Assembly: GCA_041652815.1 (NCBI GenBank)
Contig: JBAZGN010000001.1
Span: 182,315 to 246,314, forward strand
Source: Candidatus Omnitrophota bacterium
GTDB lineage: Bacteria > Omnitrophota > Gorgyraeia > Duberdicusellales > 4484-171
Length of the DNA: 64,000 bases
Direction of reading: 5' to 3'
The notes under the pieces are model-generated. The model saw only the letters and a program-made list of their open reading frames with translations, did not search any database and had not been told where the DNA came from. Positions 1 through 64,000 of this stretch are shown here, piece by piece (positions within the stretch are counted from its first letter, which is position 1; every line of letters starts with the position of its first letter). The position numbers and the translations under genes were made by a program.

Positions 1-3000
1 TAACCTTTGAGGCTATGGTTAAAGAGCCGGTGGTATCAATATTGATATTTGCTGTACCGCTATAACCCCAGCTATCCACGCCTTCTAATCCGAAATTCTT
101 TACTGAATAACCCCACGTACCCGGGTCGATAAGAGTTAAATTGCCCTGATTTTTAATATTAATGTTGTAACTGTTAACTGAAGTGTCGCTCACTCTTGCG
201 GCAAGTTGGGAAACCTGGGTTTCCAAAGCATCTTCGCCCCATAAAGGATGCGAGCCAATTCCTAATGCTGAATCAAGAATTAATTTATTCGCCACTACAT
301 TCATTGCCGCGGCGTTATTATCAACGATTCTCCTATATTTACTGATAAGGGTGGCTGTGCCGGTTCCGGCATTAACATATCCAAGGCGTATATCGCCCCA
401 GGCAGTTAAATTAACGTCTCCGTTATTGGTTAAAATCTGCGCGCTACCGGATTGAACTATATTGCCATAAGCGTCTAAATCATTATAACCGCCTAATAAG
501 GTTATGGTTTTGCCGGCGAGAAGAGTTTGAATAGTTGTGCCGGTATTCTGAACGATGTCGTCTCCGGCGCTAAGAGTAATGTTTCCGTTGTTTGAGGTAA
601 TATTCGCATTGATGGTTAACCTATCCGCCAATGCAGGATAATCAGCAGTTTCTCCGGCGCTAAGGTTAATATCGCCGCTGGCAATCACATTAGCATTCAC
701 AGTTAATGGTGAAGCCGTTGAAATATTTACTGCGCCGTTTAAAGCATGAATCGCATAACCCCACGCAGCAGGATCAACAAGACTCAAATCGCCCGTATTA
801 TTAATTTCTATATTTCCGTTTGTGGTTTGTGCGGATAAGTTGGAAACTTCTGTTTCAAGGGGATTACCTGTACCGATGCCATCTTGAGCGGAAAGAATAA
901 GACTGGTAGCAGTGATATTAAGGTTGACAACGGGTGGTCCTGTTGTATCATTGCCGTCAAAAATTGCTCCTGTAGCCCTTAAATCCACCAAAGCGCTTGT
1001 TCCTGTCGCGCTGATATTACCAATATATAAATCTCCGCCTGTAACGTCTACAAAAATATCTCCGTTATTGTTTGAACCGTTAAAATTTAAAGACGAATTA
1101 CCGTTCTGGTTGAAATTAATATTTCCGTTTGTGGTGTTTGCGGTTGTATTTACCGGAAGGCCATTGCTTGTCGTGTTGTCTACATTAATATCTCCGCCGG
1201 CATTATTTAAAGTAATATCGTTTGCGATGGTTTCAATTGCATTGCCTGCGCCGATACCGCTAAGTGCGTTAAGAATAACATTAGCAGCGCTAATATTGTT
1301 TAAACCCCCGTTTAAATCGATAATTGCACCAGCACTAGTAATTAATTTAACTGTGCCGATAGAATCAACCAGGCCAACAGAAATATCTCCTGTAGCGTCT
1401 ACCTCTATATTGCCCGCAGAATTAGTGATTAAGCCCGGGCTGTAAACTGTATTGGCAACAATCTTAAGGTCGCCTGAAGAAGTAGTAATTGTACCGTAAT
1501 TGTTCAAGTTATTGAGTAGATCAAGTACGTTGCCGTTTAAATCCAGGGTCTTGCCTGTTATCACATCTACATTATAAAAAGTTGTGGTGCCATAAAGATT
1601 AGAAGTACCTGTGCCGCCAAAAACAATTGTGCTATGTTTGGGGTCAAACGTGCCGTTGTTGGTCCAGTTACCAGTCACGGTTATAATTTCCCCATCTAAC
1701 GTTGTCAGGGAACTGCCTGGAGTTATAACAATATTATTAAAAGTAAGGTCATCGCCGGAAGCGCCGCTTGCTATGCTGTTGCCGTTAAAAGTAACCGTAC
1801 CGCCGTTGGCATTGAAGGTGGTGCCGTAGCCGTTTAATTGGAAGATGCCGGCGATATTCATATTGCCGGCAGGGGCATTAAGAGCATGGCCAATGGCAAT
1901 GTATAAATTATTAAATGATGGCTCGATAGAACCACTAATAGTGCTAGTGGTGCCGTCACCGTAGAATCTAACGCTTGCATTATTATGGTTAAAAGTACCG
2001 TTTTGAATCCAGTTTCCGGATACCTTTATTTCATTGACAGGGGCAGTAAGGCTGGTGCCCGCACCGATAGTCAAGTCACCGGTGATATCTAAAGTAATTG
2101 TGCTGCCGCCTACACTTAAAGCGCTAGTGCCGGCAGTAATAAGATTATGGAAAGCTTGCGTATAAGGCGTGCCGTTAATCTGCTGACTGCCCGCACCGTT
2201 AAAAATAACCGTACCGCCGTTGGGATTAAAGGTGCCGCCGTTATTGGTCCAGTTACCTGAAATATTAGTATTTGCACCTGCGCTAAAGGTAGCTCCGCTC
2301 TCAATAATTAAACTCTTAGCAGTTACATCATCTCCCGGAGTAAAAGTTTTCCCTGCCCAAATCAACAGGTCGCCGTTTACATTCAAGGGACTGGAAACGC
2401 TATAAATTATATCCGGGTCGGTTAATCCGCCTTTAGCAGCGGCTAAGATTGCGTTGGTAATCGCTCCGGCAGCTTCATGCCTTAAAATTAAAGTTCCGCC
2501 ATAAATATTTAAACCAATTATATCCGCTGCTACGCCGGTAAGAGTTACGGTAGTTCCATGCACAACATTGCCGTCTATATAAACTAAAATAACAGAGCCA
2601 TCAGCATAATTTACATTGGCAAAGCTATAATTACCGTTTGTGGTAATAACAGGACTGCCGATAACGTTTCCGTTTATAACAAGAATTATATTTGCGCCAT
2701 CCGTAATCCGTGTTATGCCCTGGTCAAGATAAACAATACCGGAAATAGCGAAACCAGTTGGCACCGGAATCTGCCAAATAAAGCAAGGATAGCCATTATT
2801 TATGCTGGCATTAATCCCCCAAGTGTTAGTGAAATCCCATCCGGCGTTAGTAAACGTTGATTGGGTTTTCATGTCTGCGGTAGATTTTCCAGTCATGCCT
2901 GATGGATCGCTAGAACCATTACCAGCGCCTCTGGATATACCAGAAACGTCTTTATCCCAGAAATTTGCTGTATAATGAGCGCCGATATCGTTATATCCAA

Positions 3001-5833
3001 CTAAACCGCCAAAATATATTGCGGGGTGACTGGAACTGCCTGATGTACTGGCCGTAGCGCTTATATTACCAGCAAAATAAGATTTTTCGATAGTACCATA
3101 ATTTTGCCCTACTAAACCACCAATATACACGGTGGCATCGCTATCACTACCAGTTGTTGATGCTGTGCCAGACACATTTCCTCTAGCGTAACAGTTAGAA
3201 ATAGTACTGGAAGAGCTGACCTGGCCAACTAAACCACCAACGATAACGGTAACGGGATTATCATGCCCTGTCCTTGCCCACGTGCCAGTCACATTGGTAG
3301 TGGAATAGGATTTAGATATACTGCTTGAATGGCTGATATAACCAGCTAGACTTCCAACATAATTTCTACCTGTTATACTTCCGCCCTCTAAACCGACATT
3401 TTGGATTTGAGCACCATAGAGATAGCCAAAAAGACCAACATAGTCTGAAGAGCGGTTTATATAAAGACCTGTAATTTTGTGATAATCGCCGTCGAGACTG
3501 CCGGTAAAATTATTGGAACTGCTGCCTACCGACTCAAAGCCTTTGTTGCTATCCCAAGTAGAGGTTCCGGAAGCATCTATGTCTTTCGCGAGCTTAAAGT
3601 ATGACGAAAGGTGGCATTTCATTGCCTGTAGACCATAGATATCATATATAAGGTATGGGGTAGCTGAACTGCCAGTTCCGGTAAAGCGGTTAAAAGTGCC
3701 ACCCGGCAGAGTAAAACTGTTGGATACGCTAAAAACAATGGTTGGGTCAGACTGGAAAGTCCCGCTGTTTAAGATAAAATTAGCTACGCTAATCGCGTTA
3801 TTCTGTACAAATGTCGGATTTGAACCGGAATCAGACTCTCTTAAAGTAAGCGTTGCCACTCCGCTTATGGTGCGCAGCATGCAATTTTTTGGGCTCCCCG
3901 AAGAAAGCGCAGAGCTTCTTATGGTAAGATTATTGTTATTCCCAATAATAGAAGAACCAGGCCCCATGCTAAAAACACCCCAGCCGCCGGTATTATGATC
4001 TGCCCAGAAAGTAAGATCGCCGGTCATATTTATAACGGCATTGTCCGCGATATTAATGTCATCGTCATCATACCAGGGGCCGCTATAATTTCCGCTACCC
4101 CAGGTTATTGCATTGTCAAGATTATCTAGATATGCAGATTCGACTTCAGCTGTTCCGCTAACATAAAATGACGCGCCGTGCTCTAAAAGGGTCTTTGCCC
4201 TTAAAATGCCTGTGGCTTCAATGGGCCCCTGGGCTTCAAGAGTAACGGTTCCACTTGATAGAATTGTTCCGGTTATATTTATGCCTTGATTACTGGTTAA
4301 AGAAATGTTTTGAGCGGAAATTTCACCTGCGATTATGATGGTATAAGTGCTGGTAAGAGCAGGGTCGTACGGTAGGGTGGTCGCGAACACAACATTTGCA
4401 GCGTTGTAAGACGGTGGTGCGCGGCCGTTTAAGACGCCGTAAAAACCTAATTGATTAAAAGCATTTATTTCAAATGAACCAGCATCACCTTGTATACTAC
4501 CGGCTGATACATCAATTACCGCTCCGCTTAATACGTCTGTACCGCCGTTTGTTGACTTAACCAATATCTGGCCGCCGTTACCCACGGTAAACGGGCAAGC
4601 TGCACTGGTTACACTATTTGAACCTAAAACAGTTGAGCTCTGGGAAATAAGTTCGACTGACCCGGCTGTTCCACCTTCATATGCGTTTGCTGAAATTAAG
4701 CCATTCTGGAAGAGCATCGCGCTCAATAACGCAACTTGCCCTCCGTCAACTGCTGTGCTCGTTCCATCCGCGGTAATTGAACCGCTATTTATTAAAACTC
4801 CATTATCGGCAGTAACAGCGATAGTTGCCTCGCCTGAAACAGGGTTGCTTACACTAATAGTTCCTTCATTTATAATATTGCTTGTTGCATTAACAATCTT
4901 TATTTCTTTGCTTGCCTCTATAATGCCGGTTGCGGTATTTATAATCGGTGCGCCGCTGGCGGCAAGCTCGATAACTCCGTCGTGCTCGTTTAATGCTTTT
5001 GCCTGGATTACGCCTGAATTATTTATCGCGTAGTCAAAAACCTCATTTAAGACTTTAGCTGTTAGAATAATTTTTCCGCCGTTTGCAGAAATGGTGCCGC
5101 TATTTTTAATTGCGCTATCCATTCTCTGGCCGTCGGGTCCGATGATTTCTGACTGAACGGCTTCATCTATGACTACGGAAATTAAACTATTGTTGTCTAA
5201 GCCAACGGTAATTTTTTCACCGGCAGCCAAAGCAATCGTTCCTAAATTAGCTAAGGCATAAATTTCGCCCTGATTTTCTACTGCCTGGGAAAGAAGACAA
5301 ATGTATCCTCCGGCTTTGTTGGTTGAAAGCATTCCGTTGTTGATGACGTAAGCGTTCTTGCCGGCGACTTTAAAAAATTCATAGTTGCCTTTCATAAAAT
5401 TTTCGTTGGTGATATCAAGAGTTGAGGCAACTAACCCCGCGGCATTAACGTGGCTTCCTGAACCAAATAAAATTCCGTTTGGATTTACTAAAAAGATTTG
5501 CCCGTTTGGTGCGTTGATTGTCCCGAAGATACTGGAAGGGTCGGCTCCGGTTACGCGGTTTAAAGAAATAAAAGACGAATCGCGGTTATAGTTAACTGTC
5601 TTACCTGCGGCAACGTTATAACTGTTCCAATCAATAATGGATTTGTCGCTGCCAATATTTATGTCTACTGTGTTGGGGTTGGTATTGATTATGGCAGCAG
5701 AACCGTCTACGACTGTGCCGCCTTCGGGAAGACTTTGCGAAAAGCAATTCAAAGAGAGTGAAAAAAGAAAAATAGCCAGAAAGGCTATTTTGTAAATACT
5801 GATTTTTTTGCTAAATTTTTTAAACGACTCCAT
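1..5833 (-). CDS. Two-partner-secretion exoprotein TpsA (filamentous haemagglutinin / large adhesin family), 3' end beyond the window
   Basis: The minus-strand frame is open from ATG at 5833-5831 to the window edge; it is missing from the ORF track because its stop lies outside. My own translation of the first ~550 codons gives a signal peptide (MESFKKFSKKISIYKIAFLAIFLFSLSLNCFSQ) followed by a TPS secretion domain (NYNRDSSFISLNRVTGADPSSIFGTINAPNGQIFLVNPNGILFGSGSHVNAAGLVASTLDI), then long G/S/T/N-rich beta-helical repeats. Only one >=60 aa ORF is listed on the minus strand across 1-5833, consistent with a single uninterrupted frame. Confidence 0.75.
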   Translation of the reverse strand, partial: MESFKKFSKKISIYKIAFLAIFLFSLSLNCFSQSLPEGGTVVDGSAAIINTNPNTVDINIGSDKSIIDWNSYNVAAGKTVNYNRDSSFISLNRVTGADPSSIFGTINAPNGQIFLVNPNGILFGSGSHVNAAGLVASTLDITNENFMKGNYEFFKVAGKNAYVINNGMLSTNKAGGYICLLSQAVENQGEIYALANLGTIALAAGEKITVGLDNNSLISVVIDEAVQSEIIGPDGQRMDSAIKNSGTISANGGKIILTAKVLNEVFDYAINNSGVIQAKALNEHDGVIELAASGAPIINTATGIIEASKEIKIVNATSNIINEGTISVSNPVSGEATIAVTADNGVLINSGSITADGTSTAVDGGQVALLSAMLFQNGLISANAYEGGTAGSVELISQSSTVLGSNSVTSAACPFTVGNGGQILVKSTNGGTDVLSGAVIDVSAGSIQGDAGSFEINAFNQLGFYGVLNGRAPPSYNAANVVFATTLPYDPALTSTYTIIIAGEISAQNISLTSNQGINITGTILSSGTVTLEAQGPIEATGILRAKTLLEHGASFYVSGTAEVESAYLDNLDNAITWGSGNYSGPWYDDDDINIADNAVINMTGDLTFWADHNTGGWGVFSMGPGSSIIGNNNNLTIRSSALSSGSPKNCMLRTISGVATLTLRESDSGSNPTFVQNNAISVANFILNSGTFQSDPTIVFSVSNSFTLPGGTFNRFTGTGSSATPYLIYDIYGLQAMKCHLSSYFKLAKDIDASGTSTWDSNKGFESVGSSSNNFTGSLDGDYHKITGLYINRSSDYVGLFGYLYGAQIQNVGLEGGSITGRNYVGSLAGYISHSSSISKSYSTTNVTGTWARTGHDNPVTVIVGGLVGQVSSSSTISNCYARGNVSGTASTTGSDSDATVYIGGLVGQNYGTIEKSYFAGNISATASTSGSSSHPAIYFGGLVGYNDIGAHYTANFWDKDVSGISRGAGNGSSDPSGMTGKSTADMKTQSTFTNAGWDFTNTWGINASINNGYPCFIWQIPVPTGFAISGIVYLDQGITRITDGANIILVINGNVIGSPVITTNGNYSFANVNYADGSVILVYIDGNVVHGTTVTLTGVAADIIGLNIYGGTLILRHEAAGAITNAILAAAKGGLTDPDIIYSVSSPLNVNGDLLIWAGKTFTPGDDVTAKSLIIESGATFSAGANTNISGNWTNNGGTFNPNGGTVIFNGAGSQQINGTPYTQAFHNLITAGTSALSVGGSTITLDITGDLTIGAGTSLTAPVNEIKVSGNWIQNGTFNHNNASVRFYGDGTTSTISGSIEPSFNNLYIAIGHALNAPAGNMNIAGIFQLNGYGTTFNANGGTVTFNGNSIASGASGDDLTFNNIVITPGSSLTTLDGEIITVTGNWTNNGTFDPKHSTIVFGGTGTSNLYGTTTFYNVDVITGKTLDLNGNVLDLLNNLNNYGTITTSSGDLKIVANTVYSPGLITNSAGNIEVDATGDISVGLVDSIGTVKLITSAGAIIDLNGGLNNISAANVILNALSGIGAGNAIETIANDITLNNAGGDINVDNTTSNGLPVNTTANTTNGNINFNQNGNSSLNFNGSNNNGDIFVDVTGGDLYIGNISATGTSALVDLRATGAIFDGNDTTGPPVVNLNITATSLILSAQDGIGTGNPLETEVSNLSAQTTNGNIEINNTGDLSLVDPAAWGYAIHALNGAVNISTASPLTVNANVIASGDINLSAGETADYPALADRLTINANITSNNGNITLSAGDDIVQNTGTTIQTLLAGKTITLLGGYNDLDAYGNIVQSGSAQILTNNGDVNLTAWGDIRLGYVNAGTGTATLISKYRRIVDNNAAAMNVVANKLILDSALGIGSHPLWGEDALETQVSQLAARVSDTSVNSYNINIKNQGNLTLIDPGTWGYSVKNFGLEGVDSWGYSGTANINIDTTGSLTIASKV

Positions 5834-6025
5834 TCTACCCCGTGGATTTCGTGGATTTACTGATATTGTAACCGTTTTCAAATGTTCTTAAGATATAGCA
5901 TTTTAATCAAAGAATGTCAAGTCGAAAATTTAAGATTTTTGTAACTTACTAAGGTGCAGTAACTTATGAAGTAGGAATTTATGTGCGTTTAATTCAAAGG
6001 CTCTTTACCCCTTGCGCCCAGATAT

Positions 6026-6066
6026 CGTGTGAATTTTCTCGGCCTGCGGCCAGGAAAATTCACACG
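6026..6066 (-). promoter_or_regulatory. Perfect 13-bp stem / 15-nt loop hairpin in the tpsB-tpsA intergenic region
   Basis: cgtgtgaattttc-[tcggcctgcggccag]-gaaaattcacacg; the loop itself contains the palindrome ggcctgcggcc. No U-tract follows on either strand. Confidence 0.5.
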
Positions 6067-6085
6067 AAGCGCTGCGGGGTTAATT

Positions 6086-6128
6086 CACACTATTATTTTT
6101 TCGGTGTGCACGCCGAAAAAATAATGTG
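6086..6128 (-). promoter_or_regulatory. Second imperfect hairpin immediately 3' of the tpsB stop
   Basis: cacactattattttttcgg-tgtgcac-gccgaaaaaataatgtg. The arms are complementary apart from a 2-nt bulge; the element sits 5 nt downstream of the tpsB stop codon. Confidence 0.4.
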
Positions 6129-6132
6129 CTCA

Positions 6133-7842
6133 TTAAAACCGCCAGCTGAACTCAACCCAAGGATGCGCACGGTTGCCATCCGAAGGAAGCTTGCCGAGCG
6201 GATAACCCATTTCAAATTTCAAAGATAAATCTTTTACGTTAAATCTTACGCCGTATCCCCAACCGCGAAGAGTGTCGCTCTTTTCTTCTCCGGCCTGAGG
6301 GTTGTTAAGGCGGCTGTTCGCCCAGTCATAAAAACAGACCAGCCTTACGGCATCATAAAGCCGGCTTCCGGTTGTAGGCACCATTATGCCTTTAGGCAAA
6401 CCATACACGGGAAACGACCACTCCGCAGAAGAATATATTCCCTTATCTCCCGCAAATTCACCCGGGCCGTAACCACGCACGCTTTGCGCGCCGCCGATTT
6501 GAAACTGCTCTGCCGCGGCTAAATTATAATTGGAAAGCTGCGCGGAATTTTTTAATAAAAGGGATGAAGAAAAAGGCATTGGCTGCAACCTGTAGAAGTT
6601 AAAAACTCCTTTAACGAACTGGCCGCCGGCACCAACGCGCGATGCCTTGGAGTCTTTCGCGGTTAAGCCGCCCCACATACGCGGTATGCCTACGTCTATT
6701 TCAGGAGTAATAATCGTTCTGCCAAACTTATCCGTAATATCAATGTCCAGGCCATTTTTGATAACCCGCATTTCGTCACGGGAAGATTCTGCGCCGGAAA
6801 GATAGTTTTTAATATCTTTATAATCAAAGCCGAAATTATATCGTAAATCAAGTATCCTGTTTTCAAATACGGCCCGGTTTACGAATATACCGGCGATATT
6901 GGCCTTGCCTACGGCACTTAAAGCGCGAAATTCCTTTCCCAGCACCAAACGGCTATAAGAATAATAACCGCCGATTTCTGTTTTTTCGTTTACCGGATAG
7001 ATATATCTTACGTTTTTTAAGCTATAAAGGCTTTTTTGCGACATTTGATATTTAAGGTACAACTTGTCATCAAATCCCAATAAATTATTATTTTCATAAA
7101 CAAATGCCCATCGGTTTTTTTCCATATAGCGGGAACCGAAATTATCATAGTCAAAACCTATATGTATGGGGAGCCTATCCTTTACCTCTATTACTATGTC
7201 GGTTGTGCCGGGCTCAACACCGGGGACTAAAATGGCTTTCGCCATTCTGTCGGGGTTTTCATTTATATAGGTAAGAGAATTTTGGAGGATATCGTAATCG
7301 AAGTAATCTTTCGGTTTAAGTTTAATTTTTTTTTCCAACAAAGATGTGCGGAAGTAGCGGTTTCCTTTAATATCGATTTTACCCACTTTGCCTTCAATAA
7401 TTTTTATTGTCAGAATACCGTCTTTAATGGTCTGCGGCGGAAGATAGGCGCGGGAAGTGGTATAACCTTTCTTTCTATAGCTTTCGGTTATTTTATCGGC
7501 AATCTTCTGCATTTCAGAAAGAGCCAGGTCTTTGCCTTCATATCCGGAAACTATACCTTTTAACTCCTTCTCTGAAAGCAAGGTAGCGCCTTCAACGACT
7601 ATTTTCTTTATCTGGACTTTTTTGGTATCTGCAGGCAGAGGCGCTTCCTTAACGGGTTCTTCTTTAATTTCCGGCTTTTTCTTTTTCGTTTGAATTTGCT
7701 GCTCGATTGCCTTTTGCTCTTCAAGGGCTCTGTCACGCTGTTCAGTAGCTCCTATTGTCTGCGACGGCGGCACTGTTTGGGCAAATGCGCCAAAAGATAA
7801 GATAATTATAGCAGTAAAAATTGAAGCGATTTTTAAGTTCAT
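6133..7842 (-). CDS. TpsB outer-membrane transporter of two-partner secretion (ShlB/FhaC/HecB family: POTRA + beta-barrel)
   Basis: 569 aa with a signal peptide (MNLKIASIFTAIIILSFGAFAQ), a K/E-rich linker and POTRA-like region, and a C-terminal barrel ending in an aromatic (WRF). It lies immediately upstream of the TpsA gene on the same strand. Confidence 0.75.
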   Translation of the reverse strand: MNLKIASIFTAIIILSFGAFAQTVPPSQTIGATEQRDRALEEQKAIEQQIQTKKKKPEIKEEPVKEAPLPADTKKVQIKKIVVEGATLLSEKELKGIVSGYEGKDLALSEMQKIADKITESYRKKGYTTSRAYLPPQTIKDGILTIKIIEGKVGKIDIKGNRYFRTSLLEKKIKLKPKDYFDYDILQNSLTYINENPDRMAKAILVPGVEPGTTDIVIEVKDRLPIHIGFDYDNFGSRYMEKNRWAFVYENNNLLGFDDKLYLKYQMSQKSLYSLKNVRYIYPVNEKTEIGGYYSYSRLVLGKEFRALSAVGKANIAGIFVNRAVFENRILDLRYNFGFDYKDIKNYLSGAESSRDEMRVIKNGLDIDITDKFGRTIITPEIDVGIPRMWGGLTAKDSKASRVGAGGQFVKGVFNFYRLQPMPFSSSLLLKNSAQLSNYNLAAAEQFQIGGAQSVRGYGPGEFAGDKGIYSSAEWSFPVYGLPKGIMVPTTGSRLYDAVRLVCFYDWANSRLNNPQAGEEKSDTLRGWGYGVRFNVKDLSLKFEMGYPLGKLPSDGNRAHPWVEFSWRF

Positions 7843-8023
7843 TTTCCCTCTCCTTTCTTATGCTGAGCTTTATTTTATGATTGGGCTTATTCTATAGTCA
7901 GGCAAAGACAATGTCAATATAATTTTTCCCTGCTCCTGAAAACTATTCCGTACACCGCAAAAGCGCAAAATGGCCGCAAGAACGCAAAACGCATGCTAAA
8001 AATTACCTGCTACAAGAAAAATA

Positions 8024-9184
8024 TTGACTATTGCATCGCTCTGCTTTATTGTAAATACAATGGAAGAAAAATTTGCCATAGCGTCCAGCGAAAAGAGAGG
8101 CGAAGAAGCTGCCAAAGAGCTTTCTTTAAAAATAAAGTCCGTTTTTCCTAAGGCCGTCAAGGACATATTTTTATTTTTTACGCCTCAATATAACCCGCAC
8201 GAAGCCTTAAAAACTATAAATTTTACTTTAAAGCCCCGGAAGATAATTGGCCTGCAAAGCCCGTTTCTTAATTTTGAAGACCGGATACTGGAAGAAGGCA
8301 TGGTTGCTTTTGCCATAAATAAAGAGAATACAGAGTTTACGGAAGTTTTTATAAAAGAAGATTCGACGCAAAAAATAGAATCAGAGCTTCGGATGTTTTT
8401 GAAAAAATATTCCCATGAAAAAGAAGTTATTTTTTCTTTCTTATCGCATAATTTTAATTATCGTAATTACCTGCGCGGGCTGGAGCTTGCAATAGGAAAA
8501 TCTTTTAACGTCTTTGGGGGAGGCTACATTAGAAAATATGCCACGAAGAATTATCAGATAGTAAATAATACGGTAACCGAAGGCCTGGTTAACATAATCG
8601 GCGGCGGCATACAAGAAACATCGTTAAGCATCGCCGGGTTTATCCCTTTGGGCAAGCCTTTTACAATCACAAAAGTTATGGCGCAAGAAAGCATAATAAT
8701 GGAAATAAACGGCAGGCCGGCCATAAATATATACAGGGATTATCTGGAAGATAAATTCAATACTTTCATAAAAAATTATCTTTTCTCGCTATATCCGCTT
8801 GGCGTCTATTATAATGACGATATACATTTAATAAACGTTATCGAATGTTTAAAAGACGGCTCTCTCGCCTGCATTGGGAATCTTAAGGAAGGCGTAAAGG
8901 GGCATATAATGTTTTTCCATCCACAAGCCCTGCTTGATGAGCTTAAGAAAAAACTTGGATTCATAAAGAGCCATGGAGAAGGTTTGGTATTTATGGTAAA
9001 CTCTATGTTGAGAAAGCGGGTATTGCGGGAATACGCATACGAAGAGAGCCGCGTTATCAAGCAGCTGCTCGGGGATAAATTCAAAATAATAGGCATATAT
9101 GCTGATTACTCTTTTTTCTCTGAAGCAGAGAGAAGAGAAATAAACCTTGAAGCCGGAAACATATTAATGACGTTATGGAAATGA
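8024..9184 (+). CDS. Putative FIST-type sensory domain protein (FIST_N + FIST_C); true start probably ATG at 8060
   Basis: About 375 aa, cytoplasmic, with no catalytic motifs. Conserved-looking blocks (FFTPQYNPHEAL...IIGLQSP, NVFGGGYI, GIYADYSF) resemble FIST sensors. It overlaps the downstream histidine kinase gene by 10 nt, an arrangement common for FIST-HK pairs. The 8024 start is a TTG; the MEEKFAIASS methionine at 8060 is the more plausible start. Confidence 0.45.
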   Translation: MTIASLCFIVNTMEEKFAIASSEKRGEEAAKELSLKIKSVFPKAVKDIFLFFTPQYNPHEALKTINFTLKPRKIIGLQSPFLNFEDRILEEGMVAFAINKENTEFTEVFIKEDSTQKIESELRMFLKKYSHEKEVIFSFLSHNFNYRNYLRGLELAIGKSFNVFGGGYIRKYATKNYQIVNNTVTEGLVNIIGGGIQETSLSIAGFIPLGKPFTITKVMAQESIIMEINGRPAINIYRDYLEDKFNTFIKNYLFSLYPLGVYYNDDIHLINVIECLKDGSLACIGNLKEGVKGHIMFFHPQALLDELKKKLGFIKSHGEGLVFMVNSMLRKRVLREYAYEESRVIKQLLGDKFKIIGIYADYSFFSEAERREINLEAGNILMTLWK

Positions 9185-10653
9185 ACACAACATTATCCTC
9201 TATGGGGCCCATTATAGGTTCGGCGATTTTTCTATGTTTCGTGATAGTTTTTCTTGTTATTTATATTATAAATAAGCTGCAATTTATAAATATCCTCAAA
9301 AGAAATATCGAACACCTTAATAAAACAATCCGGGAGCTTGATTATCAGGCAAAACTAATAATCAAGGGCGATATGGAGCTGAAGCTCTACCAGGAAGAAG
9401 TGGAAGATAAACTCAACAAGCTTACTCTTCTTAAAAATCTCATAATATCTTCACTGCACATTCTGGATAAAGAAAACCTTTTTTCGCAAGTAGACGATAA
9501 AACGATAAATGACCTGGGTTTTAAAAAGGGCCTGATACTCACAATGGAAGGCGAGGTAAAATTAAGTGTCGGCTTTGAACCCAAGGAAATAGATGCACTA
9601 AAAGATTTCGTAAAATATAAAAAGAACTTCATCCAGGCCATACCATTAATTTCATCCGATACCGAAGCCGGTGCGGAATTGATAACTACCCTTCAAACAA
9701 AAGATTTTCTAATCGCTCCGATAAAAGCGCGGGAGAAAATATATGCCGTGTTTGTTTTGGCCAACCTGGTTATGCCAACGGATGTCAGGCGCGCGGAAAA
9801 AGAAATTTTTTCAATTATCTGTATGTATCTTGGCCAGTGCCTCGACAACATTCAGCTTTTTGAAGAAATCTATAATGCAAAAGATGAGCTTGAGAAGAAA
9901 GTAAAAGAAAGAACCAATGAATTAGTTAAGAGCTTACGCGAGATAGAAGCAATTAGCCGGGCAAAATCGGATTTTATCTCCGGCGTATCGCATGAATTGC
10001 GCACCCCTCTTACTTCAGTAAAAGGTTTCTCTTCGCTCTTGGTTGCTGAAAAATTCGGAAAGCTCCCTGAAGAAGCCAAGAAGCGCCTTGAGACAATAGA
10101 TGAAAATGTTGATAAGCTTGTAAATATGGTCAATACTCTTTTGGACATCGCGCGTATCGAATCGGGGAAAACAGAAGTAAAAATAGCTCCTGCCGATATC
10201 GCAAAATCAATCAGGGATGCGGGCGAATTCCTCTCCCCTCAAATGCAGGCAAAAGCAATAAAATTAGTTTTGGATACACCGGAGACACTTTTGGTCTACA
10301 TGGATAAAAACCTTATTGACCAGGTATTTATAAACCTGCTTGGAAATGCCATTAAATTCACGCCCAACGGCGGGCAGATAAAAATAAGTGTTAAGGCAAC
10401 CGGCAATCAAGCTGTTGTTGCCGTAGCAGATACAGGCTATGGAATAGAGAAAGAAAATTTGGAAAAGATTTTTCAGGAATTCTTTAGGGCAGATAATGCA
10501 GTAAATGCTATGGCAAAAGGAACGGGGCTTGGCCTATCTCTTGTAAAAAGAATTATCGAAATACACAAAGAAAAAATATGGGTCGAATCAGAAATTGGAA
10601 AAGGCAGCACCTTTTATTTCACGCTTAAATTGGCGAAGGAAAAGAACATTTAA
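9175..10653 (+). CDS. Sensor histidine kinase (N-terminal TM helix, coiled coil, GAF-like region, HisKA, HATPase_c)
   Basis: H-box SHELRTPLTSVKGF, N-box LLGNAIKFTP, G-boxes DTGYGI and GTGLGLSLVKRIIE, and an N-terminal hydrophobic helix. Confidence 0.85.
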   Translation: MEMNTTLSSMGPIIGSAIFLCFVIVFLVIYIINKLQFINILKRNIEHLNKTIRELDYQAKLIIKGDMELKLYQEEVEDKLNKLTLLKNLIISSLHILDKENLFSQVDDKTINDLGFKKGLILTMEGEVKLSVGFEPKEIDALKDFVKYKKNFIQAIPLISSDTEAGAELITTLQTKDFLIAPIKAREKIYAVFVLANLVMPTDVRRAEKEIFSIICMYLGQCLDNIQLFEEIYNAKDELEKKVKERTNELVKSLREIEAISRAKSDFISGVSHELRTPLTSVKGFSSLLVAEKFGKLPEEAKKRLETIDENVDKLVNMVNTLLDIARIESGKTEVKIAPADIAKSIRDAGEFLSPQMQAKAIKLVLDTPETLLVYMDKNLIDQVFINLLGNAIKFTPNGGQIKISVKATGNQAVVAVADTGYGIEKENLEKIFQEFFRADNAVNAMAKGTGLGLSLVKRIIEIHKEKIWVESEIGKGSTFYFTLKLAKEKNI

Positions 10654-10724
10654 AATGGAAAAGGTTAAGGTTGAGGTTAAGCTATAATATACTCTTGACC
10701 TCAACCTTAACCTGAGTTTATATT

Positions 10725-11663
10725 ATGGTTAAATTAAAAATAATGGTCGTTGACGACGACCCTGATATTTTGGAACTTCTCAAGGCAACCCTGGAAGAAG
10801 AATACGAAGTTATCAGTGCCGCCCTTGGCAACGAAGCTATAGAAAAATTAAAAAGCCAGGTGCCTGACCTATTGGTTTTAGATTATATGCTTCCTGACAT
10901 TCAGGGGCCGCAAATATGTAATATTTTAAGAAAAGACCCGCTGCTTGTGCATTTGCCCGTGCTGATGCTGACCGGCAAAGGAGAAATCGAAGATAAGGTA
11001 AAAGGGCTTGAGTCAGGTGTTGATGATTATATGGTAAAGCCTTTTTCACCGCAGGAGCTTACTGCGAGAGTGCGAATGCTTATACGGCGGTCGAATATCA
11101 ATTTAGACGCAAACCCTTTAACGCGGCTTCCCGGAAACGTTTCAATAAACCGCGAACTGGATGAAAAGATAAAAAGCAAAGAAAAGTTTGCCGCGCTTTA
11201 TATCGATTTGGATAACTTCAAAGCGGTAAATGACTACTACGGCTTTGAAAGAGGCGACGAGGTAATAAAAGAAACCGCCCGCATTTTAATCGATGCCATT
11301 TCAAAAGAAGGCACCACAAAAGATTTCATCGGCCATATCGGCGGAGATGATTTCTTTATCATAACCTCTCCGGAAAAGGGCGAAGAAATAGCAAAAAAAA
11401 TAATAAGTGATTTCGATAAAGTATCTCCCAAATTTTTTGATGAAAAAGACAGGATAAAAGGCTTTATCGAAACAAAGGGGCGTGACAACGAAATACATAA
11501 ATTCGGATTTATTACTATCTCTGTGGGAATAATAACCAACTTATACAGAGAGTTCACGCATACCGCACAAATAAGCTCGCTCGGAGCAGAAGTTAAGGGG
11601 TTTGCCAAAAAATTCGCTCAAAGTAAATATATTTTCGACAAAAGAACCGAGCAGAAATACTGA
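10725..11663 (+). CDS. Response regulator: REC domain fused to a GGDEF-family domain with non-canonical GGDDF signature
   Basis: REC motifs (MVVDDDPDILELL, phospho-acceptor in LVLDYMLPD, MLTGKG, KPF). GGDEF-domain motifs are NPLTRLPGN, DLDNFKAVNDYYG, RGDEVIK, then GGDDF where GG(D/E)EF is expected. Confidence 0.8.
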   Translation: MVKLKIMVVDDDPDILELLKATLEEEYEVISAALGNEAIEKLKSQVPDLLVLDYMLPDIQGPQICNILRKDPLLVHLPVLMLTGKGEIEDKVKGLESGVDDYMVKPFSPQELTARVRMLIRRSNINLDANPLTRLPGNVSINRELDEKIKSKEKFAALYIDLDNFKAVNDYYGFERGDEVIKETARILIDAISKEGTTKDFIGHIGGDDFFIITSPEKGEEIAKKIISDFDKVSPKFFDEKDRIKGFIETKGRDNEIHKFGFITISVGIITNLYREFTHTAQISSLGAEVKGFAKKFAQSKYIFDKRTEQKY

Positions 11664-11754
11664 ATACGAATTACCACGAATTTGAAACGAATTGCCACTA
11701 ATTAAAACCTATTTAAATAGTTCCAAAAAATAAATATAGTTGTCAGAGTAACGG

Positions 11755-12525
11755 TTGTATGATATATATAATCTTCCTAAAAATAAACATAGTATGCCAA
11801 AATTAGAAGTTAACGATAATTTTTTCAAAAATTGGTCACCAGATATGGCTTATGTTTTAGGTTTGATTACCGCTGATGGATGCCTCATAAAACATAAAAA
11901 TGGCCATAGGAGTTTGGATATTACTTTAAAAGATAAAAGATTACTGGAAGATATTAAAAAACTATTAAATTCCGAGCACAAAATAGGTAAAAAAACCAGA
12001 GGATACCGTCTACAAATTAAAAACAAAACTTTGTATAATGATCTTTATAGCTTAGGGCTAACTCCAAGAAAATCTAAAACTATTAGGTTCCCTGCCGTAC
12101 CTCCGAAATATCTTTCTGATTTTGTACGAGGTTATTTTGACGGTGATGGCAGCGTTTGCGTATGGAAAGAAAAACGCTGGAAAAATAGTTTACAAATCAG
12201 AACAACTTTTGTTTGCGGGAGCTTACCTTTTTTAAAATCATTAAAAACCAATCTCTCTGAATATGGCGAACTAGATAAAGGTAAAATATGGGGAGGAAAC
12301 AAAAACAACAGAGCGGCTTATGAGCTTCATTACGGGATAAATGATAGCTTAAGATTGTTTAATTTTATATATAAACCTCAAAGCTTTCCCTATTTAAACC
12401 GAAAAAAACAAAAGTTTGAGTTCTTTATAAAATCAAAAAATAATTTTCCATCTGCGAGAGTGGCGGTCAACAACCTTTGCCAAAGGCAAAGCTTCTTTAA
12501 TGTTGTTGCCCGCATAAGCTATTAA
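11755..12525 (+). CDS. LAGLIDADG-family homing endonuclease, free-standing (two-motif, single-chain type)
   Basis: Two LAGLIDADG motifs at the expected spacing (LGLITADGCL and VRGYFDGDGSV). The protein is basic with a K/R-rich C-terminal half. The true start may be the internal Met of MPKLEVNDN. Confidence 0.8.
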   Translation: MYDIYNLPKNKHSMPKLEVNDNFFKNWSPDMAYVLGLITADGCLIKHKNGHRSLDITLKDKRLLEDIKKLLNSEHKIGKKTRGYRLQIKNKTLYNDLYSLGLTPRKSKTIRFPAVPPKYLSDFVRGYFDGDGSVCVWKEKRWKNSLQIRTTFVCGSLPFLKSLKTNLSEYGELDKGKIWGGNKNNRAAYELHYGINDSLRLFNFIYKPQSFPYLNRKKQKFEFFIKSKNNFPSARVAVNNLCQRQSFFNVVARISY

Positions 12526-12581
12526 ACTAAATAAATTTCTTGTAGAAGCAAAAAGTTTTTGACCAAACTGAAAACTATGTA

Positions 12582-12665
12582 GCGAGAGTGGCGGAATTGG
12601 CAGACGCATTAGCTTGAGGGGCTAACGGTAGCAATACTGTAGGGGTTCAACTCCCCTCTCTCGCA
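12582..12665 (+). tRNA. tRNA-Leu (anticodon GAG), type II with long variable arm
   Basis: Folded by hand. Acceptor stem gcgagag/ctctcgc with discriminator A. Anticodon stem ttagc/gctaa with loop ttGAGgg (U33, G37). Variable-arm hairpin cggta-gcaa-tactg. T stem agggg/cccct with loop ttcaact. CCA is not encoded. Confidence 0.85.
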
Positions 12666-12668
12666 TGT

Positions 12669-12745
12669 TTTATTTATTAACGTTTAGCGGGTAACGTATA
12701 GTATTGAATTACTAAACGCTCTACGCTAAACGTTAATAAAATGGT
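12669..12745. terminator. Dyad-symmetric element between convergent tRNA-Leu and rex (putative bidirectional terminator)
   Basis: ttaacgtttagcg ... cgctaaacgttaa, a perfect 13-bp inverted repeat, flanked by tgttttattta on the tRNA side and taaaatgg on the rex side. Confidence 0.45.
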
Positions 12746-12764
12746 TAAATAGTTTTCCTCGGTA

Positions 12765-13406
12765 CTACTGCAAGTTTACTCTTTCCAAAAGCTTCAATCT
12801 ATAGGTAAGATAAGTTAGCTGGCAAGAAAAATCCACATCCTTAAGGATAATGTCTTGCGGCAAAGCAAGTTTTACCGGTGCAAAATTTAAAATGGCGCGT
12901 ATTCCGCATCGATATAAATTATCTGAAATTTCTTTTGCATTTTCTTTTGGTACCGTTATTATCGCAATTCGGATATTTTCTTTCTTTATTATATTCTGAA
13001 GCTTCTCAAGGCCGTAAATTTTTATTCCGTTATAAGTTTTGTTTTGTTTATTTTTATCAACATCAAAGGCAGCCTTTATGCATATACCCTGGTCGCGAAA
13101 ACCTTTATAAAAGGAAAGGGCTCTGCCTAAATTGCCGAAACCCACAACGCAAACATTCCACTGCTGATTTAAACCGAGTATCTCTTTTATCCGGTCAATA
13201 AGCTCAAGGCAGGAATATCCCACGCCCTTTTTGCCGAAATGCCCGAAATAGGAAAGGTCTTTTCTTAATTGATGATGGCTTATTTTAAGAAAATCGGCGA
13301 GCTGGCGGCTTGATACTACTTTTTTCTTTTCTTCAAGAAAATAAATAAGGGCGCGCAGGTAATAAGATAGGCGTATGATGGTTTCTTCGGGAATTTTTTT
13401 GTCCAT
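12765..13406 (-). CDS. rex: Redox-sensing transcriptional repressor Rex (winged helix + NAD(H)-binding Rossmann domain)
   Basis: N-terminal IPEETIIRLSYYLRAL...SSRQLADFLKISHHQLRKDLSYFG. GxGxxG Rossmann motif VVGFGNLGRAL. The most plausible start is MDKKIPEE at 13406; the ORF-track extension to 13457 translates the upstream repeat element. Confidence 0.8.
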   Translation of the reverse strand: MDKKIPEETIIRLSYYLRALIYFLEEKKKVVSSRQLADFLKISHHQLRKDLSYFGHFGKKGVGYSCLELIDRIKEILGLNQQWNVCVVGFGNLGRALSFYKGFRDQGICIKAAFDVDKNKQNKTYNGIKIYGLEKLQNIIKKENIRIAIITVPKENAKEISDNLYRCGIRAILNFAPVKLALPQDIILKDVDFSCQLTYLTYRLKLLERVNLQ

Positions 13407-13410
13407 TGAT

Positions 13411-13575
13411 TTATTAAATAACCAATAACCAAGATACAAGATACAAACAATATTCAAATTCCAATAACCAATGACCGAACGGAAACATTGATTTTTGTTT
13501 GATTATTGAGATTTGGTTATTGGTCATTGTTTGGTTATTGTATCTTGGAGCTTGGTTATTTCTCCAGCTATTTTA
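13411..13575. repeat. Copy A of a ~150-bp palindromic 'ggttattg/caataacc' intergenic repeat family
   Basis: aataaccaataaccaagatacaagatacaaacaat ... attgtttggttattgtatcttggagcttggttatttctccagctat. The last ~45 nt are identical to copy C (32.2 kb). It lies between the hypE stop and the rex start. Confidence 0.7.
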
Positions 13576-13590
13576 ATTATTTATGGGTTG

Positions 13591-14601
13591 TTAGCATATG
13601 CGGGGCAAGTTAAACGAGTGTGAGAAATCAAGGATTCGCTCTCCTCCGGAAACTGTTTCAAGCACGACACCTTTTACGTTATCATCTATCTCTCCTATTA
13701 TTGATGCGGATTTGGAGGTTTTCTTTAAAAAATTTAAAACTTTCCTTGAAATTTTATCCGGCACAATAAGAACCGCTCTTCCTTCGCAGGCAAGATAATA
13801 AGGGTCTATTCCTAATATTTCGCAGGCAGCTTTCACGTCGCGCCGAACCGGTATATTTTCTTCGAAAATTCTTATTCCTTTTTTGCTTCCTAAATAGATT
13901 TCATTTAAAACGCTCGCGATTCCTCCCCGCGTTGGGTCACGCATAAAATTAATTTGCGGGAATTTCATCCATAGTGAAGTAACCAGCTTTTTTAAACTCT
14001 GACAATCGCTTTTTATGTTAAATTCGAAAATCTTTTTACGGCTGAGCATAACGCTTATTCCGTGCTCGCCGATTGAACCTGTAACAATTATCTTATCTTT
14101 ATTTTTTATATTTTTAAAAGAGGGGTTGGCATTCTGTATTTTTTCCCCTATGCCTGATGTGCTTATAAAAATTTTGTCTGCTTTTCCACGTTCAACCACT
14201 TTAAAGTCTCCGCTTACTATATCAACCTTAGATATGCGGGAGGCCAGATTTATTGAATTTACTATTCTTATAAGGTCGGATTTTAAAAACCCCTCTTCGA
14301 CAATCATGGCTAAACTTAAATATTTAGGGATTCCTCCACTAACACAAATATCGTTTACTGTGCCGAAGACGGAAAGTTTACCTATGTCGGAACCGGGGAA
14401 AAATATAGGGTCTACAGTAAAAGAGTCACAGCTATAAACAAATTTTCCTATGGTTGCTGCATCTGTTAACTGCGCAAGGATAGGATTAGAAAGTTTCTTT
14501 AGGAAAACTTCTCTAATTAAATTGTAGCTCGCTTTCGTGCCTTCGCCGTGTTTTAGGGTTATAATTTCTTCGTTCATAATATTTATAAGTAGAAGGAGCA
14601 A
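13591..14601 (-). CDS. hypE: [NiFe]-hydrogenase maturation factor HypE
   Basis: PurM/AIR-synthase-like fold. The C-terminus ends in PRIC, the HypE carbamoyl/cyano-carrying cysteine motif. Confidence 0.85.
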   Translation of the reverse strand: MLLLLINIMNEEIITLKHGEGTKASYNLIREVFLKKLSNPILAQLTDAATIGKFVYSCDSFTVDPIFFPGSDIGKLSVFGTVNDICVSGGIPKYLSLAMIVEEGFLKSDLIRIVNSINLASRISKVDIVSGDFKVVERGKADKIFISTSGIGEKIQNANPSFKNIKNKDKIIVTGSIGEHGISVMLSRKKIFEFNIKSDCQSLKKLVTSLWMKFPQINFMRDPTRGGIASVLNEIYLGSKKGIRIFEENIPVRRDVKAACEILGIDPYYLACEGRAVLIVPDKISRKVLNFLKKTSKSASIIGEIDDNVKGVVLETVSGGERILDFSHSFNLPRIC

Positions 14602-14612
14602 CTAATTGATCC

Positions 14613-14683
14613 TAGATGCCAGATGCTGGATGCTCGTTGTCCTTGTTTTTTACGAGTATCAAGCATCTAGCATCAAGCATCTA
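14613..14683. repeat. Intergenic dyad element built from 'agatgc' words
   Basis: tagatgccagatgctggatgctcg - ttgtccttgttttttacgag - tatcaagcatctagcatcaagcatcta. Confidence 0.5.
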
Positions 14684-14686
14684 TAT

Positions 14687-15355
14687 TTAAACCTCTCTTC
14701 CTTTTACTCTTTTAAGGGCCTCCACAGAAACCCCTATATCCGCCACATATATTTTACCACAAAGCTTTGGCCCATCATTTAACAAAAATCCTTTTTTCGG
14801 GGCGATAAAAGTGATTGTATAGTCTGCTTTTACTGCCTCTCCTAATATAACTCCGCTATCCGGGGACAACCCCGAAGGAATATCGCAGGAAATTATTTTC
14901 TTTCCGCTTTTATTTATATCGCGGATTATTTTTTTAAGGAAAGTAGAAAGCTCGCCCTTTGTACCTATTCCCAATATACCGTCTAAAATAAAATCAGAGG
15001 CTTTGAGGTATTTTTTAAATTCTTCTACGTTAGCCGGGTCAATTACGTATACAGGGATTTTTATTTTATCTAAAAGTTCTTTCTGAAATTTTACCTCCGC
15101 ATTAAAATCTTTTTCTTTCAAAACTACAGCGTAAACTTCGTAATTTTTGGCGGCGAGCTTTCTTGCACAGGCAAGCGTATCCGCGCCATTATTTCCTCTA
15201 CCCGCAACCACACATACGCTTTTACCCAGCTTCAAATTATCTATTATAGCCGCTAGATTGCTGGAAGCATTTTCGATAAGAAGCCTTTCGTTAAGGCCAA
15301 TCTTTTTGGCAGCTTCTTCCAAATGCCTTATTTTTTTTACAGAAAGCCCTTCCAT
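14687..15355 (-). CDS. NAD(P)H-hydrate epimerase, YjeF N-terminal domain protein
   Basis: VCVVAGRGNNGADTLACARKL matches the YjeF_N GxGNNGGDG motif. No C-terminal kinase (dehydratase) domain is present. Confidence 0.65.
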   Translation of the reverse strand: MEGLSVKKIRHLEEAAKKIGLNERLLIENASSNLAAIIDNLKLGKSVCVVAGRGNNGADTLACARKLAAKNYEVYAVVLKEKDFNAEVKFQKELLDKIKIPVYVIDPANVEEFKKYLKASDFILDGILGIGTKGELSTFLKKIIRDINKSGKKIISCDIPSGLSPDSGVILGEAVKADYTITFIAPKKGFLLNDGPKLCGKIYVADIGVSVEALKRVKGREV

Positions 15356-15460
15356 TATTTATCGCGGGTTCTAAGTTAAAAATGGCGGTTAAATTTTCTC
15401 TATTTGTAATTTTGGTTATTGTAAATTGTTTGTGGTTTGGAATTTGTGATTTGTAATTTT

Positions 15461-16453
15461 TTAATGAGATTCTTCTTTTCTATCTTTCTTCTTGAAGAGG
15501 TCAAGGAACTTATCTTCATATTCTGTATAAACATTCCAATGGTCAAGCTCGTCTTTAAGCTTTGTGGCTTTGGTTATATCTTTTTGCGATTCCTTGAAAA
15601 GCCCCTCTATTTTTTCTCTGGCAGACTGCGGAAGCTTACTGTAAGCAGCTAAATCTTTTTTAAGTTTTTCTATATCCTCTTCGCTTAAAGGAGTTGAAGT
15701 CGGCTCAGGGACTTCTCCCTTAAGGTAACTTATCAGTTTATCTATTTCTGTTTCGATAAATTTTGCTCTGTCAGTTAAAGGCAAAAGGCTTAAGTTTAAA
15801 CCAAGATAGTCATTTATAATTTTTAAAATGCTTGCGCTGGCTTTTGGATTTTCTATCTGCACGGTATAAAAAGGAATTTCCCCCAAAAGACAAGCACCGC
15901 GAAGGCCGCGGCCTTTTGCAACGCCAAGGATAAGCCCGTTAAGCCCGCTGATTTGGCCTTCTTTCAGGGGCTTGACGCCAAATTTAGCAAATTCTTTTAA
16001 TATTTCGTCATGTGTTGCCACAATTCTTACCGAAGACGGCGTTTTGTGGTCTATAGCTTCAGGCTTTGCGGCGAAAGTAAGTATAAATTTAGCTTTATAT
16101 TTTTTGACAAAATCAATTATAGCGCAAGACAATTCTTCTGCGCGTTCAAGGGGCGGCTGCACTTCCCCCATGAAAAGAATTATGTCCGGTGATTTTTTAC
16201 CTTTTACGTAATAGAAAAATCCGGCAGGCATTGAAGGCAATTCCAGTATCCCCTTTTCAACAACCACCGCGGCGGGCTTAAAGAATTCTCCGGATTCAAG
16301 CTTAGCAAACATCTTAAAACCCATTACTTCACGAAGAAATAATACGCTTCTGTAGGCTACCTCTCCCATCCCAGGCCAGGCAGCAATAAAAATTGGGTTC
16401 TTTAATTTTGGAGTTGCTACTTCTTTAATCATTTTTGTTGCACAGATTAGCAC
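15461..16453 (-). CDS. PAC2-family (proteasome-assembly-chaperone-like) protein
   Basis: The N-terminal block IFIAAWPGMGEVAYRSVLFL and overall length and composition resemble PAC2/DUF75 proteins. The C-terminus is acidic and coiled-coil. Confidence 0.45.
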   Translation of the reverse strand: MLICATKMIKEVATPKLKNPIFIAAWPGMGEVAYRSVLFLREVMGFKMFAKLESGEFFKPAAVVVEKGILELPSMPAGFFYYVKGKKSPDIILFMGEVQPPLERAEELSCAIIDFVKKYKAKFILTFAAKPEAIDHKTPSSVRIVATHDEILKEFAKFGVKPLKEGQISGLNGLILGVAKGRGLRGACLLGEIPFYTVQIENPKASASILKIINDYLGLNLSLLPLTDRAKFIETEIDKLISYLKGEVPEPTSTPLSEEDIEKLKKDLAAYSKLPQSAREKIEGLFKESQKDITKATKLKDELDHWNVYTEYEDKFLDLFKKKDRKEESH

Positions 16454-16569
16454 AGATTTTGAAGCGGATGATCACAGATATTAATCTGTTATCTGTGTTG
16501 TATAATCTATCATAAACTACTCAAAAAACAAGGACGATTTACTTCAGGCTGATAGCTGACGACTGACAG

Positions 16570-17814
16570 CTATTTGTTCCTGCGTAAACTCTCCAGAAAT
16601 TCCTTTAATTTCTTTTCTTCGCCTACATCCTTAGGGAAATAATATTTAGCTTTTGCTCCATAATCTTGCTCAACGAAACCGCCAAAGGAATGAGGGTATT
16701 TGTAATCTTTGGAGTGTGTTTTGATGTGCTTCGGCACCTCTTTTGTTTCCTCAGAATCAATATCTTTTTTCGCACTATCTATCGCGAGATAAGCTGAATT
16801 TGATTTTGGGGAGCACGCGAGATAAATTGTCGCCTGGGCTAAAATTAAATCTGACTCAGGCTTACCTATAAATTCAACGGCTTTAAAAGCGCTGGTCGCT
16901 AAAACGAGCGCAAAGGGGTTTGCATTGCCGATATCTTCCGAAGCTAAAATTACAATCCGCCTGGCGATAAAACGCGGGTCTTCCCCGGATTTAATCATTT
17001 TCGCAAGCCAGTAAAGCGCGGAGTCAACATCGCTTCCTCTTACTGATTTTATAAATGCGGAAATAGTATCGTAATGGTACGAATCTTTTTTATCATAAAA
17101 TATATTTTTCTGGATACTTTCACGAGCGGTATTTAAATCGAAATTTATCTTTCCCGATGAATCTTCCTTTGTGCTGAGTATTCCTATTTCTAAAGAGCCA
17201 AGTGCCTTTCGTGCATCTCCTGCCGACAGTACGGCTATATGCTCAAGAGCTTCTTCGCTGCAGGTAATATTCATATTTCCTAAACCGTTTTCCTTATCGG
17301 AAATTGCGCGTTTAAGAATTATCATGATATCTTCTTTGGTTAGAGGCTTAAATTCAGCGACAATCGCCCGCGAGATAAGCGATGGTATAAGGTAATAATA
17401 AGGGTTATATATGGTTGCGCCGATAAGGTTAATATTCGCGCTTTCGGTATCCGGCACGAGAGATTCCTGCTGTAATTTATTAAACCGGTGGATTTCATCT
17501 ATAAAGAGAATGGTTTTTCTACCCTTATCTGCCAATGTTTTTTTCGCATTAAGGATGATTTTCCTGACCTCAACCGAAGAAGTAAAAGAGGCATTCAGAT
17601 ATATAAAATCAGCCTCTATACTTTGAGCAACAATAAGGCCAAGGGTAGTTTTTCCGCATCCGGCAGGCCCGTGAAAGATAAGCGAAGGAAGCCTTTTGGC
17701 GATAATTGAGCGTTTTAAGAGCTTTCCTTCTCCTAAAATGTGTTTTTGGCCGATAAATTCTTCAAGGGTTTTGGGACGTAATCGCAGAGCAAGAGGTGCA
17801 TCATTTTGAGACAT
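16570..17814 (-). CDS. rarA: Replication-associated recombination protein A (RarA/MgsA AAA+ ATPase)
   Basis: Walker A GPAGCGKTT, Walker B LFIDEIHRFNK, sensor motifs, and MgsA-like C-terminal domains. Confidence 0.85.
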   Translation of the reverse strand: MSQNDAPLALRLRPKTLEEFIGQKHILGEGKLLKRSIIAKRLPSLIFHGPAGCGKTTLGLIVAQSIEADFIYLNASFTSSVEVRKIILNAKKTLADKGRKTILFIDEIHRFNKLQQESLVPDTESANINLIGATIYNPYYYLIPSLISRAIVAEFKPLTKEDIMIILKRAISDKENGLGNMNITCSEEALEHIAVLSAGDARKALGSLEIGILSTKEDSSGKINFDLNTARESIQKNIFYDKKDSYHYDTISAFIKSVRGSDVDSALYWLAKMIKSGEDPRFIARRIVILASEDIGNANPFALVLATSAFKAVEFIGKPESDLILAQATIYLACSPKSNSAYLAIDSAKKDIDSEETKEVPKHIKTHSKDYKYPHSFGGFVEQDYGAKAKYYFPKDVGEEKKLKEFLESLRRNK

Positions 17815-17836
17815 ATATTCACCACGGATTGATTTG

Positions 17837-18289
17837 CTATTTGAATCGATCTTTTATTGCGGGAGAAATAAAATAAATAAACAAGAATAGACCAAATAAA
17901 AACGGTATCAACATTGGGCACATATTTTCCGGCCAGCTTCCAGTTTTGATTGTAAATTTAATTTTTTCAATATTATTAAATCCTAAAAGATAAAAATAGC
18001 GGATGGGTTGAAAAATGCAATAAAATGGTACTAATATAAATAAAGTTAGATTTCTAGCCCAGGATTTTAATTTTTTCAAACCTATTCCAACAATAAGCAA
18101 AAATAAACTATAAGGCAGTCCGGCAAGCAAACTAACTAGAATGTCCACACCCATTGGATACGGGCCTTTACGGCCTCCATAATGGATGGTAATCATACTT
18201 TCAAAATAACCAAGAACCGCGGATAAAATTCCCCAAATAATTAAAAGCCATCCGAATATTATTGCTCTTTTTAATTTTTTTTCAGCCAT
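17837..18289 (-). CDS. Small integral membrane protein (4 predicted TM helices), function unknown
   Basis: Hydrophobic segments only. Confidence 0.4.
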   Translation of the reverse strand: MAEKKLKRAIIFGWLLIIWGILSAVLGYFESMITIHYGGRKGPYPMGVDILVSLLAGLPYSLFLLIVGIGLKKLKSWARNLTLFILVPFYCIFQPIRYFYLLGFNNIEKIKFTIKTGSWPENMCPMLIPFLFGLFLFIYFISPAIKDRFK

Positions 18290-18329
18290 AAAATTTACAT
18301 TATTTTATTTAAATCCAATAACAAACCCT

Positions 18330-18680
18330 CTGTAATATATTATCACAGAGGGTTAAAAAGGCAAAGTGGGGTGTTGGAAATTGGTTGGTGAAGTTAATTA
18401 CCCCTCGCGCCTGAATATCGTATAAATTTTCCACGCTTGTTTCACAAGCAGGAAAATTTATACGAAGCGCTTCGGGGGTGTTTTTTTGCTGCCCGAAGGA
18501 CAGCAAAAAAACACCCTGCCATCAGTCCGTCTCAGGCTTGCTGCATACAGTCCGTTTCTCATACAAGTGGGTGCTTCATCCTATTCGCCTCAGCGAAAGG
18601 AAATTCAGCTCCCGTGTATTAGGTGTTGGCTGTAGCACTTTAACCTGTTGACGCAACAGGCAGGGTTAATTTTCCCTTTC
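18330..18680. ncRNA. GC-rich, highly structured non-coding island (candidate small RNA or leader; identity unknown)
   Basis: 490 bp without a credible ORF in an otherwise densely coding, AT-rich context. Nested perfect hairpins: aaccctctgtaatatattatcacagagggtt; cgtataaattttcc-[acgcttgtttcacaagcag]-ggaaaatttatacg; mutually exclusive cttcggg/cccgaag versus gggtgtttttttgctg/cagcaaaaaaacaccc. On the minus strand, the segment from ccctgcctg to caggg (~150 nt) closes on itself. Confidence 0.35.
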
Positions 18681-18779
18681 TTCCACCTTAGTATAACATT
18701 CGCTTAACCCTATTTCAAGGCAATCAGCCAATCTTTGTGAAAACGCTTACACAATTGCGAGCATTGCGCAATCAAAGAG

Positions 18780-19154
18780 CTACCAGATTCCTTCTTCAAC
18801 CATAAAACAGGCGTTTGAGGTAACTTCGATACCGTAATTTTTAGCTTTCTCTATGGCTATACTTGACTCTGAACCCGGCTGCATCCAAATTTCTTTAATG
18901 CCCAGCTCATTACATTCATCAACTATACGCTCAGTAACGCGCGCGGGCACAACTGTAATTACCAAATCTATCTTAGTGTTGATTTCTTTTAGGCTCCGGT
19001 AGATTTTTCTTCCGGAAATTTCTCCATCGGTTGGATTTATGCCTACGACATTAAAACCGTTTTGCACAAGGTCATTGAATATTCTAAATCCAAATTTATT
19101 TTCTTTGTGCGAAACTCCTACTACGGCCATTATTTTTTTCTTTATATCCTGCAT
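18780..19154 (-). CDS. CoA-binding domain protein (YccU/YneT-like)
   Basis: 124 aa with the Rossmann-like start IMAVVGVSHKENKFGFRIFNDLVQNGFNVVGINP, typical of the CoA_binding_2 family. Confidence 0.6.
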   Translation of the reverse strand: MQDIKKKIMAVVGVSHKENKFGFRIFNDLVQNGFNVVGINPTDGEISGRKIYRSLKEINTKIDLVITVVPARVTERIVDECNELGIKEIWMQPGSESSIAIEKAKNYGIEVTSNACFMVEEGIW

Positions 19155-19224
19155 TACTTTTCTATTTTCTTAAACACCGCTCCAGCAGAAATTTCTACTT
19201 ATAGCGATATGGTTATCCACATAA

Positions 19225-20256
19225 TTAACTTTTAACAAATTTTTCTATTGCTTTGACTGCAAGTTCAATCACCGCATTCAAATCATCTGTGCAAAAAACA
19301 CCCGTAGGGGAATGCGCATAGCGGCTGGGCACACTTAATACTCCGGCAGGAATACCTTCTCTGTTCATATTAATCATTGCTCCGTCGGTCATTCCTCCCT
19401 CAACTACATCAAGCTGGTATTTTATTTTATTTGTTTTGGCTGTCTCGATAAAAAGATTTTTTATTTTTTCGCTGACAATAATCCCTCTTCCCGCAGCTTC
19501 AATCATGGTAATGCAGGCACCATACCCAAGCTTAAGATTTGATTCATTTTCCTTTATCATCGGGGTATCCCCGGCGCTGGTTGTATCTATCGCGATTGCG
19601 AAATCCGGATTTATCTTAAAAGAAGAGGTGCGTGCCCCCTTTAAGCCAACTTCTTCCTGCACCGTGCTAACTGCATAAATTTGCGCATTGATTTTTAACC
19701 TTTCCAAAATTTTTATCAAAGCAAAGCAGCCTACCCTGTCATCTATGGCTTTTCCGTAAATGAGGTTTCCGGAAAGTAAGCCTGCGTTTGGTTCAAAAAT
19801 AACTGAGTCAGCTATGGAAACTCTTTTCTCTGCCTCCTCTTTTGTCCTTGCTCCGATATCGATAAACATATCAGTATATTTTATCGGATTTTTCCTTTCT
19901 TCTTCTTTGACGAGGTGCGGCGGTTTCATTCCGATAATCCCGAAAGCATCTCCTTTTTTTGATTTTACAACAACACGCTGGCCAACAAGCACTCTGTCAT
20001 CTATCCCGCCGATTTTAATAAAATTAAGGTACCCATCTTTGGTTATATATTTCACAAGAAGGCCTATTTCATCCATATGCGCGGCAACCATAATTTTTTT
20101 TACGCCTTTTCCTTTACGTGCTATCACATTCCCGAAACCGTCGATTTCTACTTCTTTTGTAATTTTCTTGAACTCATCATACATTATTTTTGTAATCTCG
20201 CTTTCATACCCTGAAACGCCTGCGGCATTGATTACTTTTTTAAGTAATGGGTCCAT
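19225..20256 (-). CDS. M42-family metallo-aminopeptidase (FrvX/YsdC-like)
   Basis: N-terminal VSGYE; His/Asp/Glu metal-ligand blocks (HMDEIG, DDRVG, EEVGLKGA) in the M42 order. Confidence 0.8.
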   Translation of the reverse strand: MDPLLKKVINAAGVSGYESEITKIMYDEFKKITKEVEIDGFGNVIARKGKGVKKIMVAAHMDEIGLLVKYITKDGYLNFIKIGGIDDRVLVGQRVVVKSKKGDAFGIIGMKPPHLVKEEERKNPIKYTDMFIDIGARTKEEAEKRVSIADSVIFEPNAGLLSGNLIYGKAIDDRVGCFALIKILERLKINAQIYAVSTVQEEVGLKGARTSSFKINPDFAIAIDTTSAGDTPMIKENESNLKLGYGACITMIEAAGRGIIVSEKIKNLFIETAKTNKIKYQLDVVEGGMTDGAMINMNREGIPAGVLSVPSRYAHSPTGVFCTDDLNAVIELAVKAIEKFVKS

Positions 20257-20280
20257 TTTGCCTCCTTATTGATTTGCGAT

Positions 20281-20550
20281 AACGTCTCTCGGTTACGGTT
20301 ACGATGCCCGTTTCGTCTTACGGTTACGTTTTACGTTTCAATTAAAATAACCAATAACCAAGGTACAAGATACAAACAATATCCAAATTCCAATTACCAA
20401 TAACCAAACAAAAACGTTTGGTTATTGAATTTTGGTTATTGCTCATTGTTTGGTTATTGTTTCTTGTATCTTGGTTATTTATTTCCATAGGCGTTACCGC
20501 TAAACGTAACCGAAACGGGCTTCGTTGCCGTTACCATAGCCGCTATCAAA
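20281..20550. repeat. Copy B of the 'ggttattg' palindromic element, nested inside an outer 'cggttacg' inverted repeat (total ~270 bp, near-perfect dyad)
   Basis: Outer arms are cggttacggttacgatgcccgtttcg and cgaaacgggcttcgttgccgttacc. The inner part is aataaccaataaccaaggtacaagatacaaacaat ... attgtttggttattgtttcttgtatcttggttatt. Confidence 0.7.
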
Positions 20551-20554
20551 ATTT

Positions 20555-20998
20555 TCATTTTTTAGCCATATTCAAATTAGCATGCGCAAGCCACTGCCAG
20601 CCTTTTTCTGTTTTAATCCATACGCTAAGCCTGGGTGTAGGCGTATCCGATAACTGCGTACCGCCAACGGTTTCTTTGGATATCTGCGCTAAATAAGTAA
20701 CTACTATGGTATCTGCCTGCCTGGTAACATCGAATTTACTTAACTTATAATCGCCCAAACCTAAATCTTTTATCAACTTAATTTCCTGGCCTCTGCCGCG
20801 CATCCCGTCTTCGTGAATTGATTGAAATGCATCGGCTATTTTTGGTTCATACATTTCGGTTTTACCTGTTTTCATGTCTTCCCACATCTGCCTTTCGAGC
20901 ATTTCCCCAACACTCATATCGCTCTCGGCATAAATACCGGCAGAGAAAATTATGGATATGGCAATAACAACTATTGTGACGATTATATTTTTTTTCAT
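20555..20998 (-). CDS. Secreted NTF2-like (DUF4440/SnoaL-like) protein
   Basis: Signal peptide, then about 120 aa with W/E-rich motifs typical of NTF2-fold proteins. Function unknown. Confidence 0.35.
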   Translation of the reverse strand: MKKNIIVTIVVIAISIIFSAGIYAESDMSVGEMLERQMWEDMKTGKTEMYEPKIADAFQSIHEDGMRGRGQEIKLIKDLGLGDYKLSKFDVTRQADTIVVTYLAQISKETVGGTQLSDTPTPRLSVWIKTEKGWQWLAHANLNMAKK

Positions 20999-21063
20999 AC
21001 CATCTCCTTTTCAATGAGCACAGCATTTTTTCGAGCCGCCCTGGCGAAGAAAAAATGTTGGCT

Positions 21064-21528
21064 TCATTTACGTTCTATCTCGTATATATTTATAAGTTGC
21101 TTCCTGGTAACCTCAAGCCTCTGGGTAAACACGCCGGCAAGGCGCTTAAGCAGTTCGTAGCCTAAATCGTGATTTTCTTCGCATTTATTTCTTAAACATT
21201 TTCCATCCAAAATAATTGCGCGAGTTTCTTCAATCGCGCGGCAGGTAAATCGGTAAAAATGAGGCGGTATGAGCCATGACCAGCCAAGTATATCGCCGCC
21301 TGCGACTGTTTGAACTGTAATTGGCTCGTGTTGTGGAATATTTATTTCCAAGGCAACTTTTCCTTCGCGCACAAGAAAGAATTTATCTGCTGCGTCTCCT
21401 TCCCGAAGAATTATTTCTCCTTCCTTAAAACGCACGTTCGAAGCGCAGCCTACTATAAAATTGAGATATTCTGCTTTTAGCCCTTTAAAAAACGGGTGTT
21501 CTTCCAAAACCGGTTTAAGGTCATGCAT
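21064..21528 (-). CDS. Cyclic-nucleotide-binding domain protein (stand-alone cNMP-binding, no HTH)
   Basis: FKGL...FKEGEIILREGDAADKFFLVREGKVALE and GGDILGWSWLI match the CAP-family cNMP-binding jelly-roll. The protein is only 154 aa and lacks a DNA-binding domain. Confidence 0.7.
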   Translation of the reverse strand: MHDLKPVLEEHPFFKGLKAEYLNFIVGCASNVRFKEGEIILREGDAADKFFLVREGKVALEINIPQHEPITVQTVAGGDILGWSWLIPPHFYRFTCRAIEETRAIILDGKCLRNKCEENHDLGYELLKRLAGVFTQRLEVTRKQLINIYEIERK

Positions 21529-21634
21529 TTTAAACCTCCTCTATTATAGAAACGGATATACACGGGAATCTGTTTCTATCTTACTGCTAGATAATAACTT
21601 TTTCAATAAGTTACGGTTTTGTAACCTTAACTTC

Positions 21635-23005
21635 TTATTCAACTAAACGTATATTCGTAATGCGCGAGATTAAAGACCCTTTCTTGGAACCTTCACCAAG
21701 AGATAAATCACTGACAATTACCCGGTTTACAACCCGGCTGATATTTTCTGAACCACTCATTTGGCCATAACCGTGTGTTTCATGAATTACATATGGAGTA
21801 TTTTTATGCATACCTATATATAAAACTATATGCCCTTTCATTTGTAAAATTGTCGCGCCGGGAATTGCTTCTTGTTTAATTATTTTTAATTTTTCCTCTG
21901 TTTCGCTTCCAGCCTTAACCAAAGGTATACCGATTTTAGCTTGAGCCGAAGAGTTGCGTGGTAAAGTTATTCCTACAGTCATAAATATTTCCTGTATATA
22001 GCTTGAACAATCTTGTTCGCCATCCATACCACCCCAACCATAAGGGCTGTTTAACAATTTAAATGCCTGCTCAATAATATTTCTTGCGGTATAAGGTAAA
22101 TATCCTATGTTTGCATCCTGTTTTTTAATATAAGCTTTTTGCGCAGAAAATTTTCCATCTTTCGCCCTTAAAGGAATTGTAATTTCAAAGGCTCGGGGGT
22201 TACCTGTTTCGTTGAACGTGAATTTAGCACCCATTCTTACGTAATCGTAATACTTAGTTAAGCTTTCATCCAAAAAAATATCTGCTTTGGCAGATGTAAT
22301 TACAACGAAATTTTCCTCCGACAATAAATCCTTAAGCTCAGAAGGCTCACAAAAGGCTACTCTTTCCTTTTTAAACCAACCGCTGCTTGAAGGAGCATCT
22401 GCATATATCCAAAGGCCGTCTTTGCTTTCATGTAAAATAACAAGTGGCGTTCCTACGTCTAAAGAGCTATTTTGCAATTCATCGAACTCCAAATCACCCG
22501 GCTCTTTAGTCAATAATTCATCCGTTGGGATAAGCCGCTGGTTGTCATAATGCGCTAAAAATCCATAACCGACATTAAACTTATCGGGCATTTGGGATAA
22601 ATTCATATTCTGTTTGATAGGCGCATAGAAAGTTTCATCGGCTAACTTTCCGTCTGCAGTGTAAAGTTTTTGTTTAGAAAAATTTTCTATTTCCTTTTGC
22701 AAATCGCTTTTTAATCTTTTTCCGTTGTAGCGCAAAGATTCCTTCAAGGGATTGATTATCAAATTTAATTCTTTTTCTATTTTCGTATTTAATTCATCAA
22801 TGCCTTTCGCATCGAGAATAACTTTGTCGGGATTTTCTATTTTGGCTATCCAGAAACCCGCGGTCTTCATTTCTCTTATGGTGTCAGGAATGCTTACGGG
22901 GGCTGGAAGGCTAGTTCTTTGTTGCACGTTGCAGCAGCCAGAGCTAAACAATAAACAAAAAATTAATATGTAATAAGAGTTTTTCATTATGCAAACAAAC
23001 GGCAT
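21635..23005 (-). CDS. NlpC/P60-family peptidoglycan endopeptidase lipoprotein with N-terminal SH3b-like domains (YkfC-like)
   Basis: Lipobox-like LLFSSGCC. C-terminal catalytic motifs PYGWGGMDGEQDCSSYIQEIF (Cys) and GHIVLYIG (His), with a terminal His. Confidence 0.7.
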   Translation of the reverse strand: MPFVCIMKNSYYILIFCLLFSSGCCNVQQRTSLPAPVSIPDTIREMKTAGFWIAKIENPDKVILDAKGIDELNTKIEKELNLIINPLKESLRYNGKRLKSDLQKEIENFSKQKLYTADGKLADETFYAPIKQNMNLSQMPDKFNVGYGFLAHYDNQRLIPTDELLTKEPGDLEFDELQNSSLDVGTPLVILHESKDGLWIYADAPSSSGWFKKERVAFCEPSELKDLLSEENFVVITSAKADIFLDESLTKYYDYVRMGAKFTFNETGNPRAFEITIPLRAKDGKFSAQKAYIKKQDANIGYLPYTARNIIEQAFKLLNSPYGWGGMDGEQDCSSYIQEIFMTVGITLPRNSSAQAKIGIPLVKAGSETEEKLKIIKQEAIPGATILQMKGHIVLYIGMHKNTPYVIHETHGYGQMSGSENISRVVNRVIVSDLSLGEGSKKGSLISRITNIRLVE

Positions 23006-24153
23006 AACTGTCCTGTTATGATTCCAAGATAAGTACCTACAATATTTCCCAGTATCGCAAGCAATAACCCGACTGAAGCAAGCCCCGGCTCATAAATTGC
23101 GGCAACGATCGGCGCTGAAGCAACTCCGCCGATATTTGCCTGGCTGGCAACTGCGACTAAAAACATAGGCGCCTTCATGAGGCGCGAGGCAAAAAGAAGC
23201 ACAATTGCATGCAGAATAACTATGAGAAAACCGGCGGCAATAAGAATAAGGGTAGCGTTGATATGCGAAATATTCGACCGCGCGCCTATTGAAGTTAAAA
23301 CGAAATATAATATGAAATAACCTATTTTTTCCGAGCCGAAATTTTCAAGTTTTTTAAGCGGCGTTAGCGAAAAAGAAATTCCTAAAAGAGAAATAATTAT
23401 AATTGCCCAGGTATAATTTGAGATAACATTTTTTATTGCCGGTAATTTATTGGCAATATAGATTGAAACAATGCCTGCTACAACAGCAATAATAAATATA
23501 AGGCATATTTTTTGTAAGCTAAAATGTTTTTCTTTGCTGCAATTGACGCCTGAAACATGGCAGCTTAATGTGTTAATAATTTCTCTATTTGAACGGTTCC
23601 ACTTGTCATATATTGGCTGTAAAGTTACGGCTGCAACCAGTATTCCCATCCAGGCATAAGGAACGATTGTATCAACGATAACCATGGGAGTAAAAACGGC
23701 GTCAGGCGTGCCTAAGGCTTCTTTTGCCGCAATCATATTGCTGCTTCCGCCTGTCCAGGAAGCTGACAAAGCCCCAAAACCTGACCACATTTGAACGCCA
23801 ACCCACTGTTTAACAAGATAAAACACAAAAGGTGTAGCTATCATAATGCCAAGGCTTCCTGCGAGCATCATTATAAGAGCTTGTTTCTCAAGCTTTAAAA
23901 TCGCTCTAATGTCTGAGCTGAGTAACAAAAGTACAAGCGCTGACGGAAGCAGATAAAAAGAGATGGTTTGGAAAATTGGGCTTTTTGAATCAATTAAACC
24001 AAAACTTGAGGAAAGCATCGGCAGGAAATATATCCAAAACACTGCCGGGATAAATTTAAAATATTTTTTAAATTTTGGGTGGCTTGATACAGAAAGCACC
24101 AAAGTTTCAATTGCCAGAAGAAAAACAATTATCGCAAAGCTGTTGGTTATCAT
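22987..24153 (-). CDS. Polytopic membrane protein (DUF819-like), possible transporter linked to the peptide-recycling genes
   Basis: About 11 predicted TM helices. It overlaps both neighbours by a few nucleotides, indicating translational coupling. Confidence 0.4.
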   Translation of the reverse strand: MITNSFAIIVFLLAIETLVLSVSSHPKFKKYFKFIPAVFWIYFLPMLSSSFGLIDSKSPIFQTISFYLLPSALVLLLLSSDIRAILKLEKQALIMMLAGSLGIMIATPFVFYLVKQWVGVQMWSGFGALSASWTGGSSNMIAAKEALGTPDAVFTPMVIVDTIVPYAWMGILVAAVTLQPIYDKWNRSNREIINTLSCHVSGVNCSKEKHFSLQKICLIFIIAVVAGIVSIYIANKLPAIKNVISNYTWAIIIISLLGISFSLTPLKKLENFGSEKIGYFILYFVLTSIGARSNISHINATLILIAAGFLIVILHAIVLLFASRLMKAPMFLVAVASQANIGGVASAPIVAAIYEPGLASVGLLLAILGNIVGTYLGIITGQLCRLFA

Positions 24154-25226
24154 TTAGGATTAATACCTATGCCTGCTTTTACCTTTGTTAAATCATAAAT
24201 GCCGCGTGAATTTAAATAAGGATTTTTTACGCCTTCTTTTAGAAAAAATGGCGTATCAAGGTCTACATACTTAAAACAGCCAAGCCCTGCTGCAAAGTGC
24301 GCTGAAGCTGTCATAGCCAAAGAACTTTCAAGCATTCCTCCAATCATTAAATTAAGCCCTGCTTGATGCGCAAGGCGTGCTATTTCCCTTGCCTGTATCA
24401 AGCCTGATTTCATAAGTTTTATGTTTACAGCGGAAACTGCTTTTTCTTTTATCGCCTTTATGCAATCATTAACGGTGCTTACGCTTTCATCAGCGCAAAC
24501 AGGCACCTTTGAATCTCTTGTAACTTTACCTAAACCTTGCCAATCATCTTTTTTGACCGGTTGTTCGATTAAATCAGGAATTATGTTTACTTTTTTGAGC
24601 AAGTTTAAAAAATAAAGTGTTTCTTTCGCGTTATAACCCTGATTTGCATCAAGATAAATCCTGGAATTTTTTGCAATCTTTTTAACGATACACACTCTTC
24701 TAAAATCAAGGCCCATATTTTTACCGATTTTAACCTTAAAAGCACGAAAGCCCTTTTGATAAAAATTTTTTATTGATTTTTCTGTTTCTGCCAAATCAGA
24801 AATCACAATCGTAATATCTGTTGAAAGTTTTTTTGCTGAATTTCCGAAAAAATTCCATAGAGGAATTTTCATTTTTTTGGTTAAGGCATCAAGCAGCGCC
24901 ATTTCAATAGCAGCTACAGCGCTTTTATTGCGGGGCAAGCTATTGTTGAGTTCTGCGGAGATAAAAAGATAGTCACAAATGCTTTTCCCTATTAGGCTAT
25001 TACCTGCAACCTTTAAATTTTTTGAAGTCTCCTCTATAGTTTCTCCTGTAATATGCGTGGCTATACCTGCTTCGCCGTAACCTTCTATCCCGTTTTCTAA
25101 TTTAAGCGTGAATAAAATATTTTCTAAGTTCTTATGCTCGCCCAAAGAGGTGCGGAAAGGACAAATCAGCCCTTTTTTCAAAATACTTACTGAAAAGCTT
25201 GAAATGCGCAGACTTTTATCGGACAT
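24150..25226 (-). CDS. Dipeptide epimerase (L-Ala-D/L-Glu epimerase-like), enolase superfamily
   Basis: MR/MLE motifs KVKIG, DANQGY, IEQP, ADES and the overall length match the pattern. The NlpC/P60 neighbour mirrors the ykfB/ykfC arrangement. Confidence 0.7.
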   Translation of the reverse strand: MSDKSLRISSFSVSILKKGLICPFRTSLGEHKNLENILFTLKLENGIEGYGEAGIATHITGETIEETSKNLKVAGNSLIGKSICDYLFISAELNNSLPRNKSAVAAIEMALLDALTKKMKIPLWNFFGNSAKKLSTDITIVISDLAETEKSIKNFYQKGFRAFKVKIGKNMGLDFRRVCIVKKIAKNSRIYLDANQGYNAKETLYFLNLLKKVNIIPDLIEQPVKKDDWQGLGKVTRDSKVPVCADESVSTVNDCIKAIKEKAVSAVNIKLMKSGLIQAREIARLAHQAGLNLMIGGMLESSLAMTASAHFAAGLGCFKYVDLDTPFFLKEGVKNPYLNSRGIYDLTKVKAGIGINPK

Positions 25227-25389
25227 AACAGAAATTATGTTACCGCTTCGGCTTTAGATTTGCAACGAGAAAGTATCACGTATCAGGTAACACGCAACAG
25301 GCCTTTAAAAACGTGATACGTCCACTCCAAGTGGACTCGCCTAAATGTTTTTATATGGTGGCGAGGTTACGTGCGACGTGATACCTAAT

Positions 25390-26541
25390 TTATAATCTGC
25401 GCAATAACACAAGCGTTTCAAGGTGAGGAGTGTGCGGAAAGAAATCAAATGGCTCAATGAATTCCGGCTTGTAGGCGACGGACAATTCTTTAAGGTTTGC
25501 AAAAAGCGTATCGGGGTTACAGGAAGAATAGAATATGGTTTTAGGATTCAGCCGTAAAACCGCTCTTATTATTTTGTTGGATAAACCGGGGCGCGGAGGG
25601 TTAATGATTAAAACATCTATATCCTTATAAAAAGTGCCTTGGGTGTTTAAAAAAGCTCTCGCGTCAGCGGTAAAGAAAGAAATATTTTCGATATTGTTTT
25701 CTTTGGCATTCTGCCAGGCGCAGTCAATTATCGCCTGTGAAACCTCTACTCCCCAGACGAACTTTGCCATACCGGCAAGAAAGATGCCTATCGAGCCGCC
25801 GCCGCAAAAAAGGTCCAAAACTTTTTCTTCTTTGCTAAGCTTAGCGTAATCTCTTATTTTTCCATAAAGATTTCTTATCGCCAGCGGATTGACCTGGAAG
25901 AATGAGTCAATTGCGATTTTGAATTTGAATTCATCCAGTTTTTCTTCGATGAAAGGTTCTCCAAAGAGTAACTCCTTCTTTTCGAATATAACTGCATCAG
26001 AAATAGAATCATTAACGATACGATAAACTGATTTTAGGGTTGAATTGAGGTTTAACCTTTTAAGCATACTAGTAAAACCATCTTTATCCAATTCTTCGCT
26101 GCTTGTCGTAACCAAGCCAAGCATCAGTTCATTTGTGAATTTGGTTTCCCGCATAACGAGGTTTCTTAAGAAACCTTTATGTGAAAACTTGTTATAAACG
26201 GAATTCCCTTTCATTGTAAAGAAATCTTTGACTGCTTTTAGCACGATTCCGGCATCCTTTGAAAAAATAAGGCATTCGGAAACATCAATCAATTCTCCAT
26301 GGCTTCCTTTTTTATATAAACCACAAGTAATCCCTTCGTTTCTCCCGAAGCTAAATTCCATTTTATTGCGGTAGAACCATTCTTTATACGAATTAATCGG
26401 TTTTAATTCACAGTTAATTCCATATGCCAACATTAACTCTCTTATGCTTTCCTCTTTACAAAGCATTTGCACAGAATAGGAAATATCCTGAAAACTGCAT
26501 CCACCGCATTGCCCAAAATGTTTGCATATGCCTGTTCTCAT
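25390..26541 (-). CDS. 23S rRNA (uracil-C5)-methyltransferase, RumA/RlmD family (no TRAM domain)
   Basis: N-terminal Fe-S cysteine cluster CKHFGQCGGC, SAM-binding DLFCGGGSIG, and the catalytic region PPRPG...SCNP. Confidence 0.75.
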   Translation of the reverse strand: MRTGICKHFGQCGGCSFQDISYSVQMLCKEESIRELMLAYGINCELKPINSYKEWFYRNKMEFSFGRNEGITCGLYKKGSHGELIDVSECLIFSKDAGIVLKAVKDFFTMKGNSVYNKFSHKGFLRNLVMRETKFTNELMLGLVTTSSEELDKDGFTSMLKRLNLNSTLKSVYRIVNDSISDAVIFEKKELLFGEPFIEEKLDEFKFKIAIDSFFQVNPLAIRNLYGKIRDYAKLSKEEKVLDLFCGGGSIGIFLAGMAKFVWGVEVSQAIIDCAWQNAKENNIENISFFTADARAFLNTQGTFYKDIDVLIINPPRPGLSNKIIRAVLRLNPKTIFYSSCNPDTLFANLKELSVAYKPEFIEPFDFFPHTPHLETLVLLRRL

Positions 26542-26579
26542 TGCTGAAATACCCCTTCAATTATGAATAACTACCTTTT

Positions 26580-26613
26580 ATATTCCTCTTATTCGTGCGA
26601 ATAAGAGGAATAT
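26580..26613. repeat. Perfect 15-bp hairpin between the rumA start and the nitroreductase stop
   Basis: atattcctcttattcg-tg-cgaataagaggaatat. Confidence 0.5.
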
Positions 26614-26620
26614 CTCTACA

Positions 26621-27112
26621 TTAAATTACTAAACTGTTTATATTTTTTCTTCTGCCTTTTATGGAATAGGTGATTGGTTTACCTATAGCTATCACTGATT
26701 CCAATTGTAAATTTTTGGGGAGATTAAAAAGTTTATGGATATCTTTGCGTTTATTTAAAATTTCACCGAGCCAGCAGGCACCGAGTTTAAGCGAGTGAAT
26801 ACATAAAAGCATATTTTGAATACAGGCGCCGAGCGCCATTAAATCTTTCTCTAAGTTATAAGAAGAATTTTTATCTAAAAAAACCAGGATAATCTTATCT
26901 GCGCCTTTTATTATATAGCTATAATGCGTAAATTTTGCTAGTGCGTCTTTGCTCTCTCCTTCCAAAACCATAAACCGCCAAGGCTGGTTGTTTAATCCTG
27001 ACGGTGCCCATCGGCCTGCTTCTAAAATTTTTTCTATGATTTTAGAAGGAATGTTGACTTTTTTAAATTTTCGAATTGAACGGCGGGATTTGATTAAATC
27101 TAATACGCTCAT
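26621..27112 (-). CDS. Nitroreductase-family flavoprotein
   Basis: RRSIRKF...WAPSGLNNQPWRF is the classic nitroreductase N-terminus. Confidence 0.75.
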   Translation of the reverse strand: MSVLDLIKSRRSIRKFKKVNIPSKIIEKILEAGRWAPSGLNNQPWRFMVLEGESKDALAKFTHYSYIIKGADKIILVFLDKNSSYNLEKDLMALGACIQNMLLCIHSLKLGACWLGEILNKRKDIHKLFNLPKNLQLESVIAIGKPITYSIKGRRKNINSLVI

Positions 27113-27130
27113 AAGACGGAATAATTTTTG

Positions 27131-28234
27131 CTATGTAAGCCAGTAACCGAGTTCTTGGAGTATCCTTGGTTTATCCTGCCAATCCCTTAAGACTGTTACC
27201 CAGATATCCAGAAAAACTTTTTTATTGAAAATTGCTTCTATTTCCTTGCGTGCTTCTCTGCCAATTTCTTTTAAAAGTTCTCCCTTGGCACCGATTACTA
27301 TCTTTTTCTGCGAGGGGCGGTTTACATAAATATTTACCCTTACATGAACGAACCCGGTTTTTGCAAGGCCTTGCGGAACGCTTAATGCAGAAAGCAAAGA
27401 ATCTTCGCTTTCTTCAATTCCTTCAGCTTCAATCTCTTCTTCCTCAGGCGCTTCCTGCAGGTCATCTTCTATTTCTTCTTCTATTCCCACCTCTCCGCCA
27501 GCTTCATATGTTTCTTCTGTCTCTTCAATCTTGCCGCCTTGAGGCATATCCTTAATTGCCCTAACTTCAACAGCTAACGAGTGTGGTAATTCTTTCGCTA
27601 ACACAAGAAATAATTTTTCCCTTACGATATCGGCTATACGGAATTTAAGCGGGAAATCAGTCAATGTTTTATTGTCGTAAAAAGGCACTTGCCCTGGAAG
27701 ATTCTCTACAATCACGTCGCGAAGAACATCGATATTTTTATTTAATTTTGCCGAAATAGGCAGGTAATAAACCAAGGGGTCGTCTTTTATGCCTTTGTTG
27801 CTTATTATTTTTCTCCAGCAGTCTATATATTCATTTAGAGCCTTCGTTCCCAAATCAAGCTTATTTAACACCATTATGGTTTTTATGTTCTGCTGGGTAA
27901 GAAAATTCACTATCTCGAGTTCCTCTTTTCCGAAAACGCGCGAGATATCAACTACGTACAAAATCAAATCGCAGCCTTCAATTGACTGCTTGGCAATTGT
28001 ATTTAGCTGGGTGGCAAGATTATCCTTAAATGAGTGTATACCGGGAGTATCGACAAAAACAACTTGCGCGGCTTTTAAATTCAAAATGCCTTTTATTTGG
28101 TGACGGGTAGTTTGGGGGATAGGCGAAACAATGCTTATTTTCGTTTTCAATAACGCATTAAGCATTGTGGATTTACCGACATTGGGCCGGCCCATAATTG
28201 CTACGAAACCTGACTTAAAGTTTTCGTTGATCAT
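27131..28234 (-). CDS. era: GTPase Era with a ~50-aa poly-acidic insertion before the KH domain
   Basis: G1 GRPNVGKST, G3 DTPG, G4 NKLD, and a C-terminal KH fold (VIGAKGELLKEIGREARKEIE). The insert reads ETEETYEAGGEVGIEEEIEDDLQEAPEEEEIEAEGIEESED. Confidence 0.85.
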   Translation of the reverse strand: MINENFKSGFVAIMGRPNVGKSTMLNALLKTKISIVSPIPQTTRHQIKGILNLKAAQVVFVDTPGIHSFKDNLATQLNTIAKQSIEGCDLILYVVDISRVFGKEELEIVNFLTQQNIKTIMVLNKLDLGTKALNEYIDCWRKIISNKGIKDDPLVYYLPISAKLNKNIDVLRDVIVENLPGQVPFYDNKTLTDFPLKFRIADIVREKLFLVLAKELPHSLAVEVRAIKDMPQGGKIEETEETYEAGGEVGIEEEIEDDLQEAPEEEEIEAEGIEESEDSLLSALSVPQGLAKTGFVHVRVNIYVNRPSQKKIVIGAKGELLKEIGREARKEIEAIFNKKVFLDIWVTVLRDWQDKPRILQELGYWLT

Positions 28235-28414
28235 AATTTTTTTGCACAGATAAAGGTTGCGTTAATCGGTTGCGGTTACGCTACTCGTTACGTCCATCGT
28301 CAATCGGTTGCGTTTGGAAGACGATAGACGATTAACGCAGCCGAAACTAGTGGCGCAACCGCAAGACGTATGACGATATGCTGAATCTATGATCATCTGC
28401 TATCTTACCTGCGA

Positions 28415-29548
28415 TCATCTGTTTCTAAAATATTCATCCAGCCCTCTAACATACTCTTCCAAAACTTTTATGCCTTTATCCAGATTAGCTATTTTAACTG
28501 ATTCATTTTTTGCGTGGGCGTTTCCTTTTGAGCCGAAACCGAAAGCAAAAGATTCAATCCCGATATCTTTTAAGAAGGTTATTACAGTTGCGCCAAAACT
28601 TGGGGCTATTTTTCCTTCTATATTATTTTTTTTAAGAACGCTGCGCAATATCTTAATCACCGGAATATTTTTATCTATCTCAAGCGGGCTTTGATGAGCC
28701 AATATTTTTATTTTATATTTTATTTTCTGCTTCTTTATTATTTTTTCTATATTCTTTATAATCTCTTTCTCCTTCATTTTCGGCAGGTATCTTATATCTA
28801 TATCGAAAAAAGCGTAGCCGGCAACTATATTTACTTTATCTCCTCCGACGAACCTTCCTATATTTAAAGTGGGTTTCTTTAATAAAGTATGCGTAGCAAA
28901 CGGAAACTTTCTTTTTAAAATCTCATTTAGTATAAATACTCCTTTCTCTACTGCATTTATTCCTCTCTCCGGATATGCTCCGTGCGCCTCGCGTCCAGTG
29001 AGTTCAACTCTCAGATGCAGGAGCCCTTTTTGTGCAACAACAATATCAAACTCGTCAGCATCTAACACAATTGCATAGTCCGCTCCTTTTAGATGTTTCA
29101 CAAGCGGAATTATACCGTTGTGGCTGCCGGTTTCTTCATCGCCGGTAAAGGCAAAAACCAAATCGATGTTTTTGAGAGTTGTTTTTTCTTCTTTTAGTTT
29201 TTTTATGAGATAAAGCGCAGCTGCCACATTAATTTTACAATCAGTTGCGCCTCTGCCATACATTCTTCCTTTATATATTTTTGCAGAAAGCGGAGGCACG
29301 TGCCATTTACCGTTTGCCGGCACTGTATCAACGTGAGGAGTAAACAGAATCTTTTTCTTTGGATTTTTTGAAGTTAATTTACAGACTAAATTGAGCCTGT
29401 CTTTTTTAAATTCATAAATTTTAGAAGCAATACCCAAGCTTTTAAGATAGTTACGGATGAAATAAATTATCTTTCTTTCGTTACCCGGGGGGTTTTGTGA
29501 ATCTATCTTAATTAGTTTTTGAAGCAAATTTATCGGGCTCTGTTTCAT
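28415..29548 (-). CDS. M20-family metallopeptidase (ArgE/DapE-like deacylase)
   Basis: HVDTVP, GRGATDCK, a dimerisation domain, and a C-terminal metal-ligand block. Confidence 0.75.
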   Translation of the reverse strand: MKQSPINLLQKLIKIDSQNPPGNERKIIYFIRNYLKSLGIASKIYEFKKDRLNLVCKLTSKNPKKKILFTPHVDTVPANGKWHVPPLSAKIYKGRMYGRGATDCKINVAAALYLIKKLKEEKTTLKNIDLVFAFTGDEETGSHNGIIPLVKHLKGADYAIVLDADEFDIVVAQKGLLHLRVELTGREAHGAYPERGINAVEKGVFILNEILKRKFPFATHTLLKKPTLNIGRFVGGDKVNIVAGYAFFDIDIRYLPKMKEKEIIKNIEKIIKKQKIKYKIKILAHQSPLEIDKNIPVIKILRSVLKKNNIEGKIAPSFGATVITFLKDIGIESFAFGFGSKGNAHAKNESVKIANLDKGIKVLEEYVRGLDEYFRNR

Positions 29549-31481
29549 ATGTTTCCTTTAAAGATAAGCTTAAGAATTCTCCTTTTAGAGGATTATACCC
29601 TAAATAAGCAATAAGAAAATAGGCTGAAGAAGAAAGGGAACCAGTTTTGTCTCCGCCTGGAGTGCGCCAGCCATGGCCGGTATCAACCTGCGCGCTCGAT
29701 GCGTAAGGCAGGCACGGGTCTTCCACCCCTATTTTTGAGGCAGAGGTAATAAGCATCTTCTGCAACTCGTTGGAATAGAAAACAGATTTATTTAAGTAAT
29801 CCCTAGATTTACCGGGATCCTTCAATTTATAGTAGTCTGCCATTATTTCGAAAGAAAGAATCATCTGCGCGGTCCACTCGCAAGATATAATTCCTCCGCG
29901 CGCGCAGTTCCTGAATTTAGCGAAGTCGAAACCCCTTACAAAAATTTCTCCTTCTTTGCGTTTAAAGTTTGCGGCTACCTCGCAATTTTCAACTGCAAAT
30001 TCAAGTATCCTTTCTGGGTTCATCTTTAAAGATATAAGTTCATCCACGCCAAAAGCCGTAACCGACCAAGCATAGGTGTCAGTTGCTATCGTGCTATCAC
30101 CCTTGCCTCTATTAACCGGCGGGCCGTAGCTGGTATATGCATATTTAGAAATCCATTTTTTTATTTTCCCGGCAGCATCACGGTATTTATTATTTTTGGT
30201 TATTTTGTAAAAAGAATCAAAAAAAGCAAAAGCATCGAGATTGTGTTCCGTAGAATACCACTCAACTTCCGGGCCGCCCCTTATGCCACCTTCACGATCC
30301 ATCATTTCCAAAAGAAAATCAGAAACTTTTTCAGCAATGGGAAGGTATTTTGCATTCTTGGTTTCTTTATAATAATTGAGGACAGCTATGCCTATCCAGG
30401 CATTCGGCCCGCTATGGACAACATATTCTGCGCAATCACCCTGGGTATAATACGCATTGAATATGTTTTCCCTTTTATTTATTTTGTTTAAATAAAAATC
30501 AAAAATCTTTTCTGCCCGGGGCTTGTCGTTTAAAATGACAAAGGTAATTGCGGCAAGTGCCTGGTCATAGGTAAAACTTATCTTTTTAAGGCTTTCGTCG
30601 CCTTCGTAGCTTAAGACAAGGCCGCTTACCAGGTCCTGGCGGTTTTTTATCCAGGAATATATGCCTTTAATTACTTTATCTTTTGCGTATATTTTTTCAC
30701 GCTCTAAATCTTTGAATTCTCTTTTTAGGCCAATAGCTGCTTCGTTATATTCTTTTTGTTTTACCTTTAAAAAATCGCTTTCTTTGCGTAAAATCTCGAT
30801 TTCTTTCTGCGTAGAATTTATTTTCTCGCTGAATAAACCTGAACCGTTATTTTCTTCTTTGGTATATTCTTTGAGCTGAGCTTCCAATAGAGTTATTTTT
30901 TCGTTTAAATCTTTCTGGCTTTCACCGAAAGAAGCGTTTTTAGTTTTTTCGTTGTCAATAAATTCCTTGAGGCCGCTGCTACGGTTTAAGATATTAACGT
31001 AATTTTTAACCAGGGACCTGTTTTCAACGGTAAGTATATGGGATTTCAAAAAGAAGGCTGACGCAAAAAGAAAAAGCGCAACCATTGCGCCGGTTGCGGC
31101 CAATGGGGTAAGTTTATGGAATAGTGCATAATAAAATAATTTTTTGGCGTCTTCGTCTTTTGCAAATAATTGAAGGCCTATTACATATCTATAGAAATCT
31201 TTTTGTCTCTCCTGGCAAGTCCAGGCTACTTTTGCGGATGATTCTATGGTTTGTTTTTTAAATGGTATGTTTATGTGCAGCAATAATTTGGCATCTCTGG
31301 TTTTAAGCTTATCCCAGAAACCCCACCAGAGGTCATTTATCAAAAGGCACAAGCCACCCCTGCCGATGTCATGGGTAAACCCCTGCAGCCAGGGAGTTAT
31401 TCGTTTATTCTCTTCGTCAATAATGCAAAATTCAATCGGTACAACAGTTGAAATCCTTATGTATTTTCTTCTATTATCCAT
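29508..31481 (-). CDS. PilZ-domain membrane protein fused to a C-terminal (alpha/alpha)6-barrel glycoside-hydrolase-like domain
   Basis: N-terminal PilZ motifs RRKYIR (RxxxR) and DIGRGGLCL (D/NxSxGG-like). One TM helix (ATGAMVALFLFASAFFL), a ~150-aa coiled coil, then a ~380-aa W/Y/G-rich domain (WIGIAVLNYY, DTYAWSV, GHGWRTPGGD) typical of six-hairpin glycosidases. Confidence 0.5.
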   Translation of the reverse strand: MDNRRKYIRISTVVPIEFCIIDEENKRITPWLQGFTHDIGRGGLCLLINDLWWGFWDKLKTRDAKLLLHINIPFKKQTIESSAKVAWTCQERQKDFYRYVIGLQLFAKDEDAKKLFYYALFHKLTPLAATGAMVALFLFASAFFLKSHILTVENRSLVKNYVNILNRSSGLKEFIDNEKTKNASFGESQKDLNEKITLLEAQLKEYTKEENNGSGLFSEKINSTQKEIEILRKESDFLKVKQKEYNEAAIGLKREFKDLEREKIYAKDKVIKGIYSWIKNRQDLVSGLVLSYEGDESLKKISFTYDQALAAITFVILNDKPRAEKIFDFYLNKINKRENIFNAYYTQGDCAEYVVHSGPNAWIGIAVLNYYKETKNAKYLPIAEKVSDFLLEMMDREGGIRGGPEVEWYSTEHNLDAFAFFDSFYKITKNNKYRDAAGKIKKWISKYAYTSYGPPVNRGKGDSTIATDTYAWSVTAFGVDELISLKMNPERILEFAVENCEVAANFKRKEGEIFVRGFDFAKFRNCARGGIISCEWTAQMILSFEIMADYYKLKDPGKSRDYLNKSVFYSNELQKMLITSASKIGVEDPCLPYASSAQVDTGHGWRTPGGDKTGSLSSSAYFLIAYLGYNPLKGEFLSLSLKETYETEPDKFASKTN

Positions 31482-31490
31482 ATTTTAAAC

Positions 31491-31567
31491 ACGAATCACC
31501 ACGAATTTGGAACGAATTGCCACGTCCCGCCCTTTAATATTTTTATTAGCGTGACGTGGCAATTCGT
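31491..31567 (-). promoter_or_regulatory. Phased ACGAAT x3 direct-repeat array merging into a 15-bp-stem hairpin, immediately 5' of the PilZ-fusion start codon
   Basis: ACGAATcaccACGAATttggaACGAATtgccacgtc-[26 nt]-gacgtggcaattcgt. The repeat spacing is 10 and 11 bp. The start codon is at 31481. Confidence 0.45.
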
Positions 31568-31569
31568 GT

Positions 31570-31749
31570 CCTAAGCTTTATATAACAGATTTTTTGCGAA
31601 TATGCAAACTTACCCGCGAATCAGTCCCGAGGTAACGTCGTGACGGTTCAGCCACCAAACCAGACCGAAGGTCGATTTAGGGCTGCCCTGAACCGAATTT
31701 ATTCTGGTTTAGGGCGGGGTTACGTCCATTACTACCAAGCAATAGAGCT
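31570..31749 (-). ncRNA. GC-rich structured 5' leader of the PilZ-fusion gene; candidate riboswitch (c-di-GMP-I/GEMM-like similarity noted, unverified)
   Basis: A 268-bp gap between co-directional genes with locally elevated GC. Read on the minus strand, GGACGUAACCCCGCCCUAAACC resembles the GGACGCAAAGCC...CCUAAACC core of GEMM-I aptamers (Vc2-type); this is recalled from memory, not searched. Confidence 0.3.
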
Positions 31750-32133
31750 TCATATCTGGCTGGATGACTTAAGTTTTTTAAGTTTACTTAGAAACGCGGT
31801 GAATTTCTGGTGCTTTCTTAAGTTTTCAAGGTCCGGGTCTTCAAGTATGTAAGAAAGGTCGTCATAGCCGAAAAGAATTGCCTTCTTGAGCTCTTTGAAT
31901 GCTTCCTCTATTTCTCCCATCAAAGAAAGGCTGCAGGCAAAATTATAGCGGGCAACAGGGTCTTCTGGCTTTAAGCTGACTAACTTTCTATCAACCTCAA
32001 GGCCTTCTTCGTAAAAGCCTTTTCTGGTATAGGCGTCGCCGAGGGTAGCAAGTGCGTGGAAAAAGTTAGGGTTTTTTGAAAGCAGGCCTTCGTAAAATCT
32101 GATTTCGAAATCTTTTCTTTTCCTTTTTGCCAT
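31750..32133 (-). CDS. TPR-repeat protein
   Basis: Three or more TPR-like helical repeats (ALATLGDAYTRKGFYEEGLE...). Confidence 0.55.
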   Translation of the reverse strand: MAKRKRKDFEIRFYEGLLSKNPNFFHALATLGDAYTRKGFYEEGLEVDRKLVSLKPEDPVARYNFACSLSLMGEIEEAFKELKKAILFGYDDLSYILEDPDLENLRKHQKFTAFLSKLKKLKSSSQI

Positions 32134-32174
32134 GTCGCCTCACTCCATTACACAGATTACACAGATGTTTTATA

Positions 32175-32320
32175 AAATAATCAATAACCAAGATACAAGA
32201 TACAAACAAATCTCAATATCCAATAACCAAACGAAGATGTTGGTCATTGTTTGGTTATTGAGATTTGATTATTGGTCATTGTTTGGTTATTGTATCTTGG
32301 AGCTTGGTTATTTCTCCAGC
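32175..32320. repeat. Copy C of the 'ggttattg' palindromic repeat family
   Basis: aatcaataaccaagatacaagatacaaacaa ... attgtttggttattgtatcttggagcttggttatttctccagctat. The 3' end is identical to copy A. Confidence 0.7.
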
Positions 32321-32325
32321 TATCG

Positions 32326-34692
32326 CTAATAACTATTTGTGATTATCTGTGTTTTTTCCAAAATCGCTTCTTCCTTTAAAAGATAAAATATTTCTTCCAT
32401 ATTCTTCTTAAATTCTTTATATTCAGCCGGCTCGATGAACCTTTTAATTACATCAAACTCCCTGTATATATCTATTGAATTTTCATTTTGACTGCATACG
32501 GATTTGAACTTAAACCATGGGGTATTGATTTCTTTGCTTGTAGGAAGAAATTTTACCTGTAAATTCTCCGGCAGGTTTATTTTTATTTTTGATGCTTTTT
32601 TAAATATACCTTCAAACTCTATCGGGAAATTCCTTTGTTCTTTACCGGCGTAGGAAGTATCTATGTCTATATCGTCAAAAAAAGGAAGTATTCTTAAGCC
32701 ATTCGCAGGGTTTAAAACTTTTTTGGCACTGAATGAATACTGTAAAGATGCGTCTTTATCAAAATCATCCACGTTACCCGCATTATATTTTATGAGTTTG
32801 GAAAACGGGCTTATCTGAACCATTCTTTTTTGTATGTCGTCTTTCAGGACGTCCGGATGCGTGTACTTTAAATAGTAACGCTGAATGCTCGCAAAAAAGC
32901 CCGTAGCTGTTATTTTTCTGTTAATTATGGCGTCTTCATTCCTGTCGATATCTATTTGCATCTCATAAAATACCTTGTTTTCTTCCAATACCGGCGTTGT
33001 CGTAATTTCATATTTGTTGTCTAAAATCACAAAGACATTTCTCTCCTGGTCCGAAAGCGGAATGTCCGAAAAACTAACAGTTGAAGCTGTCGCATCCATA
33101 AAAATCATTTTTCCTTCGTATAAAAGAACAGCTATTGCATGGTTAAAATTAACGCAGGGGAAATCTTTTTGCATTTGATAAATTTCTCTTGTCGAAATAA
33201 GAACCGGGTAAGCCTTAAGGCCAGATTCTTTCATCATCGCAACTAAAAGTATGGCTTTATCTTTACAATCGCCGTAACGGTTTACGAAAATATCATTTGC
33301 ATAATGCGGCTCGTAACCGCTTTCACCGTATTCAACGGCAACATAGCGCACATTACGGGAACAAAAATCATAGATTCTTTTTGCTTTTTCTAGGTCATCC
33401 TTTGCATCTTTTATGAGGTTTGCCGTAAATTTTTTTACTTCTTTATTCAAGACTATTTTGTCTTTATAAAGGCTGTGCCACCATTTATAAATTTCTTCCC
33501 AACTTGAAAAGTTAGATATGCCTATTGCCGGGTTAATAATGGAAATCGAAGGCATTGGCTCTTCCGGGATAATCGGCTCAAGCTCTTTGAATTTCCACGA
33601 ATAGATAATAGATTTTTCTGTTTCTTCTTTTACCGGCTTTAAATTTATTCCTTTAGCATACGCTTCGTTGAAGAACTTTAATTCTACCTTGTTTTTCCTG
33701 GGCACGGTAAGCTTAAAATTAGCTTTTGCCAAAGGATATGCTTCCCGCAGGCGGTATATAAAACTGAACTTGCCGTCAGTGATTAACTTTGACGAATAAA
33801 TTTTGAATTTATATTCTATTATAGAACCAATATCAACCGAAGGCATGGAAATTATAAGAGCCCTGGCATTGCTATAAAGAGGAAAATTAAGGTATTTGGT
33901 GACATCCCTTGTATTCTCATCTCCGGCATAAATTACTCGTCCGCTAGGGGTAATTGTCCGGGCATATTCAAGCTCAACTCTTTCGTAAGTTGAATCATAG
34001 CCGATTTCTACCTCTGCCAGGTCTTTCCCTTTTTCTTTTAAAACTTTCTGCGCCACATAAACGTTCGCTACAGAAGTATTATCATCTTTTATCTGGTGGT
34101 CTTCATCTACGAACAAAACCACTGCCTCTTCTTTGTCGATACTTGAAATAAATTTTTGCTCCTCCTGAAGAAGCGCCTTTAAAGATTGCGGCATTCCCTC
34201 TTCTACTTTAAGCCCTATTTTTGAAATACGCTTTTTTGCTTGCGGCTCAAATTCACCTTTAACCTTGCTGTAAATTGCAATCGCCTTTGGATAAAGATTC
34301 TTCGATTCAAGGGTTGCCGCGTACAAATACATATACTCGCTGTCAACGGTTTCTCCAACCTGGTCAAAGATATCTAAGGCGTTGGAATATTCTTTGAGGC
34401 TTGCGTATGCCTTGGCAAGCATGATTTTTGCTTTTACATCAGTTTCGTTTTTAAGCAACACAACCACCTTTTCAAAATCTTTGAAATCGTAATAAATTTG
34501 TGCTAATTTTATACGCAAGCTCAAATCCTTCGGGTTTTTGCTGATAAGTTCTTCATAATATCGAGTCTCTTTTTTATAAATTTCGTGCAGTGTCCCGGGC
34601 TCATATTTACAGCCGCAAAGAAAGATAAATAAAGATAGCCATAAAAATAGGCCTTGGGTTGGAACAGACGTTTTTTTTGTTATTACTTTCAT
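32326..34692 (-). CDS. Transglutaminase-like cysteine-protease superfamily lipoprotein with N-terminal TPR and DUF3857-like region
   Basis: Lipobox LFIFLCGCKY, TPR repeats, and the transglutaminase core YGDCKDKAILLVAMMKESGLKAYPV with the catalytic Cys. Confidence 0.7.
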   Translation of the reverse strand: MKVITKKTSVPTQGLFLWLSLFIFLCGCKYEPGTLHEIYKKETRYYEELISKNPKDLSLRIKLAQIYYDFKDFEKVVVLLKNETDVKAKIMLAKAYASLKEYSNALDIFDQVGETVDSEYMYLYAATLESKNLYPKAIAIYSKVKGEFEPQAKKRISKIGLKVEEGMPQSLKALLQEEQKFISSIDKEEAVVLFVDEDHQIKDDNTSVANVYVAQKVLKEKGKDLAEVEIGYDSTYERVELEYARTITPSGRVIYAGDENTRDVTKYLNFPLYSNARALIISMPSVDIGSIIEYKFKIYSSKLITDGKFSFIYRLREAYPLAKANFKLTVPRKNKVELKFFNEAYAKGINLKPVKEETEKSIIYSWKFKELEPIIPEEPMPSISIINPAIGISNFSSWEEIYKWWHSLYKDKIVLNKEVKKFTANLIKDAKDDLEKAKRIYDFCSRNVRYVAVEYGESGYEPHYANDIFVNRYGDCKDKAILLVAMMKESGLKAYPVLISTREIYQMQKDFPCVNFNHAIAVLLYEGKMIFMDATASTVSFSDIPLSDQERNVFVILDNKYEITTTPVLEENKVFYEMQIDIDRNEDAIINRKITATGFFASIQRYYLKYTHPDVLKDDIQKRMVQISPFSKLIKYNAGNVDDFDKDASLQYSFSAKKVLNPANGLRILPFFDDIDIDTSYAGKEQRNFPIEFEGIFKKASKIKINLPENLQVKFLPTSKEINTPWFKFKSVCSQNENSIDIYREFDVIKRFIEPAEYKEFKKNMEEIFYLLKEEAILEKTQIITNSY

Positions 34693-34734
34693 ATCTTTTT
34701 GTTTGAGGATTCTTCGAAAAATCGAAACTCTGAA

Positions 34735-35028
34735 TCAGGCGATTTTTCCTAGAACATCCTTTACTGGCTGGCCTTTTTTAATGCCTAATCTCGCTGCGGC
34801 AGAAGTACAGGAATGAACGCTTGCACATAGAGCGTCGTTTATGGTTCTAACCCCTACTATTTTTACGGCAACGTCATTAAATTTCTCGGCAACTTTTAAA
34901 TTAAGGTACCCGCACATTACATAACCGCGCCTGCCATGCAGAACAATTAAGTTTTTCGTCTTAAGCGGCATAAGTAGCGCGGTAATGTATTTTTTCCCAA
35001 CCCTAATCTTTTTGAAGAGAGCACGCAT
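34735..35028 (-). CDS. DUF1805 (YunC-like) small protein
   Basis: 97 aa carrying the GYVMCGYLN motif characteristic of DUF1805. Confidence 0.45.
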   Translation of the reverse strand: MRALFKKIRVGKKYITALLMPLKTKNLIVLHGRRGYVMCGYLNLKVAEKFNDVAVKIVGVRTINDALCASVHSCTSAAARLGIKKGQPVKDVLGKIA

Positions 35029-35031
35029 AAG

Positions 35032-36180
35032 TTATAATTTCTTCAGGAAACGTTCTATTCTTATTATTGCTTCTCTAAGATTATCCAGCGTATTGGCGTA
35101 AGAAATCCTGACATATGAGTCGTATTCTTTGCCAAAAGCTGTGCCCGGCACCAAAGCGACTTTCTCTTCAAAAAGCAAACGCTTTGCAAGCTCAAGTGAA
35201 CTTATCTTAAACTTTTTTACTGAAGGGAAACAATAGAATGCCCCCTCAGGCATAGGCATATTCATCCCTAACCTGTTTAATTCCTTAACGATAAAGTTTC
35301 TGCGCCGCTTATACTCATTGCGCATCTCTAAAACATCTTTCTGCGCTTTTAAAGCCTCAACCGCGGCAACTTGCGAAATAATCGGCGCACACATCATCGC
35401 GAAAGAATGAATCTTCGTCATCGCCTCAATGATTTGTTTGTTTGCGCAGGCATAACCCAACCTAAAACCCGTCATAGCATAAGCTTTTGAAAAGCCGTTT
35501 AAAAGTATTGTTCGCTCTCTGGCTCCTTCGTCAAGCGAGGGAAAAGATTTTGTTTTACCTTCATAGATAAGCTCATCGTAAACTTCATCGCTAATGACGA
35601 TTGTGTCCTTGCTTTTAATCTGTTCCCAAATTCTATAAAGTTCTTTCGCATCATAAGCAGCGCCTGTCGGGTTAGAAGGATTATTCAGAATAATCGCTTT
35701 AGGGTTCGTTTTAAGCGCTGCTTTTAATTTCTTAATGTCTATTTTAAAATTATTTTCCTGCGTGGTTGGGACATAAATCACGCTGCCCCCGGCAATTTCT
35801 ACCAGCGCCGGATAAGCGACAAAATGCGGGCTAATAACAATAACTTTGTCGCCTTTAGAAATAATAGAGCGGATAGCTAAATCAAGGCCCTCGCTCACCC
35901 CTACGGTAATTAAAACTTCTTCTTCCGGGTTATATTTTAAGGAGTGCCTTTTTTCCATAAAATTAGAAACCGCTTCCCTTAAAACAAAAAGGCCTTTGTT
36001 GGAGGTATAAGAAGTCATTCCCTCTTCAAGCGCGGTGATAGCTCTTTCTCTTATGCGCCAGGGCGTAACAAAGTCTGGCTCGCCCACGCCTAAAGATATA
36101 ACTTCGGGCATGCCGAGCACTAAATCAAAAAACTGCCTTATTCCTGAAGGCGCCAGGTTTTTAATGTGTTTTGAAATCAT
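35032..36180 (-). CDS. Class I/II PLP-dependent aminotransferase (aspartate/aromatic aminotransferase-like)
   Basis: NPSNPTG, SKAYAMTGFRLGY (the PLP lysine region) and overall fold-type I layout. Confidence 0.8.
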   Translation of the reverse strand: MISKHIKNLAPSGIRQFFDLVLGMPEVISLGVGEPDFVTPWRIRERAITALEEGMTSYTSNKGLFVLREAVSNFMEKRHSLKYNPEEEVLITVGVSEGLDLAIRSIISKGDKVIVISPHFVAYPALVEIAGGSVIYVPTTQENNFKIDIKKLKAALKTNPKAIILNNPSNPTGAAYDAKELYRIWEQIKSKDTIVISDEVYDELIYEGKTKSFPSLDEGARERTILLNGFSKAYAMTGFRLGYACANKQIIEAMTKIHSFAMMCAPIISQVAAVEALKAQKDVLEMRNEYKRRRNFIVKELNRLGMNMPMPEGAFYCFPSVKKFKISSLELAKRLLFEEKVALVPGTAFGKEYDSYVRISYANTLDNLREAIIRIERFLKKL

Positions 36181-36300
36181 GGTTTAGTTTTTAGTTCTAA
36201 GTTCTAGGTTCTAAGTTCTAGGTTTTAAGTTGTGGGTTATAAGTTTTTCCCAAATTTGTTAGCGTTGGGTTTACCTTAGAACTTACAACTTATCACTTAG
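36181..36300. repeat. Intergenic dyad element built from 'gttctag/gttctaa' words
   Basis: tagttctaagttctaggttctaagttctaggttttaagttgtgggttataag ... cttagaacttacaacttatcacttagaacta. Confidence 0.5.
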
Positions 36301-36302
36301 AA

Positions 36303-36788
36303 CTAATATGTTATTGCCAACCGTTCGTTTTTCTCTTTTTTTGTCAGGATTACTCCGTCTTCCTTATATTTCTTAAGCATAAAGTGGGTAACTGCTCCTT
36401 TTACCGAACTTAAGGGAGCAAGCTTCTCGGAAACAAAACTTGCTACTGTATGGATGTCTTTACCCTCAACTGTTAAAAGCAAATCATAGGTTCCTGAAAG
36501 AAGATAGCAGTTTTTTACTTCCGGAAACTTGAATATCCTTTCCGCTACCGCGTCAAAACCTACATCTTTTTGCGGCGTTATTCTTACCTCGATTAAAGCG
36601 ACTACACCGTTTGCACCTTTAAGTTTTTCTTTATTTATTACCGCTTTATATTTTACTATTATTCCTTTTTTCTCGTAATCCTTTATCGCCCTTTCAATTT
36701 CTTTTTTGCTTTTACCGGTAAGTTTTACTAAATCTTCCAAAGGAACACGTGCGTTAGTTTCCAATATTTCTAATATCTCATCCATATT
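36303..36788 (-). CDS. Lrp/AsnC-family transcriptional regulator
   Basis: HTH_AsnC N-terminus MDEILEILETNARVPLEDLVKLTGKSKKEIERAIKDYEKKGII and a RAM domain. The likely start is the internal Met at 36788. Confidence 0.8.
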   Translation of the reverse strand, partial: NMDEILEILETNARVPLEDLVKLTGKSKKEIERAIKDYEKKGIIVKYKAVINKEKLKGANGVVALIEVRITPQKDVGFDAVAERIFKFPEVKNCYLLSGTYDLLLTVEGKDIHTVASFVSEKLAPLSSVKGAVTHFMLKKYKEDGVILTKKEKNERLAITY

Positions 36789-36943
36789 AACCTCCGTTTT
36801 TGCACAGATAATCACAGGTACGAAACAGATGATCACAGATTGTTTAAAAAGTAGCACGTATTAAGTAACAGGTATCACGTTTTAAAAAACCTGTTACCTG
36901 TTACTTGCTACGTTTTACATAATCTGTGTATAATTGTATCAAA

Positions 36944-38056
36944 TTACGCGCCATATTCATAGTAAATTCTACAAGTGCCCTCAAAAGATACCATGCAAGG
37001 ACCAAGAGGGTTATCCACTGTGCAGCGTTTTTTAAATTGCGGGCACTCGGATGGGCTTATCTTTCCTTTTACTACATCCACACAGCGGCAATTGATATTT
37101 TTTATTTTTCCATGGGCTAACGGTTTATCTATTAGTTTTTCTGCGTCAAAATTCTTGTATCTTTCATTTATAAACAGGCCGCTTTTTTTTATCACGCCAA
37201 AACCGCGCCAAGCAGCATCTTTAATATCAAATACCTCGTTTATTAATTTCATAGCAGAAATATTGCCGCCTGGCTTAACTACTCTGTTATATTCATTTTC
37301 CAATTTATATTTTCCTTCGCTTATTTGAGAACAGATTTTATAGATGGATAAAACCATATCCAGCGGCTCAAAACCGCAAATTACGCAAGGGATGTTGTAT
37401 TTTTTTACAATTTCTCTATATGGCACTTCACCTATAATTACCGAAACATGCCCCGGGCAGAGAAAACCATCTACTTTTATTTCGCTGTCTTCACAAAGCA
37501 AGTTAAGAGCGGGGGGGATAACCCGGTGCGCAGAAAGTACAAAAAGATTATTAAGTTCATTTTTTTGGGCTTCTTTTAATATGGAAGCTGTAAGCGGGGC
37601 TGTTGTCTCAAAACCCACAGCCAAAAAAATTATTCTTTTTTGCGGATTTATTTTCGCAAGCTCTAAAACCTCGCTTGGGGAGTATATTACCGATATATTT
37701 GCGCCATATGCATGGGCTTCTTCTAAGCTCGATACCGTACCTTTTACTTTTATAAGATCGCCGAAAGTAGCTATGATATTTTGCTTATCTTTACACAGAA
37801 AAAGCGCCTTATCTATAAAGCTATCTTCGGTTATACAAACCGGGCATCCTGGCCCAGAAATTAAATTTATATTATCGGGAAGCAGTTTCTTTAGCCCGAA
37901 TCTGAAAAAAGTATAAGTATGCGTTCCGCATACTTCCATTATGTTTATCTTTTTTTTCAATCCCAGGCTTTGGATTGCGCGGATAATTCTTCGTATTACT
38001 TTTTTATTTCTTAGAAGATTTTCGGTAAGCACTTTTATACTCCTTAAAACCATCAA
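36944..38056 (-). CDS. hypD: [NiFe]-hydrogenase maturation factor HypD
   Basis: MEVCGTHT (CGxH), GPGCPVC, GFETTAP and CPGHVSVIIG, the canonical HypD motifs. Confidence 0.85.
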   Translation of the reverse strand: MMVLRSIKVLTENLLRNKKVIRRIIRAIQSLGLKKKINIMEVCGTHTYTFFRFGLKKLLPDNINLISGPGCPVCITEDSFIDKALFLCKDKQNIIATFGDLIKVKGTVSSLEEAHAYGANISVIYSPSEVLELAKINPQKRIIFLAVGFETTAPLTASILKEAQKNELNNLFVLSAHRVIPPALNLLCEDSEIKVDGFLCPGHVSVIIGEVPYREIVKKYNIPCVICGFEPLDMVLSIYKICSQISEGKYKLENEYNRVVKPGGNISAMKLINEVFDIKDAAWRGFGVIKKSGLFINERYKNFDAEKLIDKPLAHGKIKNINCRCVDVVKGKISPSECPQFKKRCTVDNPLGPCMVSFEGTCRIYYEYGA

Positions 38057-38240
38057 GTATATCTTTAACCTTGCTTGAGTCGAATTTCTCTATGGCAAAA
38101 CCTGCATGAACCATTACAAAATCTCCCTTTTGGGCATTTTTAAGAAATTCGATATTAACATCCCTTTTAATTCCTTCGGCTTCAACGGACGCGTGAGTGC
38201 CTTTTATTTCAATTATTTTCATCGGATACGCTAAGCACAT
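38004..38240 (-). CDS. hypC: [NiFe]-hydrogenase maturation factor HypC
   Basis: Starts MCLAYP, the conserved HypC N-terminus with Cys2. About 78 aa, overlapping the hypD start. Confidence 0.8.
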   Translation of the reverse strand: MCLAYPMKIIEIKGTHASVEAEGIKRDVNIEFLKNAQKGDFVMVHAGFAIEKFDSSKVKDILDGFKEYKSAYRKSSKK

Positions 38241-38424
38241 ATTTACTCCTAATGAGCACATCATTTTTCCAAGCTGCCTGTCCAGACAGGCGCGCAGAAA
38301 AAATGATAGTGCGAATTATCCCGAAGTGCTCTCAAAAAATATCGAACGAGTACTTGCGTAGAGAGATTTTTTGAGTATACAGGCACTTCGGGATTTTTCA
38401 TATCCCCAACAAAAATTCTTAACC

Positions 38425-40728
38425 TTAACCTGTTTTTTCATTCGCAACAACGGCTTGCCCCACAGATACTCCCGAATCGTTGGTTGGGATTCGTTTATGA
38501 TAATGGACACAGAACCCTTTTTCTTTAAGTAACTTAACCGTTAAGTCTAAAAGCAGTATGTTCTGAAATACTCCACCGGAAAATGCTACATCATTTATGC
38601 CGTAGTCGCTTCTTAAACGAATGGACATTCCCCTTATAATCTTTGCGCAGGTAAAATGAAATTTATACGCGATAGATTCTTTATTTTTTCTTGCTTTTAA
38701 ATCCCTGATAATTCCCGAAAAAATATCCTGCCAGTTTATTATATAAACACCCTGTTCCTTATTGATTGAAAAATCAAAACAACTATCACTTGGCTTTGAT
38801 TTACCTGCTGCCATTTCCAAAGAAACAGCTGCTTCTGCCTCATAACTAATTGAGTGTTTTATATCTAAAATGCTTGCAACGGCATCAAACAGCCGGCCTG
38901 CTGATGAGGTCATAATAGTTTCTTTGTTTTTTATGAGCCTGCAAAAAATATTTTTCTCTATTTTTTTAAAATAATTTACGCAAGCAAGGTTTAGTTTAAA
39001 TAAATTTTCACCGTATATATCATAGAGCGTATAAAATGCTACTCTTGCCGGGGTAACAGCCGCCTTATCTACTCCGAGCAAACCAAAGTATTTAAAATGC
39101 CCGGCGCGCTTAAAACTACATTTATCTGTCACAAAAAATTCTCCTCCCCAAATAGCATTATCAAGCCCCAAGCCTGCTCCATCGAAGCAAACCCCGATTG
39201 CCTTTTTCTCCACATTATTTTCCAAAAGGCAGCCTGCCAAATGCGCATGATGATGCTGCACAGCTATTTTTTGAACCCGCTTCAACGAAAGCGCATACTG
39301 GGTTGAAAGATAATCCGGGTGCAGGTCGTGGGCAACAACTTCGGGTTTAAAATTCAATATTTTCTCGTAATGCGAAAGTGTTTTAAGGTACGCTGCGTAA
39401 TTTGCGTAATTTTTCAAATCGCCAAGATAAGGCGAACTTACGATACGACCGCGCGCTGCCAATGAAAATGTATTTTTCAGCTCTGCTCCGCAGGCAAGAA
39501 TTTCTTTTTTATGCGTGAAATTTATAAAATCAGGGGTGTAACCCCTTGCTTTTCTTATGATAATTTCTTTATTTTGAAACACTCTTGCTATAGAATCGTC
39601 ACATTTTATTTGTATGATTCTATTATGCACAAGAAAATAATCTGCATATTTTTCAATTTGGCAAAGTTCCTTTTCAGAAGCGACCAAAGGAAAATCACCC
39701 TTATTAGCAGATGTCATAACCAGCGCAGGAAACCTTTGAAACTTTTTAAGGTAATGAAAAAGAAGATAATGCAAGGGCGCATAACAAAGCATTACTCCTA
39801 GAAAATTTTGCGAAGGCGCAGCTTCGGCAATCCAGGAAGTATTTTTCTTTATCTCTAAGAGAGTTATTGGCCTGGCGAGGCTTTCGATAAGCTTTTTTTC
39901 GCTGCTTGCGATAGCGCAAATTTCGGATACTGCCCTTAAATCTTCAACCATTATTGCGAAAGGCTTTGCAGGCCGGCTTTTAAGGCGCCGTAGGCGCCTT
40001 ACAGCGCTAATGTTTTTTGCATCGCAGGCTAAATGGTAGCCGCCAATCCCCTTTACAGCAATGATTTTTCCGCCTGCTATCAGCCTTGCTGTTTTTCCCA
40101 ATATTTCCTGCACGTTTGAAGAAAAAACTTTTTCTTTTTTTATTTCTTTCAGGCTTTTAAAAAGTTTTATCTGCGGGCCGCAGGAAAAACACGCATTCGG
40201 TTCAGCATGAAACCTGCGATCTGCCGGATTAGTGTATTCCTTAGAACACAATTGGCACATTTTAAAATGTTTCATCGTTGAATTTTTCCTGTCATACGGA
40301 ATATCTTCGATTATGCTAAATCGCGGCCCGCAATTAGTGCAGTTTATAAAAGGGTAAAGGTAGCGGCGGCAATTTTCGTCAAAGAGTTCGCGGAGACAGT
40401 CTTTACATATTGCGATATCTGCGGGGAAAGAAGCAATTCTATTTTCTTTACAACGGCTTTCTATTATGTTGAATTTTTCTTCTCCGGCTAAAGGAATCTG
40501 TTCCTTCCTTATTTTATTTATGCTGCTAATTGCCGGCGCGGTTATTCTAAGCTCATCTATAAAATCTTTTATTCGGCTACTTTCTCCCTCAAGCTCAACA
40601 GTCACACCCCTTGAATCATTAAATACACACCCGCCGAGCTTAAATTTCCTGGAAAGCCTAAACACGTGCGGCCGGAAACCCACCCCCTGGACAATCCCTC
40701 TTATGTGAAGTTTTATTCGTTGCTTCAT
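38425..40728 (-). CDS. hypF: Carbamoyltransferase HypF
   Basis: Acylphosphatase domain (VQGVGFRPHVF), two Zn-finger pairs (CKDCLRE...CTNCGPRFSI; CQLCSKEY...CFSCGP), and YrdC and Kae1-like domains. Confidence 0.9.
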   Translation of the reverse strand: MKQRIKLHIRGIVQGVGFRPHVFRLSRKFKLGGCVFNDSRGVTVELEGESSRIKDFIDELRITAPAISSINKIRKEQIPLAGEEKFNIIESRCKENRIASFPADIAICKDCLRELFDENCRRYLYPFINCTNCGPRFSIIEDIPYDRKNSTMKHFKMCQLCSKEYTNPADRRFHAEPNACFSCGPQIKLFKSLKEIKKEKVFSSNVQEILGKTARLIAGGKIIAVKGIGGYHLACDAKNISAVRRLRRLKSRPAKPFAIMVEDLRAVSEICAIASSEKKLIESLARPITLLEIKKNTSWIAEAAPSQNFLGVMLCYAPLHYLLFHYLKKFQRFPALVMTSANKGDFPLVASEKELCQIEKYADYFLVHNRIIQIKCDDSIARVFQNKEIIIRKARGYTPDFINFTHKKEILACGAELKNTFSLAARGRIVSSPYLGDLKNYANYAAYLKTLSHYEKILNFKPEVVAHDLHPDYLSTQYALSLKRVQKIAVQHHHAHLAGCLLENNVEKKAIGVCFDGAGLGLDNAIWGGEFFVTDKCSFKRAGHFKYFGLLGVDKAAVTPARVAFYTLYDIYGENLFKLNLACVNYFKKIEKNIFCRLIKNKETIMTSSAGRLFDAVASILDIKHSISYEAEAAVSLEMAAGKSKPSDSCFDFSINKEQGVYIINWQDIFSGIIRDLKARKNKESIAYKFHFTCAKIIRGMSIRLRSDYGINDVAFSGGVFQNILLLDLTVKLLKEKGFCVHYHKRIPTNDSGVSVGQAVVANEKTG

Positions 40729-40877
40729 TTTGCTTTTTTATTACGCAGATGATCGCAGATGCAAAACAGATGATCGCAGATAAGAAGATAGAAATACAAT
40801 TGTATATCTACTGTATTTCCACCGTATTTCTATCGTATATCAATTACAGTGAAATTTATCTGTGAACATCTGTGTTA
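40729..40877. repeat. Intergenic dyad element built from 'cagatgatcgcagat' words
   Basis: acgcagatgatcgcagatgcaaaacagatgatcgcagataag ... atctgtgaacatctgtgttatc. Confidence 0.5.
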
Positions 40878-41696
40878 TCAAACGATTTCCACATCAAGAA
40901 TGCGGTTTAAGCTAATGCGGATATTTTTACCCTGTTTACTTTCATACCACAGAAAAAAACTTTTGTTTTCCTGGGAAAGATTAAGCGGCTTTATCACATC
41001 GCTTTCCATCATATTTTGATGAGAAAGATACCTTGCTTTTAGAGACAATTTCCCTTCAATCGCTTTTTTAACCAGATGGAGTTTTGGCTCTTCTTTAATT
41101 CTAAAGATTTCGTTGTTCAAGCCATAAAGCGATATAAAATCTTCCAAATTGTCCAGGCTACTTTCTTTTAATATGTCTCTTAGCTTAAAAAATGCTTTTG
41201 AGGCGACATAAGCATCGTCCATAGCGCGATGCAATTTACCTGGACATTCTATATTAAAGTATGAAACAATTTCGCTTAAGTTGTATCTAGGTAAACGCAA
41301 AGTCTTTCTTGCCATGCAAAGTATGTCTATGGCAGGAAGCTCCAGCGGCTGCTTGTTCATCTGCTTTAATCTGTAATTTATAAATCCCAGGTCAAAATCA
41401 ATATTGTATGCCAGGATTATTGAATCTTTCAAAAAATCAACGAATTTGTCCGCGATATCTTCGAAATAAGGTGCGCCCTTTAAGTCTTCATCGCAAATCT
41501 GATGTATTCTGAAAGCTGTCTCAGGCATGCTTTTTTTGGGATTTACAAGGCTGTGAAATTTATCTATAGCCTCGCGGCCTTTTATTTTAAGAGCACCTAT
41601 CTCGCAAATAGAGTCTCCGGCAAGCACATCAAGCCCGGTTGTTTCTAAATCGAAAAATACAAGATTAAAATCTTCTATGTTCTTCTTTAAATCCAT
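40878..41696 (-). CDS. DEDDh 3'-5' exonuclease domain protein (DnaQ-like) with a C-terminal extension
   Basis: Exo I FFDLETTGLD, Exo II and Exo III HRAMDDAY. Confidence 0.65.
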   Translation of the reverse strand: MDLKKNIEDFNLVFFDLETTGLDVLAGDSICEIGALKIKGREAIDKFHSLVNPKKSMPETAFRIHQICDEDLKGAPYFEDIADKFVDFLKDSIILAYNIDFDLGFINYRLKQMNKQPLELPAIDILCMARKTLRLPRYNLSEIVSYFNIECPGKLHRAMDDAYVASKAFFKLRDILKESSLDNLEDFISLYGLNNEIFRIKEEPKLHLVKKAIEGKLSLKARYLSHQNMMESDVIKPLNLSQENKSFFLWYESKQGKNIRISLNRILDVEIV

Positions 41697-41708
41697 ATTC
41701 TTTGCTGG

Positions 41709-42125
41709 CTAATTTATAATCTTTACCACTATTTCTCGTTCGCGTGGACGCGTATCAAAATCTATTAAAACAACCTGCTGCCAGGTGCCTAAATCAAGCT
41801 TTCCATCGGTTACCGAAATAAAAAAGTTTGTTTTAACCAATGAGCTGCGCAGGTGCGAATGGCCGTTGGCATCATTCCAGGTAAGGTTATGCGCATAATT
41901 TTTATTAAAGGGTATGGTTTTTTCAAAAATTTCTTTTAGATCCCTTACCAACCCAGGCTCATATTCCATAGTAGTTATTGCCGCGGTTGAACCAATAACC
42001 GAAAGAAACATTACTGCGTCTTCTAAGCCTTCTTCCTCACGAATTTTTTCCAGCTGTTGCGTGATATCAATTATGTCGGTGTTTCCCTTGGTGCTTATCC
42101 TTATATATTTAGTCAGCATAGGCAT
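41709..42125 (-). CDS. YjbQ-family (UPF0047) secondary thiamine-phosphate synthase-like protein
   Basis: 138 aa with a YjbQ-like pattern (ITTMEYEPGLVRDL ... NGHSHLRSSLV). Confidence 0.65.
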   Translation of the reverse strand: MPMLTKYIRISTKGNTDIIDITQQLEKIREEEGLEDAVMFLSVIGSTAAITTMEYEPGLVRDLKEIFEKTIPFNKNYAHNLTWNDANGHSHLRSSLVKTNFFISVTDGKLDLGTWQQVVLIDFDTRPREREIVVKIIN

Positions 42126-42445
42126 TATTTTATGAAACTGCCCGGAGAAACCTCCCTGTCTGCCGTAAGGATTACTATTTTATCCTCTGAGTGTGCAGCA
42201 AGAAGCATTCCGTTTGATTCAACTCCTCTTAGTACCTTCGGCTCTAAATTTACAACAATTATGACTAATTTGCCGATTAGCTCTTCCTTGGTGTAGTAAT
42301 TTTTTATTCCGGCAACAAGCTGAACTTGCGTTGCGCCTAAATCCACCTTTAAAACATAAAGCCTGTCAGCATTGGGATGGTCGTTTGCCTCTAAAACCTT
42401 GCCAACTTTTAACTCCAACTTCGAAAAATCCTCATAAGTTATCAT
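42125..42445 (-). CDS. tRNA-binding protein CsaA/Trbp111 family (OB-fold, MetRS C-terminal-like)
   Basis: FSKLELKVGKVLEANDHPNADRLYVLKVDLG...SNGMLLAA is typical of the tRNA_bind domain. Confidence 0.75.
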   Translation of the reverse strand: MITYEDFSKLELKVGKVLEANDHPNADRLYVLKVDLGATQVQLVAGIKNYYTKEELIGKLVIIVVNLEPKVLRGVESNGMLLAAHSEDKIVILTADREVSPGSFIK

Positions 42446-42807
42446 TTTTACCTCCTCTTGTTAGTCCACAGTCCATAGAGAGCGAAGCCTCCCCGCAGGG
42501 GACCATAGTCCATAGTTTTAAATCTGTGGGCTATCGACTGTCGACTATGGACTATTTTTAGAATAGGCAATATTTTAACAACAGTGGGGTTTAAAGTAAA
42601 TAGAATTATTTTGTGGCTTTGGAATCAACTGTCCCTGTTTTTAATATGACTTGCTATGGCTTAAAATGTTATAAAAATTAGTAAAGATGAGTTTTTAGGT
42701 CTCGCGGGTTTTTTATTTGCCCCTCGCAGGGCAACAGCCCTTTCCATCATTTGCCTGCAGGCATAGCCTCATCCGCCGGAAGCGGGCAGGGAATTCTGAC
42801 AAAGAAG

Positions 42808-43728
42808 TTAAAACTCTTTTATAAAGTCTATTTTTTCAATATTCTGCAATGGTTGTATTCTTATTCTAAGTTCATCAAGGTAAATATCTGTATTTCTTGG
42901 GTCTATTTTAAATTCATAAACATCCAATTCCCCTGTAGACTGTAATTTTTGAAAGCGGGCGAAAAGAACTTCGTTTTTGTACAATAGGACTTGTCTGTTT
43001 TCTGATTTTTGCAGGTAAACTCTTAAAGTTAAAGGAAAGCTGCTATGGCCGAAACCATACTTTTTAAAATCGAATACTGGCCCTTCCCCCTCTGTCTGAA
43101 AAAGCAATCCAGTTCCCCATAAAGAAAAATTAATATGATTTTTGATGTCTTCCTTTAACCTAACCATGACATTCCACCCTCCTAAATTTTTTCCGTAATA
43201 AAGAGCTAAAAGCATATTAACAAAAGCTTTTTTATCATCATTGTTCATCAAATAATATTTAGAAAGATATATGTAATTACGGTAATAAACAGGGAAAAGA
43301 CTGATTGCTTTTTCAATTTCATCTTCAGCTCTTTTATCCTTCGTCTGCGCATAAAACCAGCCAAGTTTTAAATGATATTCAAAATCTATTGGGTTTAGTT
43401 TTATTGCTTTTATGTATAACTTTTCAATATCCTCTTTATCGCCGAATAATGTTTCTTTAAAGTTTTCATTGAATGCACATGAAAGCAAATCTGCTTTTAA
43501 AACTAAATATTCGGCATTAGCTTTATTTAAATTTATTGCTTTTGAAATTAAATTTAAAGAGTCCATATAATAGTTAATTTCCCCTACTTTTGTTGATGGA
43601 AATTTAGTTTTTAATATTTTTTCGTAAAGTATATCTGCTATTAAATTAAAGGACAGAAATATTATAACCATAAATATGCTTATTGTTGCAAAAAGCAAAA
43701 ATTTGCTACTGATATTTTTTTCTTGCAT
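42808..43728 (-). CDS. Membrane-anchored TPR-like protein, function unknown; first gene of the polysaccharide locus block
   Basis: N-terminal TM helix, then helical repeats. Confidence 0.35.
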   Translation of the reverse strand: MQEKNISSKFLLFATISIFMVIIFLSFNLIADILYEKILKTKFPSTKVGEINYYMDSLNLISKAINLNKANAEYLVLKADLLSCAFNENFKETLFGDKEDIEKLYIKAIKLNPIDFEYHLKLGWFYAQTKDKRAEDEIEKAISLFPVYYRNYIYLSKYYLMNNDDKKAFVNMLLALYYGKNLGGWNVMVRLKEDIKNHINFSLWGTGLLFQTEGEGPVFDFKKYGFGHSSFPLTLRVYLQKSENRQVLLYKNEVLFARFQKLQSTGELDVYEFKIDPRNTDIYLDELRIRIQPLQNIEKIDFIKEF

Positions 43729-43740
43729 GTGGATAATTAA

Positions 43741-45033
43741 CTATTTCTCATCTGCGGGATTTCCGGAATGAAAATGTGTATATGCACATTTATATATTAA
43801 ACCTAAAAGCAACCAAAACAAAAAAGTTACTGCTGGGATATGGAAATTGAAATCAATAAAGCTATGTATTACCGTGCCGGCTATGCCGCAAAAACCGCCG
43901 ATAACTATATTTTTAACAAAAGGATCGTGCCGGTTGCTTGTTTCGTTTAAAATAGCTTTAAATAAACTAAAGAAAAAAACCAATAACAAAACTGCGCTAA
44001 TTAAACCGGCCTCAAAAAGAAACTGGAGATAGTCATTATGTAAATAATCGTAATAAGCTACGAACTTACTTCTTTGATATAGAGTAAATATATCACTAAA
44101 GTTACCTAACCCGACACCAAAAATGGGAAAGTTTTTAAAAATTGTAAATGCATCAGCAACAATTGTCCATCTATCCATTAAGCTATTCCACACGAAACTC
44201 ATTCTGTTACTAAGGGGGCCAAAGCCTGATATGGAGACAAGTACCAAAGCAAAGATAATCACCCCCATAATTATCCAATGTTGGTTTGTTTGCACTTTTT
44301 CTTTGGCTAACAAACAAGACATCATAATTAGTGCTATTATCAAACTGATCGATCCTCCTCTGGACAGCGAAAGAAAAACGCTTGCGCAGATTATAGCTGC
44401 TATAAAGCTAAAAATAATTTTCTTATATTTGTTCTTACAGTATAGGGCATAGGCGACGGAAACGTTTGAAATCATTATCATATATGCGGCAAAATGGTTT
44501 TTATTCCCAAAGGTGCTGAAGGAATAGGAACTTTGCCTTTGGAGAACGAAATATTTCTTTACAACTCCGTAAAGTGCCAGAGATAATCCAATAAAGATAA
44601 GAATCAATAGCATCCGCTCAAATTGTTTTTTTGTTGTAAAAATATTCAATACACAGATAAAAATAAGGAAAAAAGATACAAATTTTACTAGCTCCTCCAG
44701 CGTCACAATAGAATAGAACGATAATTGGCTAAAATTAGTAAAATAACCTCCGTATTGCTGTTTTAAAAGATAAGTGTTTGGGGAAATTATTTTTAAGAAA
44801 AAGACAGGAAAATATATTATTTGCAGGAACGTAATAGATAGAAAGATTATAAAAAGATTTATCTTGGCAGGATAAATTAATTTTTGATTATATTTTTTTG
44901 TTAGAAAAAGCAGGAACAAAAATATAAATAATGCAACCACCTCAATTACAAAAAGAGGTATTTTTTCAACTGACCCGTAAAAAAATGGACTGAGGATTGT
45001 AAGGAAAATTAAAAATAACTCTAAGGCTTTCAC
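43741..45033 (-). CDS. O-antigen ligase / Wzy_C-family polytopic membrane protein
   Basis: Ten or more TM helices and the Wzy_C signature YDYLHNDYLQFLFEAGLISAV in a periplasmic loop. Confidence 0.65.
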   Translation of the reverse strand: MKALELFLIFLTILSPFFYGSVEKIPLFVIEVVALFIFLFLLFLTKKYNQKLIYPAKINLFIIFLSITFLQIIYFPVFFLKIISPNTYLLKQQYGGYFTNFSQLSFYSIVTLEELVKFVSFFLIFICVLNIFTTKKQFERMLLILIFIGLSLALYGVVKKYFVLQRQSSYSFSTFGNKNHFAAYMIMISNVSVAYALYCKNKYKKIIFSFIAAIICASVFLSLSRGGSISLIIALIMMSCLLAKEKVQTNQHWIIMGVIIFALVLVSISGFGPLSNRMSFVWNSLMDRWTIVADAFTIFKNFPIFGVGLGNFSDIFTLYQRSKFVAYYDYLHNDYLQFLFEAGLISAVLLLVFFFSLFKAILNETSNRHDPFVKNIVIGGFCGIAGTVIHSFIDFNFHIPAVTFLFWLLLGLIYKCAYTHFHSGNPADEK

Positions 45034-45034
45034 G

Positions 45035-46867
45035 CTATTTCTCTGTTGGATAATAATGGTAGTAATAGTAGCGGTCTTGCCCTATCTTCGCGTCATTTAA
45101 AACTGTGCCTATTATCTTTACACGTGTATCAATGACCTTTTTAGCCTCCAGGATATACCCTATTTGTGTATGCCCTGATCTTATAACAAATATTATGCCA
45201 TCACATTTATCTCCCAAAATTAAAGCTTCTGATACATTCAATATTGGCGTTGAGTCTATGATTATTCTCTGAAATTTTTTTTCTAATTCTCGCAAAATCG
45301 TAGGTAATTTTTCAGAACTGAGCAATTCAGTGGGGTTAGGAGTATATGGGCCGGCTGGCAGCATAGATAGGTTAGGTATAGAAGTAGGGGTTATAGCTTC
45401 ATCGATGGAACACATTCCGGCCAGTAAATTGCTTAACCCATTCTTTGGTTTTATTCCGAAACTTTGGTGTAGATTTCCTTTACGCATATCAGCATCAATT
45501 AACAAAGTTGGCTCTTTTGTTTGAGCAAATATTATGGAAAGGTTTGAAGAAACAAAACTTTTGCCTTCTTGAGGCACAGAACTAGTAACAACAACTGTCC
45601 GCAAAGGTTTATCCTGCGGAAAAGAAAAAAGCAACGAAACTTTAAGGTTTCTAAAAACTTCAGCCAGTCTTGAACGAGGTTCGTTGAAAGAAAATAGAAA
45701 ATTGTTGTCGTTCTTTTTCTTCGATTCTCTTCTTAGGGAAGGTATGTAACCTAAAAATGGTAATTTTACAAAAAATTCAACCTCATCGGAAGTCTTTAAA
45801 GTTGAGTCTAATCTCTCTATCAGAAAAGCTACAGACACACTTAACAAAAAACCTAAGATAATGGCAATTGGGATATCTTTCTGTGGACTAGGTCTTATGG
45901 GGCTTTTTGGTTCTTCTGCCGGATCAAGCAACCTTATGTTTGAAAGTGTTAATTCCTTAGAAACATCCAATTCTTTTGCTCTTTTTAAAAAATCATCATA
46001 GAGAGAATTATAGGTGGTAACTTTTCTTTTAAGAATACCATATTCGGCCATTTTTTCCTGTAGAGCAAGCCTTTTATTTATTTCCTCGCTTAATTTTTCA
46101 TCAACCGTTCTTAGCTTGGTAACAAGAGAAATCATCTCAGGATGTTTCTCTTTATATCTCTGCGATGCCTCAGCAACTTCCTTTTCTAATTGTGCCTTTT
46201 GTTCTTTTAAACTTTCTATCAATGCTTCTGATTTTGTTTCAATATCTGGGATAGCAACTATCCGATTATCTTTTATGAAAACATTTAACGCTTTTTCTGC
46301 TTCACTTAAGCTTTTAAGTGTGTCGTTTAACTGGCTTTCTAAAAAAGTTATGCCATACTTGGCAGTTCCTACTTTTCGTTCAATATCCTGATATATAAAT
46401 TCCCGCACCCATGCATTTGCAATTGCCGTAATCTTTATAGGATCTTTTCCCGTAACCGAAATTGTTGCAGTAGAGCCCTGACGTGCAGGTTCAATTTTTA
46501 CCATAGAAAGAAGCTGGCCTGATGGGTCCTTTGAGTTGATGAATTCTGGATCTTTATCTAAACCTAAATTTTTAATAATCCGCTCTGCCAGAGAACGCGA
46601 CATAGCAATATTGATTTGGGTTTGATAATACTCTTTTTCTGTGGTTTTTTGTTCATAAACATCTTCGATTTTACCTGCAATTTTTGTCTTTTCTACCTCT
46701 AAAACAATTGAAGCCTGAGCACGGTATATTTTTGGAGAAGAAAAATCATAAAATATAACAGTTCCTGTTATAACTATTAAAACTGTAGATATAAATAAAG
46801 TATGTTTTTTCAACAAGTCAAAATAATCTTTTATTGTTAATTCTTTTACTTCCGCTGGAGGTATCAT
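45035..46867 (-). CDS. Polysaccharide co-polymerase / tyrosine autokinase (Wzc-like: Wzz domain + CpsD-type ATPase + C-terminal Tyr cluster)
   Basis: Two TM helices flanking a coiled-coil periplasmic domain; Walker A SSVPQEGKSFVSSNL; C-terminal RYYYYHYYPTEK. Confidence 0.8.
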   Translation of the reverse strand: MIPPAEVKELTIKDYFDLLKKHTLFISTVLIVITGTVIFYDFSSPKIYRAQASIVLEVEKTKIAGKIEDVYEQKTTEKEYYQTQINIAMSRSLAERIIKNLGLDKDPEFINSKDPSGQLLSMVKIEPARQGSTATISVTGKDPIKITAIANAWVREFIYQDIERKVGTAKYGITFLESQLNDTLKSLSEAEKALNVFIKDNRIVAIPDIETKSEALIESLKEQKAQLEKEVAEASQRYKEKHPEMISLVTKLRTVDEKLSEEINKRLALQEKMAEYGILKRKVTTYNSLYDDFLKRAKELDVSKELTLSNIRLLDPAEEPKSPIRPSPQKDIPIAIILGFLLSVSVAFLIERLDSTLKTSDEVEFFVKLPFLGYIPSLRRESKKKNDNNFLFSFNEPRSRLAEVFRNLKVSLLFSFPQDKPLRTVVVTSSVPQEGKSFVSSNLSIIFAQTKEPTLLIDADMRKGNLHQSFGIKPKNGLSNLLAGMCSIDEAITPTSIPNLSMLPAGPYTPNPTELLSSEKLPTILRELEKKFQRIIIDSTPILNVSEALILGDKCDGIIFVIRSGHTQIGYILEAKKVIDTRVKIIGTVLNDAKIGQDRYYYYHYYPTEK

Positions 46868-46924
46868 ATTTTTTAATTATCTAAAATTATAGCAAGCAAT
46901 CTCAAGCTTTGGTTGTTAAAACCC

Positions 46925-47773
46925 TTAAAAGAAAGACTCTGGAACAGAGATTATATCATTTTCTTTTAATTCCACATCCCTTGATTTATCACCGCTTTTA
47001 AGAATATGCGCAATAGGCACATTAAATGTTTCTTTTTTGTCTTGGCCAGGTGCTCTTCTTATCACTTTAACTGCATTCTGATCTGCAATGTCAGTGAACC
47101 CCCCAGCTAAAGCTATGGCTTCAATGGCCGTCAAACCTTTACTATACTTGTAACTCCCAGGCTTTCGTACCTGGCCTAAGACTGCTATGTCACCATATCC
47201 TTTCACAATTATTCTATCCAAGGGTTGTAATAAAAAATCTCTACCATGTTTGTTAAAATCTACTATATATTCTTTCTCTTCATTGCCAACTTTACGTATA
47301 ATCTTTATGTTTGTCAAATTGGCATTTTGCTTTGCGCCATCGGCAAGCGCTAAGGCTTCCAAAAGAGATAAGTTGCCTATTAATTCATAGCTGCCTTCGC
47401 TGTTTATTGCTCCGATAATAAAAAATTTAGCATATTCTTTTATAAAAATATTTACTTGCGGATTAACAAAATAATCTTTCTTGAGAAGATTTTCTATTTT
47501 AGCAGTTGCCTCTTTTGTGGTTAAATTTCCAATAATAATCTCTCCTATAAATGGATAAATTATCTTTCCTTCCTCGGACACCTTAACCGTTTTAGTCAAA
47601 TTGGGCTCTCCGTATACTGAAATTTCGATGGTATCCCCAGGCTTTATACGATAAACATAATTACCATCTTCCGAGGCAACAGCCTGCTTATCAACTTCTT
47701 TATTTGCCTGAGGATAAGCCATAAAAATGATAATAGAAAAAGTTATTAATAGAAATATTTTTTTTATCATCAA
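46925..47773 (-). CDS. Polysaccharide export protein (Wza-like, Poly_export + SLBB domains)
   Basis: Signal peptide; YRIKPGDTIEISVYGEPNL is the Poly_export motif; tandem SLBB-like repeats. Confidence 0.7.
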   Translation of the reverse strand: MMIKKIFLLITFSIIIFMAYPQANKEVDKQAVASEDGNYVYRIKPGDTIEISVYGEPNLTKTVKVSEEGKIIYPFIGEIIIGNLTTKEATAKIENLLKKDYFVNPQVNIFIKEYAKFFIIGAINSEGSYELIGNLSLLEALALADGAKQNANLTNIKIIRKVGNEEKEYIVDFNKHGRDFLLQPLDRIIVKGYGDIAVLGQVRKPGSYKYSKGLTAIEAIALAGGFTDIADQNAVKVIRRAPGQDKKETFNVPIAHILKSGDKSRDVELKENDIISVPESFF

Positions 47774-49398
47774 AACTCCGAATTTACGCTTAAGCTAATT
47801 GTGTTACCTTTAAATTCCTGCAGTTTTGTTTTCGATGTTCTGTCTTCAAAAGTATATTTTAAACCAAATAGTAACCATTTTCTGAATCTATATTCTGGAT
47901 TAAATGATACTAAAAGATAATTATCGCGCGTTTGGTAGTCTGAACCTCTTTGATAATAGGAAACATCTCCATTTAATCTTATTTTTTTAAGAAAAGGCGG
48001 GAGATAACTGCACCCCAAAGAAATTCCTTGATATTTTGTTATATTCTCAGCAAGCAAGTTAATATCCCCCAACCCCTGTACTACGTTCAAACGATAATTC
48101 AAACGCGGGGAAGCCTTATATGTTAAATTTGCTGCGATAGTTTTCCCATTTAAGTCTTTGACGCTCTTCCTTTTGTTAGAACTATAACCTCCTTTAATTG
48201 TGCCTTCGAGCTTTTTAAAAATTTTTCCTTTTAAACCCACAATATATTTATCATAAGCAAAGTTTTGAGCTATATTTTTGTCATAATCTAACCACCCATG
48301 AGCGTATTCTACAAAAATCTTTGTTTTTGGTAGAATTTTTAAAGAGTTCCTTAAAGCAATTACATTACGGATATGGTTTGATGGCTTATATTCATCGCTC
48401 ACATAACTATACAGGCCTCTGTTATATTGTATATCAGTTTCAAGCTTGTTGAAATTAATTTTGAAGTCTTGTCCCATTTCATAAATCCAAGAATCAACAA
48501 ACCTCTGTACTTCTTGATTACCCACGTCGCTAGCAGTACCCCTCGTCCGCATTACAGATGCAGACGTAATAAAACCAAACTTACCCAGTCCATATTTAAC
48601 GAACCCTTTTCCGTATGGATTTGTGTGATCATTCTGGTCTTCAGTTGCATAGCGTAAAATCTGTAATCCTGCATTTAAATATAAATCAAATTTTTTTTGT
48701 GATGTTGACCGCTTGAATTCAAAGCCAGGATATAACTTTGTTACATAACTATTAACCGGGTCGGTTTTTGTCTGATACAAATTATTCGTAAATTCCCCTA
48801 TTCCGATTATATAAGGATGTATGTTTTTCAGCGTAGCCTTAAGGCGATTACTTTTTATGTCTCGTTTTTCTACCAACGTTTTATTTTTTGTTTCGTTTTT
48901 TAACCTATTTATTTTAGATAAAGAAATGTTTTCTCCCTGGGTCTTTTGCGGAATTTTTGAAAAAGACAACTTTGTTCCATAAGACGGTTTGCTTTCTTTA
49001 GCTGTTATCGCTTTAACTGAAAATATTTGATTGTTTATCGCTTCTTTTTCTTTAACTGTTTTTTTTGTAAGTTTTTGTATGTGGGGTAAGTCGTTTGAAT
49101 TTTCTTGTTTTTTCCCAGTATGTTTTATTCCTCCAAGACCTTGCTTTGAAGAAACTTTAGGTGTTGATAAAATTTTTTTTTGCTGCGTTATTTTTTTCAT
49201 TGAAGATGCTATTACTTTGGCTCTGCTAGTTTTTTCTTGTTTTTGTATACTTATTGTTGTATCTTCTTCCCGGGCCGATTTATCGTTCCGTTCTGTGTAA
49301 AAATCAAGAGTATAGGAAACAAGCTCTTTCCGTGACAATTCTGCATAAACCGAGTTGAACATTAGCAAATTTACGCAAAAAAATAAAACTATCTTCAC
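47770..49398 (-). CDS. Outer-membrane beta-barrel protein of the export module
   Basis: Signal peptide, a K/S/T-rich linker, alternating-polarity strands, and a C-terminal aromatic (SVNSEF). Confidence 0.5.
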   Translation of the reverse strand: MKIVLFFCVNLLMFNSVYAELSRKELVSYTLDFYTERNDKSAREEDTTISIQKQEKTSRAKVIASSMKKITQQKKILSTPKVSSKQGLGGIKHTGKKQENSNDLPHIQKLTKKTVKEKEAINNQIFSVKAITAKESKPSYGTKLSFSKIPQKTQGENISLSKINRLKNETKNKTLVEKRDIKSNRLKATLKNIHPYIIGIGEFTNNLYQTKTDPVNSYVTKLYPGFEFKRSTSQKKFDLYLNAGLQILRYATEDQNDHTNPYGKGFVKYGLGKFGFITSASVMRTRGTASDVGNQEVQRFVDSWIYEMGQDFKINFNKLETDIQYNRGLYSYVSDEYKPSNHIRNVIALRNSLKILPKTKIFVEYAHGWLDYDKNIAQNFAYDKYIVGLKGKIFKKLEGTIKGGYSSNKRKSVKDLNGKTIAANLTYKASPRLNYRLNVVQGLGDINLLAENITKYQGISLGCSYLPPFLKKIRLNGDVSYYQRGSDYQTRDNYLLVSFNPEYRFRKWLLFGLKYTFEDRTSKTKLQEFKGNTISLSVNSEF

Positions 49399-49414
49399 GT
49401 TTGCATTATATTGA

Positions 49415-49966
49415 TTAGTTATTTGTCCTTATTGTAATTAAACTTATGGCCATGGAGAAGAGTAGTAAGGTGTTAACGATATTCAACCATACTATTGCGC
49501 TAAAAAATATAGCAGGAATCAAGTTGAACTTTATCGATACTGCAATAATCCCGGCAATCACTCCTAAAAAAATAAAAATAGACGCAACAAACTTCATAAC
49601 ACCCTCCCTTGTTTTATCAAAGGTATTCGCTATCCTCTTATTTATAGTATTTTTGTAATCGTCTTTTAAATCCAAAAATTCAACAGCCACATCAAAACCG
49701 CCTATTTTCATGCTTTTTGAGCGCAAAACTCGCGCATTAACTTTAATGGCGTCAGGGGAAGAGGGAAAATTTATATTTAACTCTAATACACTTTTAGGTT
49801 TTATATATTCGGCTGAATGGAAAAGAACACCGCCGGCGCTGATATTACGCACAAAAGAAAGAACTCCTTCTTTATTCTTTTCATCGCCACATACCTTATA
49901 TTTAAGAAGGTGATAAGCCGTAAGCCTTAAAAACCGTCTTTTGTTTTTTGAAAATAAAATTGTCAT
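49415..49966 (-). CDS. Stand-alone PilZ-domain protein with C-terminal membrane anchor
   Basis: RRFLRL (RxxxR) and NISAGGVLF (D/NxSxGG), with two C-terminal TM helices. Confidence 0.6.
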   Translation of the reverse strand: MTILFSKNKRRFLRLTAYHLLKYKVCGDEKNKEGVLSFVRNISAGGVLFHSAEYIKPKSVLELNINFPSSPDAIKVNARVLRSKSMKIGGFDVAVEFLDLKDDYKNTINKRIANTFDKTREGVMKFVASIFIFLGVIAGIIAVSIKFNLIPAIFFSAIVWLNIVNTLLLFSMAISLITIRTNN

Positions 49967-51702
49967 TGCGCTTTATATCCTAATTTTAAGTCTATTTCTT
50001 TAAGATACCAAGAGGTTCGCCTAAATTTGGGTTGTAATGATTCTACTTTCATAAACTCTTTTCTTGCTTCTTCATAGTTTCCGAGGACAAAATAAATTAT
50101 TCCCAGGTTATAATAGGCTTCTGTGTAATTTGAGTTTAACGCTGTCGCTTTTTTTAAGCTATCCTTGGCCCCATTATAGTTACCTTGCGCCCATAACACA
50201 TATCCTAAATTATTATAAGCATAATTATATCTAGGATTAATATTCAGTGCTTTCCTGAAATAAATTCTCGCAAGATTATAATTTTTATTAAAAATATAAA
50301 GTGTCGCTAAATTATAATTAAAGATGTAGGAAGCAGGATAGATATTGATTGTTTTTCTATATTGCTCAATAGCCTCATCCACTTTATTAAGATTAAAATA
50401 TATGAAACCTAAATTGGCAGTTGCCTCGTAATCGCGGGGATTAATGTTTACGGCCTTTATACCTTCTGCTATTGCATCATCCGGTCTTTTTAAAAAATAA
50501 AAACATAAAGCTTTACCTATGTATGATGTGCTGTGTTTTGGATAAACACCAAGAGCTAAATCAAATTTTCCTAACGCATCTACATATTTTTGGTCCAAAG
50601 ACATTTTAAATCCTGTTTCAAGTAGCTGAAATCCTTCTTTACAATACTGCCAAGCCATATCAGGATTAATTTTATGTTCAATATAGGGGCTAAGATCTGA
50701 GAATGGTTCATTCTTTTTTATCTTAAGAAAAGCTTCTTGCGCTCTTGCGGGTTCTTTTAAATCATATAAATAAGCATATGCTGCGCGAAATTGTGAAAGC
50801 TGTGGTATTTCTAAAGATGGTTCAAGTTTAAAAAGCTCTTCAAACAAAGCTATCGCCTTATCTATCTGTCCAGATCTATACAAACAATCAGCTTCCTGGT
50901 AATAAGCAAACGATCGCCATTGCCCAGACAATTTATCTTTAATCTTGTTAAAAATTTCCGCTGATTTCTCAAACTCTTTTTTCGCCTTATAAAGAACGCC
51001 TAAAAAGAATTCTGCTTTTATCGTTTTATCGTTTTCTCGATTGAGCTCTATTGCCTTATTAAAATATTGTTCCGATAAATCCCAATCTTTTAGCAATAAA
51101 TATTGTTTAGCTATCTCTATATATTTATCCTGTAACTTTTCATCTTTGTATTTATGCAAATTTTTCTCAAGCTTCGCAATTCGAGATTTTAATAGGCCGA
51201 CATTGGCTGCCCTTTGACCCGGAAATAATTTTATAGCTATATCCTCGAGAAAAGAAAAAATAATGGGGCGGTTTTTTATTTCTTTATTAATAGCTTCTTT
51301 AATGAAATGTTTTATATCGCTAATTTGGGTGTCTGTTGAGATTTTTTCAGCAATCACAGCTGCAAAATCTATATTAGTAGCAGATGTTAGTTCGAACGTG
51401 TATCCTTTAGCTTGGATATTTTCTTTTAACCCCTGATCAATGATTAGCTGGGAAATTCCTACTTTTGCAGAAAAAGCAAGGTCAAAATCTCCCTTGACTA
51501 ATTCATCAAGGAAAGAATCGTCTAAAATAGACGTTAGTTTTTTTACGTCATTTAAAGTAGTTGCTTTATCTAAATCATTGAGGCATATTTTAAGATTAGC
51601 CAAAGATGCATCCAACAGATAATGGTTATAGCCTAGAAAAAAAATAAATGCAGCAAAAAAAGTAATAAATAATGGGACGAAATGACGAAATATTTTTTTC
51701 AT
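49963..51702 (-). CDS. Multi-TPR repeat protein with N-terminal TM helix
   Basis: Ten or more TPR units in the C-terminal half (AYYNLGIIYFVLGNYEEA...). Confidence 0.7.
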   Translation of the reverse strand: MKKIFRHFVPLFITFFAAFIFFLGYNHYLLDASLANLKICLNDLDKATTLNDVKKLTSILDDSFLDELVKGDFDLAFSAKVGISQLIIDQGLKENIQAKGYTFELTSATNIDFAAVIAEKISTDTQISDIKHFIKEAINKEIKNRPIIFSFLEDIAIKLFPGQRAANVGLLKSRIAKLEKNLHKYKDEKLQDKYIEIAKQYLLLKDWDLSEQYFNKAIELNRENDKTIKAEFFLGVLYKAKKEFEKSAEIFNKIKDKLSGQWRSFAYYQEADCLYRSGQIDKAIALFEELFKLEPSLEIPQLSQFRAAYAYLYDLKEPARAQEAFLKIKKNEPFSDLSPYIEHKINPDMAWQYCKEGFQLLETGFKMSLDQKYVDALGKFDLALGVYPKHSTSYIGKALCFYFLKRPDDAIAEGIKAVNINPRDYEATANLGFIYFNLNKVDEAIEQYRKTINIYPASYIFNYNLATLYIFNKNYNLARIYFRKALNINPRYNYAYNNLGYVLWAQGNYNGAKDSLKKATALNSNYTEAYYNLGIIYFVLGNYEEARKEFMKVESLQPKFRRTSWYLKEIDLKLGYKAQ

Positions 51703-51902
51703 TAATATTACTATATCATTGTTTTGTCTAGTGTCAATATAAAGAGTCTCGTTAAGCGAAATATTTATAATACTACTTACGGTAATTGGTTTTTTGTGCT
51801 TCTATGTTTAAAAATGAGTTTTATCTAAGGTAATCAAACAAAGATAAAATACAGTAACGATAACTATTCTTAAGTGCTTGTGTTCCAATATGTTATAATT
51901 CA

Positions 51903-51931
51903 TTGACAATAACGGCTTTTTATGGTATCTT
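51903..51931 (+). promoter_or_regulatory. Sigma70-like promoter TTGACA-N17-TATCTT for the small secreted protein gene
   Basis: TTGACA at 51903-51908 and TATCTT at 51926-51931. A strong SD (AAGGGAGGGAG) sits 5 nt before ATG 51950. Confidence 0.4.
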
Positions 51932-51949
51932 TAAAAGGGAGGGAGTAAC

Positions 51950-52174
51950 ATGAGTAATAAAATATTACTTGTAAGTTGTTTATTAGTGATGCCTTTCTGT
52001 GGATTTGCTCAGCCTGTTGCAGACACAAGCGCTAAAGATGATACAGCTTCTCCTACTGTCCAAACAGACGAAAGAGAAATATCGGAAGGCGAGGGAAAAG
52101 TTTTGAAAGATTTTGTTATTACTGCACCACAATTGCCATCCATCAAAACTACTGAAGAAAAAGAAAAGAAATAA
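51950..52174 (+). CDS. Small secreted acidic protein (74 aa, signal peptide), function unknown
   Basis: Signal peptide MSNKILLVSCLLVMPFCGFA/QP; strong RBS and candidate promoter. It is the only plus-strand gene in 30 kb. Confidence 0.45.
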   Translation: MSNKILLVSCLLVMPFCGFAQPVADTSAKDDTASPTVQTDEREISEGEGKVLKDFVITAPQLPSIKTTEEKEKK

Positions 52175-52181
52175 ATAATTA

Positions 52182-53498
52182 TCATATCGATTCAGCATCT
52201 TTTCTTTGATCTAAAACAAAACAACTACGTGCAAGTTTTTTTGCTTTCTTCTTAATTTCTGCAGCAATATTTGTAACTTCTGCATAGCTTGTTATAAGAC
52301 GATGTTCGTTGGTAACACCGGCCAAAGAGATAGTCATTATCGGAAATTCGTGTATTGCCCCATCGCGGCTTTGCGCTACGATAAATCCCCTTTCTAAATC
52401 TTCTGCATCATACAAAGAAAGGACTCGTTTGTCAAATTCTAAAGTGATATAATCTGCAATCAATTGGGCTTTATCGGGAGTTGTCAAGAGTATAAAATCG
52501 TCTCCGCCTTCATGACCGATAAAATCATTGTTATTACCTTTATTTTTTATAGCATCCTTAAACAATTGCCCTGTAAGTTTTATTGCATCATCTCCTTTTG
52601 CAATACCATACTTATCATTAAAAGCTTTAAAATTGTCTAAATCACAGTAAATTACCATGAATTTTTTATCTTCATTTATCCTTTTTTCGATTTCCTCACG
52701 TATGACTATATTACCGGGTAGTTTTGTTAATGGGTTTGCGTCTTCTGCCTTTGCTTTCATTTTCGCTAACTCTTCAGTCATAAAATTAAAAGTTCTGGCA
52801 AGCTGCTCCAGCTCATCATTCGTTGAAATATTAACCCTTAAATCCAAACGACCAGATGCAATAATTTTTGCGGCTGCATTAAAAACCTTTATCGGCACGA
52901 TGATTAATCGTGAAAAAAATATACCTAAAATAATATTTAAAAAAATAAATATTGCACCTATAGTAAATGCTGGTTGATAAACCTGCATATATGCACTGTG
53001 CATATCGCTTAGAGAAAAGGATAATTTAACTACATAATTATCGTTGTTGCTTCCTTTTAAGAAAACATATTTGAAAAAAAACTTAGCATTTTTATCGATA
53101 AATATTTCTTTCTCCGAAGTCACCCCTTTGTTTATTTTATCTACAACATAAATATCATCAAAATTGCCTTTCTGTCCTTGTAAAAAATTATTTGTTGAAA
53201 AAATAATTTTTGCTTCTTTATCTAATATGTAAGCCTGTGTTATTTCTTCCGATTCTTTTAGTTCTGTTAATTTTTTTTCTAAATAACTAAGCTGGTTTTC
53301 GGGAAGTAGATTAAAACCTATAATTTTTTCCCAAGTGTTTGTTAAAATTAACGAAACGATAGTTGCGCGGAAAGTATTAAACTTATTTATTATTTTTAAT
53401 TCATGGAAAAGTTGGACGCCAACGAATAATGTTATAGTTAATATAGTAAATGTTACAAGAAGGATAATGATTCTGTTTTTTAATGTCATGGTCCGCAT
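52182..53498 (-). CDS. Membrane sensor: periplasmic domain + HAMP + GGDEF-family domain with GGDDF signature
   Basis: Two TM helices flanking a ~150-aa extracytoplasmic domain, a HAMP linker (AAAKIIASGRLDLRV...LARTFNFMTEELAKMKA), then NPLTKLPGN, DLDNFKAFNDKYG and GGDDF. Confidence 0.75.
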   Translation of the reverse strand: MRTMTLKNRIIILLVTFTILTITLFVGVQLFHELKIINKFNTFRATIVSLILTNTWEKIIGFNLLPENQLSYLEKKLTELKESEEITQAYILDKEAKIIFSTNNFLQGQKGNFDDIYVVDKINKGVTSEKEIFIDKNAKFFFKYVFLKGSNNDNYVVKLSFSLSDMHSAYMQVYQPAFTIGAIFIFLNIILGIFFSRLIIVPIKVFNAAAKIIASGRLDLRVNISTNDELEQLARTFNFMTEELAKMKAKAEDANPLTKLPGNIVIREEIEKRINEDKKFMVIYCDLDNFKAFNDKYGIAKGDDAIKLTGQLFKDAIKNKGNNNDFIGHEGGDDFILLTTPDKAQLIADYITLEFDKRVLSLYDAEDLERGFIVAQSRDGAIHEFPIMTISLAGVTNEHRLITSYAEVTNIAAEIKKKAKKLARSCFVLDQRKDAESI

Positions 53499-53504
53499 AT
53501 GATG

Positions 53505-54641
53505 CTATTTAACATCTATTTTAATCGGATCAAAACTATTTTTTATTATTTTGAAAATTATGCCCAGCATATCTTTTGAAATATCGGGGGATTTTAAAAA
53601 TTCCCACAAGAGAGTCGTGTGGTTTTCAAAATCTCCCATTTTTTCTATTATATCAGTTTTTTTCTTGATAAAATTAAATATCTTTTCAATATCATTATCT
53701 GCTAACTTGGCAAAAATATTCCGCGCCTTTAAAGCTATGCCTATTTCTTTTCCGAACTTCTTCGTCCAAAGCGAATCGTAGTCGTTAAATCTCTCATTCA
53801 TGATACATTCGCAAAGTATTTCTGCAGCACGCATACCCATATATATTCCGCCGTATGTCAGCGGTTTTACCTGCGAAGCACTGTCGCCGACTAAAAATAA
53901 CCGTTCCTTAGATAATGAGTTAAAATGCGTTAAAGGAACAAGGCCGGCAAATTTTTCCAATATCTTACCCTTTAAGTTGATCTCCTTAACAAAATCAAGA
54001 AGATCCTGATAGGGATTTTTTGAAAGTACCCCCACACGAATAATTTCGGCTGATTCGGGTATAATCCAGTAAAAATATGGCCTTTTCACGTAAACTTCGA
54101 CCATATCGCTATAGCGGGGCCTAAGCTGCATACGAAACTGCACGCCTTTTAAATATTCCATATGATTGGGGCTGATAAAATCTCTAAGCGTAGATTTTGC
54201 TCCTTCGGCGGCAACTACAATATCAGCCTCTAAACATCCTTTGTCGGTTTCAATAAGATAGCTTTTATCTTTTTTTTCCAATCCCAGGAACCGATTGTCA
54301 AACATAATATCCAAGTTCTCTCCTAACTTTTTGTCAAATCTTTCTCTGTCGATAACATAGGCAACTTCTTTTCTTCTAAGAGGAATTTTATTCTTACCTA
54401 TATAAATAACTGCACCGTTAATGGTGTTAAGAATGCAATCTTGGGAAATAGGAATTTTTGTTTCTTCAAAAACTTTTTTACCAACCAATCCTGCGCAATG
54501 GACGGGTTTACCTATTTCCTTATGTTCTTCGATAAGCAAAGGCCGAATACCTTCTCTTTGTAAAAGTTGGCCAAGATAACAACCAATAGGGCCTGCGCCG
54601 ATAATAACCGTATTTTTCTGTTTTCTCATAATATAGAACAA
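53505..54641 (-). CDS. Geranylgeranyl-reductase-family FAD-dependent oxidoreductase
   Basis: N-terminal FAD fold VIIGAGPIGCYLGQLLQREG...CAGLV. Length and internal blocks resemble GGR/ChlP-type reductases. Confidence 0.6.
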   Translation of the reverse strand: MFYIMRKQKNTVIIGAGPIGCYLGQLLQREGIRPLLIEEHKEIGKPVHCAGLVGKKVFEETKIPISQDCILNTINGAVIYIGKNKIPLRRKEVAYVIDRERFDKKLGENLDIMFDNRFLGLEKKDKSYLIETDKGCLEADIVVAAEGAKSTLRDFISPNHMEYLKGVQFRMQLRPRYSDMVEVYVKRPYFYWIIPESAEIIRVGVLSKNPYQDLLDFVKEINLKGKILEKFAGLVPLTHFNSLSKERLFLVGDSASQVKPLTYGGIYMGMRAAEILCECIMNERFNDYDSLWTKKFGKEIGIALKARNIFAKLADNDIEKIFNFIKKKTDIIEKMGDFENHTTLLWEFLKSPDISKDMLGIIFKIIKNSFDPIKIDVK

Positions 54642-54658
54642 TGATTACGGAAATTTTT

Positions 54659-55306
54659 CTACAGTTCGCTTTCTACTTTCTTTTTAAAATTTATTAATAA
54701 ATAAGTAAATTTATTTCCCCTACGTTCCCACATACCCCTGAAAGTGACCAGAAAAGATATAAAAATGATATAGAGGTCCAACAAAAAACTCTGATGCTTA
54801 ATATACCATATGTCGTATTTAAACTTCTCGGTACGGTTGATGTCGCGCGCAGCTAATATTTGTGCTACGCCGGTTAATCCCGGCATAACCGATAGGCGTT
54901 GTTCAGCACCTTTGAATTCCCAGATGCTTCTCGGTGTTTTATCGCCTGCATCAATCTCAACCATCCTTAAAGCTTTGGGCCCGACAAAACTCATTTCACC
55001 TTTTAGTATATTGACTAATTGAGGCAATTCGTCTAAAGCGGTAGCTCTTAATATTCTGCCAAAACGCGTTATCCTTGTATCATTTTCTTTTGCTTGAAGC
55101 GGGCCAACTTCTTTGTCGGCATTAGTTACCATGGAACGAAATTTTATGATTTTAAAAATCTTACCATTTTTACCTACCCTTTCCTGAGAGTAAAAAATAT
55201 GATTTTCATCTTCTATCCAAATCAAGATACCGAAAAGGAACCAAATAGGCAAGCTGATTAATAAACCTGATAGCGCCAGAAAAAAGTCAAATAATCTCTT
55301 TGTCAT
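54659..55306 (-). CDS. Initiating phosphoglycosyl transferase (PglC/WbaP C-terminal-domain type, Bac_transf)
   Basis: One N-terminal re-entrant helix; KIIKFRSM; DELPQLVNILKGEMSFVGP. Confidence 0.8.
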   Translation of the reverse strand: MTKRLFDFFLALSGLLISLPIWFLFGILIWIEDENHIFYSQERVGKNGKIFKIIKFRSMVTNADKEVGPLQAKENDTRITRFGRILRATALDELPQLVNILKGEMSFVGPKALRMVEIDAGDKTPRSIWEFKGAEQRLSVMPGLTGVAQILAARDINRTEKFKYDIWYIKHQSFLLDLYIIFISFLVTFRGMWERRGNKFTYLLINFKKKVESEL

Positions 55307-55485
55307 AAACCAAATTTCAAAAATTTATGCCTTAATATCTGTAACAAAAAATTTGCCAACATGTTTGTTCATCTGTTGATTTATCAGATTCAACATCCAA
55401 CAATGTTTCGGGAAATTTTTGATTAAACACAATTAGGAAATTGCGCTTTTTAACAAAAAACAATGGCTCCTTTATAAATTAATTT

Positions 55486-56643
55486 CTAAATAGTTTTTCC
55501 TAAATATCTACGAATATAATATGGCGCTATCCGTAAAATGTGTTTAATATTTTTTACTGGCTTATATAATAACGAAGTTCTGTAATTAGCGCCAAAATCG
55601 CAGAAACAATTTCTGCATTCTCTAAAATATATATCACTCTTAAAAATCTTTTTATATTCTTCTGCTGCTTTTTTCCAGATGTTGGCGATATCGCCTTTTT
55701 CTATATTTTCTATCGGCCCGATATGGGTACATGCTAATATATCTCCATTATAATTAATATGAAGATAATTATACGGCGTGGAGCACATAAATCCTTTCAT
55801 AATTTTTTTAAAAAACAATTTATCGGTTTTTGCATATTTAAAATAATCCGTTATCCATAATCGCAAGAAAGGCAATGTTGTAGACATTCTGGCTTCCTTT
55901 GCTGTTCGTAGAGCGTCTGAAATATATGTAGTAAGTTCATCCAAATATGGCGTATCTATATAAAAGGAATCCTTTTCCATTTTTTCTGTCTTATAATCAA
56001 CAAAGATTGGATCAATGCATACTGGCTGAAAATTTATATGGCGTATTTTTTTAAGAGACACTGCCCATTTTATTAAAGCCGATAAATCCTTATAATTCTG
56101 TTTACTAATTACTGTTGACAAGCAATAATTTGTCTTTATGGCTTCCGATTTTTTGGAAGCCATAAATAATTCTATATCATGGAAAAGCCCTGCTTTGCCA
56201 CGGAAATTATCCTGCCTATTCGCGTCAGGATAATCTACAGAAATAATAATACGCCTTATGTTAGCCCGATTCAAAATAATTATTTGTTCATTGGATAATG
56301 TATTTAATGTGCTGCCATTTGTAGTTATGGCGCTAATGACTAATGAATTCCTATAACATAAGTCCAAAAGATACCATAAATTATGTGCCATGAAAGGTTC
56401 ACCGCCGGTAATATAAACATCCTTCACCTTCATCGTAATCATCGCTTCTACGATTTTATCTAATTGAGAAATAGATAATTCTTTATGGGGGTGAGTTTCG
56501 TTTTTAATATTTGAGATTCCGATATCACAAAATTTACATTTGAGATTACAATTATTTGTCAAATACAATATAACTTCAATCGGCGAAAAGGGTCTATAGA
56601 AATGGTTGACAAATGATTTAATTATCTTATTTACCTGCAACAC
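55486..56643 (-). CDS. Radical SAM enzyme with C-terminal SPASM/twitch-like cysteine cluster
   Basis: CNLKCKFC (CxxxCxxC) near the N-terminus, and C-terminal CTHIG...CRNCFCDFG cysteines. Confidence 0.75.
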   Translation of the reverse strand: MLQVNKIIKSFVNHFYRPFSPIEVILYLTNNCNLKCKFCDIGISNIKNETHPHKELSISQLDKIVEAMITMKVKDVYITGGEPFMAHNLWYLLDLCYRNSLVISAITTNGSTLNTLSNEQIIILNRANIRRIIISVDYPDANRQDNFRGKAGLFHDIELFMASKKSEAIKTNYCLSTVISKQNYKDLSALIKWAVSLKKIRHINFQPVCIDPIFVDYKTEKMEKDSFYIDTPYLDELTTYISDALRTAKEARMSTTLPFLRLWITDYFKYAKTDKLFFKKIMKGFMCSTPYNYLHINYNGDILACTHIGPIENIEKGDIANIWKKAAEEYKKIFKSDIYFRECRNCFCDFGANYRTSLLYKPVKNIKHILRIAPYYIRRYLGKTI

Positions 56644-56729
56644 TTTCTTCTTTATTTTTAATCAAATGTTTTAAGGAAACAACTAAAGTTTTTGGGTTCC
56701 CCAGCGCAAATTTAGCTAAATTGATTATG

Positions 56730-58121
56730 TTATAAATTTACAATATTTGTTCTTTGCGTTATTTTCCAATTTTGTATGGCTAAATTAAATGTTGCCATAA
56801 TAAAACTAATATGGAACCAAAACATATTTACTAAAAATTGGTCGTCTACTGTATTAATAAAAATAGAGACTACAAAGGCAGAAAACATACCGACTACGTG
56901 AGCATTAAGGCTCAGTGCAGTATTTCCAGAGAACCGTATTGCTCTAAAACCTAACGAAAAAATTCTTACTAACAGTAATATTATGGAAATTAAGCCTAAA
57001 ATTCCTATATCAGCTAATGAGCGTATAAAAATATTAGTTACCCAAAATTCTCCTTCAGCGGTACTTGGGCTACTCCCTATCAAGGGGTGTTCCCTCCACG
57101 CTCGAAAACCATAATCCCAAGTAGTCATACGCGCCTGCATAGTTTCTGTTTGAAAATTTATATCTTTAGAATAACGCTGAGTTAACATTTCCTTTATACC
57201 ACTATATTGATCTATGTCTTTGGTTATCAATGCATTGAATAGTGCAACAAAAATAAAACCGCCGATTACTAATCCCATGGATCTCCGCACAAAAACCACA
57301 GTTTTATTCTGAATAGATAAAATAAACCAGCTGAAACATAACGAAATAACTATACCCAGAAAAGCTGACCTTTTGAAAGATAATAACATTGCCACAATAA
57401 ATATAAGAAGAAATAAATATTTCTTTTTTACTGAAAGAAAGGTGGAACGAATATACAAATGATTAAGTATAATAATCGTAAAAAACATCATCTGTAAACC
57501 GAAATAGTCACCCGCTTCATGTTGCATACCGACTATCCGCCCACCCAAATCTGTACTGATTCCACCTATATTAATATTGAGCATAATGAATAAAATATAA
57601 GCAATCACCCCATATATTGCCGAAATTATCCCTAACCAAATATAATATTTTAAGATACGTTCATAAATTTCCCTGCTATTTAATAGGCCCATCACGGCGA
57701 AAATAGGGCAAAAAATCACAACAGAAATAAGAGTTGTCTGCAAACTACGGGAAACATTGGTTGAATTAAATATAGTAGAAATTAAACTAATGATGATAAA
57801 AAGTGATAACGGTAAAAATAAACGATTACTAAAAATTATGTGCTTATATTTTATGCTAAATAACCATTTAAAAAATAAAAGCAAGCCCATAATTTGGCTT
57901 GGTCTAATGCGAAAATTTGAAAATTCCCAAACAAAAGTATCCAAGAATAGAGAAAATATAAAAAGATATAAAAAAAATTCCGCCGGTAGGCTAATAAATA
58001 AACTTATGCTCAGTAAACTAACGATTACCCATAAAACTGCCGAAGTCTCCTTATCGTTGATAAAATAGATAATTAAAGACCCAATAACTAAAAAAACTAA
58101 AATGTATATTAAAATTTTCAT
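56730..58121 (-). CDS. Polytopic membrane protein, probable polysaccharide polymerase (Wzy/EpsG-like)
   Basis: Twelve or more TM helices with one large loop. No Wzy_C HN motif was found, so the assignment rests on topology and context. Confidence 0.4.
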   Translation of the reverse strand: MKILIYILVFLVIGSLIIYFINDKETSAVLWVIVSLLSISLFISLPAEFFLYLFIFSLFLDTFVWEFSNFRIRPSQIMGLLLFFKWLFSIKYKHIIFSNRLFLPLSLFIIISLISTIFNSTNVSRSLQTTLISVVIFCPIFAVMGLLNSREIYERILKYYIWLGIISAIYGVIAYILFIMLNINIGGISTDLGGRIVGMQHEAGDYFGLQMMFFTIIILNHLYIRSTFLSVKKKYLFLLIFIVAMLLSFKRSAFLGIVISLCFSWFILSIQNKTVVFVRRSMGLVIGGFIFVALFNALITKDIDQYSGIKEMLTQRYSKDINFQTETMQARMTTWDYGFRAWREHPLIGSSPSTAEGEFWVTNIFIRSLADIGILGLISIILLLVRIFSLGFRAIRFSGNTALSLNAHVVGMFSAFVVSIFINTVDDQFLVNMFWFHISFIMATFNLAIQNWKITQRTNIVNL

Positions 58122-58197
58122 TTTCTTATTTTGAAATGAATCTCCACGGGCTAAAGTCCGGGGATAATCGGTCTGAAATTACATTTAATAAAGAATC

Positions 58198-59019
58198 TCA
58201 AACCCATAACTGAATCAAAACAGGCCTTCTGGAATACTGTGTAATTCCTCTAAGTTGATACCTATATTCTGGAACAATCTGCCTTATGAAACTTATCATC
58301 TCTTTATATTCATTGTCTCGATGATATGCAGCAATTACCATTTTAGGTTTATATTTTGAAATGATACCCTTAGCACCAATTAACATTTTCATTTCCCAGC
58401 CCTCTAAATCAGCTTTTATGTAAGTTATTCTACCTTTATCTTTCAATAAATTATCGAGAGTAGTTACTTTCACGTCCCCTTTTATTGATTCGACAACACT
58501 ATTATTAATTCTGTTTCCGGTTGTTTCTGCAAAGGCATCTTTATCTCCTATCGCAGTATTAAATAATTCTATTTTCCTCGGAATAAAGGTCTTAAAAGTT
58601 TTTTCTAAAGCACGGAGAAAAAATTTGTTAGACTCAATAATAAAAATATTTTTACACCTATTGACTATTGAAAGAGAAAACAATCCTTCGGCGGAACCAG
58701 CATCAACCACAATATCGTCTTTACTAATCTGGGTAGGTCCATATTCGTAATTATGCCAGTCACTTATATCAAAAGTTTCAGCACAGACTTGATATAAATC
58801 ATTTAAATTATATTCGCAAGGCAAATATAATTTATCTTGTATCGACTTAAAAGATATTTCTATAAAATCTTCTAAATAAGTAATATTCTTTATAAAATTG
58901 CGACCTGTGGTTTTAACCTGTGGTTTTTTAAGAAAATTAAATAACTCTCTTATTGTGATATTATAGCGGTCTTCAAACAGCCAAGAATACAATATCTTAA
59001 TCCTTCTATTAAGAATCAT
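58198..59019 (-). CDS. FkbM-family SAM-dependent methyltransferase
   Basis: VVDAGSAEGLFSL (SAM motif I) and IKADLEGWE, the FkbM hallmark. Confidence 0.7.
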   Translation of the reverse strand: MILNRRIKILYSWLFEDRYNITIRELFNFLKKPQVKTTGRNFIKNITYLEDFIEISFKSIQDKLYLPCEYNLNDLYQVCAETFDISDWHNYEYGPTQISKDDIVVDAGSAEGLFSLSIVNRCKNIFIIESNKFFLRALEKTFKTFIPRKIELFNTAIGDKDAFAETTGNRINNSVVESIKGDVKVTTLDNLLKDKGRITYIKADLEGWEMKMLIGAKGIISKYKPKMVIAAYHRDNEYKEMISFIRQIVPEYRYQLRGITQYSRRPVLIQLWV

Positions 59020-59081
59020 TTTTGGCCTTTCCCTCTTTCAACGGATAGATTCATAATGCCCCCATCAACAAAGAGAATATT

Positions 59082-60293
59082 CTATGCTCTTTCTATCTTC
59101 GTTAACAAAAAATCTATAGCATTTGTTACTTCTTCGATGCTAATTATATCCATGCAAGCGCTTATACCATTTTTTGTATGTTTGCAATGAGACAAAGAGC
59201 AAGGGCGTTTACAAAAATAATCTTTTTTTACAATATAGACATTTTTTTGACAAGGGCCTGTAATATCGGGATCGGCAGGCCCGAAGATTGCAACGGTAGG
59301 CACAGAAGAAATACAAGCAAGATGCATTATGCTTGTATCTGGACAAACAAGTAAACTGGCTTTTCCTAGCAATATAGAAAGCTCGCTAATATTTAACCTA
59401 CCGCAAAGATTTATAACTTTATTGTTTTGCATTAGTTTAACAATTTTCTCTGTTAAGGGGGCTTCTTCTTTGCTCCCAGTCAATATAATATACCATGCAT
59501 ATTTGTTTTTTATAAAATCGGCCACCTTGGCATATCGGTTTAGTGACCATAATCTCTTATTTTGACTTGCGCCAGGGTGAATGATAGCGAAAAAATCGTT
59601 CTTTCTTAGGCCATAAGATTCGAAAACCTCTTCAGCTTTCTTAATGTCTTCACGACAATAATATATTTGAATTTTCTTATCAATTTTCTCAATACCGATT
59701 TGTTTGAGTAAATTAATTTTTCTTTGTATAATATGCAAAGATGCATCAAAAAACACCGGTTTGCTTAATAAATATGCTCCTCCTGTTCTATCGTAACTTA
59801 AAGTATATTTTACCTTTGGTAAAAAAAGAAAGAATATAATATTACGGATGTCCCCTCTCAAATCAATTCCCAGATCAAAATTTTTTGATTTTAATAGCTT
59901 AGATATCTCTTGGTAATGTTTCAAATATCGAAAACAATTAATTGCTTGCGAGAAATTTATCTGTTTAGAATATACCCAAGGACAACTCTCAACTATAATT
60001 TCGTCAATATAAGGATTGTTCTTTAAAATTTCACTGCCAATCGAGCTTACCAAAACCGACATACGAGCGGAAGGAAATTTATATTTTAATGCAGCGAAGA
60101 TTGGTATTGATATAATTACATCGCCTAACGGTTCTTCTTCTATAACAAGAATCTTTTGTGGATTGATTTTGGTTAACTCATTTTTTTTTATATCCCACAA
60201 ACCTAAAAATCTTCCAGAATAAAATATAATTTTACCGATGCAATCAAGGACTAATGCTATTTTTTTATTAACTGGGTTATCTATTTCAATCAT
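59082..60293 (-). CDS. Glycosyltransferase family 9 (heptosyltransferase-like) with a Cys-rich C-terminal tail
   Basis: ILVIEEEPLGDVIISIPIF is the GT9 N-terminus; C-terminal CKRPCSLSHCKHTKNGISAC. Confidence 0.65.
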   Translation of the reverse strand: MIEIDNPVNKKIALVLDCIGKIIFYSGRFLGLWDIKKNELTKINPQKILVIEEEPLGDVIISIPIFAALKYKFPSARMSVLVSSIGSEILKNNPYIDEIIVESCPWVYSKQINFSQAINCFRYLKHYQEISKLLKSKNFDLGIDLRGDIRNIIFFLFLPKVKYTLSYDRTGGAYLLSKPVFFDASLHIIQRKINLLKQIGIEKIDKKIQIYYCREDIKKAEEVFESYGLRKNDFFAIIHPGASQNKRLWSLNRYAKVADFIKNKYAWYIILTGSKEEAPLTEKIVKLMQNNKVINLCGRLNISELSILLGKASLLVCPDTSIMHLACISSVPTVAIFGPADPDITGPCQKNVYIVKKDYFCKRPCSLSHCKHTKNGISACMDIISIEEVTNAIDFLLTKIERA

Positions 60294-60385
60294 ATTAATA
60301 AATATCCAACAAAAAATTATTCTAATTTTACATACTCCAAAAATTTTTTGATGGGCATGTATCTATTTAATATATTGATCACTGT

Positions 60386-61534
60386 TTACTCTGGATTTAA
60401 GTAAATTCTTTTCTTCTTTTCCTTTTGGATCTCTTTATATACTTTAATTGTTTCTTTAGTAATCTTATCCCAATTATGCAAGTTGCGCACTGCTCTCGCA
60501 GCATTAAGCCCCACTTTTTTTACTATATCCTGCCGTTCTACGAGATATTTTAGCCGCTGGCTTAAATCATTTACATCATCAACTTTGAACGTAAAACCAA
60601 TAGTATAATCTTCTCCTATTTTACAATTCTGTAATATTTCAACATTAGCTGGGATATTGCTAGCTATAACACATCGACCAAACCACATAGCTTCTAATAA
60701 CGCTATACTCTGACCCTCTACGCGCGATGGATGAACATATAGAGCAGCATTAGCGTATAGAGTGGCTAATTCTTGACCAAAAACATATCCTGCAAAAACG
60801 GCTCTGTCTTTCCCAATCTCTTTAAGCTGTTGGATATAACTAAGGTGCTGTTTTGAATCCCCCACAACAGCTACTTTCAGTTTCTCCGGCAAACATTTTA
60901 CTGCTTTTAGAAGTATCTCTATCGCGCGATCTGGTATAATTCTACCTACAGTTAATATATAAAAACCGGCTTGTAAACCGTATCGTTCACATATATCTTG
61001 CCCACCTGGGTCAGGTAAACCCACGCCATTTGGGATAATGTAGGGTTGACGACCTGTAACGCGTTTAACTTCTAGGGCGAGGGGCGTAGATACAGCAATA
61101 AATCCGTCTGCTAAAGCAGCAGAGACTTTTAAACATAATCGGAGATAAATTCTCCCAAGGCTTCCCCATTGTGTTTCTTCCCAAGATGGAGCGTGAAGTG
61201 TACAAATCACTATAGGTTTAATCAAGGGGGACATTATTGCAAGCCATTGTATCCCCAAATTGTGTAAATGTATTATATCAAAATTGTCAAATTGAGCCAT
61301 CACAAATGAAATAAGAGAATGACTTATTGTTTCTAGATATCTAAAGGGGAACCTTGGAAGGCGAATTAATTTTACTCTTCCTAATCTTTCTTTTGATAAT
61401 GTATAATCATTTCGACAGAAGACCGTTACTTCATGCCCCTGTTCTGCTAATCTCCTGCTTAGATTCTCTACATGATGCTCAATGCCACCGTATTTTGCTG
61501 GTATACCTTTTAATCCCACAAAGGCTATTTTCAT
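60386..61534 (-). CDS. Glycosyltransferase family 4 (GT-B)
   Basis: EGQSIALLEAMWFGRCVIASN is the EX7E motif region. Confidence 0.8.
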   Translation of the reverse strand: MKIAFVGLKGIPAKYGGIEHHVENLSRRLAEQGHEVTVFCRNDYTLSKERLGRVKLIRLPRFPFRYLETISHSLISFVMAQFDNFDIIHLHNLGIQWLAIMSPLIKPIVICTLHAPSWEETQWGSLGRIYLRLCLKVSAALADGFIAVSTPLALEVKRVTGRQPYIIPNGVGLPDPGGQDICERYGLQAGFYILTVGRIIPDRAIEILLKAVKCLPEKLKVAVVGDSKQHLSYIQQLKEIGKDRAVFAGYVFGQELATLYANAALYVHPSRVEGQSIALLEAMWFGRCVIASNIPANVEILQNCKIGEDYTIGFTFKVDDVNDLSQRLKYLVERQDIVKKVGLNAARAVRNLHNWDKITKETIKVYKEIQKEKKKRIYLNPE

Positions 61535-62991
61535 GATTTACTCATTAACATCTTCAGAAATTTCAAGAACGTTGTCGCCTTATGCAAGCAATCTCCCGCT
61601 GAACGTATTTTCAATATCTGTCGAATAATCTTTTGGGGGCGACAATATTGATAAAAATAAGCCTTTTTCAAAAATTTCTTCATTTCCTCTCCACTAACAT
61701 TTGGCAGGGAAATTATTGCCTCCCTTGAATTATCAACAGGCATGAAATCGTTGGTGGGCGTAGTGAACCATCTGTTAGCTTTCACAATATCATAATATTC
61801 TGTATTTGGAAAAGGTAATATGATACCAAAATGGGTGAATCGAGTGTTTAGCTTGTTTGCTTCCCTAAGCGAATATGCTATATCCTCTTTAGTTTCCAAA
61901 GGCGATGCCCCCATAATTACCGATATCTCTGGCTCTATACCGCATTCTCTCAATGCATTGACAGCAATCTTAATATCTTCCGCTTTCATTTCCTTACGAA
62001 TATCATCGAGAATCGCCTGTCTAAAAGATTCGGTCCCCATATACACCAATTGACAACCTGCTTCTCGCATTGCTTTAAGTATTTCCTTATCATGCATTGC
62101 CGCTGCCCTCGCAAGACAAATCCATTGCAATCCTAAACCTTTTATCCCTTGGCAAATTTCCAATGTTCTTTCTTTGCCCCAAATAAATTGATTATCACAT
62201 ATCTCGACCCCTTTATAGCCCAATTTAGCGATATCTTTAAATTCCTCAATCACATGTTCTACTGAACGTAGACGAAGCGGCGGCCTGTTTGTGTATTTAA
62301 CTTGTCCTTTCTTATATTCTATTTCGATTGCCTGATCAATTGCGTTCGGTGCACAAAATTTACATCGAAAAGCACATCCGCGCGACACGCACATATTTGT
62401 TATCGGAAAAACATTTAGTCGATTGATTCTATATAATCCTTTATATAACCTTCGATCGGGTAGTGGCAAAGTATCTAAATTAACGAAACCTCTCGCTTTA
62501 TTATGATGCACCTCTCCATTTTTCAAGTATGAAATTCCACAAATATTCTGAAAATCTGGATTTTTAGTAGAAAAAAGTTCTTGGATAGTTCCCTCTGGCT
62601 CACCGCGAATGACTACATATCTTAAATCATATAAAAACATCTCTGGTTTCCATGTGGGTGAAGTTCCAGCAAAGACAAATTTTGTTTCGGGATAAAACTC
62701 CCCTATCATTTTAGCTGCCTTTAGATCATCTTCATTGGACAAATAGACTGTAAAAAAATAAACCCAGTCAAAAGCGTTTGTTCTAATGAAGTTTAAGAAT
62801 GCGTCTGTATTTATATTCTCAGCCCTACAATCCATAAGCCTGACTTCATGGCCTAATTGCTGTGCTACAGTTGCCTGACTTAACAAATGTACTGGGGGGG
62901 TATAGCCAAAACCATAATTGCAACCATAGGTCCGATCTGGAATGCCTTTCGGGTTAAAATCAACTGGCGGGACCAGAAATAATAGTCTCAT
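61531..62991 (-). CDS. B12-binding-domain radical SAM enzyme
   Basis: N-terminal Rossmann-like B12-binding-type domain (RLLFLVPP..., ...FVFAGTSP) and CVSRGCAFRCKFC (CxxxCxxC). Confidence 0.75.
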   Translation of the reverse strand: MRLLFLVPPVDFNPKGIPDRTYGCNYGFGYTPPVHLLSQATVAQQLGHEVRLMDCRAENINTDAFLNFIRTNAFDWVYFFTVYLSNEDDLKAAKMIGEFYPETKFVFAGTSPTWKPEMFLYDLRYVVIRGEPEGTIQELFSTKNPDFQNICGISYLKNGEVHHNKARGFVNLDTLPLPDRRLYKGLYRINRLNVFPITNMCVSRGCAFRCKFCAPNAIDQAIEIEYKKGQVKYTNRPPLRLRSVEHVIEEFKDIAKLGYKGVEICDNQFIWGKERTLEICQGIKGLGLQWICLARAAAMHDKEILKAMREAGCQLVYMGTESFRQAILDDIRKEMKAEDIKIAVNALRECGIEPEISVIMGASPLETKEDIAYSLREANKLNTRFTHFGIILPFPNTEYYDIVKANRWFTTPTNDFMPVDNSREAIISLPNVSGEEMKKFLKKAYFYQYCRPQKIIRQILKIRSAGDCLHKATTFLKFLKMLMSKS

Positions 62992-64000
62992 GCCTCTCCT
63001 TTCATTTTTGTCTTCATGTAGACTTCCTTAAAAACTCCTAATGTTTCTTTTGCTGCTTTTCTCCATAAAAACATCTCTGCGCGATTAAGTCCTTTTTGCT
63101 TAAGTTCTAATCTCAGATTATCATTTGATAAAACTTCATACATACCTCTGGCTATCTCCTCGACAGAAAAGGGGTTAACTAGTAAAGCTGCGTTCCCCGT
63201 TATCTCTGGTAGGGAAGAAATATTTGATGTTACTACAGGACAAGCGCAAGCCATAGCTTCTACCACAGGCAAACCAAAACCTTCGTAAATAGATGGGTAT
63301 ACAAAAATATCAGCCGCATTGTAAAAAAGGGGCAGTTCTTTCTCCGAAACATAACCAATAAATACTACTTCTTGCAGCAAATTTAAATCCTTAACTTTTT
63401 GAAGAACTTCATCATAACACCATCCTTTCGGACCGCATAAAACTAATTTGTGTTCAATAAGTTTCTCTTTTTTAAGTATATTAAAAGCGGAAATCAGCCT
63501 AATAAGATTCTTTCTTGGCTCTATAGTCCCCACATTTAAAATAAATTTAGGGAGTATATTGTATTTAATTTTAATCCAATTGATTTTATCAATATCGTTA
63601 ATTACTCTAAATATTCCCCTATTACAGCCATTGTAAACAGCTTTGATTTTTTTCGGGCTTATTTTTAATAATCTTGAAATTTCTTCTTTAGAAAAATTAG
63701 AAACGGTTAAAATCACCGTTGCCAATCTTTTTATTATGGGTATAGTGAGTTTTAAATAAATTAAAAAAAAAATCTGGACTGTTTCTGGATACCTAACGAA
63801 AGTTGCATCATGAATAGTAAAAATAACCGGGCATGGAGAAAATATTGGGCATAAGTATCCGGGGCAGAATAAAATATTTATTTTATCTTTTTTCAATAAA
63901 ATCGGTAAAGATATTTGTACCCAAAAAATAGTCCTTATCCAATTTAACAATATGATAAATATGTTTTTGCTATCTCCCAAAATAATTCTTTTCTTCTTTG
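62988..64000 (-). CDS. Glycosyltransferase family 4, 5' end beyond the window
   Basis: EGFGLPVVEAMACACPVVTSN. The frame stays open to the window edge; the ORF-track start is a TTG. Confidence 0.7.
   Translation of the reverse strand, partial: KKKRIILGDSKNIFIILLNWIRTIFWVQISLPILLKKDKINILFCPGYLCPIFSPCPVIFTIHDATFVRYPETVQIFFLIYLKLTIPIIKRLATVILTVSNFSKEEISRLLKISPKKIKAVYNGCNRGIFRVINDIDKINWIKIKYNILPKFILNVGTIEPRKNLIRLISAFNILKKEKLIEHKLVLCGPKGWCYDEVLQKVKDLNLLQEVVFIGYVSEKELPLFYNAADIFVYPSIYEGFGLPVVEAMACACPVVTSNISSLPEITGNAALLVNPFSVEEIARGMYEVLSNDNLRLELKQKGLNRAEMFLWRKAAKETLGVFKEVYMKTKMKGEA

What the first reader, a model, noticed from the sequence alone, without database searches (positions are those of the whole stretch)
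36181..36300. Pervasive locus-specific 'word palindromes' filling intergenic spacers
Besides the shared family above, most other spacers are dyad-symmetric arrays built from one private 6-8-mer used in direct and inverted orientation:
- agatgc at 14613-14683
- cacagat at 16440-16520 and 36790-36850
- gttctag at 36181-36300
- cagatgatcgcagat at 40729-40877
- cgttaatcg / gttacg at 28250-28330
- ccatagtccatag at 42460-42560
- ggttaagg at 10662-10713
- atcccgaagtgc at 38320-38395
- gtatcacg at 25280-25385
This is far more structured than ordinary AT-rich spacers. It suggests a genome-wide process, such as slippage-generated hairpins selected as bidirectional terminators or protein-binding sites, or the action of a palindrome-generating mobile element.
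Basis: seen in the sequence. Interest (0 to 1): 0.5.

Follow-up and report, generated by a model that had tools for sequence, protein, structure and literature searches.

The report
Heptamer-built hairpin repeats filling Omnitrophota spacers
The odd "word palindromes" between genes are real: they are small hairpin-forming repeats whose arms are 7-base tandem repeats, and they belong to families that related genomes carry at other sites, so this is a new example of a known but poorly understood kind of bacterial repeat and not a locus-private novelty.

Summary
Observation: real and non-random. Of 31 spacers ≥50 nt, 12 fold far better than dinucleotide shuffles (z<-3), against 1 of 62 coding controls. 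The spacers at 10-43 kb have a strong 7-nt periodicity (lag-7 z=11.9). Three independent assemblies reproduce the 36181-36302 hairpin, so it is not an artefact.

"Private words" is mostly wrong. The organism is a Candidatus Omnitrophota MAG. In about 100 kb of syntenic relatives, most of the window's word families recur at non-orthologous spacers: AATAACC, AGATGC, ACGAATT, GAAATAC, GTAACAGG/GTATCAC and CACAGAT. Orthologous spacers often hold a different hairpin or none. Elements are nested: AATAACC sits at the apex of a GGTTACG hairpin, and CACAGAT arms enclose different inner hairpins. Only the GTTCTAR hairpin has no homologue so far.

Best reading: these are dispersed, REPIN/MITE-like hairpin repeats whose arms are heptanucleotide microsatellites. 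They are copied between spacers and remodelled by 7-nt slippage. The copying enzyme is unknown.

The hairpins do not look like intrinsic terminators and show no strand bias. One sub-class behaves like a conserved regulatory site: CACAGAT/ATCTGYG words lie 9-18 nt upstream of start codons, and one cluster is 100% conserved.

Precedent: heptameric SSRs, and inverted GGGAATC pairs in Xanthomonas. Moderate interest.

The parts
36184..36306 (.). GTTCTAR hairpin, the finding itself. It has about 8 degenerate AGTTCTA/GGTTCTA units, a roughly 30-nt centre with a small CCCAA/TTGGG stem, and 4-5 inverse units. It fills the AsnC-to-aminotransferase spacer.
   Evidence: I10, I16, I17; z=-5.7. Identical in 3 other assemblies except 36254. 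No homologue in relatives or in 120 metagenome loci.
10662..10713 (.). GGTTAAG hairpin (20-bp arms, 95% complementary) between the histidine-kinase and response-regulator genes.
   Evidence: I25; z=-6.9; z=-8.05. Word-level matches at L013 1342-1428 and L138 4317-4375, both non-orthologous.
12673..12740 (.). TTAACG/ACGTTTAGCG hairpin just after tRNA-Leu.
   Evidence: I15; z=-6.0; z=-6.1
13416..13563 (.). AATAACC-family element, copy 1. It is about 148 nt, with a CAA core every 7 nt in one arm and TTG in the other.
   Evidence: The relative L138 has only a 39-nt spacer at this position.
14608..14681 (.). AGATGC hairpin.
   Evidence: z=-6.4; z=-6.95. Homologous, including the loop, to L013 3615-3701 and similar to L007 6308-6414, both non-orthologous.
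16440..16500 (.). CACAGAT word cluster with the palindrome ACAGATTAATATCTGT, lying upstream of the PAC2 gene. This is the 'empty' form of the CACAGAT arms.
   Evidence: Positions 16421-16540 are 100% identical to L138 while the flanking genes are about 86%. Whole-spacer fold z=+0.4.
20269..20549 (.). Nested hairpin. Outer GGTTACG-word arms (about 20269-20344 and 20483-20549) enclose AATAACC-family copy 2 (20345-20482) at the apex.
   Evidence: I2, I3; z=-9.4; z=-11.5, one continuous hairpin
20999..21063 (.). AATGAGCACA...ATTTTTTC palindrome family. It is not heptamer-based and lies just upstream of a Shine-Dalgarno sequence and start codon.
   Evidence: (z=-3.25). Related copies at window 38230-38300 and L138 10267-10340.
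25273..25385 (.). GTATCAC/GTAACAC words with inverse copies.
   Evidence: period 7 and 14; z=-2.3, weak
28245..28414 (.). Composite element. Outer CACAGAT / AGATGATCGCAG arms enclose an inner CGTTAATCG/GGTTGCG hairpin.
   Evidence: At the orthologous spacer L135 keeps the outer arms but has a different inner element. Whole-spacer z=-1.7.
31482..31573 (.). ACGAATT/CACGAAT hairpin. It is retained at the orthologous spacer in L135 and L007 with changed unit numbers.
   Evidence: A non-orthologous copy at L007 7318-7374 shares the loop sequence. Direct copies occur at window 11661-11703.
32147..32315 (.). CACAGAT words (32147-32166) next to AATAACC-family copy 3 (32175-32315). This copy has a 7-nt deletion in one arm.
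   Evidence: I5, I6; z=-7.1
36803..36928 (.). Composite element. Outer CACAGAT/ATCTGTGATCATCTG arms enclose a GTAGCACG / GTAACAGG inner hairpin.
   Evidence: I7, I12; z=-7.3; z=-6.3. The inner part is 81% identical over 73 nt to L138 1736-1807, which is non-orthologous.
38230..38394 (.). An AATGAGCACA-family palindrome (38230-38300) followed by a plain ATCCCGAAGTGC inverted repeat (38318-38394).
   Evidence: (z=-9.6). Matches L138 10273-10356, non-orthologous.
40729..40877 (.). Composite element. Outer CACAGAT / ATCTGCGATCATCTG arms enclose a GAAATAC/GATATAC inner hairpin.
   Evidence: z=-4.1. The inner part matches L007 15940-15996 and the outer part matches L014 122-170 and window 28403-28424.
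42456..42560 (.). GTCCATAG / CTATCGA word hairpin with a GC-rich inner stem.
   Evidence: period 7 at 42531-42555; whole 362-nt spacer z=-2.2

Best explanation
The spacers of this Candidatus Omnitrophota genome are populated by several families of small (about 50-300 nt) non-coding hairpin-forming repeats. Their arms are degenerate heptanucleotide tandem repeats.

Shown:
- The hairpins and the 7-nt period are far beyond chance.
- The families are shared by related genomes at non-orthologous spacers, with the same irregular order of variant units. They are therefore copied from place to place and not invented locally.
- Occupants of a given spacer turn over between relatives.
- Elements are nested, one sitting at the apex of another.

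Inferred mechanism: an element is copied into a spacer, preferentially into the loop of an existing palindrome. The copying could be trans-acting transposition or recombination; the enzyme is unknown and no transposase lies in the window. The arms then grow, shrink and drift by replication slippage in 7-nt steps. Pairing persists mainly at a conserved 3-4-nt core of each heptad.

Most copies are probably selfish or near-neutral spacer filler inside co-directional gene strings. One sub-class is probably a genuine cis-regulatory site: the CACAGAT/ATCTGYG words lie 9-18 nt upstream of five start codons, and one cluster is perfectly conserved.

The GTTCTAR hairpin at 36181-36302 has the same architecture. 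It has no known second copy, so it may be a low-copy family member or a locally generated array.
For: Structure and periodicity.

Organism and relatives.

Dispersal:
- The AATAACC family is 84-88% identical over 146-162 nt at three window sites and in the L013 HypD-to-AsnC spacer.
- The AGATGC hairpin is homologous to L013 3615-3701, including the loop.
- The ACGAATT element matches L007 7318-7374, including its loop.
- The GTAACAGG inner hairpin matches L138 1736-1807.
- The GAAATAC inner hairpin matches L007 15940-15996.
- A roughly 100-nt composite is duplicated within L135 at 94% identity.

Turnover: orthologous spacers carry different words or none. L138 has a 39-nt spacer where the window has an AATAACC copy. 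The remote relative L223 has compact spacers.

Nesting.

Slippage: period 7 dominates, and one AATAACC copy has a 7-nt arm indel. Heptamers are the commonest long SSR class in prokaryotes (Mrazek 2007, as summarised in PMC4679880).

Precedent for inverted heptamer-array pairs: Xanthomonas (PMC4692102).

Breadth: an inverted partner accompanies 33 of 96 unrelated metagenomic GTTCTAR arrays.

CACAGAT sub-class: 30 matches against 8 expected, start-proximal, with 120 nt at 100% identity.
Against: - No transposase, RAYT or other candidate mobilising gene lies in the window or the relatives' loci.
- No target-site duplication or clean empty site could be defined, because the flanks are too diverged.
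- No copy-number polymorphism appears among the 99.5-99.98% identical strain contigs, so slippage is not fast.
- Some matches are low-complexity and could be convergent: the GGTTAAG family rests on 92% over 25 nt, E=6e-4.
- The GTTCTAR hairpin itself has no second copy in the sequence available.
- The conserved heptad cores and long-lived orthologous hairpins (ACGAATT, and ATCAG at the AsnC-to-aminotransferase spacer) leave room for selected function.
Confidence: 0.6

Rival explanations
1. In-situ generation. Each spacer grows its own palindrome by 7-nt replication slippage plus intrastrand template switching (quasipalindrome correction), with no movement between loci. Shared words would then reflect a limited set of slippage-prone seeds.
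For: - Period-7 arrays with private-looking words.
- The GTTCTAR hairpin has no homologue elsewhere.
- Any heptamer forms arrays at similar rates in viral contigs: 20 hits against 15, 17 and 32 for permuted words.
- Unrelated genomes of 33-70% GC carry GTTCTAR arrays, often with an inverted partner, so this architecture does arise independently.
- Orthologous hairpins change unit number in place.
Against: - Families share long, irregular unit orders and even loop sequences at non-orthologous sites, 84-94% identical over 100-160 nt. Convergence cannot produce that.
- The arms are not near-perfect complements, as template-switch correction would make them. Pairing is confined to heptad cores.
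Confidence: 0.2
2. RNA-level operon punctuation. The hairpins are selected intercistronic structures, acting as RNase III or other processing sites, 3'-exonuclease blocks, or non-canonical terminators, and set the relative expression of neighbouring genes.
For: - They fill spacers between co-directional, closely spaced genes from just after the stop codon to about 10-15 nt before the next start.
- Long imperfect duplexes are RNase III-type substrates; this is established knowledge, not tested here.
- Some hairpins persist at orthologous spacers across about 15-20% nucleotide divergence.
Against: - No G-U strand asymmetry: sense and antisense strands fold equally well, and the GTTCTAR hairpin folds better on the antisense strand.
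- Only 1 compensatory pair in the AATAACC family.
- No stem-plus-T-tract terminator signature, and no enrichment of terminator-like sites.
- Occupants are swapped or absent in relatives, and absent from the 43-64 kb gene cluster.
Confidence: 0.12
3. Protein-binding arrays. Each word is the heptad operator of a DNA-binding protein, as with the contiguous 7-bp heptads in direct and inverted orientation bound by the ribbon-helix-helix omega repressor of pSM19035 (recalled from memory).
For: - Each heptad has a conserved 3-4-nt core with variable remainder.
- Units occur in both direct and inverted orientation.
- CACAGAT/ATCTGYG words are enriched 30 against 8, sit 9-18 nt upstream of five start codons, and one cluster is 100% conserved over 120 nt.
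- The Nostoc and Beggiatoaceae literature proposes regulators for start-proximal heptamers.
Against: - At least seven unrelated words would need as many proteins.
- Arrays hop between functionally unrelated spacers and are frequently replaced.
- Many lie directly after stop codons.
- No cognate gene is linked to them.
- This reading is plausible only for the CACAGAT sub-class.
Confidence: 0.08
4. Artefact or chance: assembly chimeras, or ordinary AT-rich spacer composition.
For: Repeats often break assemblies, and several metagenomic arrays sit at contig ends.
Against: - Three independent assemblies give the same sequence.
- z-scores reach -11.5, with 0 of 200 shuffles as good.
- Coding controls behave as the null.
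Confidence: 0.01

Closest known systems
Inverted pairs of heptameric SSRs (GGGAATC) in Xanthomonas intergenic regions (Rehm et al. 2015, PMC4692102)
   Same: Tandem heptamer arrays occur twice in convergent orientation on opposite strands, close together and intergenic, and can form stem-loops or cruciforms. Repeat length differs between related genomes while the type (single array or inverted pair) is kept.
   Different: Xanthomonas has one G-rich, G-quadruplex-prone word genome-wide. Here there are many AT-rich words, elements are nested, and whole hairpins including loops are copied to non-orthologous spacers.
Heptanucleotide long SSRs / cyanobacterial STRR repeats (Mrazek 2007, via PMC4679880; Calothrix heptanucleotides, cited in PMC4692102)
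   Same: The unit length is 7, the location is intergenic, many different words occur, and slippage is the proposed origin. In the metagenome loci carrying GTTCTAR arrays, period 7 is also the modal period of the other arrays.
   Different: The classic descriptions are of direct arrays. Here most arrays have an inverted partner and behave as dispersed composite elements.
REPINs / REP elements mobilised by RAYT transposases (Bertels & Rainey 2011, PMC3116915; PMC3733652)
   Same: They are short intergenic palindromic units that form hairpin doublets, exist as within-genome families, and are non-coding and dispersed.
   Different: No GTAG/CGTC tag is visible at the element ends. No RAYT was seen. 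The arms are heptad-periodic and much longer than 20-40 nt. Copy number is unknown.
MITEs
   Same: They are small, non-autonomous, dispersed elements with inverted-repeat architecture and are AT-rich.
   Different: No target-site duplication and no parent IS were identified. The whole element is a hairpin, not TIRs flanking a core.
Start-codon-proximal TAACTGA heptamer repeats of Beggiatoaceae, cyanobacteria and Bacteroidetes (MacGregor 2015, PMC4679880)
   Same: The ATCTGYG words lie within about 9-18 nt of start codons, often where no clear Shine-Dalgarno sequence is present. They are repeated 2-3 times and recur at many genes.
   Different: The word is different. The spacing is about 10 nt (ATCTGYGATC) instead of 7. 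The words are usually paired with inverted copies upstream.

Membership tests
Heptanucleotide long SSR (STRR-like) tandem repeats | Head-to-tail repeats with a 7-nt unit, more copies than chance allows | tested here: met
   TRF finds period 7/14/21 arrays in 10 spacers. Lag-7 identity is 0.349 against 0.270, z=11.9.
Heptanucleotide long SSR (STRR-like) tandem repeats | Predominantly intergenic | tested here: met
   Coding regions show no lag-7 excess (0.271). Nearly all arrays lie in spacers.
Heptanucleotide long SSR (STRR-like) tandem repeats | Unit-number variation by slippage between close relatives | tested here: inconclusive
   There are no indels among the 99.5-99.98% identical strain contigs. 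One 7-nt indel occurs between AATAACC paralogues, and unit numbers differ in orthologous ACGAATT hairpins.
Inverted heptamer-repeat pairs (Xanthomonas GGGAATC type) | Two arrays of the same heptamer in convergent orientation, close together, intergenic | tested here: met
Inverted heptamer-repeat pairs (Xanthomonas GGGAATC type) | A single G-rich word with G-quadruplex potential | tested here: not met
   The words are AGTTCTA, AATAACC, AGATGCY, ACGAATT, GGTTAAG and others. None has G-runs, and there are many words.
REP / REPIN | Inverted doublet of a short palindromic unit forming a hairpin, in multiple dispersed copies | tested here: met
   AATAACC occurs three times in 64 kb plus once in L013. 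Other families occur at non-orthologous sites.
REP / REPIN | Conserved GTAG or CGTC tetranucleotide at the REP end; 20-40 nt units | tested here: not met
   The element ends read AAATAACC...GGTTATTT, and the arms are 30-70 nt. No GTAG/CGTC tag is seen at the other hairpin ends.
REP / REPIN | Cognate RAYT (Y1 HUH transposase) in the genome | not testable with these tools
   None among the annotated genes of the window and loci. Only 64 kb of a contig of at least 811 kb is visible.
MITE | Target-site duplication flanking the element | tested here: inconclusive
   No shared direct repeat appears at the four AATAACC copies. The 'empty' orthologous spacer in L138 cannot be aligned to the flanks.
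MITE | Parent autonomous IS with the same terminal inverted repeats | not testable with these tools
   There is no transposase in the available sequence.
Rho-independent (intrinsic) terminator | Short GC-rich stem followed by a T/U tract | tested here: not met
   None of the 23 terminator-like sites in 25-43 kb coincides with a word palindrome. The count is not above shuffles (17.3 +/- 4.3).
Known RNA families (Rfam) | Match at gathering score | tested here: not met
   Only tRNA-Leu and 6S RNA are found in the window.

The most novel reading that the evidence does not exclude
Omnitrophota of this clade may harbour a previously undescribed copying process that places heptad-periodic hairpin modules specifically at the apex of existing palindromes, building 'Russian-doll' spacers. 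The enzyme would be unidentified. The same process might underlie the inverted heptamer arrays seen in roughly 15-35% of unrelated metagenomic heptamer arrays. That would make 'SSR palindromes' a widespread, distinct class of bacterial repeat with its own mechanism, separate from REPIN/RAYT and classical MITEs.
Probability: 0.2. Interest if true: 0.6.

Novelty: new variant of a known kind. Interest (0 to 1): 0.35.

Why it matters
Why heptamers dominate long bacterial microsatellites has been an open question since 2007, and so has what intergenic heptamer arrays do. This locus set gives a tractable comparative system. Several word families, syntenic relatives at about 80-90% identity, nesting and clear turnover let three processes be separated: copying, slippage and selection. 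It is also a practical warning for annotation of candidate-phylum MAGs. These spacers are repeat elements, not terminators or private regulatory sites, and they inflate intergenic DNA. By my estimate from the spacer lengths they make up roughly 12% of 10-43 kb here, against 4% measured in a compact relative.

Tried and rejected
(1) GTTCTAR as a special cross-phylum motif. However, three permuted heptamers gave similar counts in viral contigs: 20 for GTTCTAR against 15, 17 and 32. None of the metagenome hits shares sequence outside the array. The word is therefore not special.

(2) Stop codons in all frames as the reason for period 7. This fits GTTCTAG/GTTCTAA but not AGATGC-type words, so I dropped it.

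(3) Intrinsic or bidirectional terminators. There is no support.

(4) RNA-strand-specific selection from G-U asymmetry. None was found.

(5) Covariation in the AATAACC family. Only 1 compensatory pair in 4 sequences, so it is uninformative.

(6) Target-site duplication or an empty site for AATAACC. The flanks are too diverged.

(7) Genome-contig scan with HypD. It returned only 42-47% relatives, which were useless for synteny.

(8) Exact look-ups of the TTG-start HypD and of the last gene in the window. Neither is on record.

(9) Region 1-6100 looked ORF-poor. In fact it is one ORF of at least 1962 aa on the minus strand that runs off the window.

(10) A literature search for Omnitrophota plus repeats found nothing specific. 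The Elhai 2008 small-dispersed-repeat paper is not in the library.

(11) timed out and was rerun.

Full report
**What is there**

The 122-nt spacer at 36181-36302 lies between an AsnC/Lrp-type regulator gene and a class I/II aminotransferase gene, both on the minus strand. It consists of:
- about eight degenerate AGTTCTA/GGTTCTA units;
- a centre of roughly 30 nt with a small CCCAA/TTGGG stem;
- four to five inverse units (CTTAGAA/TAGAACT).

It folds far better than dinucleotide shuffles: z=-5.7 as RNA, and z=-4.2 as DNA on either strand with 0 of 200 shuffles as good.

The pattern extends across the window. Of 31 spacers ≥50 nt, 17 have z<-2, 12 have z<-3 and 11 have z<-4. The 62 length-matched coding controls give 4, 1 and 0 (Fisher p=3e-6).

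What the differently worded spacers share is a 7-nt period. Pooled lag-7 identity is 0.349 against 0.270 in shuffles (z=11.9), with echoes at lags 14, 21 and 11. TRF calls period 7/14/21 arrays in ten spacers.

All structured spacers lie between 10.6 and 42.8 kb. The eight spacers elsewhere behave as null (p=0.012). These include the low-GC exopolysaccharide cluster at 43-64 kb.

**Not an artefact**

Three contigs from three other samples and assemblers match the window at 99.5-99.98% identity with no indels. Within this hairpin they differ only at loop position 36254.

**Organism and relatives**

- The best named HypD relatives are Candidatus Omnitrophota MAGs.
- The window's proteins occur on an Omnitrophota MAG contig of 810,962 bp.
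- Syntenic relatives were recovered at about 90% (L013), about 83% (L006, L007/L008, L014) and 80% (L009) HypD identity.
- A 42.7-kb contig (L135 plus L138) is 80-87% identical in genes.
- A closed 1.8-Mb genome (L223) has 61% HypD identity.

**The words are not private**

Orthologous spacers in relatives usually hold a different hairpin or none. The AsnC-to-aminotransferase spacer is an example:

| Genome | Occupant of the spacer |
|---|---|
| Window | GTTCTAR hairpin |
| L013 | AGATAC/AGATGC hairpin |
| L135, L007, L014 | ATCAG/CTGAT-type hairpins |
| L009 | 46 nt, unstructured |
| L006 | 13 nt |

Conversely, the window's words reappear elsewhere:
- **AATAACC family.** The window copies at 13416-13563, 20345-20482 and 32175-32315 are 84-88% identical over about 146-162 nt to the L013 HypD-to-AsnC spacer.
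- **AGATGC hairpin (14608-14681).** It is homologous, loop included, to the L013 AsnC-to-aminotransferase spacer and resembles L007 6308-6414.
- **ACGAATT element (31482-31573).** It shares its loop with L007 7318-7374.
- **Inner hairpin of 36803-36928.** It matches the histidine-kinase-to-response-regulator spacer of L138, where the window has GGTTAAG instead.
- **Inner hairpin of 40729-40877.** It matches L007 15940-15996.
- **L135.** It carries a roughly 100-nt composite twice at 94% identity.

Shared irregular unit order and shared loops cannot be convergent. These elements are copied between sites. Only the GTTCTAR hairpin lacks a second copy in the roughly 120 kb of relatives and in the 120 metagenome loci.

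**Anatomy**

- **Nesting.** The whole 298-nt spacer 20257-20554 folds into one hairpin (z=-11.5). GGTTACG-word arms enclose an AATAACC element at the apex.
- **CACAGAT arms.** CACAGAT / ATCTGYGATCATCTG arms enclose three different inner hairpins in the window, at 28245-28414, 36803-36928 and 40729-40877. They enclose a fourth at the orthologous M28-to-GTPase spacer of L135. At 16440-16500 the same arms stand alone.
- **Pairing.** In the AATAACC family pairing is confined to a conserved CAA/TTG core every 7 nt. The variable remainder forms internal loops, and there is one 4-nt phase shift, which explains the lag-11 signal. Only one compensatory pair was seen.
- **Indels.** One copy has a 7-nt deletion in one arm.
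- **Strand.** Sense and antisense strands fold equally well, so there is no G-U asymmetry.
- **Terminators.** No hairpin matches a stem-plus-T-tract terminator, and such sites are not enriched.
- **Known families and genes.** Rfam finds only tRNA-Leu and 6S RNA. No transposase is present in the window.

**A separate sub-class**

CRCAGAT occurs 30 times against 8 expected, mostly in spacers. On the sense strand the proximal ATCTGYG word lies 9-18 nt upstream of the start codons of five genes: PAC2, the GTPase, the TPR protein, AsnC and HypF. The cluster at 16421-16540 is 100% identical to L138 although the flanking genes are about 86% identical. This behaves like a constrained promoter, operator or 5'-UTR element. 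It resembles the start-proximal TAACTGA repeats described in Beggiatoaceae.

**Wider context**

These share nothing with the window beyond the array.
- Three permuted heptamers are about as common in viral contigs: 20 hits against 15, 17 and 32. The word is therefore not special.
- In the metagenome loci period 7 is also the mode among all other arrays. This agrees with the reported predominance of heptamers among long prokaryotic SSRs (Mrazek 2007, as summarised in PMC4679880).
- An inverted partner within 150-180 nt accompanies 33 of 96 metagenomic and 7 of 19 viral GTTCTAR arrays, and 7 of 59 arrays of the permuted words. About 1% is expected by chance. The GTTCTAR figure may be inflated by the CTAG self-complementarity.
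- There is published precedent. Xanthomonas carries 70-75 convergent inverted pairs of GGGAATC heptamer arrays per genome (PMC4692102). Geobacter metallireducens has heptanucleotide-repeat families whose supplementary-figure legends describe the sequences looping from one strand to the other (PMC2700814).

**Interpretation**

- **Best supported (confidence about 0.6).** These are dispersed REPIN/MITE-like hairpin repeats whose arms are heptanucleotide microsatellites. They are copied between spacers, apparently often into the apex of existing palindromes, and are remodelled by 7-nt slippage. Most are selfish or near-neutral filler inside co-directional gene strings. The CACAGAT sub-class is probably regulatory. 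Copying is shown. The copying mechanism, the apex targeting and the neutrality are inferred.
- **Purely in-situ slippage plus template switching (0.2).** This may well explain single arrays such as GTTCTAR and the independent origins in other phyla.
- **RNA-level operon punctuation (0.12).**
- **Heptad operator arrays for DNA-binding proteins (0.08).**
- **Artefact or chance (0.01).**

**Verdict**

The "private word" reading and the terminator idea are not supported. The slippage and mobile-element ideas are each partly right. This is a new, multi-family, nested variant of a known but poorly understood kind, in a candidate phylum where I found no prior description. Interest is moderate.

Noticed in passing
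window 16421-16540: A 120-nt non-coding stretch upstream of the PAC2-family gene is 100% identical to the relative L138, while the flanking genes are about 86% identical. It contains the CACAGAT words and the ACAGATTAATATCTGT palindrome. This points to a strongly constrained promoter, operator, leader or small RNA.
   Followed up: partly
window 11755-12525 (+): A free-standing LAGLIDADG_3-domain ORF (homing-endonuclease-like) lies between the GGDEF response regulator and tRNA-Leu. The relative L138 has only about 265 nt there and no such ORF, so this is probably a mobile insertion.
   Followed up: partly
window 36933-40728 vs L135 10820-11162: The relative L135 lacks hypF-hypC-hypD between the RNase T-like gene and AsnC. 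It keeps a 143-nt remnant of the hypD 3' end (82.5% identity), so the lineage has lost the hydrogenase-maturation genes.
   Followed up: partly
window 1-7842 (-): An ORF of at least 1962 aa on the minus strand runs off the window start. It lies downstream of a ShlB/FhaC-type TpsB transporter gene (6133-7842), so this is a likely two-partner-secretion giant exoprotein. The region looked ORF-poor only because ORFs that run off the end are not listed.
   Followed up: partly
window 18509-18669 (-): A 6S RNA (Rfam RF00013, 47.4 bits, just above the gathering score) is about 90% conserved in L138.
   Followed up: no
window about 31590-31640 (within 31482-31749): The motif aatttgcatattcgcaaaaaatctgttatataaag is conserved at the orthologous spacer in L007, L009, L014 and L135. 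It reads as a sigma-70-like promoter (TTGCAT, 17 nt, TATATA) for the 657-aa PilZ-domain gene.
   Followed up: partly
window 20999-21063, 38230-38300; L138 10267-10340: A further dispersed palindromic family, not heptamer-based (AATGAGCACAnnATTTTTTC...GAAAAAAT), sits immediately upstream of Shine-Dalgarno sequences and start codons.
   Followed up: partly
window 43000-64000: A low-GC (31-36%) exopolysaccharide/glycosyltransferase cluster has unstructured spacers. It is only about 70% identical to L135, against 80-87% elsewhere. It may be a horizontally exchanged island that the hairpin repeats have not colonised.
   Followed up: partly
window 38419-38431 vs L013 1342-1428: The window keeps only the left arm (ggttaaggttaag) of the GGTTAAGG hairpin that L013 has intact at the orthologous HypF-to-HypC spacer. 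The right arm has been replaced by other palindromes, giving a snapshot of element decay and replacement.
   Followed up: partly
L223 6538-6626: The compact closed genome of a remote relative (61% HypD identity) has an ACAGA-word hairpin (AGACAGAAAACAGAAACCAGA ... TCTGTCATCTGTTTTCTG) in the YjbQ-to-RNase T spacer. CAGA-type word palindromes therefore extend across the clade.
   Followed up: no

What the first reader, a model, noticed from the sequence alone, without database searches (positions are those of the whole stretch)
42808..64000. ~21-kb unidirectional exopolysaccharide locus with built-in c-di-GMP circuitry (HAMP-GGDDF sensor + stand-alone PilZ) and two radical-SAM enzymes
Eighteen consecutive minus-strand genes: GT4, B12-rSAM, GT4, GT9, FkbM methyltransferase, Wzy-like, rSAM-SPASM, PglC-like primer, GGR-like reductase, HAMP-GGDDF, TPR, PilZ, OM barrel, Wza, Wzc, Wzy_C ligase and a TPR anchor. 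It combines a Wzx/Wzy-type (or synthase-independent) pathway with a dedicated outer-membrane exporter. It embeds its own second-messenger source and receptor, analogous to Pel/cellulose systems but in a different biosynthetic framework. The glycan is likely methylated (FkbM, B12-rSAM) and further modified (SPASM rSAM). No flippase (Wzx) gene appears in the window, so the locus may continue to the right.
Basis: partly seen in the sequence, partly recalled or inferred. Interest (0 to 1): 0.65.

Follow-up and report, generated by a model that had tools for sequence, protein, structure and literature searches.

The report
Surface-polysaccharide export locus with c-di-GMP switch
This is the export end of a surface-sugar (capsule or slime) gene region of at least 40 kb in an uncultured Omnitrophota bacterium. 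A receptor for the signalling molecule c-di-GMP sits inside the export operon, which suggests an unstudied way of switching this common type of sugar-export machine on and off.

Summary
**Observation.**
- There are 17 minus-strand genes, not 18.
- A small conserved plus-strand gene (51950-52174) interrupts the run.
- The locus continues at least 19.4 kb beyond the window's right end.

**What it is.** It belongs to a Candidatus Omnitrophota MAG and has three layers:
- A strain-variable glycan-building part. It includes a CDP-3,6-dideoxyhexose gene (RfbH), pyruvyl transferases, radical-SAM enzymes and an MsbA/PglK/HepA-type ABC exporter. No Wzx was seen.
- A conserved assembly and export cassette: small phosphoglycosyl transferase (PGT), geranylgeranyl-reductase (GGR)-like flavoprotein, TPR protein, beta-barrel, class-3 OPX ending in the porin-docking motif PESFF, Wzc, a second Wzy_C protein and a TM-TPR protein.
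- A c-di-GMP module found only in some lineages: HAMP-GGDDF and PilZ.

**c-di-GMP parts.**
- PilZ keeps invariant RxxxR and NxSxxG motifs, and its model is closest to Alg44's PilZ. In all 7 loci that have it, it lies inside the export operon.
- That operon starts at a promoter conserved in the seven loci that carry PilZ and, with a longer spacing to the start codon, in one locus that lacks it.
- The cyclase always neighbours the GGR gene, even at a locus without EPS genes. Its dedication to this pathway, and its activity, are therefore less certain.

**Verdict.** A new variant of a known kind: a Wzy-type, class-3 OPX/porin pathway with an inferred PilZ-based post-translational switch. Nothing here has been tested experimentally.

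The parts
62988..64000 (-). GT4 glycosyltransferase. Its 5' end lies beyond the window; the full gene encodes 383 aa.
   Evidence: Pfam Glycos_transf_1 1.7e-38. The full-length gene is seen in the identical contig L001 at 8853-10004.
61531..62991 (-). B12-binding-domain radical SAM enzyme acting on the glycan or a sugar precursor. Its chemistry is unknown.
   Evidence: Pfam B12-binding + Radical_SAM. Best NCBIfam match is HpnJ at 181 bits, below the cut-off of 577. The only PDB relative is AprD4, 6FD2, E 5e-17.
60386..61534 (-). GT4 glycosyltransferase
   Evidence: Pfam Glyco_transf_4 + Glycos_transf_1. It overlaps the upstream gene by 4 nt.
59082..60293 (-). GT9 (heptosyltransferase-family) glycosyltransferase
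   Evidence: Pfam Glyco_transf_9 2.1e-34. NCBIfam heptosyltransferase models all score below their cut-offs.
58198..59019 (-). FkbM-family methyltransferase
   Evidence: Pfam Methyltransf_21 1e-11. NCBIfam fkbM_fam scores 51 bits, above the cut-off of 37.7.
56730..58121 (-). Polytopic Wzy_C protein (about 10 TM segments). Candidate strain-specific repeat-unit polymerase.
   Evidence: Pfam Wzy_C 4.5e-11. About 10 hydrophobic segments. No significant BLASTP similarity to the conserved Wzy_C protein at 43741-45033.
55486..56643 (-). Radical SAM / SPASM enzyme; substrate unknown
   Evidence: Pfam Radical_SAM + Fer4_12 + SPASM. Only generic NCBIfam and PDB relatives.
54659..55306 (-). Small (PglC-type) polyprenyl-phosphate phosphoglycosyl transferase, the initiating enzyme
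   Evidence: Pfam Bac_transf 2.8e-60. One N-terminal hydrophobic helix. It sits directly upstream of the GGR gene in the window, L005, L006, L095 and L097.
53505..54641 (-). Geranylgeranyl-reductase-family flavoprotein. Inferred to saturate a polyprenyl lipid, possibly the glycan carrier.
   Evidence: NCBIfam GG-red-SF 156.3 bits against a cut-off of 158.8. AF2 model pLDDT 88.9; top PDB matches are the GGRs 3OZ2 (E 4.9e-26) and 4OPT/3ATQ. 67-74% identical across the cassettes.
52182..53498 (-). Membrane sensor: TM, about 160-aa periplasmic domain, TM, HAMP, then a GGDEF-type cyclase domain with motif HEGGDDF
   Evidence: Pfam HAMP + GGDEF. TM segments at 4-22 and 183-201. HxGGDDF is present in 145 of the 150 closest cluster representatives, and Asp occupies the base-specificity position. 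No RxxD I-site (read from the sequence).
51950..52174 (+). Small convergent gene encoding a 74-aa secreted protein of unknown function
   Evidence: Signal-peptide-like N-terminus. A motif (S/V)LKD(L/F/M)V(I/V)T near the C-terminus is shared with L003, L005 and L006; an ORF of similar size and orientation occupies the same position in all cyclase-bearing loci. No Pfam hit.
51808..51909 (-). 33-codon remnant of a gene for a membrane protein of about 160 aa. The gene is intact in related loci.
   Evidence: The window ORF MSMNYNILEHKHLRIVIVTVFYL... matches the N-terminus of the 159-162-aa ORFs in L003 and L006, and a 134-aa ORF in L097.
51710..51737 (-). Conserved sigma-70-type promoter of the export operon, 7 nt upstream of the TPR start codon. 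This implies a leaderless or near-leaderless mRNA.
   Evidence: TTGACA-16 nt-TG-TATAGT, 11 of 12 matches. The element is present in L003, L005, L006, L008, L010 and L097, 7-10 nt from the start codon, and in L096 about 20 nt from it, while the flanking sequence has diverged.
49963..51702 (-). Inner-membrane-anchored periplasmic TPR scaffold protein (579 aa)
   Evidence: TPR Pfam families down to 7e-41. One N-terminal TM segment. Its stop codon overlaps the PilZ start by 4 nt.
49415..49966 (-). PilZ c-di-GMP receptor with a C-terminal transmembrane hairpin
   Evidence: Pfam PilZ 5.4e-10. R14, N41, S43 and G46 are invariant and R10 is at least 90% conserved in 32 homologues. AF2 model pLDDT 78.7; top PDB matches are the Alg44 PilZ-c-di-GMP complexes 4XRN, 4RT0 and 4RT1.
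47770..49398 (-). Outer-membrane beta-barrel (Wzp/EpsX-like porin candidate) with a basic, low-complexity N-terminal extension
   Evidence: Pfam BBP2_2 4.4e-11 covering 17-376 of 378 model positions. NCBIfam TIGR03016/EpsL below their cut-offs. It overlaps the OPX gene by 4 nt.
46925..47773 (-). Class-3 OPX protein: Poly_export + 2 SLBB domains, no Wza_C helix, C-terminus PESFF
   Evidence: Pfam. The best PDB relative is M. xanthus WzaB, 9N9A, E 1.4e-28, with the same C-terminal VPESFF. The window copy and its five PilZ-sampled orthologues end in (E/D)(S/G)FF.
45035..46867 (-). Wzc-type polysaccharide co-polymerase fused to a BY-kinase (PCP-2a)
   Evidence: Pfam Wzz + GNVR + AAA_31. NCBIfam eps_fam scores 161.7 bits, above the cut-off of 108. 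Two TM segments; C-terminal tail RYYYYHYYPTEK.
43741..45033 (-). Conserved Wzy_C / O-antigen-ligase-family polytopic protein. Candidate ligase, or a glycan-independent polymerase.
   Evidence: Pfam Wzy_C 5.3e-18. 47-62% identical across loci whose glycan genes differ. No PDB sequence relative.
42808..43728 (-). Last gene of the cassette: a protein with an N-terminal TM segment, a short TPR region and a conserved C-terminal domain; function unknown
   Evidence: Pfam TPR_17 1.5e-07 only. Present in the six PilZ-sampled loci at 34-50% identity.

Best explanation
**What it is.** Window 42808-64000 is the downstream half of a cell-surface polysaccharide (capsule, EPS or O-antigen-like) region of at least 40 kb in an Omnitrophota bacterium. 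It has three layers.

1. **Strain-variable glycan module** (window about 55.4-64 kb plus at least 19 kb beyond). It makes activated sugars, including a CDP-3,6-dideoxyhexose via RfbH. It builds a lipid-linked repeat unit with GT4, GT2 and GT9 enzymes. It decorates the unit with pyruvyl transferases, an FkbM methyltransferase and three radical-SAM enzymes. It also encodes its own Wzy-like polymerase and an MsbA/PglK/HepA-type ABC exporter, which probably replaces Wzx as the flippase.
2. **Conserved cassette that initiates and exports.**
   - A small PGT starts synthesis on polyprenyl phosphate.
   - A geranylgeranyl-reductase-like flavoprotein is inferred to modify that lipid.
   - Wzc (co-polymerase and tyrosine kinase) controls polymerisation.
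   - A class-3 OPX protein docks through its C-terminal Phe-Phe onto a separate outer-membrane beta-barrel. An inner-membrane-anchored periplasmic TPR protein acts as scaffold.
   - A second, conserved Wzy_C protein and a TM-TPR protein finish the operon, possibly ligating the polymer to an anchor.
3. **c-di-GMP module present in some lineages only.** A HAMP-GGDDF membrane sensor with a periplasmic input domain is inferred to make c-di-GMP. A membrane-anchored PilZ, translationally coupled to the TPR gene, is inferred to bind it and switch polymerisation or export on post-translationally. The role resembles that of Alg44 in alginate secretion, but here it acts on a Wzy-type, OPX/porin machine.

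**Shown here:** gene content, domain identities, motif conservation, conserved synteny, the conserved promoter, and the fold of PilZ and GGR.

**Inferred:** every enzymatic activity, c-di-GMP binding, the target of PilZ, the flippase role of the ABC protein and the substrate of the GGR.
For: **Domains.**

**Extension.** The locus extends beyond the window, with RfbH above its NCBIfam cut-off (688.6 bits against 423) and a HepA/MsbA/PglK-type ABC protein.

**Same cassette, different glycan genes.**
- The same cassette order is found in L003, L005, L006, L008, L010 and L097, each with different upstream glycan genes.
- L010 has different downstream flanks, so the cassette is a unit and not just chromosomal synteny.

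**PilZ.**
- R14 and the NxSxxG motif are invariant, and R10 is at least 90% conserved.
- The PilZ model matches the Alg44 PilZ-c-di-GMP complexes best.
- PilZ always lies between the TPR and barrel genes (7 of 7 loci), and the TPR stop overlaps the PilZ start.

**OPX.** It is homologous to M. xanthus WzaB (9N9A, E 1.4e-28) with an identical C-terminal PESFF. That Phe-Phe is the experimentally defined porin-docking motif. No Wza_C domain was found.

**GGDDF domain.**
- It keeps the DxD metal site, Asn, and Asp at the base-specificity position.
- HxGGDDF is the signature of a large subfamily: 870 cluster representatives at E<=1e-30, and 145 of the top 150 carry it.
- A second member, REC-GGDDF, is in the same window.
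- A GGDDF enzyme, GSU1937, has been shown to be active (PMC8835794).

**Export operon.** A conserved TTGACA-N16/17-TG-TATAGT promoter precedes the TPR gene in the seven PilZ-bearing loci and in L096. Spacings inside the operon are tight: -4, 16, -4, 57, 1 and 12 nt.

**GGR.** The fold is confirmed.
Against: **No experimental support.** There are no expression, binding or activity data. The organism is uncultured.

**Doubts about the cyclase.**
- GGDDF departs from the canonical GG[D/E]EF motif, and another GGDDF protein (PA3258) is reported inactive.
- The cyclase gene tracks the GGR gene rather than the export genes. In L098 the pair lies among isoprenoid genes with no EPS genes. In L094 and L098 it is on the opposite strand.
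- In L096 a related cassette has neither the cyclase nor PilZ. The module is therefore dispensable for the machinery itself.
- The window holds at least one other GGDDF cyclase and one other PilZ protein, so signalling need not be local.

**Other gaps.**
- The PilZ of L010 lacks the TM hairpin.
- The OPX has no lipobox cysteine, unlike WzaB, whose oligomerisation needs lipidation.
- No Wzx and no Wzb phosphatase were seen in about 40 kb.
- The barrel's strand number and its relation to Wzp/EpsX were not tested.
Confidence: 0.6

Rival explanations
1. The polysaccharide locus is real, but the HAMP-GGDDF protein is not its dedicated signal source. It is a general envelope or lipid-state sensor, functionally tied to the neighbouring GGR flavoprotein. 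It feeds a cell-wide c-di-GMP pool, and only PilZ is specific to the export machine.
For: The GGDDF gene is next to the GGR gene in 9 of 9 loci that carry it. These include L098, which has isoprenoid genes (LytB, SQS_PSY, polyprenyl synthase, UbiA) and no EPS genes, and L094, which has no PilZ, barrel, OPX or Wzc within 10 kb. The cyclase and export genes are in different transcription units, separated by a convergent gene and a promoter. A FIST / histidine kinase / REC-GGDDF system lies in the same window.
Against: In 8 of 9 loci the cyclase gene is also immediately followed by the TPR gene of the export operon. The arrangement GGR, cyclase, small ORF, TPR, PilZ is kept at 46-65% protein identity and with different flanks.
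Confidence: 0.25
2. The GGDDF domain is catalytically dead. It acts as a receptor or scaffold, like PelD or B. subtilis YdaK, so the locus holds two receptors and no source.
For: The fourth residue of GG[D/E]EF is changed to Asp, and the Arg before the motif is His (HEGGDDF). Degenerate GGDEF domains usually lack activity, and PA3258 (GGDDF-EAL) is reported inactive. Pfam matches only positions 5-100 of the 161-position model.
Against: Receptor-type degenerate GGDEF domains bind c-di-GMP through the RxxD I-site, which is absent here (NNND). The metal-binding DxD and the base-contacting Asn and Asp are kept. HxGGDDF is strictly conserved in a large subfamily that includes REC-GGDDF response regulators, the usual architecture of active cyclases. 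GSU1937's GGDDF domain made both cGAMP and c-di-GMP.
Confidence: 0.15
3. The product is not a free exopolysaccharide. It is an LPS O-antigen or other anchored glycoconjugate, and the conserved Wzy_C protein is a WaaL-like ligase that attaches the polymer to lipid A-core, a lipid or a protein.
For: There are two unrelated Wzy_C proteins. One lies in the variable part, and the other is conserved across loci with different glycans, as expected for a ligase that recognises a constant acceptor. GT9 heptosyltransferase-family enzymes and RfbH-type dideoxyhexose genes are typical of LPS. There is a weak NCBIfam match to an 'exosortase-associated O-glycosylation ligase'.
Against: Wzc with a tyrosine-kinase tail, an OPX protein and a dedicated porin are hallmarks of capsule or EPS export, not of the Lpt route used by O-antigen. 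The two readings are not exclusive: group 1 capsules also occur as K-LPS (own knowledge).
Confidence: 0.25
4. The PilZ and cyclase genes are passengers kept by synteny in closely related genomes and have no role in polysaccharide production.
For: All PilZ-bearing loci come from one phylum. Five of the seven share the same downstream housekeeping genes: tRNA-binding, YjbQ, RNase T and HypF. The downstream flank of L097 was not captured. L096 shows the machinery exists without them.
Against: L010 has different flanks but the same internal order. The TPR stop and PilZ start overlap. PilZ binding motifs are under purifying selection while the rest of the protein has diverged to 40-46% identity. 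PilZ lies inside a tightly spaced operon behind a conserved promoter.
Confidence: 0.07

Closest known systems
Myxococcus xanthus EPS/BPS/MASC Wzx/Wzy pathways with a class-3 OPX (WzaX/S/B, EpsY) plus beta-barrel porin (WzpX/S/B, EpsX) translocon (PMC9601211, PMC9603273, PMC12819527)
   Same: - The OPX protein has only Poly_export and SLBB domains and no OM-spanning helix.
- Its gene is adjacent to, and overlaps, a beta-barrel gene.
- It is a sequence homologue of WzaB (9N9A, E 1.4e-28) with an identical C-terminal PESFF porin-docking tail.
- A Wzc-type PCP lies next door.
   Different: - The OPX has no lipobox, whereas WzaB needs lipidation.
- The barrel matches Pfam BBP2_2 (PEP-CTERM-associated type), and its kinship to Wzp/EpsX was not tested.
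- A 579-aa TPR protein and a PilZ are part of the operon.
- An ABC exporter is present instead of Wzx.
- The Class-3 OPX paper searched for these terms (PMC12819527) mentions neither c-di-GMP nor TPR, and the composite-translocon papers discuss TPR proteins only for synthase-dependent pathways.
Alginate secretion: Alg44 (PilZ-TM-periplasmic domain), AlgK (TPR) and AlgE (barrel); more generally the synthase-dependent systems Bcs, Pel and Pga
   Same: - The PilZ model is closest to Alg44's PilZ bound to c-di-GMP.
- PilZ is cytoplasmic and membrane-anchored.
- A periplasmic TPR protein is combined with an outer-membrane barrel.
- By analogy, c-di-GMP would act post-translationally.
   Different: - There is no processive GT2 synthase in the cassette.
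- Polymer assembly uses a PGT, Wzy_C proteins, Wzc and an OPX, which is Wzy-type.
- PilZ and the periplasmic scaffold are separate proteins.
E. coli group 1 capsule / colanic acid Wza-Wzb-Wzc system
   Same: The PCP-2a Wzc has two TM segments, a P-loop kinase and a C-terminal Tyr cluster. An OPX homologue is present (E about 1e-17 to Wza structures). Initiation is by a PGT.
   Different: The OPX lacks the Wza_C alpha-helical pore. No Wzb phosphatase and no Wzx were seen. A separate porin, a TPR protein, a PilZ and a GGR are added.
XrtA/XrtB PEP-CTERM-exosortase-associated EPS loci (EpsL / TIGR03016 barrel, pepcterm_export, PrsT)
   Same: The best NCBIfam names for the barrel, OPX, TPR and kinase parts come from these systems.
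   Different: All these scores are below the curated cut-offs. No exosortase gene was found in any ORF scanned in the window or in the related loci.
YfiN/TpbB-type HAMP-GGDEF envelope sensors, and GSU1937 (membrane-bound GGDDF cyclase of Geobacter)
   Same: The architecture matches: TM, periplasmic domain, TM, HAMP, GGDEF (NCBIfam DgcN/YfiN alignment 37-344, below cut-off). It shares the GGDDF motif with GSU1937, the only GGDDF enzyme shown active.
   Different: GSU1937 has Ser at the specificity position and makes cGAMP, whereas this protein has Asp, which predicts c-di-GMP. No YfiR or YfiB homologues were identified; only an unrelated small secreted ORF lies next door.
c-di-GMP control of other surface glycans: Caulobacter holdfast effector HfsK (PMC5362036) and the E. 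coli N4 glycan receptor (NGR) pathway (PMC8669472). Both are known here from title and abstract only. HfsJ and DgcJ-NfrB local signalling are from my own knowledge.
   Same: They are precedents for post-translational c-di-GMP control of a surface polysaccharide.
   Different: The receptors there are enzymes or an MshEN-type domain, not a stand-alone PilZ encoded inside a Wzc/OPX/porin export operon.
Cyanobacterial heterocyst-envelope polysaccharide genes (HepA ABC exporter, HepC PGT)
   Same: The ABC protein's best NCBIfam model is the HepA family (472.7 bits), and the PGT also matches HepC.
   Different: Both scores are below their cut-offs (725 and 140). The phylum and the cassette are different.

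Membership tests
Wzx/Wzy-dependent polysaccharide pathway | Initiating polyprenyl-phosphate phosphoglycosyl transferase | tested here: met
   Bac_transf 2.8e-60, 215 aa, small PglC-like form.
Wzx/Wzy-dependent polysaccharide pathway | Wzx (MOP/Polysacc_synt) flippase | tested here: not met
   No Polysacc_synt or MATE-type protein among the genes called across about 40 kb. An MsbA/PglK/HepA-type ABC half-transporter is present instead. The upstream end of the locus was not reached.
Wzx/Wzy-dependent polysaccharide pathway | Wzy-type polymerase (polytopic, Wzy_C) | tested here: met
   Two Wzy_C proteins: 463 aa in the variable part and 430 aa in the conserved part. Which one polymerises is not known.
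Wzx/Wzy-dependent polysaccharide pathway | PCP-2a co-polymerase with a BY-kinase and Tyr-rich tail | tested here: met
   Wzz + GNVR + AAA_31. eps_fam scores 161.7 bits, above the cut-off of 108. Two TM segments; tail RYYYYHYYPTEK.
Class-3 OPX / beta-barrel composite translocon (WzaB-WzpB, EpsY-EpsX) | OPX with Poly_export + SLBB only, no Wza_C or GfcC | tested here: met
   Pfam lists only Poly_export, SLBB and SLBB_2 for the 282-aa protein. Class definition from PMC9603273.
Class-3 OPX / beta-barrel composite translocon (WzaB-WzpB, EpsY-EpsX) | C-terminal Phe-Phe porin-docking motif | tested here: met
   The protein ends in PESFF, as does WzaB (9N9A). The window copy and its five PilZ-sampled orthologues end in FF; L096 and L097 end in WF.
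Class-3 OPX / beta-barrel composite translocon (WzaB-WzpB, EpsY-EpsX) | Adjacent gene for an integral outer-membrane beta-barrel | tested here: met
   BBP2_2 4.4e-11 over the full model. The gene overlaps the OPX gene by 4 nt.
Class-3 OPX / beta-barrel composite translocon (WzaB-WzpB, EpsY-EpsX) | 18-stranded barrel structurally like PgaA, AlgE or Wzp | not tested
   A profile search of PDB sequences found nothing.
Class-3 OPX / beta-barrel composite translocon (WzaB-WzpB, EpsY-EpsX) | N-terminal lipidation of the OPX (needed for WzaB oligomerisation) | tested here: not met
   No lipobox cysteine in the window protein or in 4 of its 5 orthologues. The N-termini look like Sec/SPI signals. About 30% of class-3 OPX proteins are SPI type.
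PilZ c-di-GMP receptor | RxxxR and (D/N)xSxxG binding motifs | tested here: met
   R10-x3-R14 and N41-I-S43-A-G-G46. R14, N41, S43 and G46 are invariant and R10 is at least 90% conserved in 32 homologues.
PilZ c-di-GMP receptor | Six-stranded PilZ beta-barrel fold | tested here: met
   The AF2 model has six strands between residues 20 and 97. The top Foldseek hits are Alg44 PilZ, MotI and BcsA PilZ (probability 1.00; TM-score about 0.57 normalised to the target).
PilZ c-di-GMP receptor | Measured c-di-GMP binding | not testable with these tools
   Needs ITC, DRaCALA or MST with purified protein.
Active GGDEF diguanylate cyclase | Canonical GG[D/E]EF active-site motif | tested here: not met
   The motif is GGDDF, preceded by HE. 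It is conserved as HxGGDDF in 145 of the 150 nearest cluster representatives.
Active GGDEF diguanylate cyclase | Metal-binding DxD, and the base-contacting Asn and Asp (PleD N335 and D344 equivalents) | tested here: met
   The sequence reads YCDLDNFKAFNDKYGIAKGD. Alignment to T. maritima and WspR cyclases is. Asp is at the specificity position in 111 of 150 relatives. The mapping to PleD numbering is from my own knowledge.
Active GGDEF diguanylate cyclase | RxxD inhibitory I-site | tested here: not met
   NNND occupies the I-site position. The site is not required for activity, and its absence argues against a receptor role.
Synthase-dependent EPS systems (Alg, Bcs, Pel, Pga) | Processive membrane GT2 synthase coupled to the c-di-GMP receptor | tested here: not met
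   The conserved cassette holds no GT2 synthase. The GT2 genes in the variable part are small soluble-type enzymes of 280-341 aa.
Synthase-dependent EPS systems (Alg, Bcs, Pel, Pga) | Periplasmic TPR scaffold plus outer-membrane barrel | tested here: met
   A TPR protein with an N-terminal anchor and a BBP2_2 barrel lie in the same operon.
PEP-CTERM / exosortase EPS system | Exosortase (EpsH/XrtA) gene, and equivalog-level matches for EpsL, PrsT and pepcterm_export | tested here: not met
   No exosortase was found among the window ORFs scanned or in the related loci. TIGR03016 scores 58.6 against 90.85, TIGR03027 128.6 against 180, and PrsT 72 against 312.
Geranylgeranyl reductase family | Family HMM above cut-off | tested here: inconclusive
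   TIGR02032 scores 156.3 bits against a cut-off of 158.8.
Geranylgeranyl reductase family | GGR fold closest among flavoproteins | tested here: met
   3OZ2 at E 4.9e-26 (TM-score 0.76) and Sulfolobus GGR at 1e-20. Other flavin enzymes start at about 1e-19.

The most novel reading that the evidence does not exclude
In a clade of Omnitrophota, a Wzy-type, class-3 OPX/porin polysaccharide machine has acquired a split 'Alg44/AlgK-like' gate. A membrane-anchored PilZ, translationally coupled to an inner-membrane-anchored periplasmic TPR scaffold, transmits c-di-GMP made by a neighbouring GGDDF-type cyclase. The signal licenses polymerisation or export post-translationally. This would be a hybrid of the two export paradigms usually treated as separate. 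A conserved GGR-like reductase may also give the pathway its own partly saturated (dolichol-like) polyprenyl carrier.
Probability: 0.3. Interest if true: 0.7.

Novelty: new variant of a known kind. Interest (0 to 1): 0.45.

Why it matters
- **Open question.** How Wzx/Wzy-type pathways are controlled after translation is acknowledged as poorly understood. c-di-GMP control has been worked out mainly for synthase-dependent systems (PMC12802240). A PilZ gene fixed inside a Wzc/OPX/porin operon gives a concrete, testable candidate for such control.
- **Natural controls.** Related cassettes with the module (L097) and without it (L096) already exist in complete genomes.
- **Crossover between export types.** A stand-alone TPR scaffold, typical of synthase-dependent export, is joined here to the recently described class-3 OPX/porin translocon.
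- **GGDDF cyclases.** GGDDF-type cyclases appear to be the standard c-di-GMP enzymes in this organism. This bears on how 'degenerate' GGDEF domains are annotated.
- **Limits.** Everything is inferred from sequence in an uncultured phylum. c-di-GMP control of exopolysaccharides is in general a familiar theme.

Tried and rejected
1. **c-di-GMP riboswitch or other RNA element.** Rfam at gathering threshold, and at E<=1 over 42300-64000, found nothing relevant. The gap instead holds a small gene, a gene remnant and a promoter.
2. **PEP-CTERM/exosortase system.** All NCBIfam scores are below their cut-offs and no exosortase was found. Rejected as a membership.
3. **Extending the contig through the species-representative genome collection.** The source genome is not in it. 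The scan returned only RfbH homologues of 55-64% identity from many phyla. Extension succeeded instead through exact-protein look-ups.
4. **PDB sequence-profile searches for the barrel and the conserved Wzy_C protein.** No hits.
5. **Intrinsic terminators as operon boundaries.** 23 terminator-like sites were found against 11.8 expected, but most are inside genes and none marks a clear boundary.
6. **B12-rSAM as a C-methylase.** Not supported by its nearest characterised relatives, HpnJ and AprD4.
7. **PilZ or cyclase remnants in L094-L096.** tblastn found none.
8. **Pfam on the small conserved ORFs.** The 74-aa secreted ORF and the 160-aa membrane ORF gave no family.

Full report
**Observation.** Window 42808-64000 carries 17 closely spaced minus-strand ORFs. 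In transcription order these are:
- GT4 (cut by the window end), B12-binding radical SAM, GT4, GT9, FkbM methyltransferase
- a 463-aa Wzy_C protein, radical SAM-SPASM, a 215-aa Bac_transf phosphoglycosyl transferase
- a geranylgeranyl-reductase (GGR)-family flavoprotein, HAMP-GGDEF (motif GGDDF), a 579-aa TPR protein
- a 183-aa PilZ protein, a BBP2_2 beta-barrel, a 282-aa Poly_export+SLBB protein
- a Wzc-type co-polymerase/kinase, a 430-aa Wzy_C protein and a 306-aa TM/TPR protein

The count is 17, not 18. The left boundary is genuine. The next genes are tRNA-binding, YjbQ, RNase T, HypF and HypD, and G+C falls from about 0.38 to about 0.33 at the boundary.

**Source and true extent.** The PilZ protein is annotated in public data as coming from a Candidatus Omnitrophica/Omnitrophota MAG, on an 810,962-bp contig. 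An independent assembly contig is identical to the window over 12,470 bp. It shows that same-strand polysaccharide genes continue at least 19.4 kb beyond position 64000:
- the full 383-aa GT4, then GT1 and GT2 enzymes
- a 609-aa ABC_membrane+ABC_tran protein; its best NCBIfam models are HepA (472.7 bits), MsbA (396) and PglK (204), all below cut-off
- a GT34-like protein and epimerases/reductases
- RfbH (688.6 bits against a cut-off of 423), a dTDP-sugar-isomerase-like protein and a nucleotidyl transferase
- two polysaccharide pyruvyl transferases, another GT9, two GT2 enzymes and a third radical SAM enzyme

No Wzx-type flippase appears in about 40 kb, so the ABC half-transporter is the best flippase candidate. 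The upstream end of the region was not reached.

**Modular architecture.** I looked up homologues of the PilZ protein and, independently, of the GGR protein.
- Six other Omnitrophota loci (L003, L005, L006, L008, L010, L097) share one order: GGR, HAMP-GGDDF, a small convergent ORF, usually a membrane ORF of about 135-160 aa, TPR, PilZ, barrel, OPX, Wzc, Wzy_C and a protein of about 310 aa.
- Identities to the window are 60-77% for GGR, the cyclase and Wzc, and 33-64% for the rest.
- The genes upstream differ from locus to locus: NeuB/CMP-sugar genes in L003, FemAB-like, deacetylase and methyltransferase genes in L010, a carbamoyltransferase in L097, and so on. The glycan-building part is therefore strain-variable, as in capsule or O-antigen loci.
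- L010 has different downstream flanks (PilW-like, Rce1-like). The cassette is therefore a unit and not merely conserved chromosomal synteny.

**Export machinery.**
- The 282-aa OPX protein has only Poly_export and two SLBB domains and no Wza_C. This is the definition of class-3 OPX proteins (PMC9603273).
- Its best solved relative is M. xanthus WzaB (9N9A, E 1.4e-28), and both proteins end in VPESFF. The terminal Phe-Phe of WzaB is the experimentally defined contact with the porin WzpB and is essential for secretion (PMC12819527).
- The window's OPX and its five PilZ-sampled orthologues end in FF. The two more distant ones end in WF.
- The preceding gene overlaps the OPX gene by 4 nt. It encodes a BBP2_2 beta-barrel with a basic, low-complexity N-terminal extension.
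- Unlike WzaB, the OPX has no lipobox cysteine.
- Wzc has two TM segments, a P-loop domain and the tail RYYYYHYYPTEK.
- The two Wzy_C proteins are unrelated by BLASTP. The one in the variable part is the likelier repeat-unit polymerase. The one conserved across different glycans may be a ligase or another glycan-independent component.

**The c-di-GMP parts: PilZ.**
- PilZ has R10-x3-R14 and N41-x-S43-x-x-G46. R14, N41, S43 and G46 are invariant and R10 is at least 90% conserved in 32 homologues.
- Its AlphaFold model (pLDDT 78.7) is a six-stranded barrel followed by a long helix and a TM hairpin.
- The closest solved structures are the Alg44 PilZ domain bound to c-di-GMP, then MotI and BcsA.
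- The TPR stop codon overlaps the PilZ start.
- In all seven loci that contain it, PilZ lies between the TPR and barrel genes.

**The c-di-GMP parts: the cyclase.**
- Its architecture is TM, a periplasmic domain of about 160 aa, TM, HAMP, GGDEF.
- It keeps the DxD metal site and the Asn and Asp that contact guanine. It has HEGGDDF instead of RxGG(D/E)EF and no RxxD I-site.
- HxGGDDF is not a local decay. It is present in 145 of the 150 closest cluster representatives of a subfamily with 870 members at E<=1e-30. Many of these are REC-GGDDF response regulators.
- A second member (REC-HIGGDDF, 10725-11663, behind a FIST sensor and a histidine kinase) lies in this same window.
- The only GGDDF enzyme tested, Geobacter GSU1937, was active. 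It has Ser at the specificity position and makes cGAMP (PMC8835794). The protein here has Asp, which predicts c-di-GMP.

**How tightly the two parts are tied to the pathway.** GGR-based sampling, which is unbiased with respect to PilZ, gave five loci.

| Locus | Content |
|---|---|
| L097 (complete genome) | Whole cassette including the cyclase and PilZ |
| L096 (complete genome) | GGR, TPR, barrel, OPX, Wzc, Wzy_C; no cyclase or PilZ; a GGDEF-HD-GYP gene just downstream |
| L094 | GGR, cyclase (opposite strand) and TPR only |
| L095 | PGT and GGR at the end of a glycan cluster |
| L098 | GGR and cyclase (opposite strand) among isoprenoid genes (LytB, SQS_PSY, polyprenyl synthase, UbiA); no EPS genes |

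Three conclusions follow:
- PilZ is an integral part of the export operon.
- The cyclase is bound most tightly to the GGR gene (9 of 9 loci) and only usually to the export genes (8 of 9).
- The machinery can exist without either. The c-di-GMP module is an add-on in some lineages.

**GGR-like protein.** It scores 156.3 bits against a cut-off of 158.8 on the GGR family model. Its model (pLDDT 88.9) is closest to the archaeal GGRs 3OZ2 (E 4.9e-26) and 4OPT/3ATQ. It is a phylum-wide Omnitrophota protein, with 412 homologues at E<=1e-20. It sits directly after the PGT in five loci and next to polyprenyl genes in L098. The simplest inference is that it saturates a polyprenyl chain, possibly the glycan carrier lipid. 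This is unproven.

**Transcription units.** The 479-bp gap between the cyclase and TPR genes holds three features:
- A plus-strand 74-aa ORF (51950-52174) has a signal peptide. A motif of the form (S/V)LKD(L/F/M)V(I/V)T near its C-terminus is shared with three other loci, and an ORF of similar size and orientation occupies the same position in all cyclase-bearing loci.
- A 33-codon remnant (51808-51909) is left from the membrane-protein gene of about 160 aa that is intact in L003, L006 and L097.
- A TTGACA-16-TG-TATAGT promoter (51737-51710) ends 7 nt before the TPR ATG. The same element, with the same short distance to the start codon, is present in L003, L005, L006, L008, L010 and L097. It is also present in L096, though about 20 nt from the start codon, and the flanking sequence has diverged.

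The export genes TPR, PilZ, barrel, OPX, Wzc, Wzy_C and the last gene are therefore an operon of their own. Its mRNA is probably leaderless, and its internal spacings are -4 to 57 nt. Rfam finds no riboswitch in the region.

**Glycan chemistry.** RfbH, a nucleotidyl transferase, dehydratase-type and reductase-type enzymes point to a CDP-3,6-dideoxyhexose. Two pyruvyl transferases and FkbM point to pyruvylation and methylation. The B12-binding radical SAM enzyme is nearest to HpnJ and to the diol-dehydratase AprD4. A C-methylase role is therefore only one possibility.

**Most likely mechanism.**
1. A repeat unit is built on polyprenyl phosphate, starting with the small PGT.
2. It is flipped, probably by the ABC protein.
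3. It is polymerised by a Wzy_C protein under Wzc control.
4. It is passed through the class-3 OPX ring, docked by its FF tail on the barrel, with the TPR protein as periplasmic scaffold.
5. In this clade, c-di-GMP binds the membrane-anchored PilZ and licenses polymerisation or export. The c-di-GMP is plausibly made by the adjacent GGDDF sensor in response to a periplasmic or membrane cue.

Steps 1-4 follow from family knowledge. Step 5 rests on motif conservation and gene order only. The rivals are:
- a general rather than dedicated cyclase
- an inactive GGDDF domain
- an anchored glycoconjugate rather than a free EPS
- passenger genes kept by synteny

**Comparison and novelty.** The export core is a member of the class-3 OPX/porin type described in Myxococcus (PMC9601211, PMC9603273, PMC12819527). 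The regulatory idea resembles Alg44, AlgK and AlgE of the synthase-dependent alginate system. What I did not find described is the combination: a stand-alone PilZ and a TPR scaffold inside a Wzc/OPX/porin operon, next to a GGDDF sensor and a GGR. My literature searches returned no such case. A 2025 paper states that post-translational control of Wzx/Wzy pathways is incompletely understood, whereas c-di-GMP control is characteristic of synthase-dependent ones (PMC12802240). I rate it a new variant of a known kind, of moderate interest. All function is inferred, the organism is uncultured, and c-di-GMP control of exopolysaccharides is a familiar theme.

Noticed in passing
window 29508-31481 (-), with 31750-32133 and 32326-34692: A second PilZ-domain protein (657 aa; N-terminal PilZ at 22.9 bits, just above cut-off; weak GH76-like region). 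It lies next to a small TPR protein and a 788-aa TPR + DUF3857 + transglutaminase-core + DUF3858 protein. This may be another c-di-GMP-linked envelope module.
   Followed up: partly
window 8024-11663 (+): A FIST-domain sensor, a histidine kinase and a REC-GGDEF response regulator whose cyclase domain has the same PLTxLPGN...HIGGDDF signature as the locus cyclase. GGDDF-type domains may be this organism's standard cyclases.
   Followed up: partly
window 2-5830 (-) and 6133-7842 (-): A two-partner secretion pair. The TpsB (ShlB/FhaC-type, POTRA + Omp85) sits upstream of a giant TpsA-like exoprotein (TPS domain, GLUG motifs). At least 1,943 aa of it lie inside the window, and it runs off the window start, so the ORF lister did not report it.
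   Followed up: partly
window 51808-51909 (-): A 33-codon remnant of a conserved membrane-protein gene of about 160 aa. The gene is intact between the small ORF and the TPR gene in L003, L006 and L097, so this genome has a recent deletion.
   Followed up: yes
window 51710-51737 (-) and homologous sites in L003, L005, L006, L008, L010, L096, L097: A strongly conserved extended -10 promoter. It lies only 7-10 nt from the start codon in the seven PilZ-bearing loci, implying a leaderless export-operon mRNA, and about 20 nt from it in L096. The spacer also keeps an AAAAC element, which might be a regulator site.
   Followed up: partly
L098 1-12421: In a more distant Omnitrophota genome the GGR + HAMP-HEGGDDF pair sits among isoprenoid genes (LytB, squalene/phytoene synthase, amine-oxidase-type desaturase, lycopene-cyclase fragment, polyprenyl synthase, UbiA prenyltransferase) instead of polysaccharide genes.
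   Followed up: partly
window 18509-18669 (-): A 6S RNA match just above the Rfam gathering score (47.4 bits against 46.4).
   Followed up: no
window 42001-64000: G+C is 0.31-0.36 across the polysaccharide region, against 0.37-0.44 elsewhere in the window. This fits a horizontally exchanged, strain-variable surface-glycan region.
   Followed up: no
window 11755-12525 (+) next to tRNA-Leu 12582-12665: A stand-alone LAGLIDADG_3-domain protein (256 aa) lies immediately upstream of a tRNA-Leu(GAG) gene.
   Followed up: no
L096 20586-21116: The cassette that lacks HAMP-GGDDF and PilZ is followed directly by a GGDEF + HD-GYP protein. c-di-GMP enzymes recur next to this export cassette in a different form.
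   Followed up: no

What the first reader, a model, noticed from the sequence alone, without database searches (positions are those of the whole stretch)
53505..55306. Geranylgeranyl-reductase-family flavoprotein translationally adjacent to the priming phosphoglycosyl transferase
GGR-type enzymes saturate isoprenoid double bonds. Placed next to the PglC-like enzyme that loads the first sugar onto undecaprenyl-phosphate, it may reduce the polyprenol carrier (making a dolichol-like alpha-saturated lipid), a trait normal in archaea and eukaryotes but rarely documented in bacteria. Alternatively it modifies a lipid anchor of the polymer.
Basis: inference. Interest (0 to 1): 0.5.

Follow-up and report, generated by a model that had tools for sequence, protein, structure and literature searches.

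The report
Isoprenoid reductase wired to glycan priming
An Omnitrophota bacterium carries a distinct geranylgeranyl-reductase-type flavoprotein next to the enzyme that starts polysaccharide assembly on a lipid carrier. Relatives in two other bacterial phyla sit beside different priming enzymes, which suggests, without biochemical proof, that some bacteria saturate their polyprenyl carrier lipid.

Summary
A 374-aa flavoprotein gene (53505-54629, minus strand) lies 29 nt downstream of a 215-aa PglC-type phosphoglycosyl transferase (PGT, 54659-55306) and 6 nt upstream of a HAMP-GGDDF gene.

The flavoprotein belongs to the geranylgeranyl-reductase (GGR) superfamily, not to the monooxygenases or halogenases:
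- It scores 156 bits on TIGR02032 (cutoff 158.8).
- Its best sequence and fold match among solved structures is Thermoplasma GGR 3OZ2.
- It keeps the essential Cys, the RxxFD and LxGD motifs and most of the catalytic-cavity strand.

It is not an orthologue of the archaeal lipid reductases or of ChlP. It defines a separate clade found in Omnitrophota, Atribacterota, Margulisiibacteriota, Aerophobetes and Methanofastidiosia.

In 40 other Omnitrophota loci the gene stays inside the same exopolysaccharide locus despite several rearrangements. In Atribacterota and Margulisiibacteriota, clade members also sit in glycan-precursor and priming clusters. They lie beside PGTs of two further architectures: MraY/WecA-type and WbaP-type.

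The best reading (confidence about 0.5) is a reductase of the polyprenyl-phosphate carrier. Which isoprene unit is saturated is unknown. No biochemistry exists for any member.

The parts
53505..54629 (-). GGR-superfamily flavoprotein, 374 aa from the ATG at 54629 (the longest ORF extends to a TTG at 54641). It is the founding window member of a distinct clade.
   Evidence: TIGR02032 156.3 bits, E 1.4e-45. 3OZ2 is the best PDB hit by sequence (E 5e-19; profile E 2e-33) and by fold (E 1.7e-26). AF2 model pLDDT 88.
54582..54599 (-). GxGxxG dinucleotide-binding motif (GAGPIG, residues 11-16)
   Evidence: Invariant in 37 orthologues and across the whole clade.
54495..54500 (-). His44-Cys45 (PVHCAG). 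Cys45 aligns with the catalytic Cys47 of archaeal GGRs.
   Evidence: HMMER alignment to 3OZ2. Cys is invariant in 80/80 clade members. Its essential role in S. acidocaldarius GGR comes from PMC10821996.
54333..54347 (-). RxxFD motif (RERFD, residues 95-99), an FAD contact
   Evidence: R95 and D99 are invariant and F98 nearly so. The motif's role comes from PMC10821996.
54054..54080 (-). Catalytic-cavity strand PYFYWIIPE (residues 184-192). It corresponds to the GGR motif PxxYxWxFP, with Tyr replaced by Phe and Phe by Ile.
   Evidence: Aligned to 'PAGYIWVFPK' of 3OZ2. F186, W188 and E192 are invariant or nearly so across the clade.
53883..53894 (-). LxGD motif (LVGD, residues 246-249), followed by the clade-specific QxKP
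   Evidence: G248/D249 and K255/P256 are conserved clade-wide. Thermoplasma GGR has LxDP in place of QxKP.
53619..53636 (-). Clade-specific C-terminal motif GDFENH (residues 332-337), invariant His337
   Evidence: Conserved in Omnitrophota, Aerophobetes, Atribacterota and the archaeal members. It has no counterpart in the aligned part of 3OZ2.
54659..55306 (-). Small monotopic (PglC-type) polyprenyl-phosphate phosphoglycosyl transferase, with the catalytic Asp-Glu in LDELPQ
   Evidence: PF02397 203 bits; TIGR03025 E 2e-66. The motif was read directly from the sequence.
52182..53498 (-). HAMP plus GGDEF-like protein with an invariant GGDDF motif. It is the most frequent immediate neighbour of the GGR in Omnitrophota.
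   Evidence: Pfam HAMP and GGDEF. Immediate downstream neighbour in 22 of 38 loci that have a downstream flank. GHEGGDDF in 28/28 orthologues.
42808..51702 (-). Conserved export/regulation module of the locus: TPR (49963-51702), PilZ (49415-49966), BBP2_2 beta-barrel porin (47770-49398), short OPX/Poly_export (46925-47773), Wzc-like GNVR/AAA_31 protein (45035-46867), Wzy_C polymerase/ligase-like protein (43741-45033), TPR-like protein (42808-43728)
   Evidence: Pfam. The same gene set in the same order occurs in most Omnitrophota loci.
55486..63980 (-). Variable glycan-building part of the locus: radical SAM/SPASM, Wzy_C, FkbM methyltransferase, GT9, GT4, B12-radical SAM, GT4. The locus continues beyond the window end.
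   Evidence: Pfam/NCBIfam. Gene content differs between Omnitrophota loci.

Best explanation
The gene encodes an FAD-dependent isoprenoid double-bond reductase of a previously undelimited GGR subfamily. Its substrate is probably the polyprenyl phosphate (or diphosphate) carrier lipid, or that lipid's short-chain primer, on which the adjacent PGT starts the exopolysaccharide repeat unit.

Proposed steps:
1. The enzyme's FAD is reduced. The donor is unknown and no ferredoxin or ETF gene lies nearby.
2. A hydride passes from the flavin to one or more C=C bonds of the prenyl chain, which sits in the hydrophobic cavity lined by the F186-x-W188 strand next to Cys45.
3. The partly saturated carrier is used by the PGT and the Wzy/Wzc/OPX-porin machinery of the same locus.

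Shown: family membership, conserved catalytic residues, and a gene neighbourhood that is conserved and independently recurrent.
Inferred: the substrate, the position saturated (family precedent favours omega/internal units), the electron donor and the physiological benefit.
For: 1. GGR catalytic apparatus.
- TIGR02032 E 1.4e-45.
- The only full-length PDB sequence match is Thermoplasma GGR 3OZ2 (E 5e-19; profile E 2e-33). Monooxygenases match only in fragments.
- Foldseek ranks 3OZ2 and Sulfolobus GGR at the top (TM 0.76-0.80).
- Cys45, RxxFD, LxGD and the Trp/Pro of the cavity strand are invariant.

2. Omnitrophota context. In 40 non-redundant loci (41-72% identity) the gene is always among polyprenyl-P-dependent glycan genes, in at least five arrangements:
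- after the PGT;
- after a PglF-like dehydratase;
- after TPR;
- after OPX;
- between Wzy/TPR and GT4/AsnB.

3. Independent phyla.
- In Atribacterota, an MraY/WecA-superfamily PGT lies immediately upstream in L061 and L083. A PGT of either class lies within 7 kb in 8 of 20 loci. One locus has a PglC/D/E/F-like cassette upstream.
- In Margulisiibacteriota/Saganbacteria, a prediction made before the look-up, a WbaP-type PGT lies 62 nt upstream (L086) or one gene away (L085, L087), with IspF one to three genes downstream.
- The polyprenyl phosphate acceptor is what these three PGT architectures have in common.

4. The gene sits at the edge of the conserved export module while the glycosyltransferase set varies. 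This fits a substrate that does not depend on sugar composition.

5. Precedent: Haloferax GGR HVO_1799 saturates dolichyl phosphate (PMC5088576, PMC10821996).
Against: - No biochemical or lipid data exist for any clade member, and all are from uncultured organisms.
- Clade members in Methanofastidiosia (unknown 126-aa gene, GGR, then a genuine phosphoglycerate mutase) and in Aerophobetes (HDIG protein, then GGR) are not in glycan contexts.
- In one Atribacterota subclade only a sugar nucleotidyltransferase (rmlA_long type where tested) is adjacent, and no PGT lies within 7 kb (L088, L092).
- The cavity motif deviates from the canon (Tyr to Phe, Phe to Ile), and the TIGR02032 score is 2.5 bits under the cutoff.
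- No polyprenyl synthase or phosphatase genes recur in the neighbourhood.
- The carrier pool is normally shared with peptidoglycan synthesis, so placing its reductase in an EPS locus needs explaining.
Confidence: 0.5

Rival explanations
1. The enzyme reduces a different isoprenoid: a quinone tail (MenJ-like), another membrane isoprenoid, or a prenyl-derived lipid anchor that stays attached to the finished polymer.
For: GGR-family enzymes include quinone prenyl reductases and lipid reductases (PMC10821996). Some Omnitrophota encode UbiA-type or menaquinone pathway genes (PMC10066038). The archaeal and Aerophobetes clade members lie outside glycan clusters.
Against: No quinone or prenyltransferase gene occurs among the recurrent neighbours or anywhere in the 64-kb window. 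The linkage to glycan priming and assembly genes recurs in three phyla. Quinone pathways are patchy in Omnitrophota, whereas the gene turned up in many of its species-level genomes.
Confidence: 0.15
2. The flavoprotein acts on a non-isoprenoid substrate of the glycan pathway, such as a nucleotide sugar or a polymer substituent, having kept the GGR fold but changed chemistry.
For: In Atribacterota the constant neighbours are sugar-activation genes (rmlA_long-type nucleotidyltransferase, PMM/PGM, ManC) rather than a PGT. The cavity motif is altered. Clade-specific invariant polar residues (H36, H44, K255, R198, H337) could bind a nucleotide or a phosphate.
Against: The catalytic Cys and the hydrophobic Phe-x-Trp strand typical of prenyl reductases are invariant. 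To my knowledge no GGR-fold enzyme acts on sugars. The gene persists while the sugar-modifying and GT gene content of the Omnitrophota locus changes completely. Polar invariant residues are equally expected for a phosphate head group.
Confidence: 0.13
3. The protein is a redox-sensing or regulatory flavoprotein that works with the adjacent HAMP-GGDDF protein to control c-di-GMP-dependent (PilZ) polysaccharide export.
For: The HAMP-GGDDF gene is the most frequent immediate neighbour: 22 of 38 loci, often overlapping, sometimes convergent. The locus carries a PilZ gene.
Against: Several Omnitrophota arrangements lack the GGDDF gene beside the GGR (L025, L026, L035, L040, L089, L090). Atribacterota, Margulisiibacteriota, Aerophobetes and the archaea have no such partner. 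The full catalytic motif set is retained.
Confidence: 0.07
4. The adjacency has no functional meaning. A housekeeping reductase merely sits in a locus that has been inherited vertically.
For: Omnitrophota loci share ancestry, so counts within the phylum are not independent. The NJ tree shows the phylum's sequences as one clade.
Against: The linkage survives at least five different gene orders within the phylum. It recurs in two other phyla with different gene sets and non-homologous PGTs. My rough estimate (inference) is that a given gene lies within two genes of a PGT by chance in under 1% of cases per lineage.
Confidence: 0.08

Closest known systems
Haloferax volcanii HVO_1799 (GGR that saturates dolichyl phosphate and archaeol lipids; Naparstek et al. 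2012, as summarised in PMC5088576 and PMC10821996)
   Same: It belongs to the GGR superfamily and acts on the glycan carrier lipid. It is the only documented case of the function proposed here.
   Different: It is archaeal and also serves membrane lipids. It is not reported to be linked to a PGT gene. It saturates omega/internal units, and alpha saturation is independent of it. I could not measure its sequence relationship to the window clade because no sequence was available to me.
Thermoplasma acidophilum digeranylgeranylglycerophospholipid reductase Ta0516 (PDB 3OZ2) and Sulfolobus acidocaldarius GGR (3ATQ/4OPT)
   Same: Same fold (Foldseek E 1.7e-26, TM 0.76-0.80). It shares GxGxxG, the catalytic Cys, RxxFD, LxGD and the Trp/Pro of the cavity strand.
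   Different: Only 15-22% identity. NCBIfam equivalog scores are 74 and 60 bits against cutoffs of 780 and 580. The window clade has H36, G47, QxKP and a C-terminal GDFENH motif that 3OZ2 lacks, and it is about 25-80 residues shorter.
ChlP/BchP geranylgeranyl (bacterio)chlorophyll/diphosphate reductases
   Same: A bacterial branch of the same superfamily. It reduces prenyl double bonds.
   Different: TIGR02023 scores 69 bits against a cutoff of 343, and there is no photosynthesis context.
MenJ (Mycobacterium Rv0561c) and archaeal menaquinone prenyl reductases
   Same: Bacterial or archaeal GGR-family enzymes that saturate one or more units of a long polyprenyl chain (own knowledge; PMC10821996).
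   Different: Their substrate is a quinone tail and they have no glycan context. I did not compare sequences directly.
SRD5A3/DFG10 polyprenol reductase of eukaryotes
   Same: It makes the saturated carrier (dolichol) used by the priming transferase.
   Different: It is an unrelated membrane steroid-5-alpha-reductase fold that acts at the alpha unit. The window protein has no Pfam match to that family.

Membership tests
Geranylgeranyl reductase superfamily (TIGR02032 GG-red-SF) | HMM score at or above the curated cutoff (158.8 bits) | tested here: inconclusive
   156.3 bits, E 1.4e-45, 2.5 bits short. Ten other clade members score 134-168 bits and three of them pass.
Geranylgeranyl reductase superfamily (TIGR02032 GG-red-SF) | GxGxxG FAD-binding Rossmann motif | tested here: met
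   GAGPIG at residues 11-16, invariant.
Geranylgeranyl reductase superfamily (TIGR02032 GG-red-SF) | Conserved catalytic cysteine near the flavin (Cys47 of archaeal GGRs) | tested here: met
   Cys45 aligns with the 3OZ2 cysteine and is invariant in 80 clade sequences.
Geranylgeranyl reductase superfamily (TIGR02032 GG-red-SF) | FAD-contact motifs RxxFD and LxGD | tested here: met
   RERFD (95-99) and LVGD (246-249).
Geranylgeranyl reductase superfamily (TIGR02032 GG-red-SF) | Catalytic-cavity motif PxxYxWxFP | tested here: inconclusive
   The strand reads RPYFYWIIP. Trp and the final Pro are kept, Tyr becomes Phe and Phe becomes Ile. It fits the looser PxxxWxxP form.
Geranylgeranyl reductase superfamily (TIGR02032 GG-red-SF) | GGR three-domain fold | tested here: met
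   AF2 model pLDDT 88, pTM 0.88. Six of the top eight Foldseek PDB hits are GGR structures. 3OZ2 is about a million-fold better in E-value than the next fold class.
Geranylgeranyl reductase superfamily (TIGR02032 GG-red-SF) | Reduction of isoprenoid C=C bonds | not testable with these tools
   Needs an enzyme assay or lipidomics.
Archaeal digeranylgeranylglycerophospholipid reductase (NF041160, NF041080 equivalogs) | Equivalog HMM score above the cutoff | tested here: not met
   73.6 bits against 780 and 59.6 bits against 580. The archaeal clade members also fail, with 48-58 bits.
ChlP/BchP (TIGR02023, TIGR02028) | HMM score above the cutoff | tested here: not met
   69 bits against 343.3 and 33.6 bits against 505.3.
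Group A flavin monooxygenases and flavin halogenases (UbiH/PHBH/TetX/PltA types) | Full-length HMM or sequence match above family cutoffs | tested here: not met
   Ubi-OHases scores 48 bits against 224.65. TetX-type matches are fragments only (E 1e-7 to 1e-5). PltA scores E 9e-7 with the clade profile. Fold hits to these classes have lower TM scores, 0.56-0.70.
Eukaryote-type polyprenol reductase (SRD5A3/DFG10) | Steroid 5-alpha-reductase membrane domain | tested here: not met
   No such Pfam match. The protein is a soluble Rossmann-fold flavoprotein.
Monotopic phosphoglycosyl transferase (PglC-like), for the neighbouring gene | Bac_transf domain with the Asp-Glu catalytic dyad and a short single-domain form | tested here: met
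   PF02397 203 bits against a cutoff of 27. The protein is 215 aa and LDELPQ is present.

The most novel reading that the evidence does not exclude
This clade is the missing prokaryotic enzyme that saturates the alpha (phosphate-proximal) isoprene unit. If so, Omnitrophota, Atribacterota and Margulisiibacteriota would build glycans on a true dolichol-type carrier. The trait would be shared with, and perhaps exchanged with, Methanofastidiosia archaea, and the co-located PGTs would be tuned to that carrier.
Probability: 0.12. Interest if true: 0.85.

Novelty: new variant of a known kind. Interest (0 to 1): 0.6.

Why it matters
Reviews state that bacterial carrier polyprenols are fully unsaturated and that saturation marks archaea and eukaryotes (PMC5088576, PMC6770870). 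A dedicated reductase clade tied to glycan priming in three bacterial phyla would break that rule. It would also add a lipid-carrier tailoring step to bacterial polysaccharide pathways. One possible purpose is to set aside a carrier pool for exopolysaccharide, separate from peptidoglycan synthesis. Finally, it would give archaeal biology candidates for the GGR paralogues whose substrates are unknown. The hypothesis can be tested directly with one recombinant protein and mass spectrometry.

Tried and rejected
- An apparent GGR-RmlA fusion in locus L084 would have argued for a nucleotide-sugar role. It is an artefact of a masked run of N that joins two ORFs.
- The archaeal neighbour 'ApgM' was considered as a possible polyprenyl-diphosphate phosphatase. 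It scores as a genuine cofactor-independent phosphoglycerate mutase (550 bits against a cutoff of 426), so that context says nothing.
- The Atribacterota PF00953 proteins were checked for being ordinary MraY. They score 41-48 bits against a cutoff of 192 and lie outside a cell-division cluster, so they are WecA/AglH-like PGTs.
- The gene-poor 1-6 kb region with higher G+C was suspected to be rRNA. Rfam finds none, and it is the start of a giant TpsA-like ORF.
- Promoter and terminator scans around the genes gave no more sites than shuffled sequence and are not used.
- Six literature searches for GGR-family genes in bacterial polysaccharide loci, for reduced undecaprenyl phosphate, or for GGR in Omnitrophota or Atribacterota found no relevant paper. 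The library is incomplete, so this is weak evidence of novelty.
- The AlphaFold-database fold library was unavailable.
- No cultured organism appeared among the 120 best hits listed by each of the three homologue searches.
- I could not test whether complete Omnitrophota genomes lack other GGR paralogues or quinone pathways, because whole genomes cannot be fetched.
Full report
**Observation.** Both genes are real and lie on the minus strand. 54659-55306 encodes a 215-aa protein that matches Bac_transf over its whole length (PF02397, 203 bits) and the EPS priming-transferase model TIGR03025 (E 2e-66). It is a small PglC-type monotopic phosphoglycosyl transferase (PGT) with the LDELPQ Asp-Glu dyad. 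The next ORF is 53505-54641. An alignment with 36 orthologues places its start at the ATG at 54629, giving 374 aa. The gap from the PGT stop is 29 nt. The following gene, a HAMP plus GGDEF-like protein at 52182-53498, starts 6 nt after the flavoprotein's stop. The three genes therefore form a tight block inside a long same-strand polysaccharide locus. That locus has a variable part and a conserved part:
- Variable: GT4, B12-radical SAM, GT4, GT9, FkbM, Wzy_C and radical SAM/SPASM genes.
- Conserved: TPR, PilZ, BBP2_2 porin, short OPX, Wzc-like and Wzy_C genes.

**Family of the flavoprotein.** NCBIfam places it in the geranylgeranyl reductase (GGR) superfamily. TIGR02032 scores E 1.4e-45 and 156.3 bits, against a cutoff of 158.8. 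The next models are the archaeal lipid reductases (74 and 60 bits against cutoffs of 780 and 580) and BchP/ChlP (69 against 343). Hydroxylase models score lower and match only in pieces.

Among solved structures, the only full-length sequence match is Thermoplasma GGR 3OZ2 (E 5e-19; E 2e-33 with a profile of the orthologues). TetX-type monooxygenases match only the Rossmann segment and short fragments. An AlphaFold2 model built on the orthologue alignment is confident (pLDDT 88, pTM 0.88). Its best Foldseek hits are 3OZ2 (E 1.7e-26) and the Sulfolobus GGR structures (TM 0.78-0.80), ahead of halogenases and p-hydroxybenzoate hydroxylases.

The family's published motifs (PMC10821996) are present:
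- GxGxxG;
- the catalytic cysteine (Cys45, aligned to the 3OZ2 cysteine);
- RxxFD;
- LxGD;
- the cavity strand in modified form: PYFYWIIP against PxxYxWxFP.

**A distinct clade.** The organism is a Candidatus Omnitrophota bacterium, and more than 100 orthologues at 45-76% identity come from that phylum. A scan of species-representative genomes and two further protein searches found relatives in four more groups:
- Aerophobetes (42-46% identity);
- Atribacterota (32-43%);
- Margulisiibacteriota/Saganbacteria (about 40% to the archaeal query);
- Methanofastidiosia and related archaea (34-41%).

All share a signature that Thermoplasma GGR lacks: H36, G47, F186-x-W188-x-x-P-E192, R198, Q253-x-K255-P256, Y284 and a C-terminal [GA]-D-F-[ED]-x-H337 motif. 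In a neighbour-joining tree Omnitrophota, Aerophobetes and Atribacterota each form one group, while the archaeal sequences fall into three. Clade members score 134-168 bits on TIGR02032 but only 40-70 bits on the lipid-reductase and ChlP models. The archaeal members are therefore paralogues, not the canonical membrane-lipid GGR.

**Context within Omnitrophota.** I called ORFs in 40 non-redundant Omnitrophota loci and labelled them with the window's own proteins. The reductase always sits among genes of the same polysaccharide system.
- Within 8 kb: TPR in 28 loci, the GGDEF-like gene in 27, the porin in 21, a PGT in 20, PilZ in 19, GT4 in 18 and OPX in 16.
- Immediately upstream: a PGT in 9 loci, TPR in 8 and OPX in 2. 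The 16 unlabelled same-strand neighbours include PglF-like 4,6-dehydratases and epimerases.
- Immediately downstream: the HAMP-GGDDF gene in 22 loci (5 of them convergent) and GT4 in 4.

Other recurrent neighbours are ordinary glycan genes: DegT aminotransferase, asparagine synthase-type amidotransferase, carbamoyltransferase and GT2. None is an isoprenoid synthesis gene. The linkage thus survives at least five gene orders. The gene lies at the border between the conserved export and regulation block and the variable glycosyltransferase block.

**Independent phyla.**
- *Atribacterota.* In L061 and L083 the gene immediately upstream is a PF00953 protein. This is the polytopic MraY/WecA superfamily, which is not homologous to Bac_transf. 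It is not a true MraY (41-48 bits against a cutoff of 192), and ManC and phosphomannomutase flank it. Across 20 Atribacterota loci a PGT of either class lies within 7 kb in 8. One widespread locus has a PglC/PglD/PglE/PglF-like cassette upstream. A sugar-activation gene (rmlA_long-type nucleotidyltransferase, PMM/PGM or ManC) is adjacent in nearly all.
- *Margulisiibacteriota.* Having formed the hypothesis, I then looked up three members of this phylum as a test. Each shows the order GT4, Wzy_C-TPR, a 454-463-aa WbaP-type PGT (TIGR03025, 446 bits), then the reductase. The reductase is directly downstream in L086 (62-nt gap) and one divergent gene away in L085 and L087. Next come a DUF218 and/or epimerase gene and then IspF of the MEP isoprenoid pathway.
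- *No glycan context.* Methanofastidiosia loci (an unknown 126-aa gene, the reductase, then a genuine phosphoglycerate mutase) and Aerophobetes loci (an HDIG protein, then the reductase) show no glycan genes next to the reductase.

**Most likely mechanism.** The only chemistry known for this superfamily is flavin-dependent saturation of prenyl double bonds. The only isoprenoid in a Wzy-type polysaccharide pathway is the polyprenyl phosphate carrier. What three structurally different PGT classes have in common is that acceptor lipid. I therefore infer that the enzyme saturates one or more isoprene units of the carrier, or of its FPP/GGPP primer, which is used by the neighbouring PGT. The electron donor is unknown. 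The invariant His, Lys and Arg residues specific to the clade may bind the phosphate head group, but that is speculation. Confidence is about 0.5.

Which unit is saturated cannot be told. The documented carrier-lipid case, HVO_1799, concerns omega/internal units. In that archaeon alpha saturation does not depend on the GGR, and eukaryotes use an unrelated enzyme for the alpha unit (PMC5088576, PMC10821996).

**Rivals.**
- *Another isoprenoid* (quinone tail, membrane isoprenoid or lipid anchor; 0.15). Quinone genes are patchy in the phylum (PMC10066038) and none lies nearby.
- *A non-isoprenoid glycan-pathway substrate* (0.13). The constant sugar-activation neighbours in Atribacterota favour it. 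The invariant prenyl-reductase residues, and the gene's persistence while sugar genes change, count against it.
- *A redox or regulatory partner of the GGDDF protein* (0.07). That partner is missing in several Omnitrophota arrangements and in all other phyla.
- *Meaningless inherited synteny* (0.08). Recurrence with different partners contradicts it.

**Novelty.** The enzyme family is known, and one archaeal member acts on dolichyl phosphate. What appears new is a delimited clade with its own signature, tied to glycan priming in three bacterial phyla. Reviews describe bacterial carriers as fully unsaturated (PMC5088576, PMC6770870). Six full-text searches found no description of such a linkage, although the library is incomplete. 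I rate it a new variant of a known kind, with interest 0.6: a well-supported and readily testable comparative-genomic hypothesis with no biochemistry yet.

**Limits.**
- All clade members come from uncultured organisms.
- Counts within Omnitrophota are not phylogenetically independent.
- ORF labels in fetched loci rest on phmmer with window proteins plus spot checks with Pfam and NCBIfam.
- The tree is neighbour-joining with a single outgroup.
- I could not inspect whole genomes for paralogues or quinone pathways.

Noticed in passing
window 1-5833 (-) and 6133-7842 (-): An open reading frame of more than 1,940 aa runs off the window start. Its N-terminus carries a filamentous-haemagglutinin/TpsA 'NPNGI' secretion domain (TIGR01901, E 1e-19). 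The upstream 569-aa Omp85/BamA-like gene is probably its TpsB transporter. Giant ORFs are a known Omnitrophota trait (PMC10066038).
   Followed up: partly
window 52182-53498 (-): The HAMP-'GGDEF' protein next to the reductase has GHEGGDDF in all 28 Omnitrophota orthologues examined, so the signature is GGDDF rather than GG[DE]EF. Pfam matches only the first 100 of 161 model positions. It may be a receptor or a cyclase with altered chemistry rather than a standard diguanylate cyclase.
   Followed up: partly
window 51703-52181: The 479-nt gap between the GGDDF and TPR genes holds a degraded remnant, with stop codons, of a roughly 150-aa gene of unknown function. That gene is intact at this position in 11 other Omnitrophota loci.
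   Followed up: partly
window 18509-18669 (-); 12582-12665 (+): A 6S RNA match barely above the Rfam gathering score (47.4 against 46.4 bits) and a tRNA-Leu(GAG). A LAGLIDADG-like ORF (11755-12525) lies just before the tRNA.
   Followed up: no
window 8024-11663 (+): A second c-di-GMP signalling set: a FIST-domain sensor, a histidine kinase and a REC-GGDEF response regulator.
   Followed up: no
window 55486-56643 (-) and 61531-62991 (-): Two radical SAM enzymes, one SPASM type and one B12-binding type, lie inside the glycosyltransferase region. Homologues recur in other Omnitrophota EPS loci (for example L010, L020, L025, L028, L030, L034). This hints at unusual radical chemistry on the polymer or its precursors.
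   Followed up: no
window 46925-49398 (-): A short OPX protein (282 aa, Poly_export plus SLBB, with no outer-membrane helix region) overlaps a BBP2_2 beta-barrel porin gene. To my knowledge this is the arrangement described for OPX proteins that need a separate porin. The pair is conserved across the Omnitrophota loci.
   Followed up: no
window 54659-55306 (-): The PGT reads GPKA where PglC-type enzymes usually have a GPRP motif (own reading against remembered consensus, not tested). This could relate to an altered carrier lipid.
   Followed up: no
L085 8137-9257, L086 9186-9665, L087 8143-10291: In Margulisiibacteriota/Saganbacteria the reductase is followed within one to three genes by IspF of the MEP isoprenoid pathway. 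In two of the three loci a DUF218 protein weakly similar to the envelope factor ElyC comes first.
   Followed up: partly
L058-L073 (Methanofastidiosia loci), e.g. L062 9542-9922: A conserved 117-129-aa protein with no Pfam or NCBIfam match lies immediately upstream of the archaeal clade members in 12 loci.
   Followed up: no
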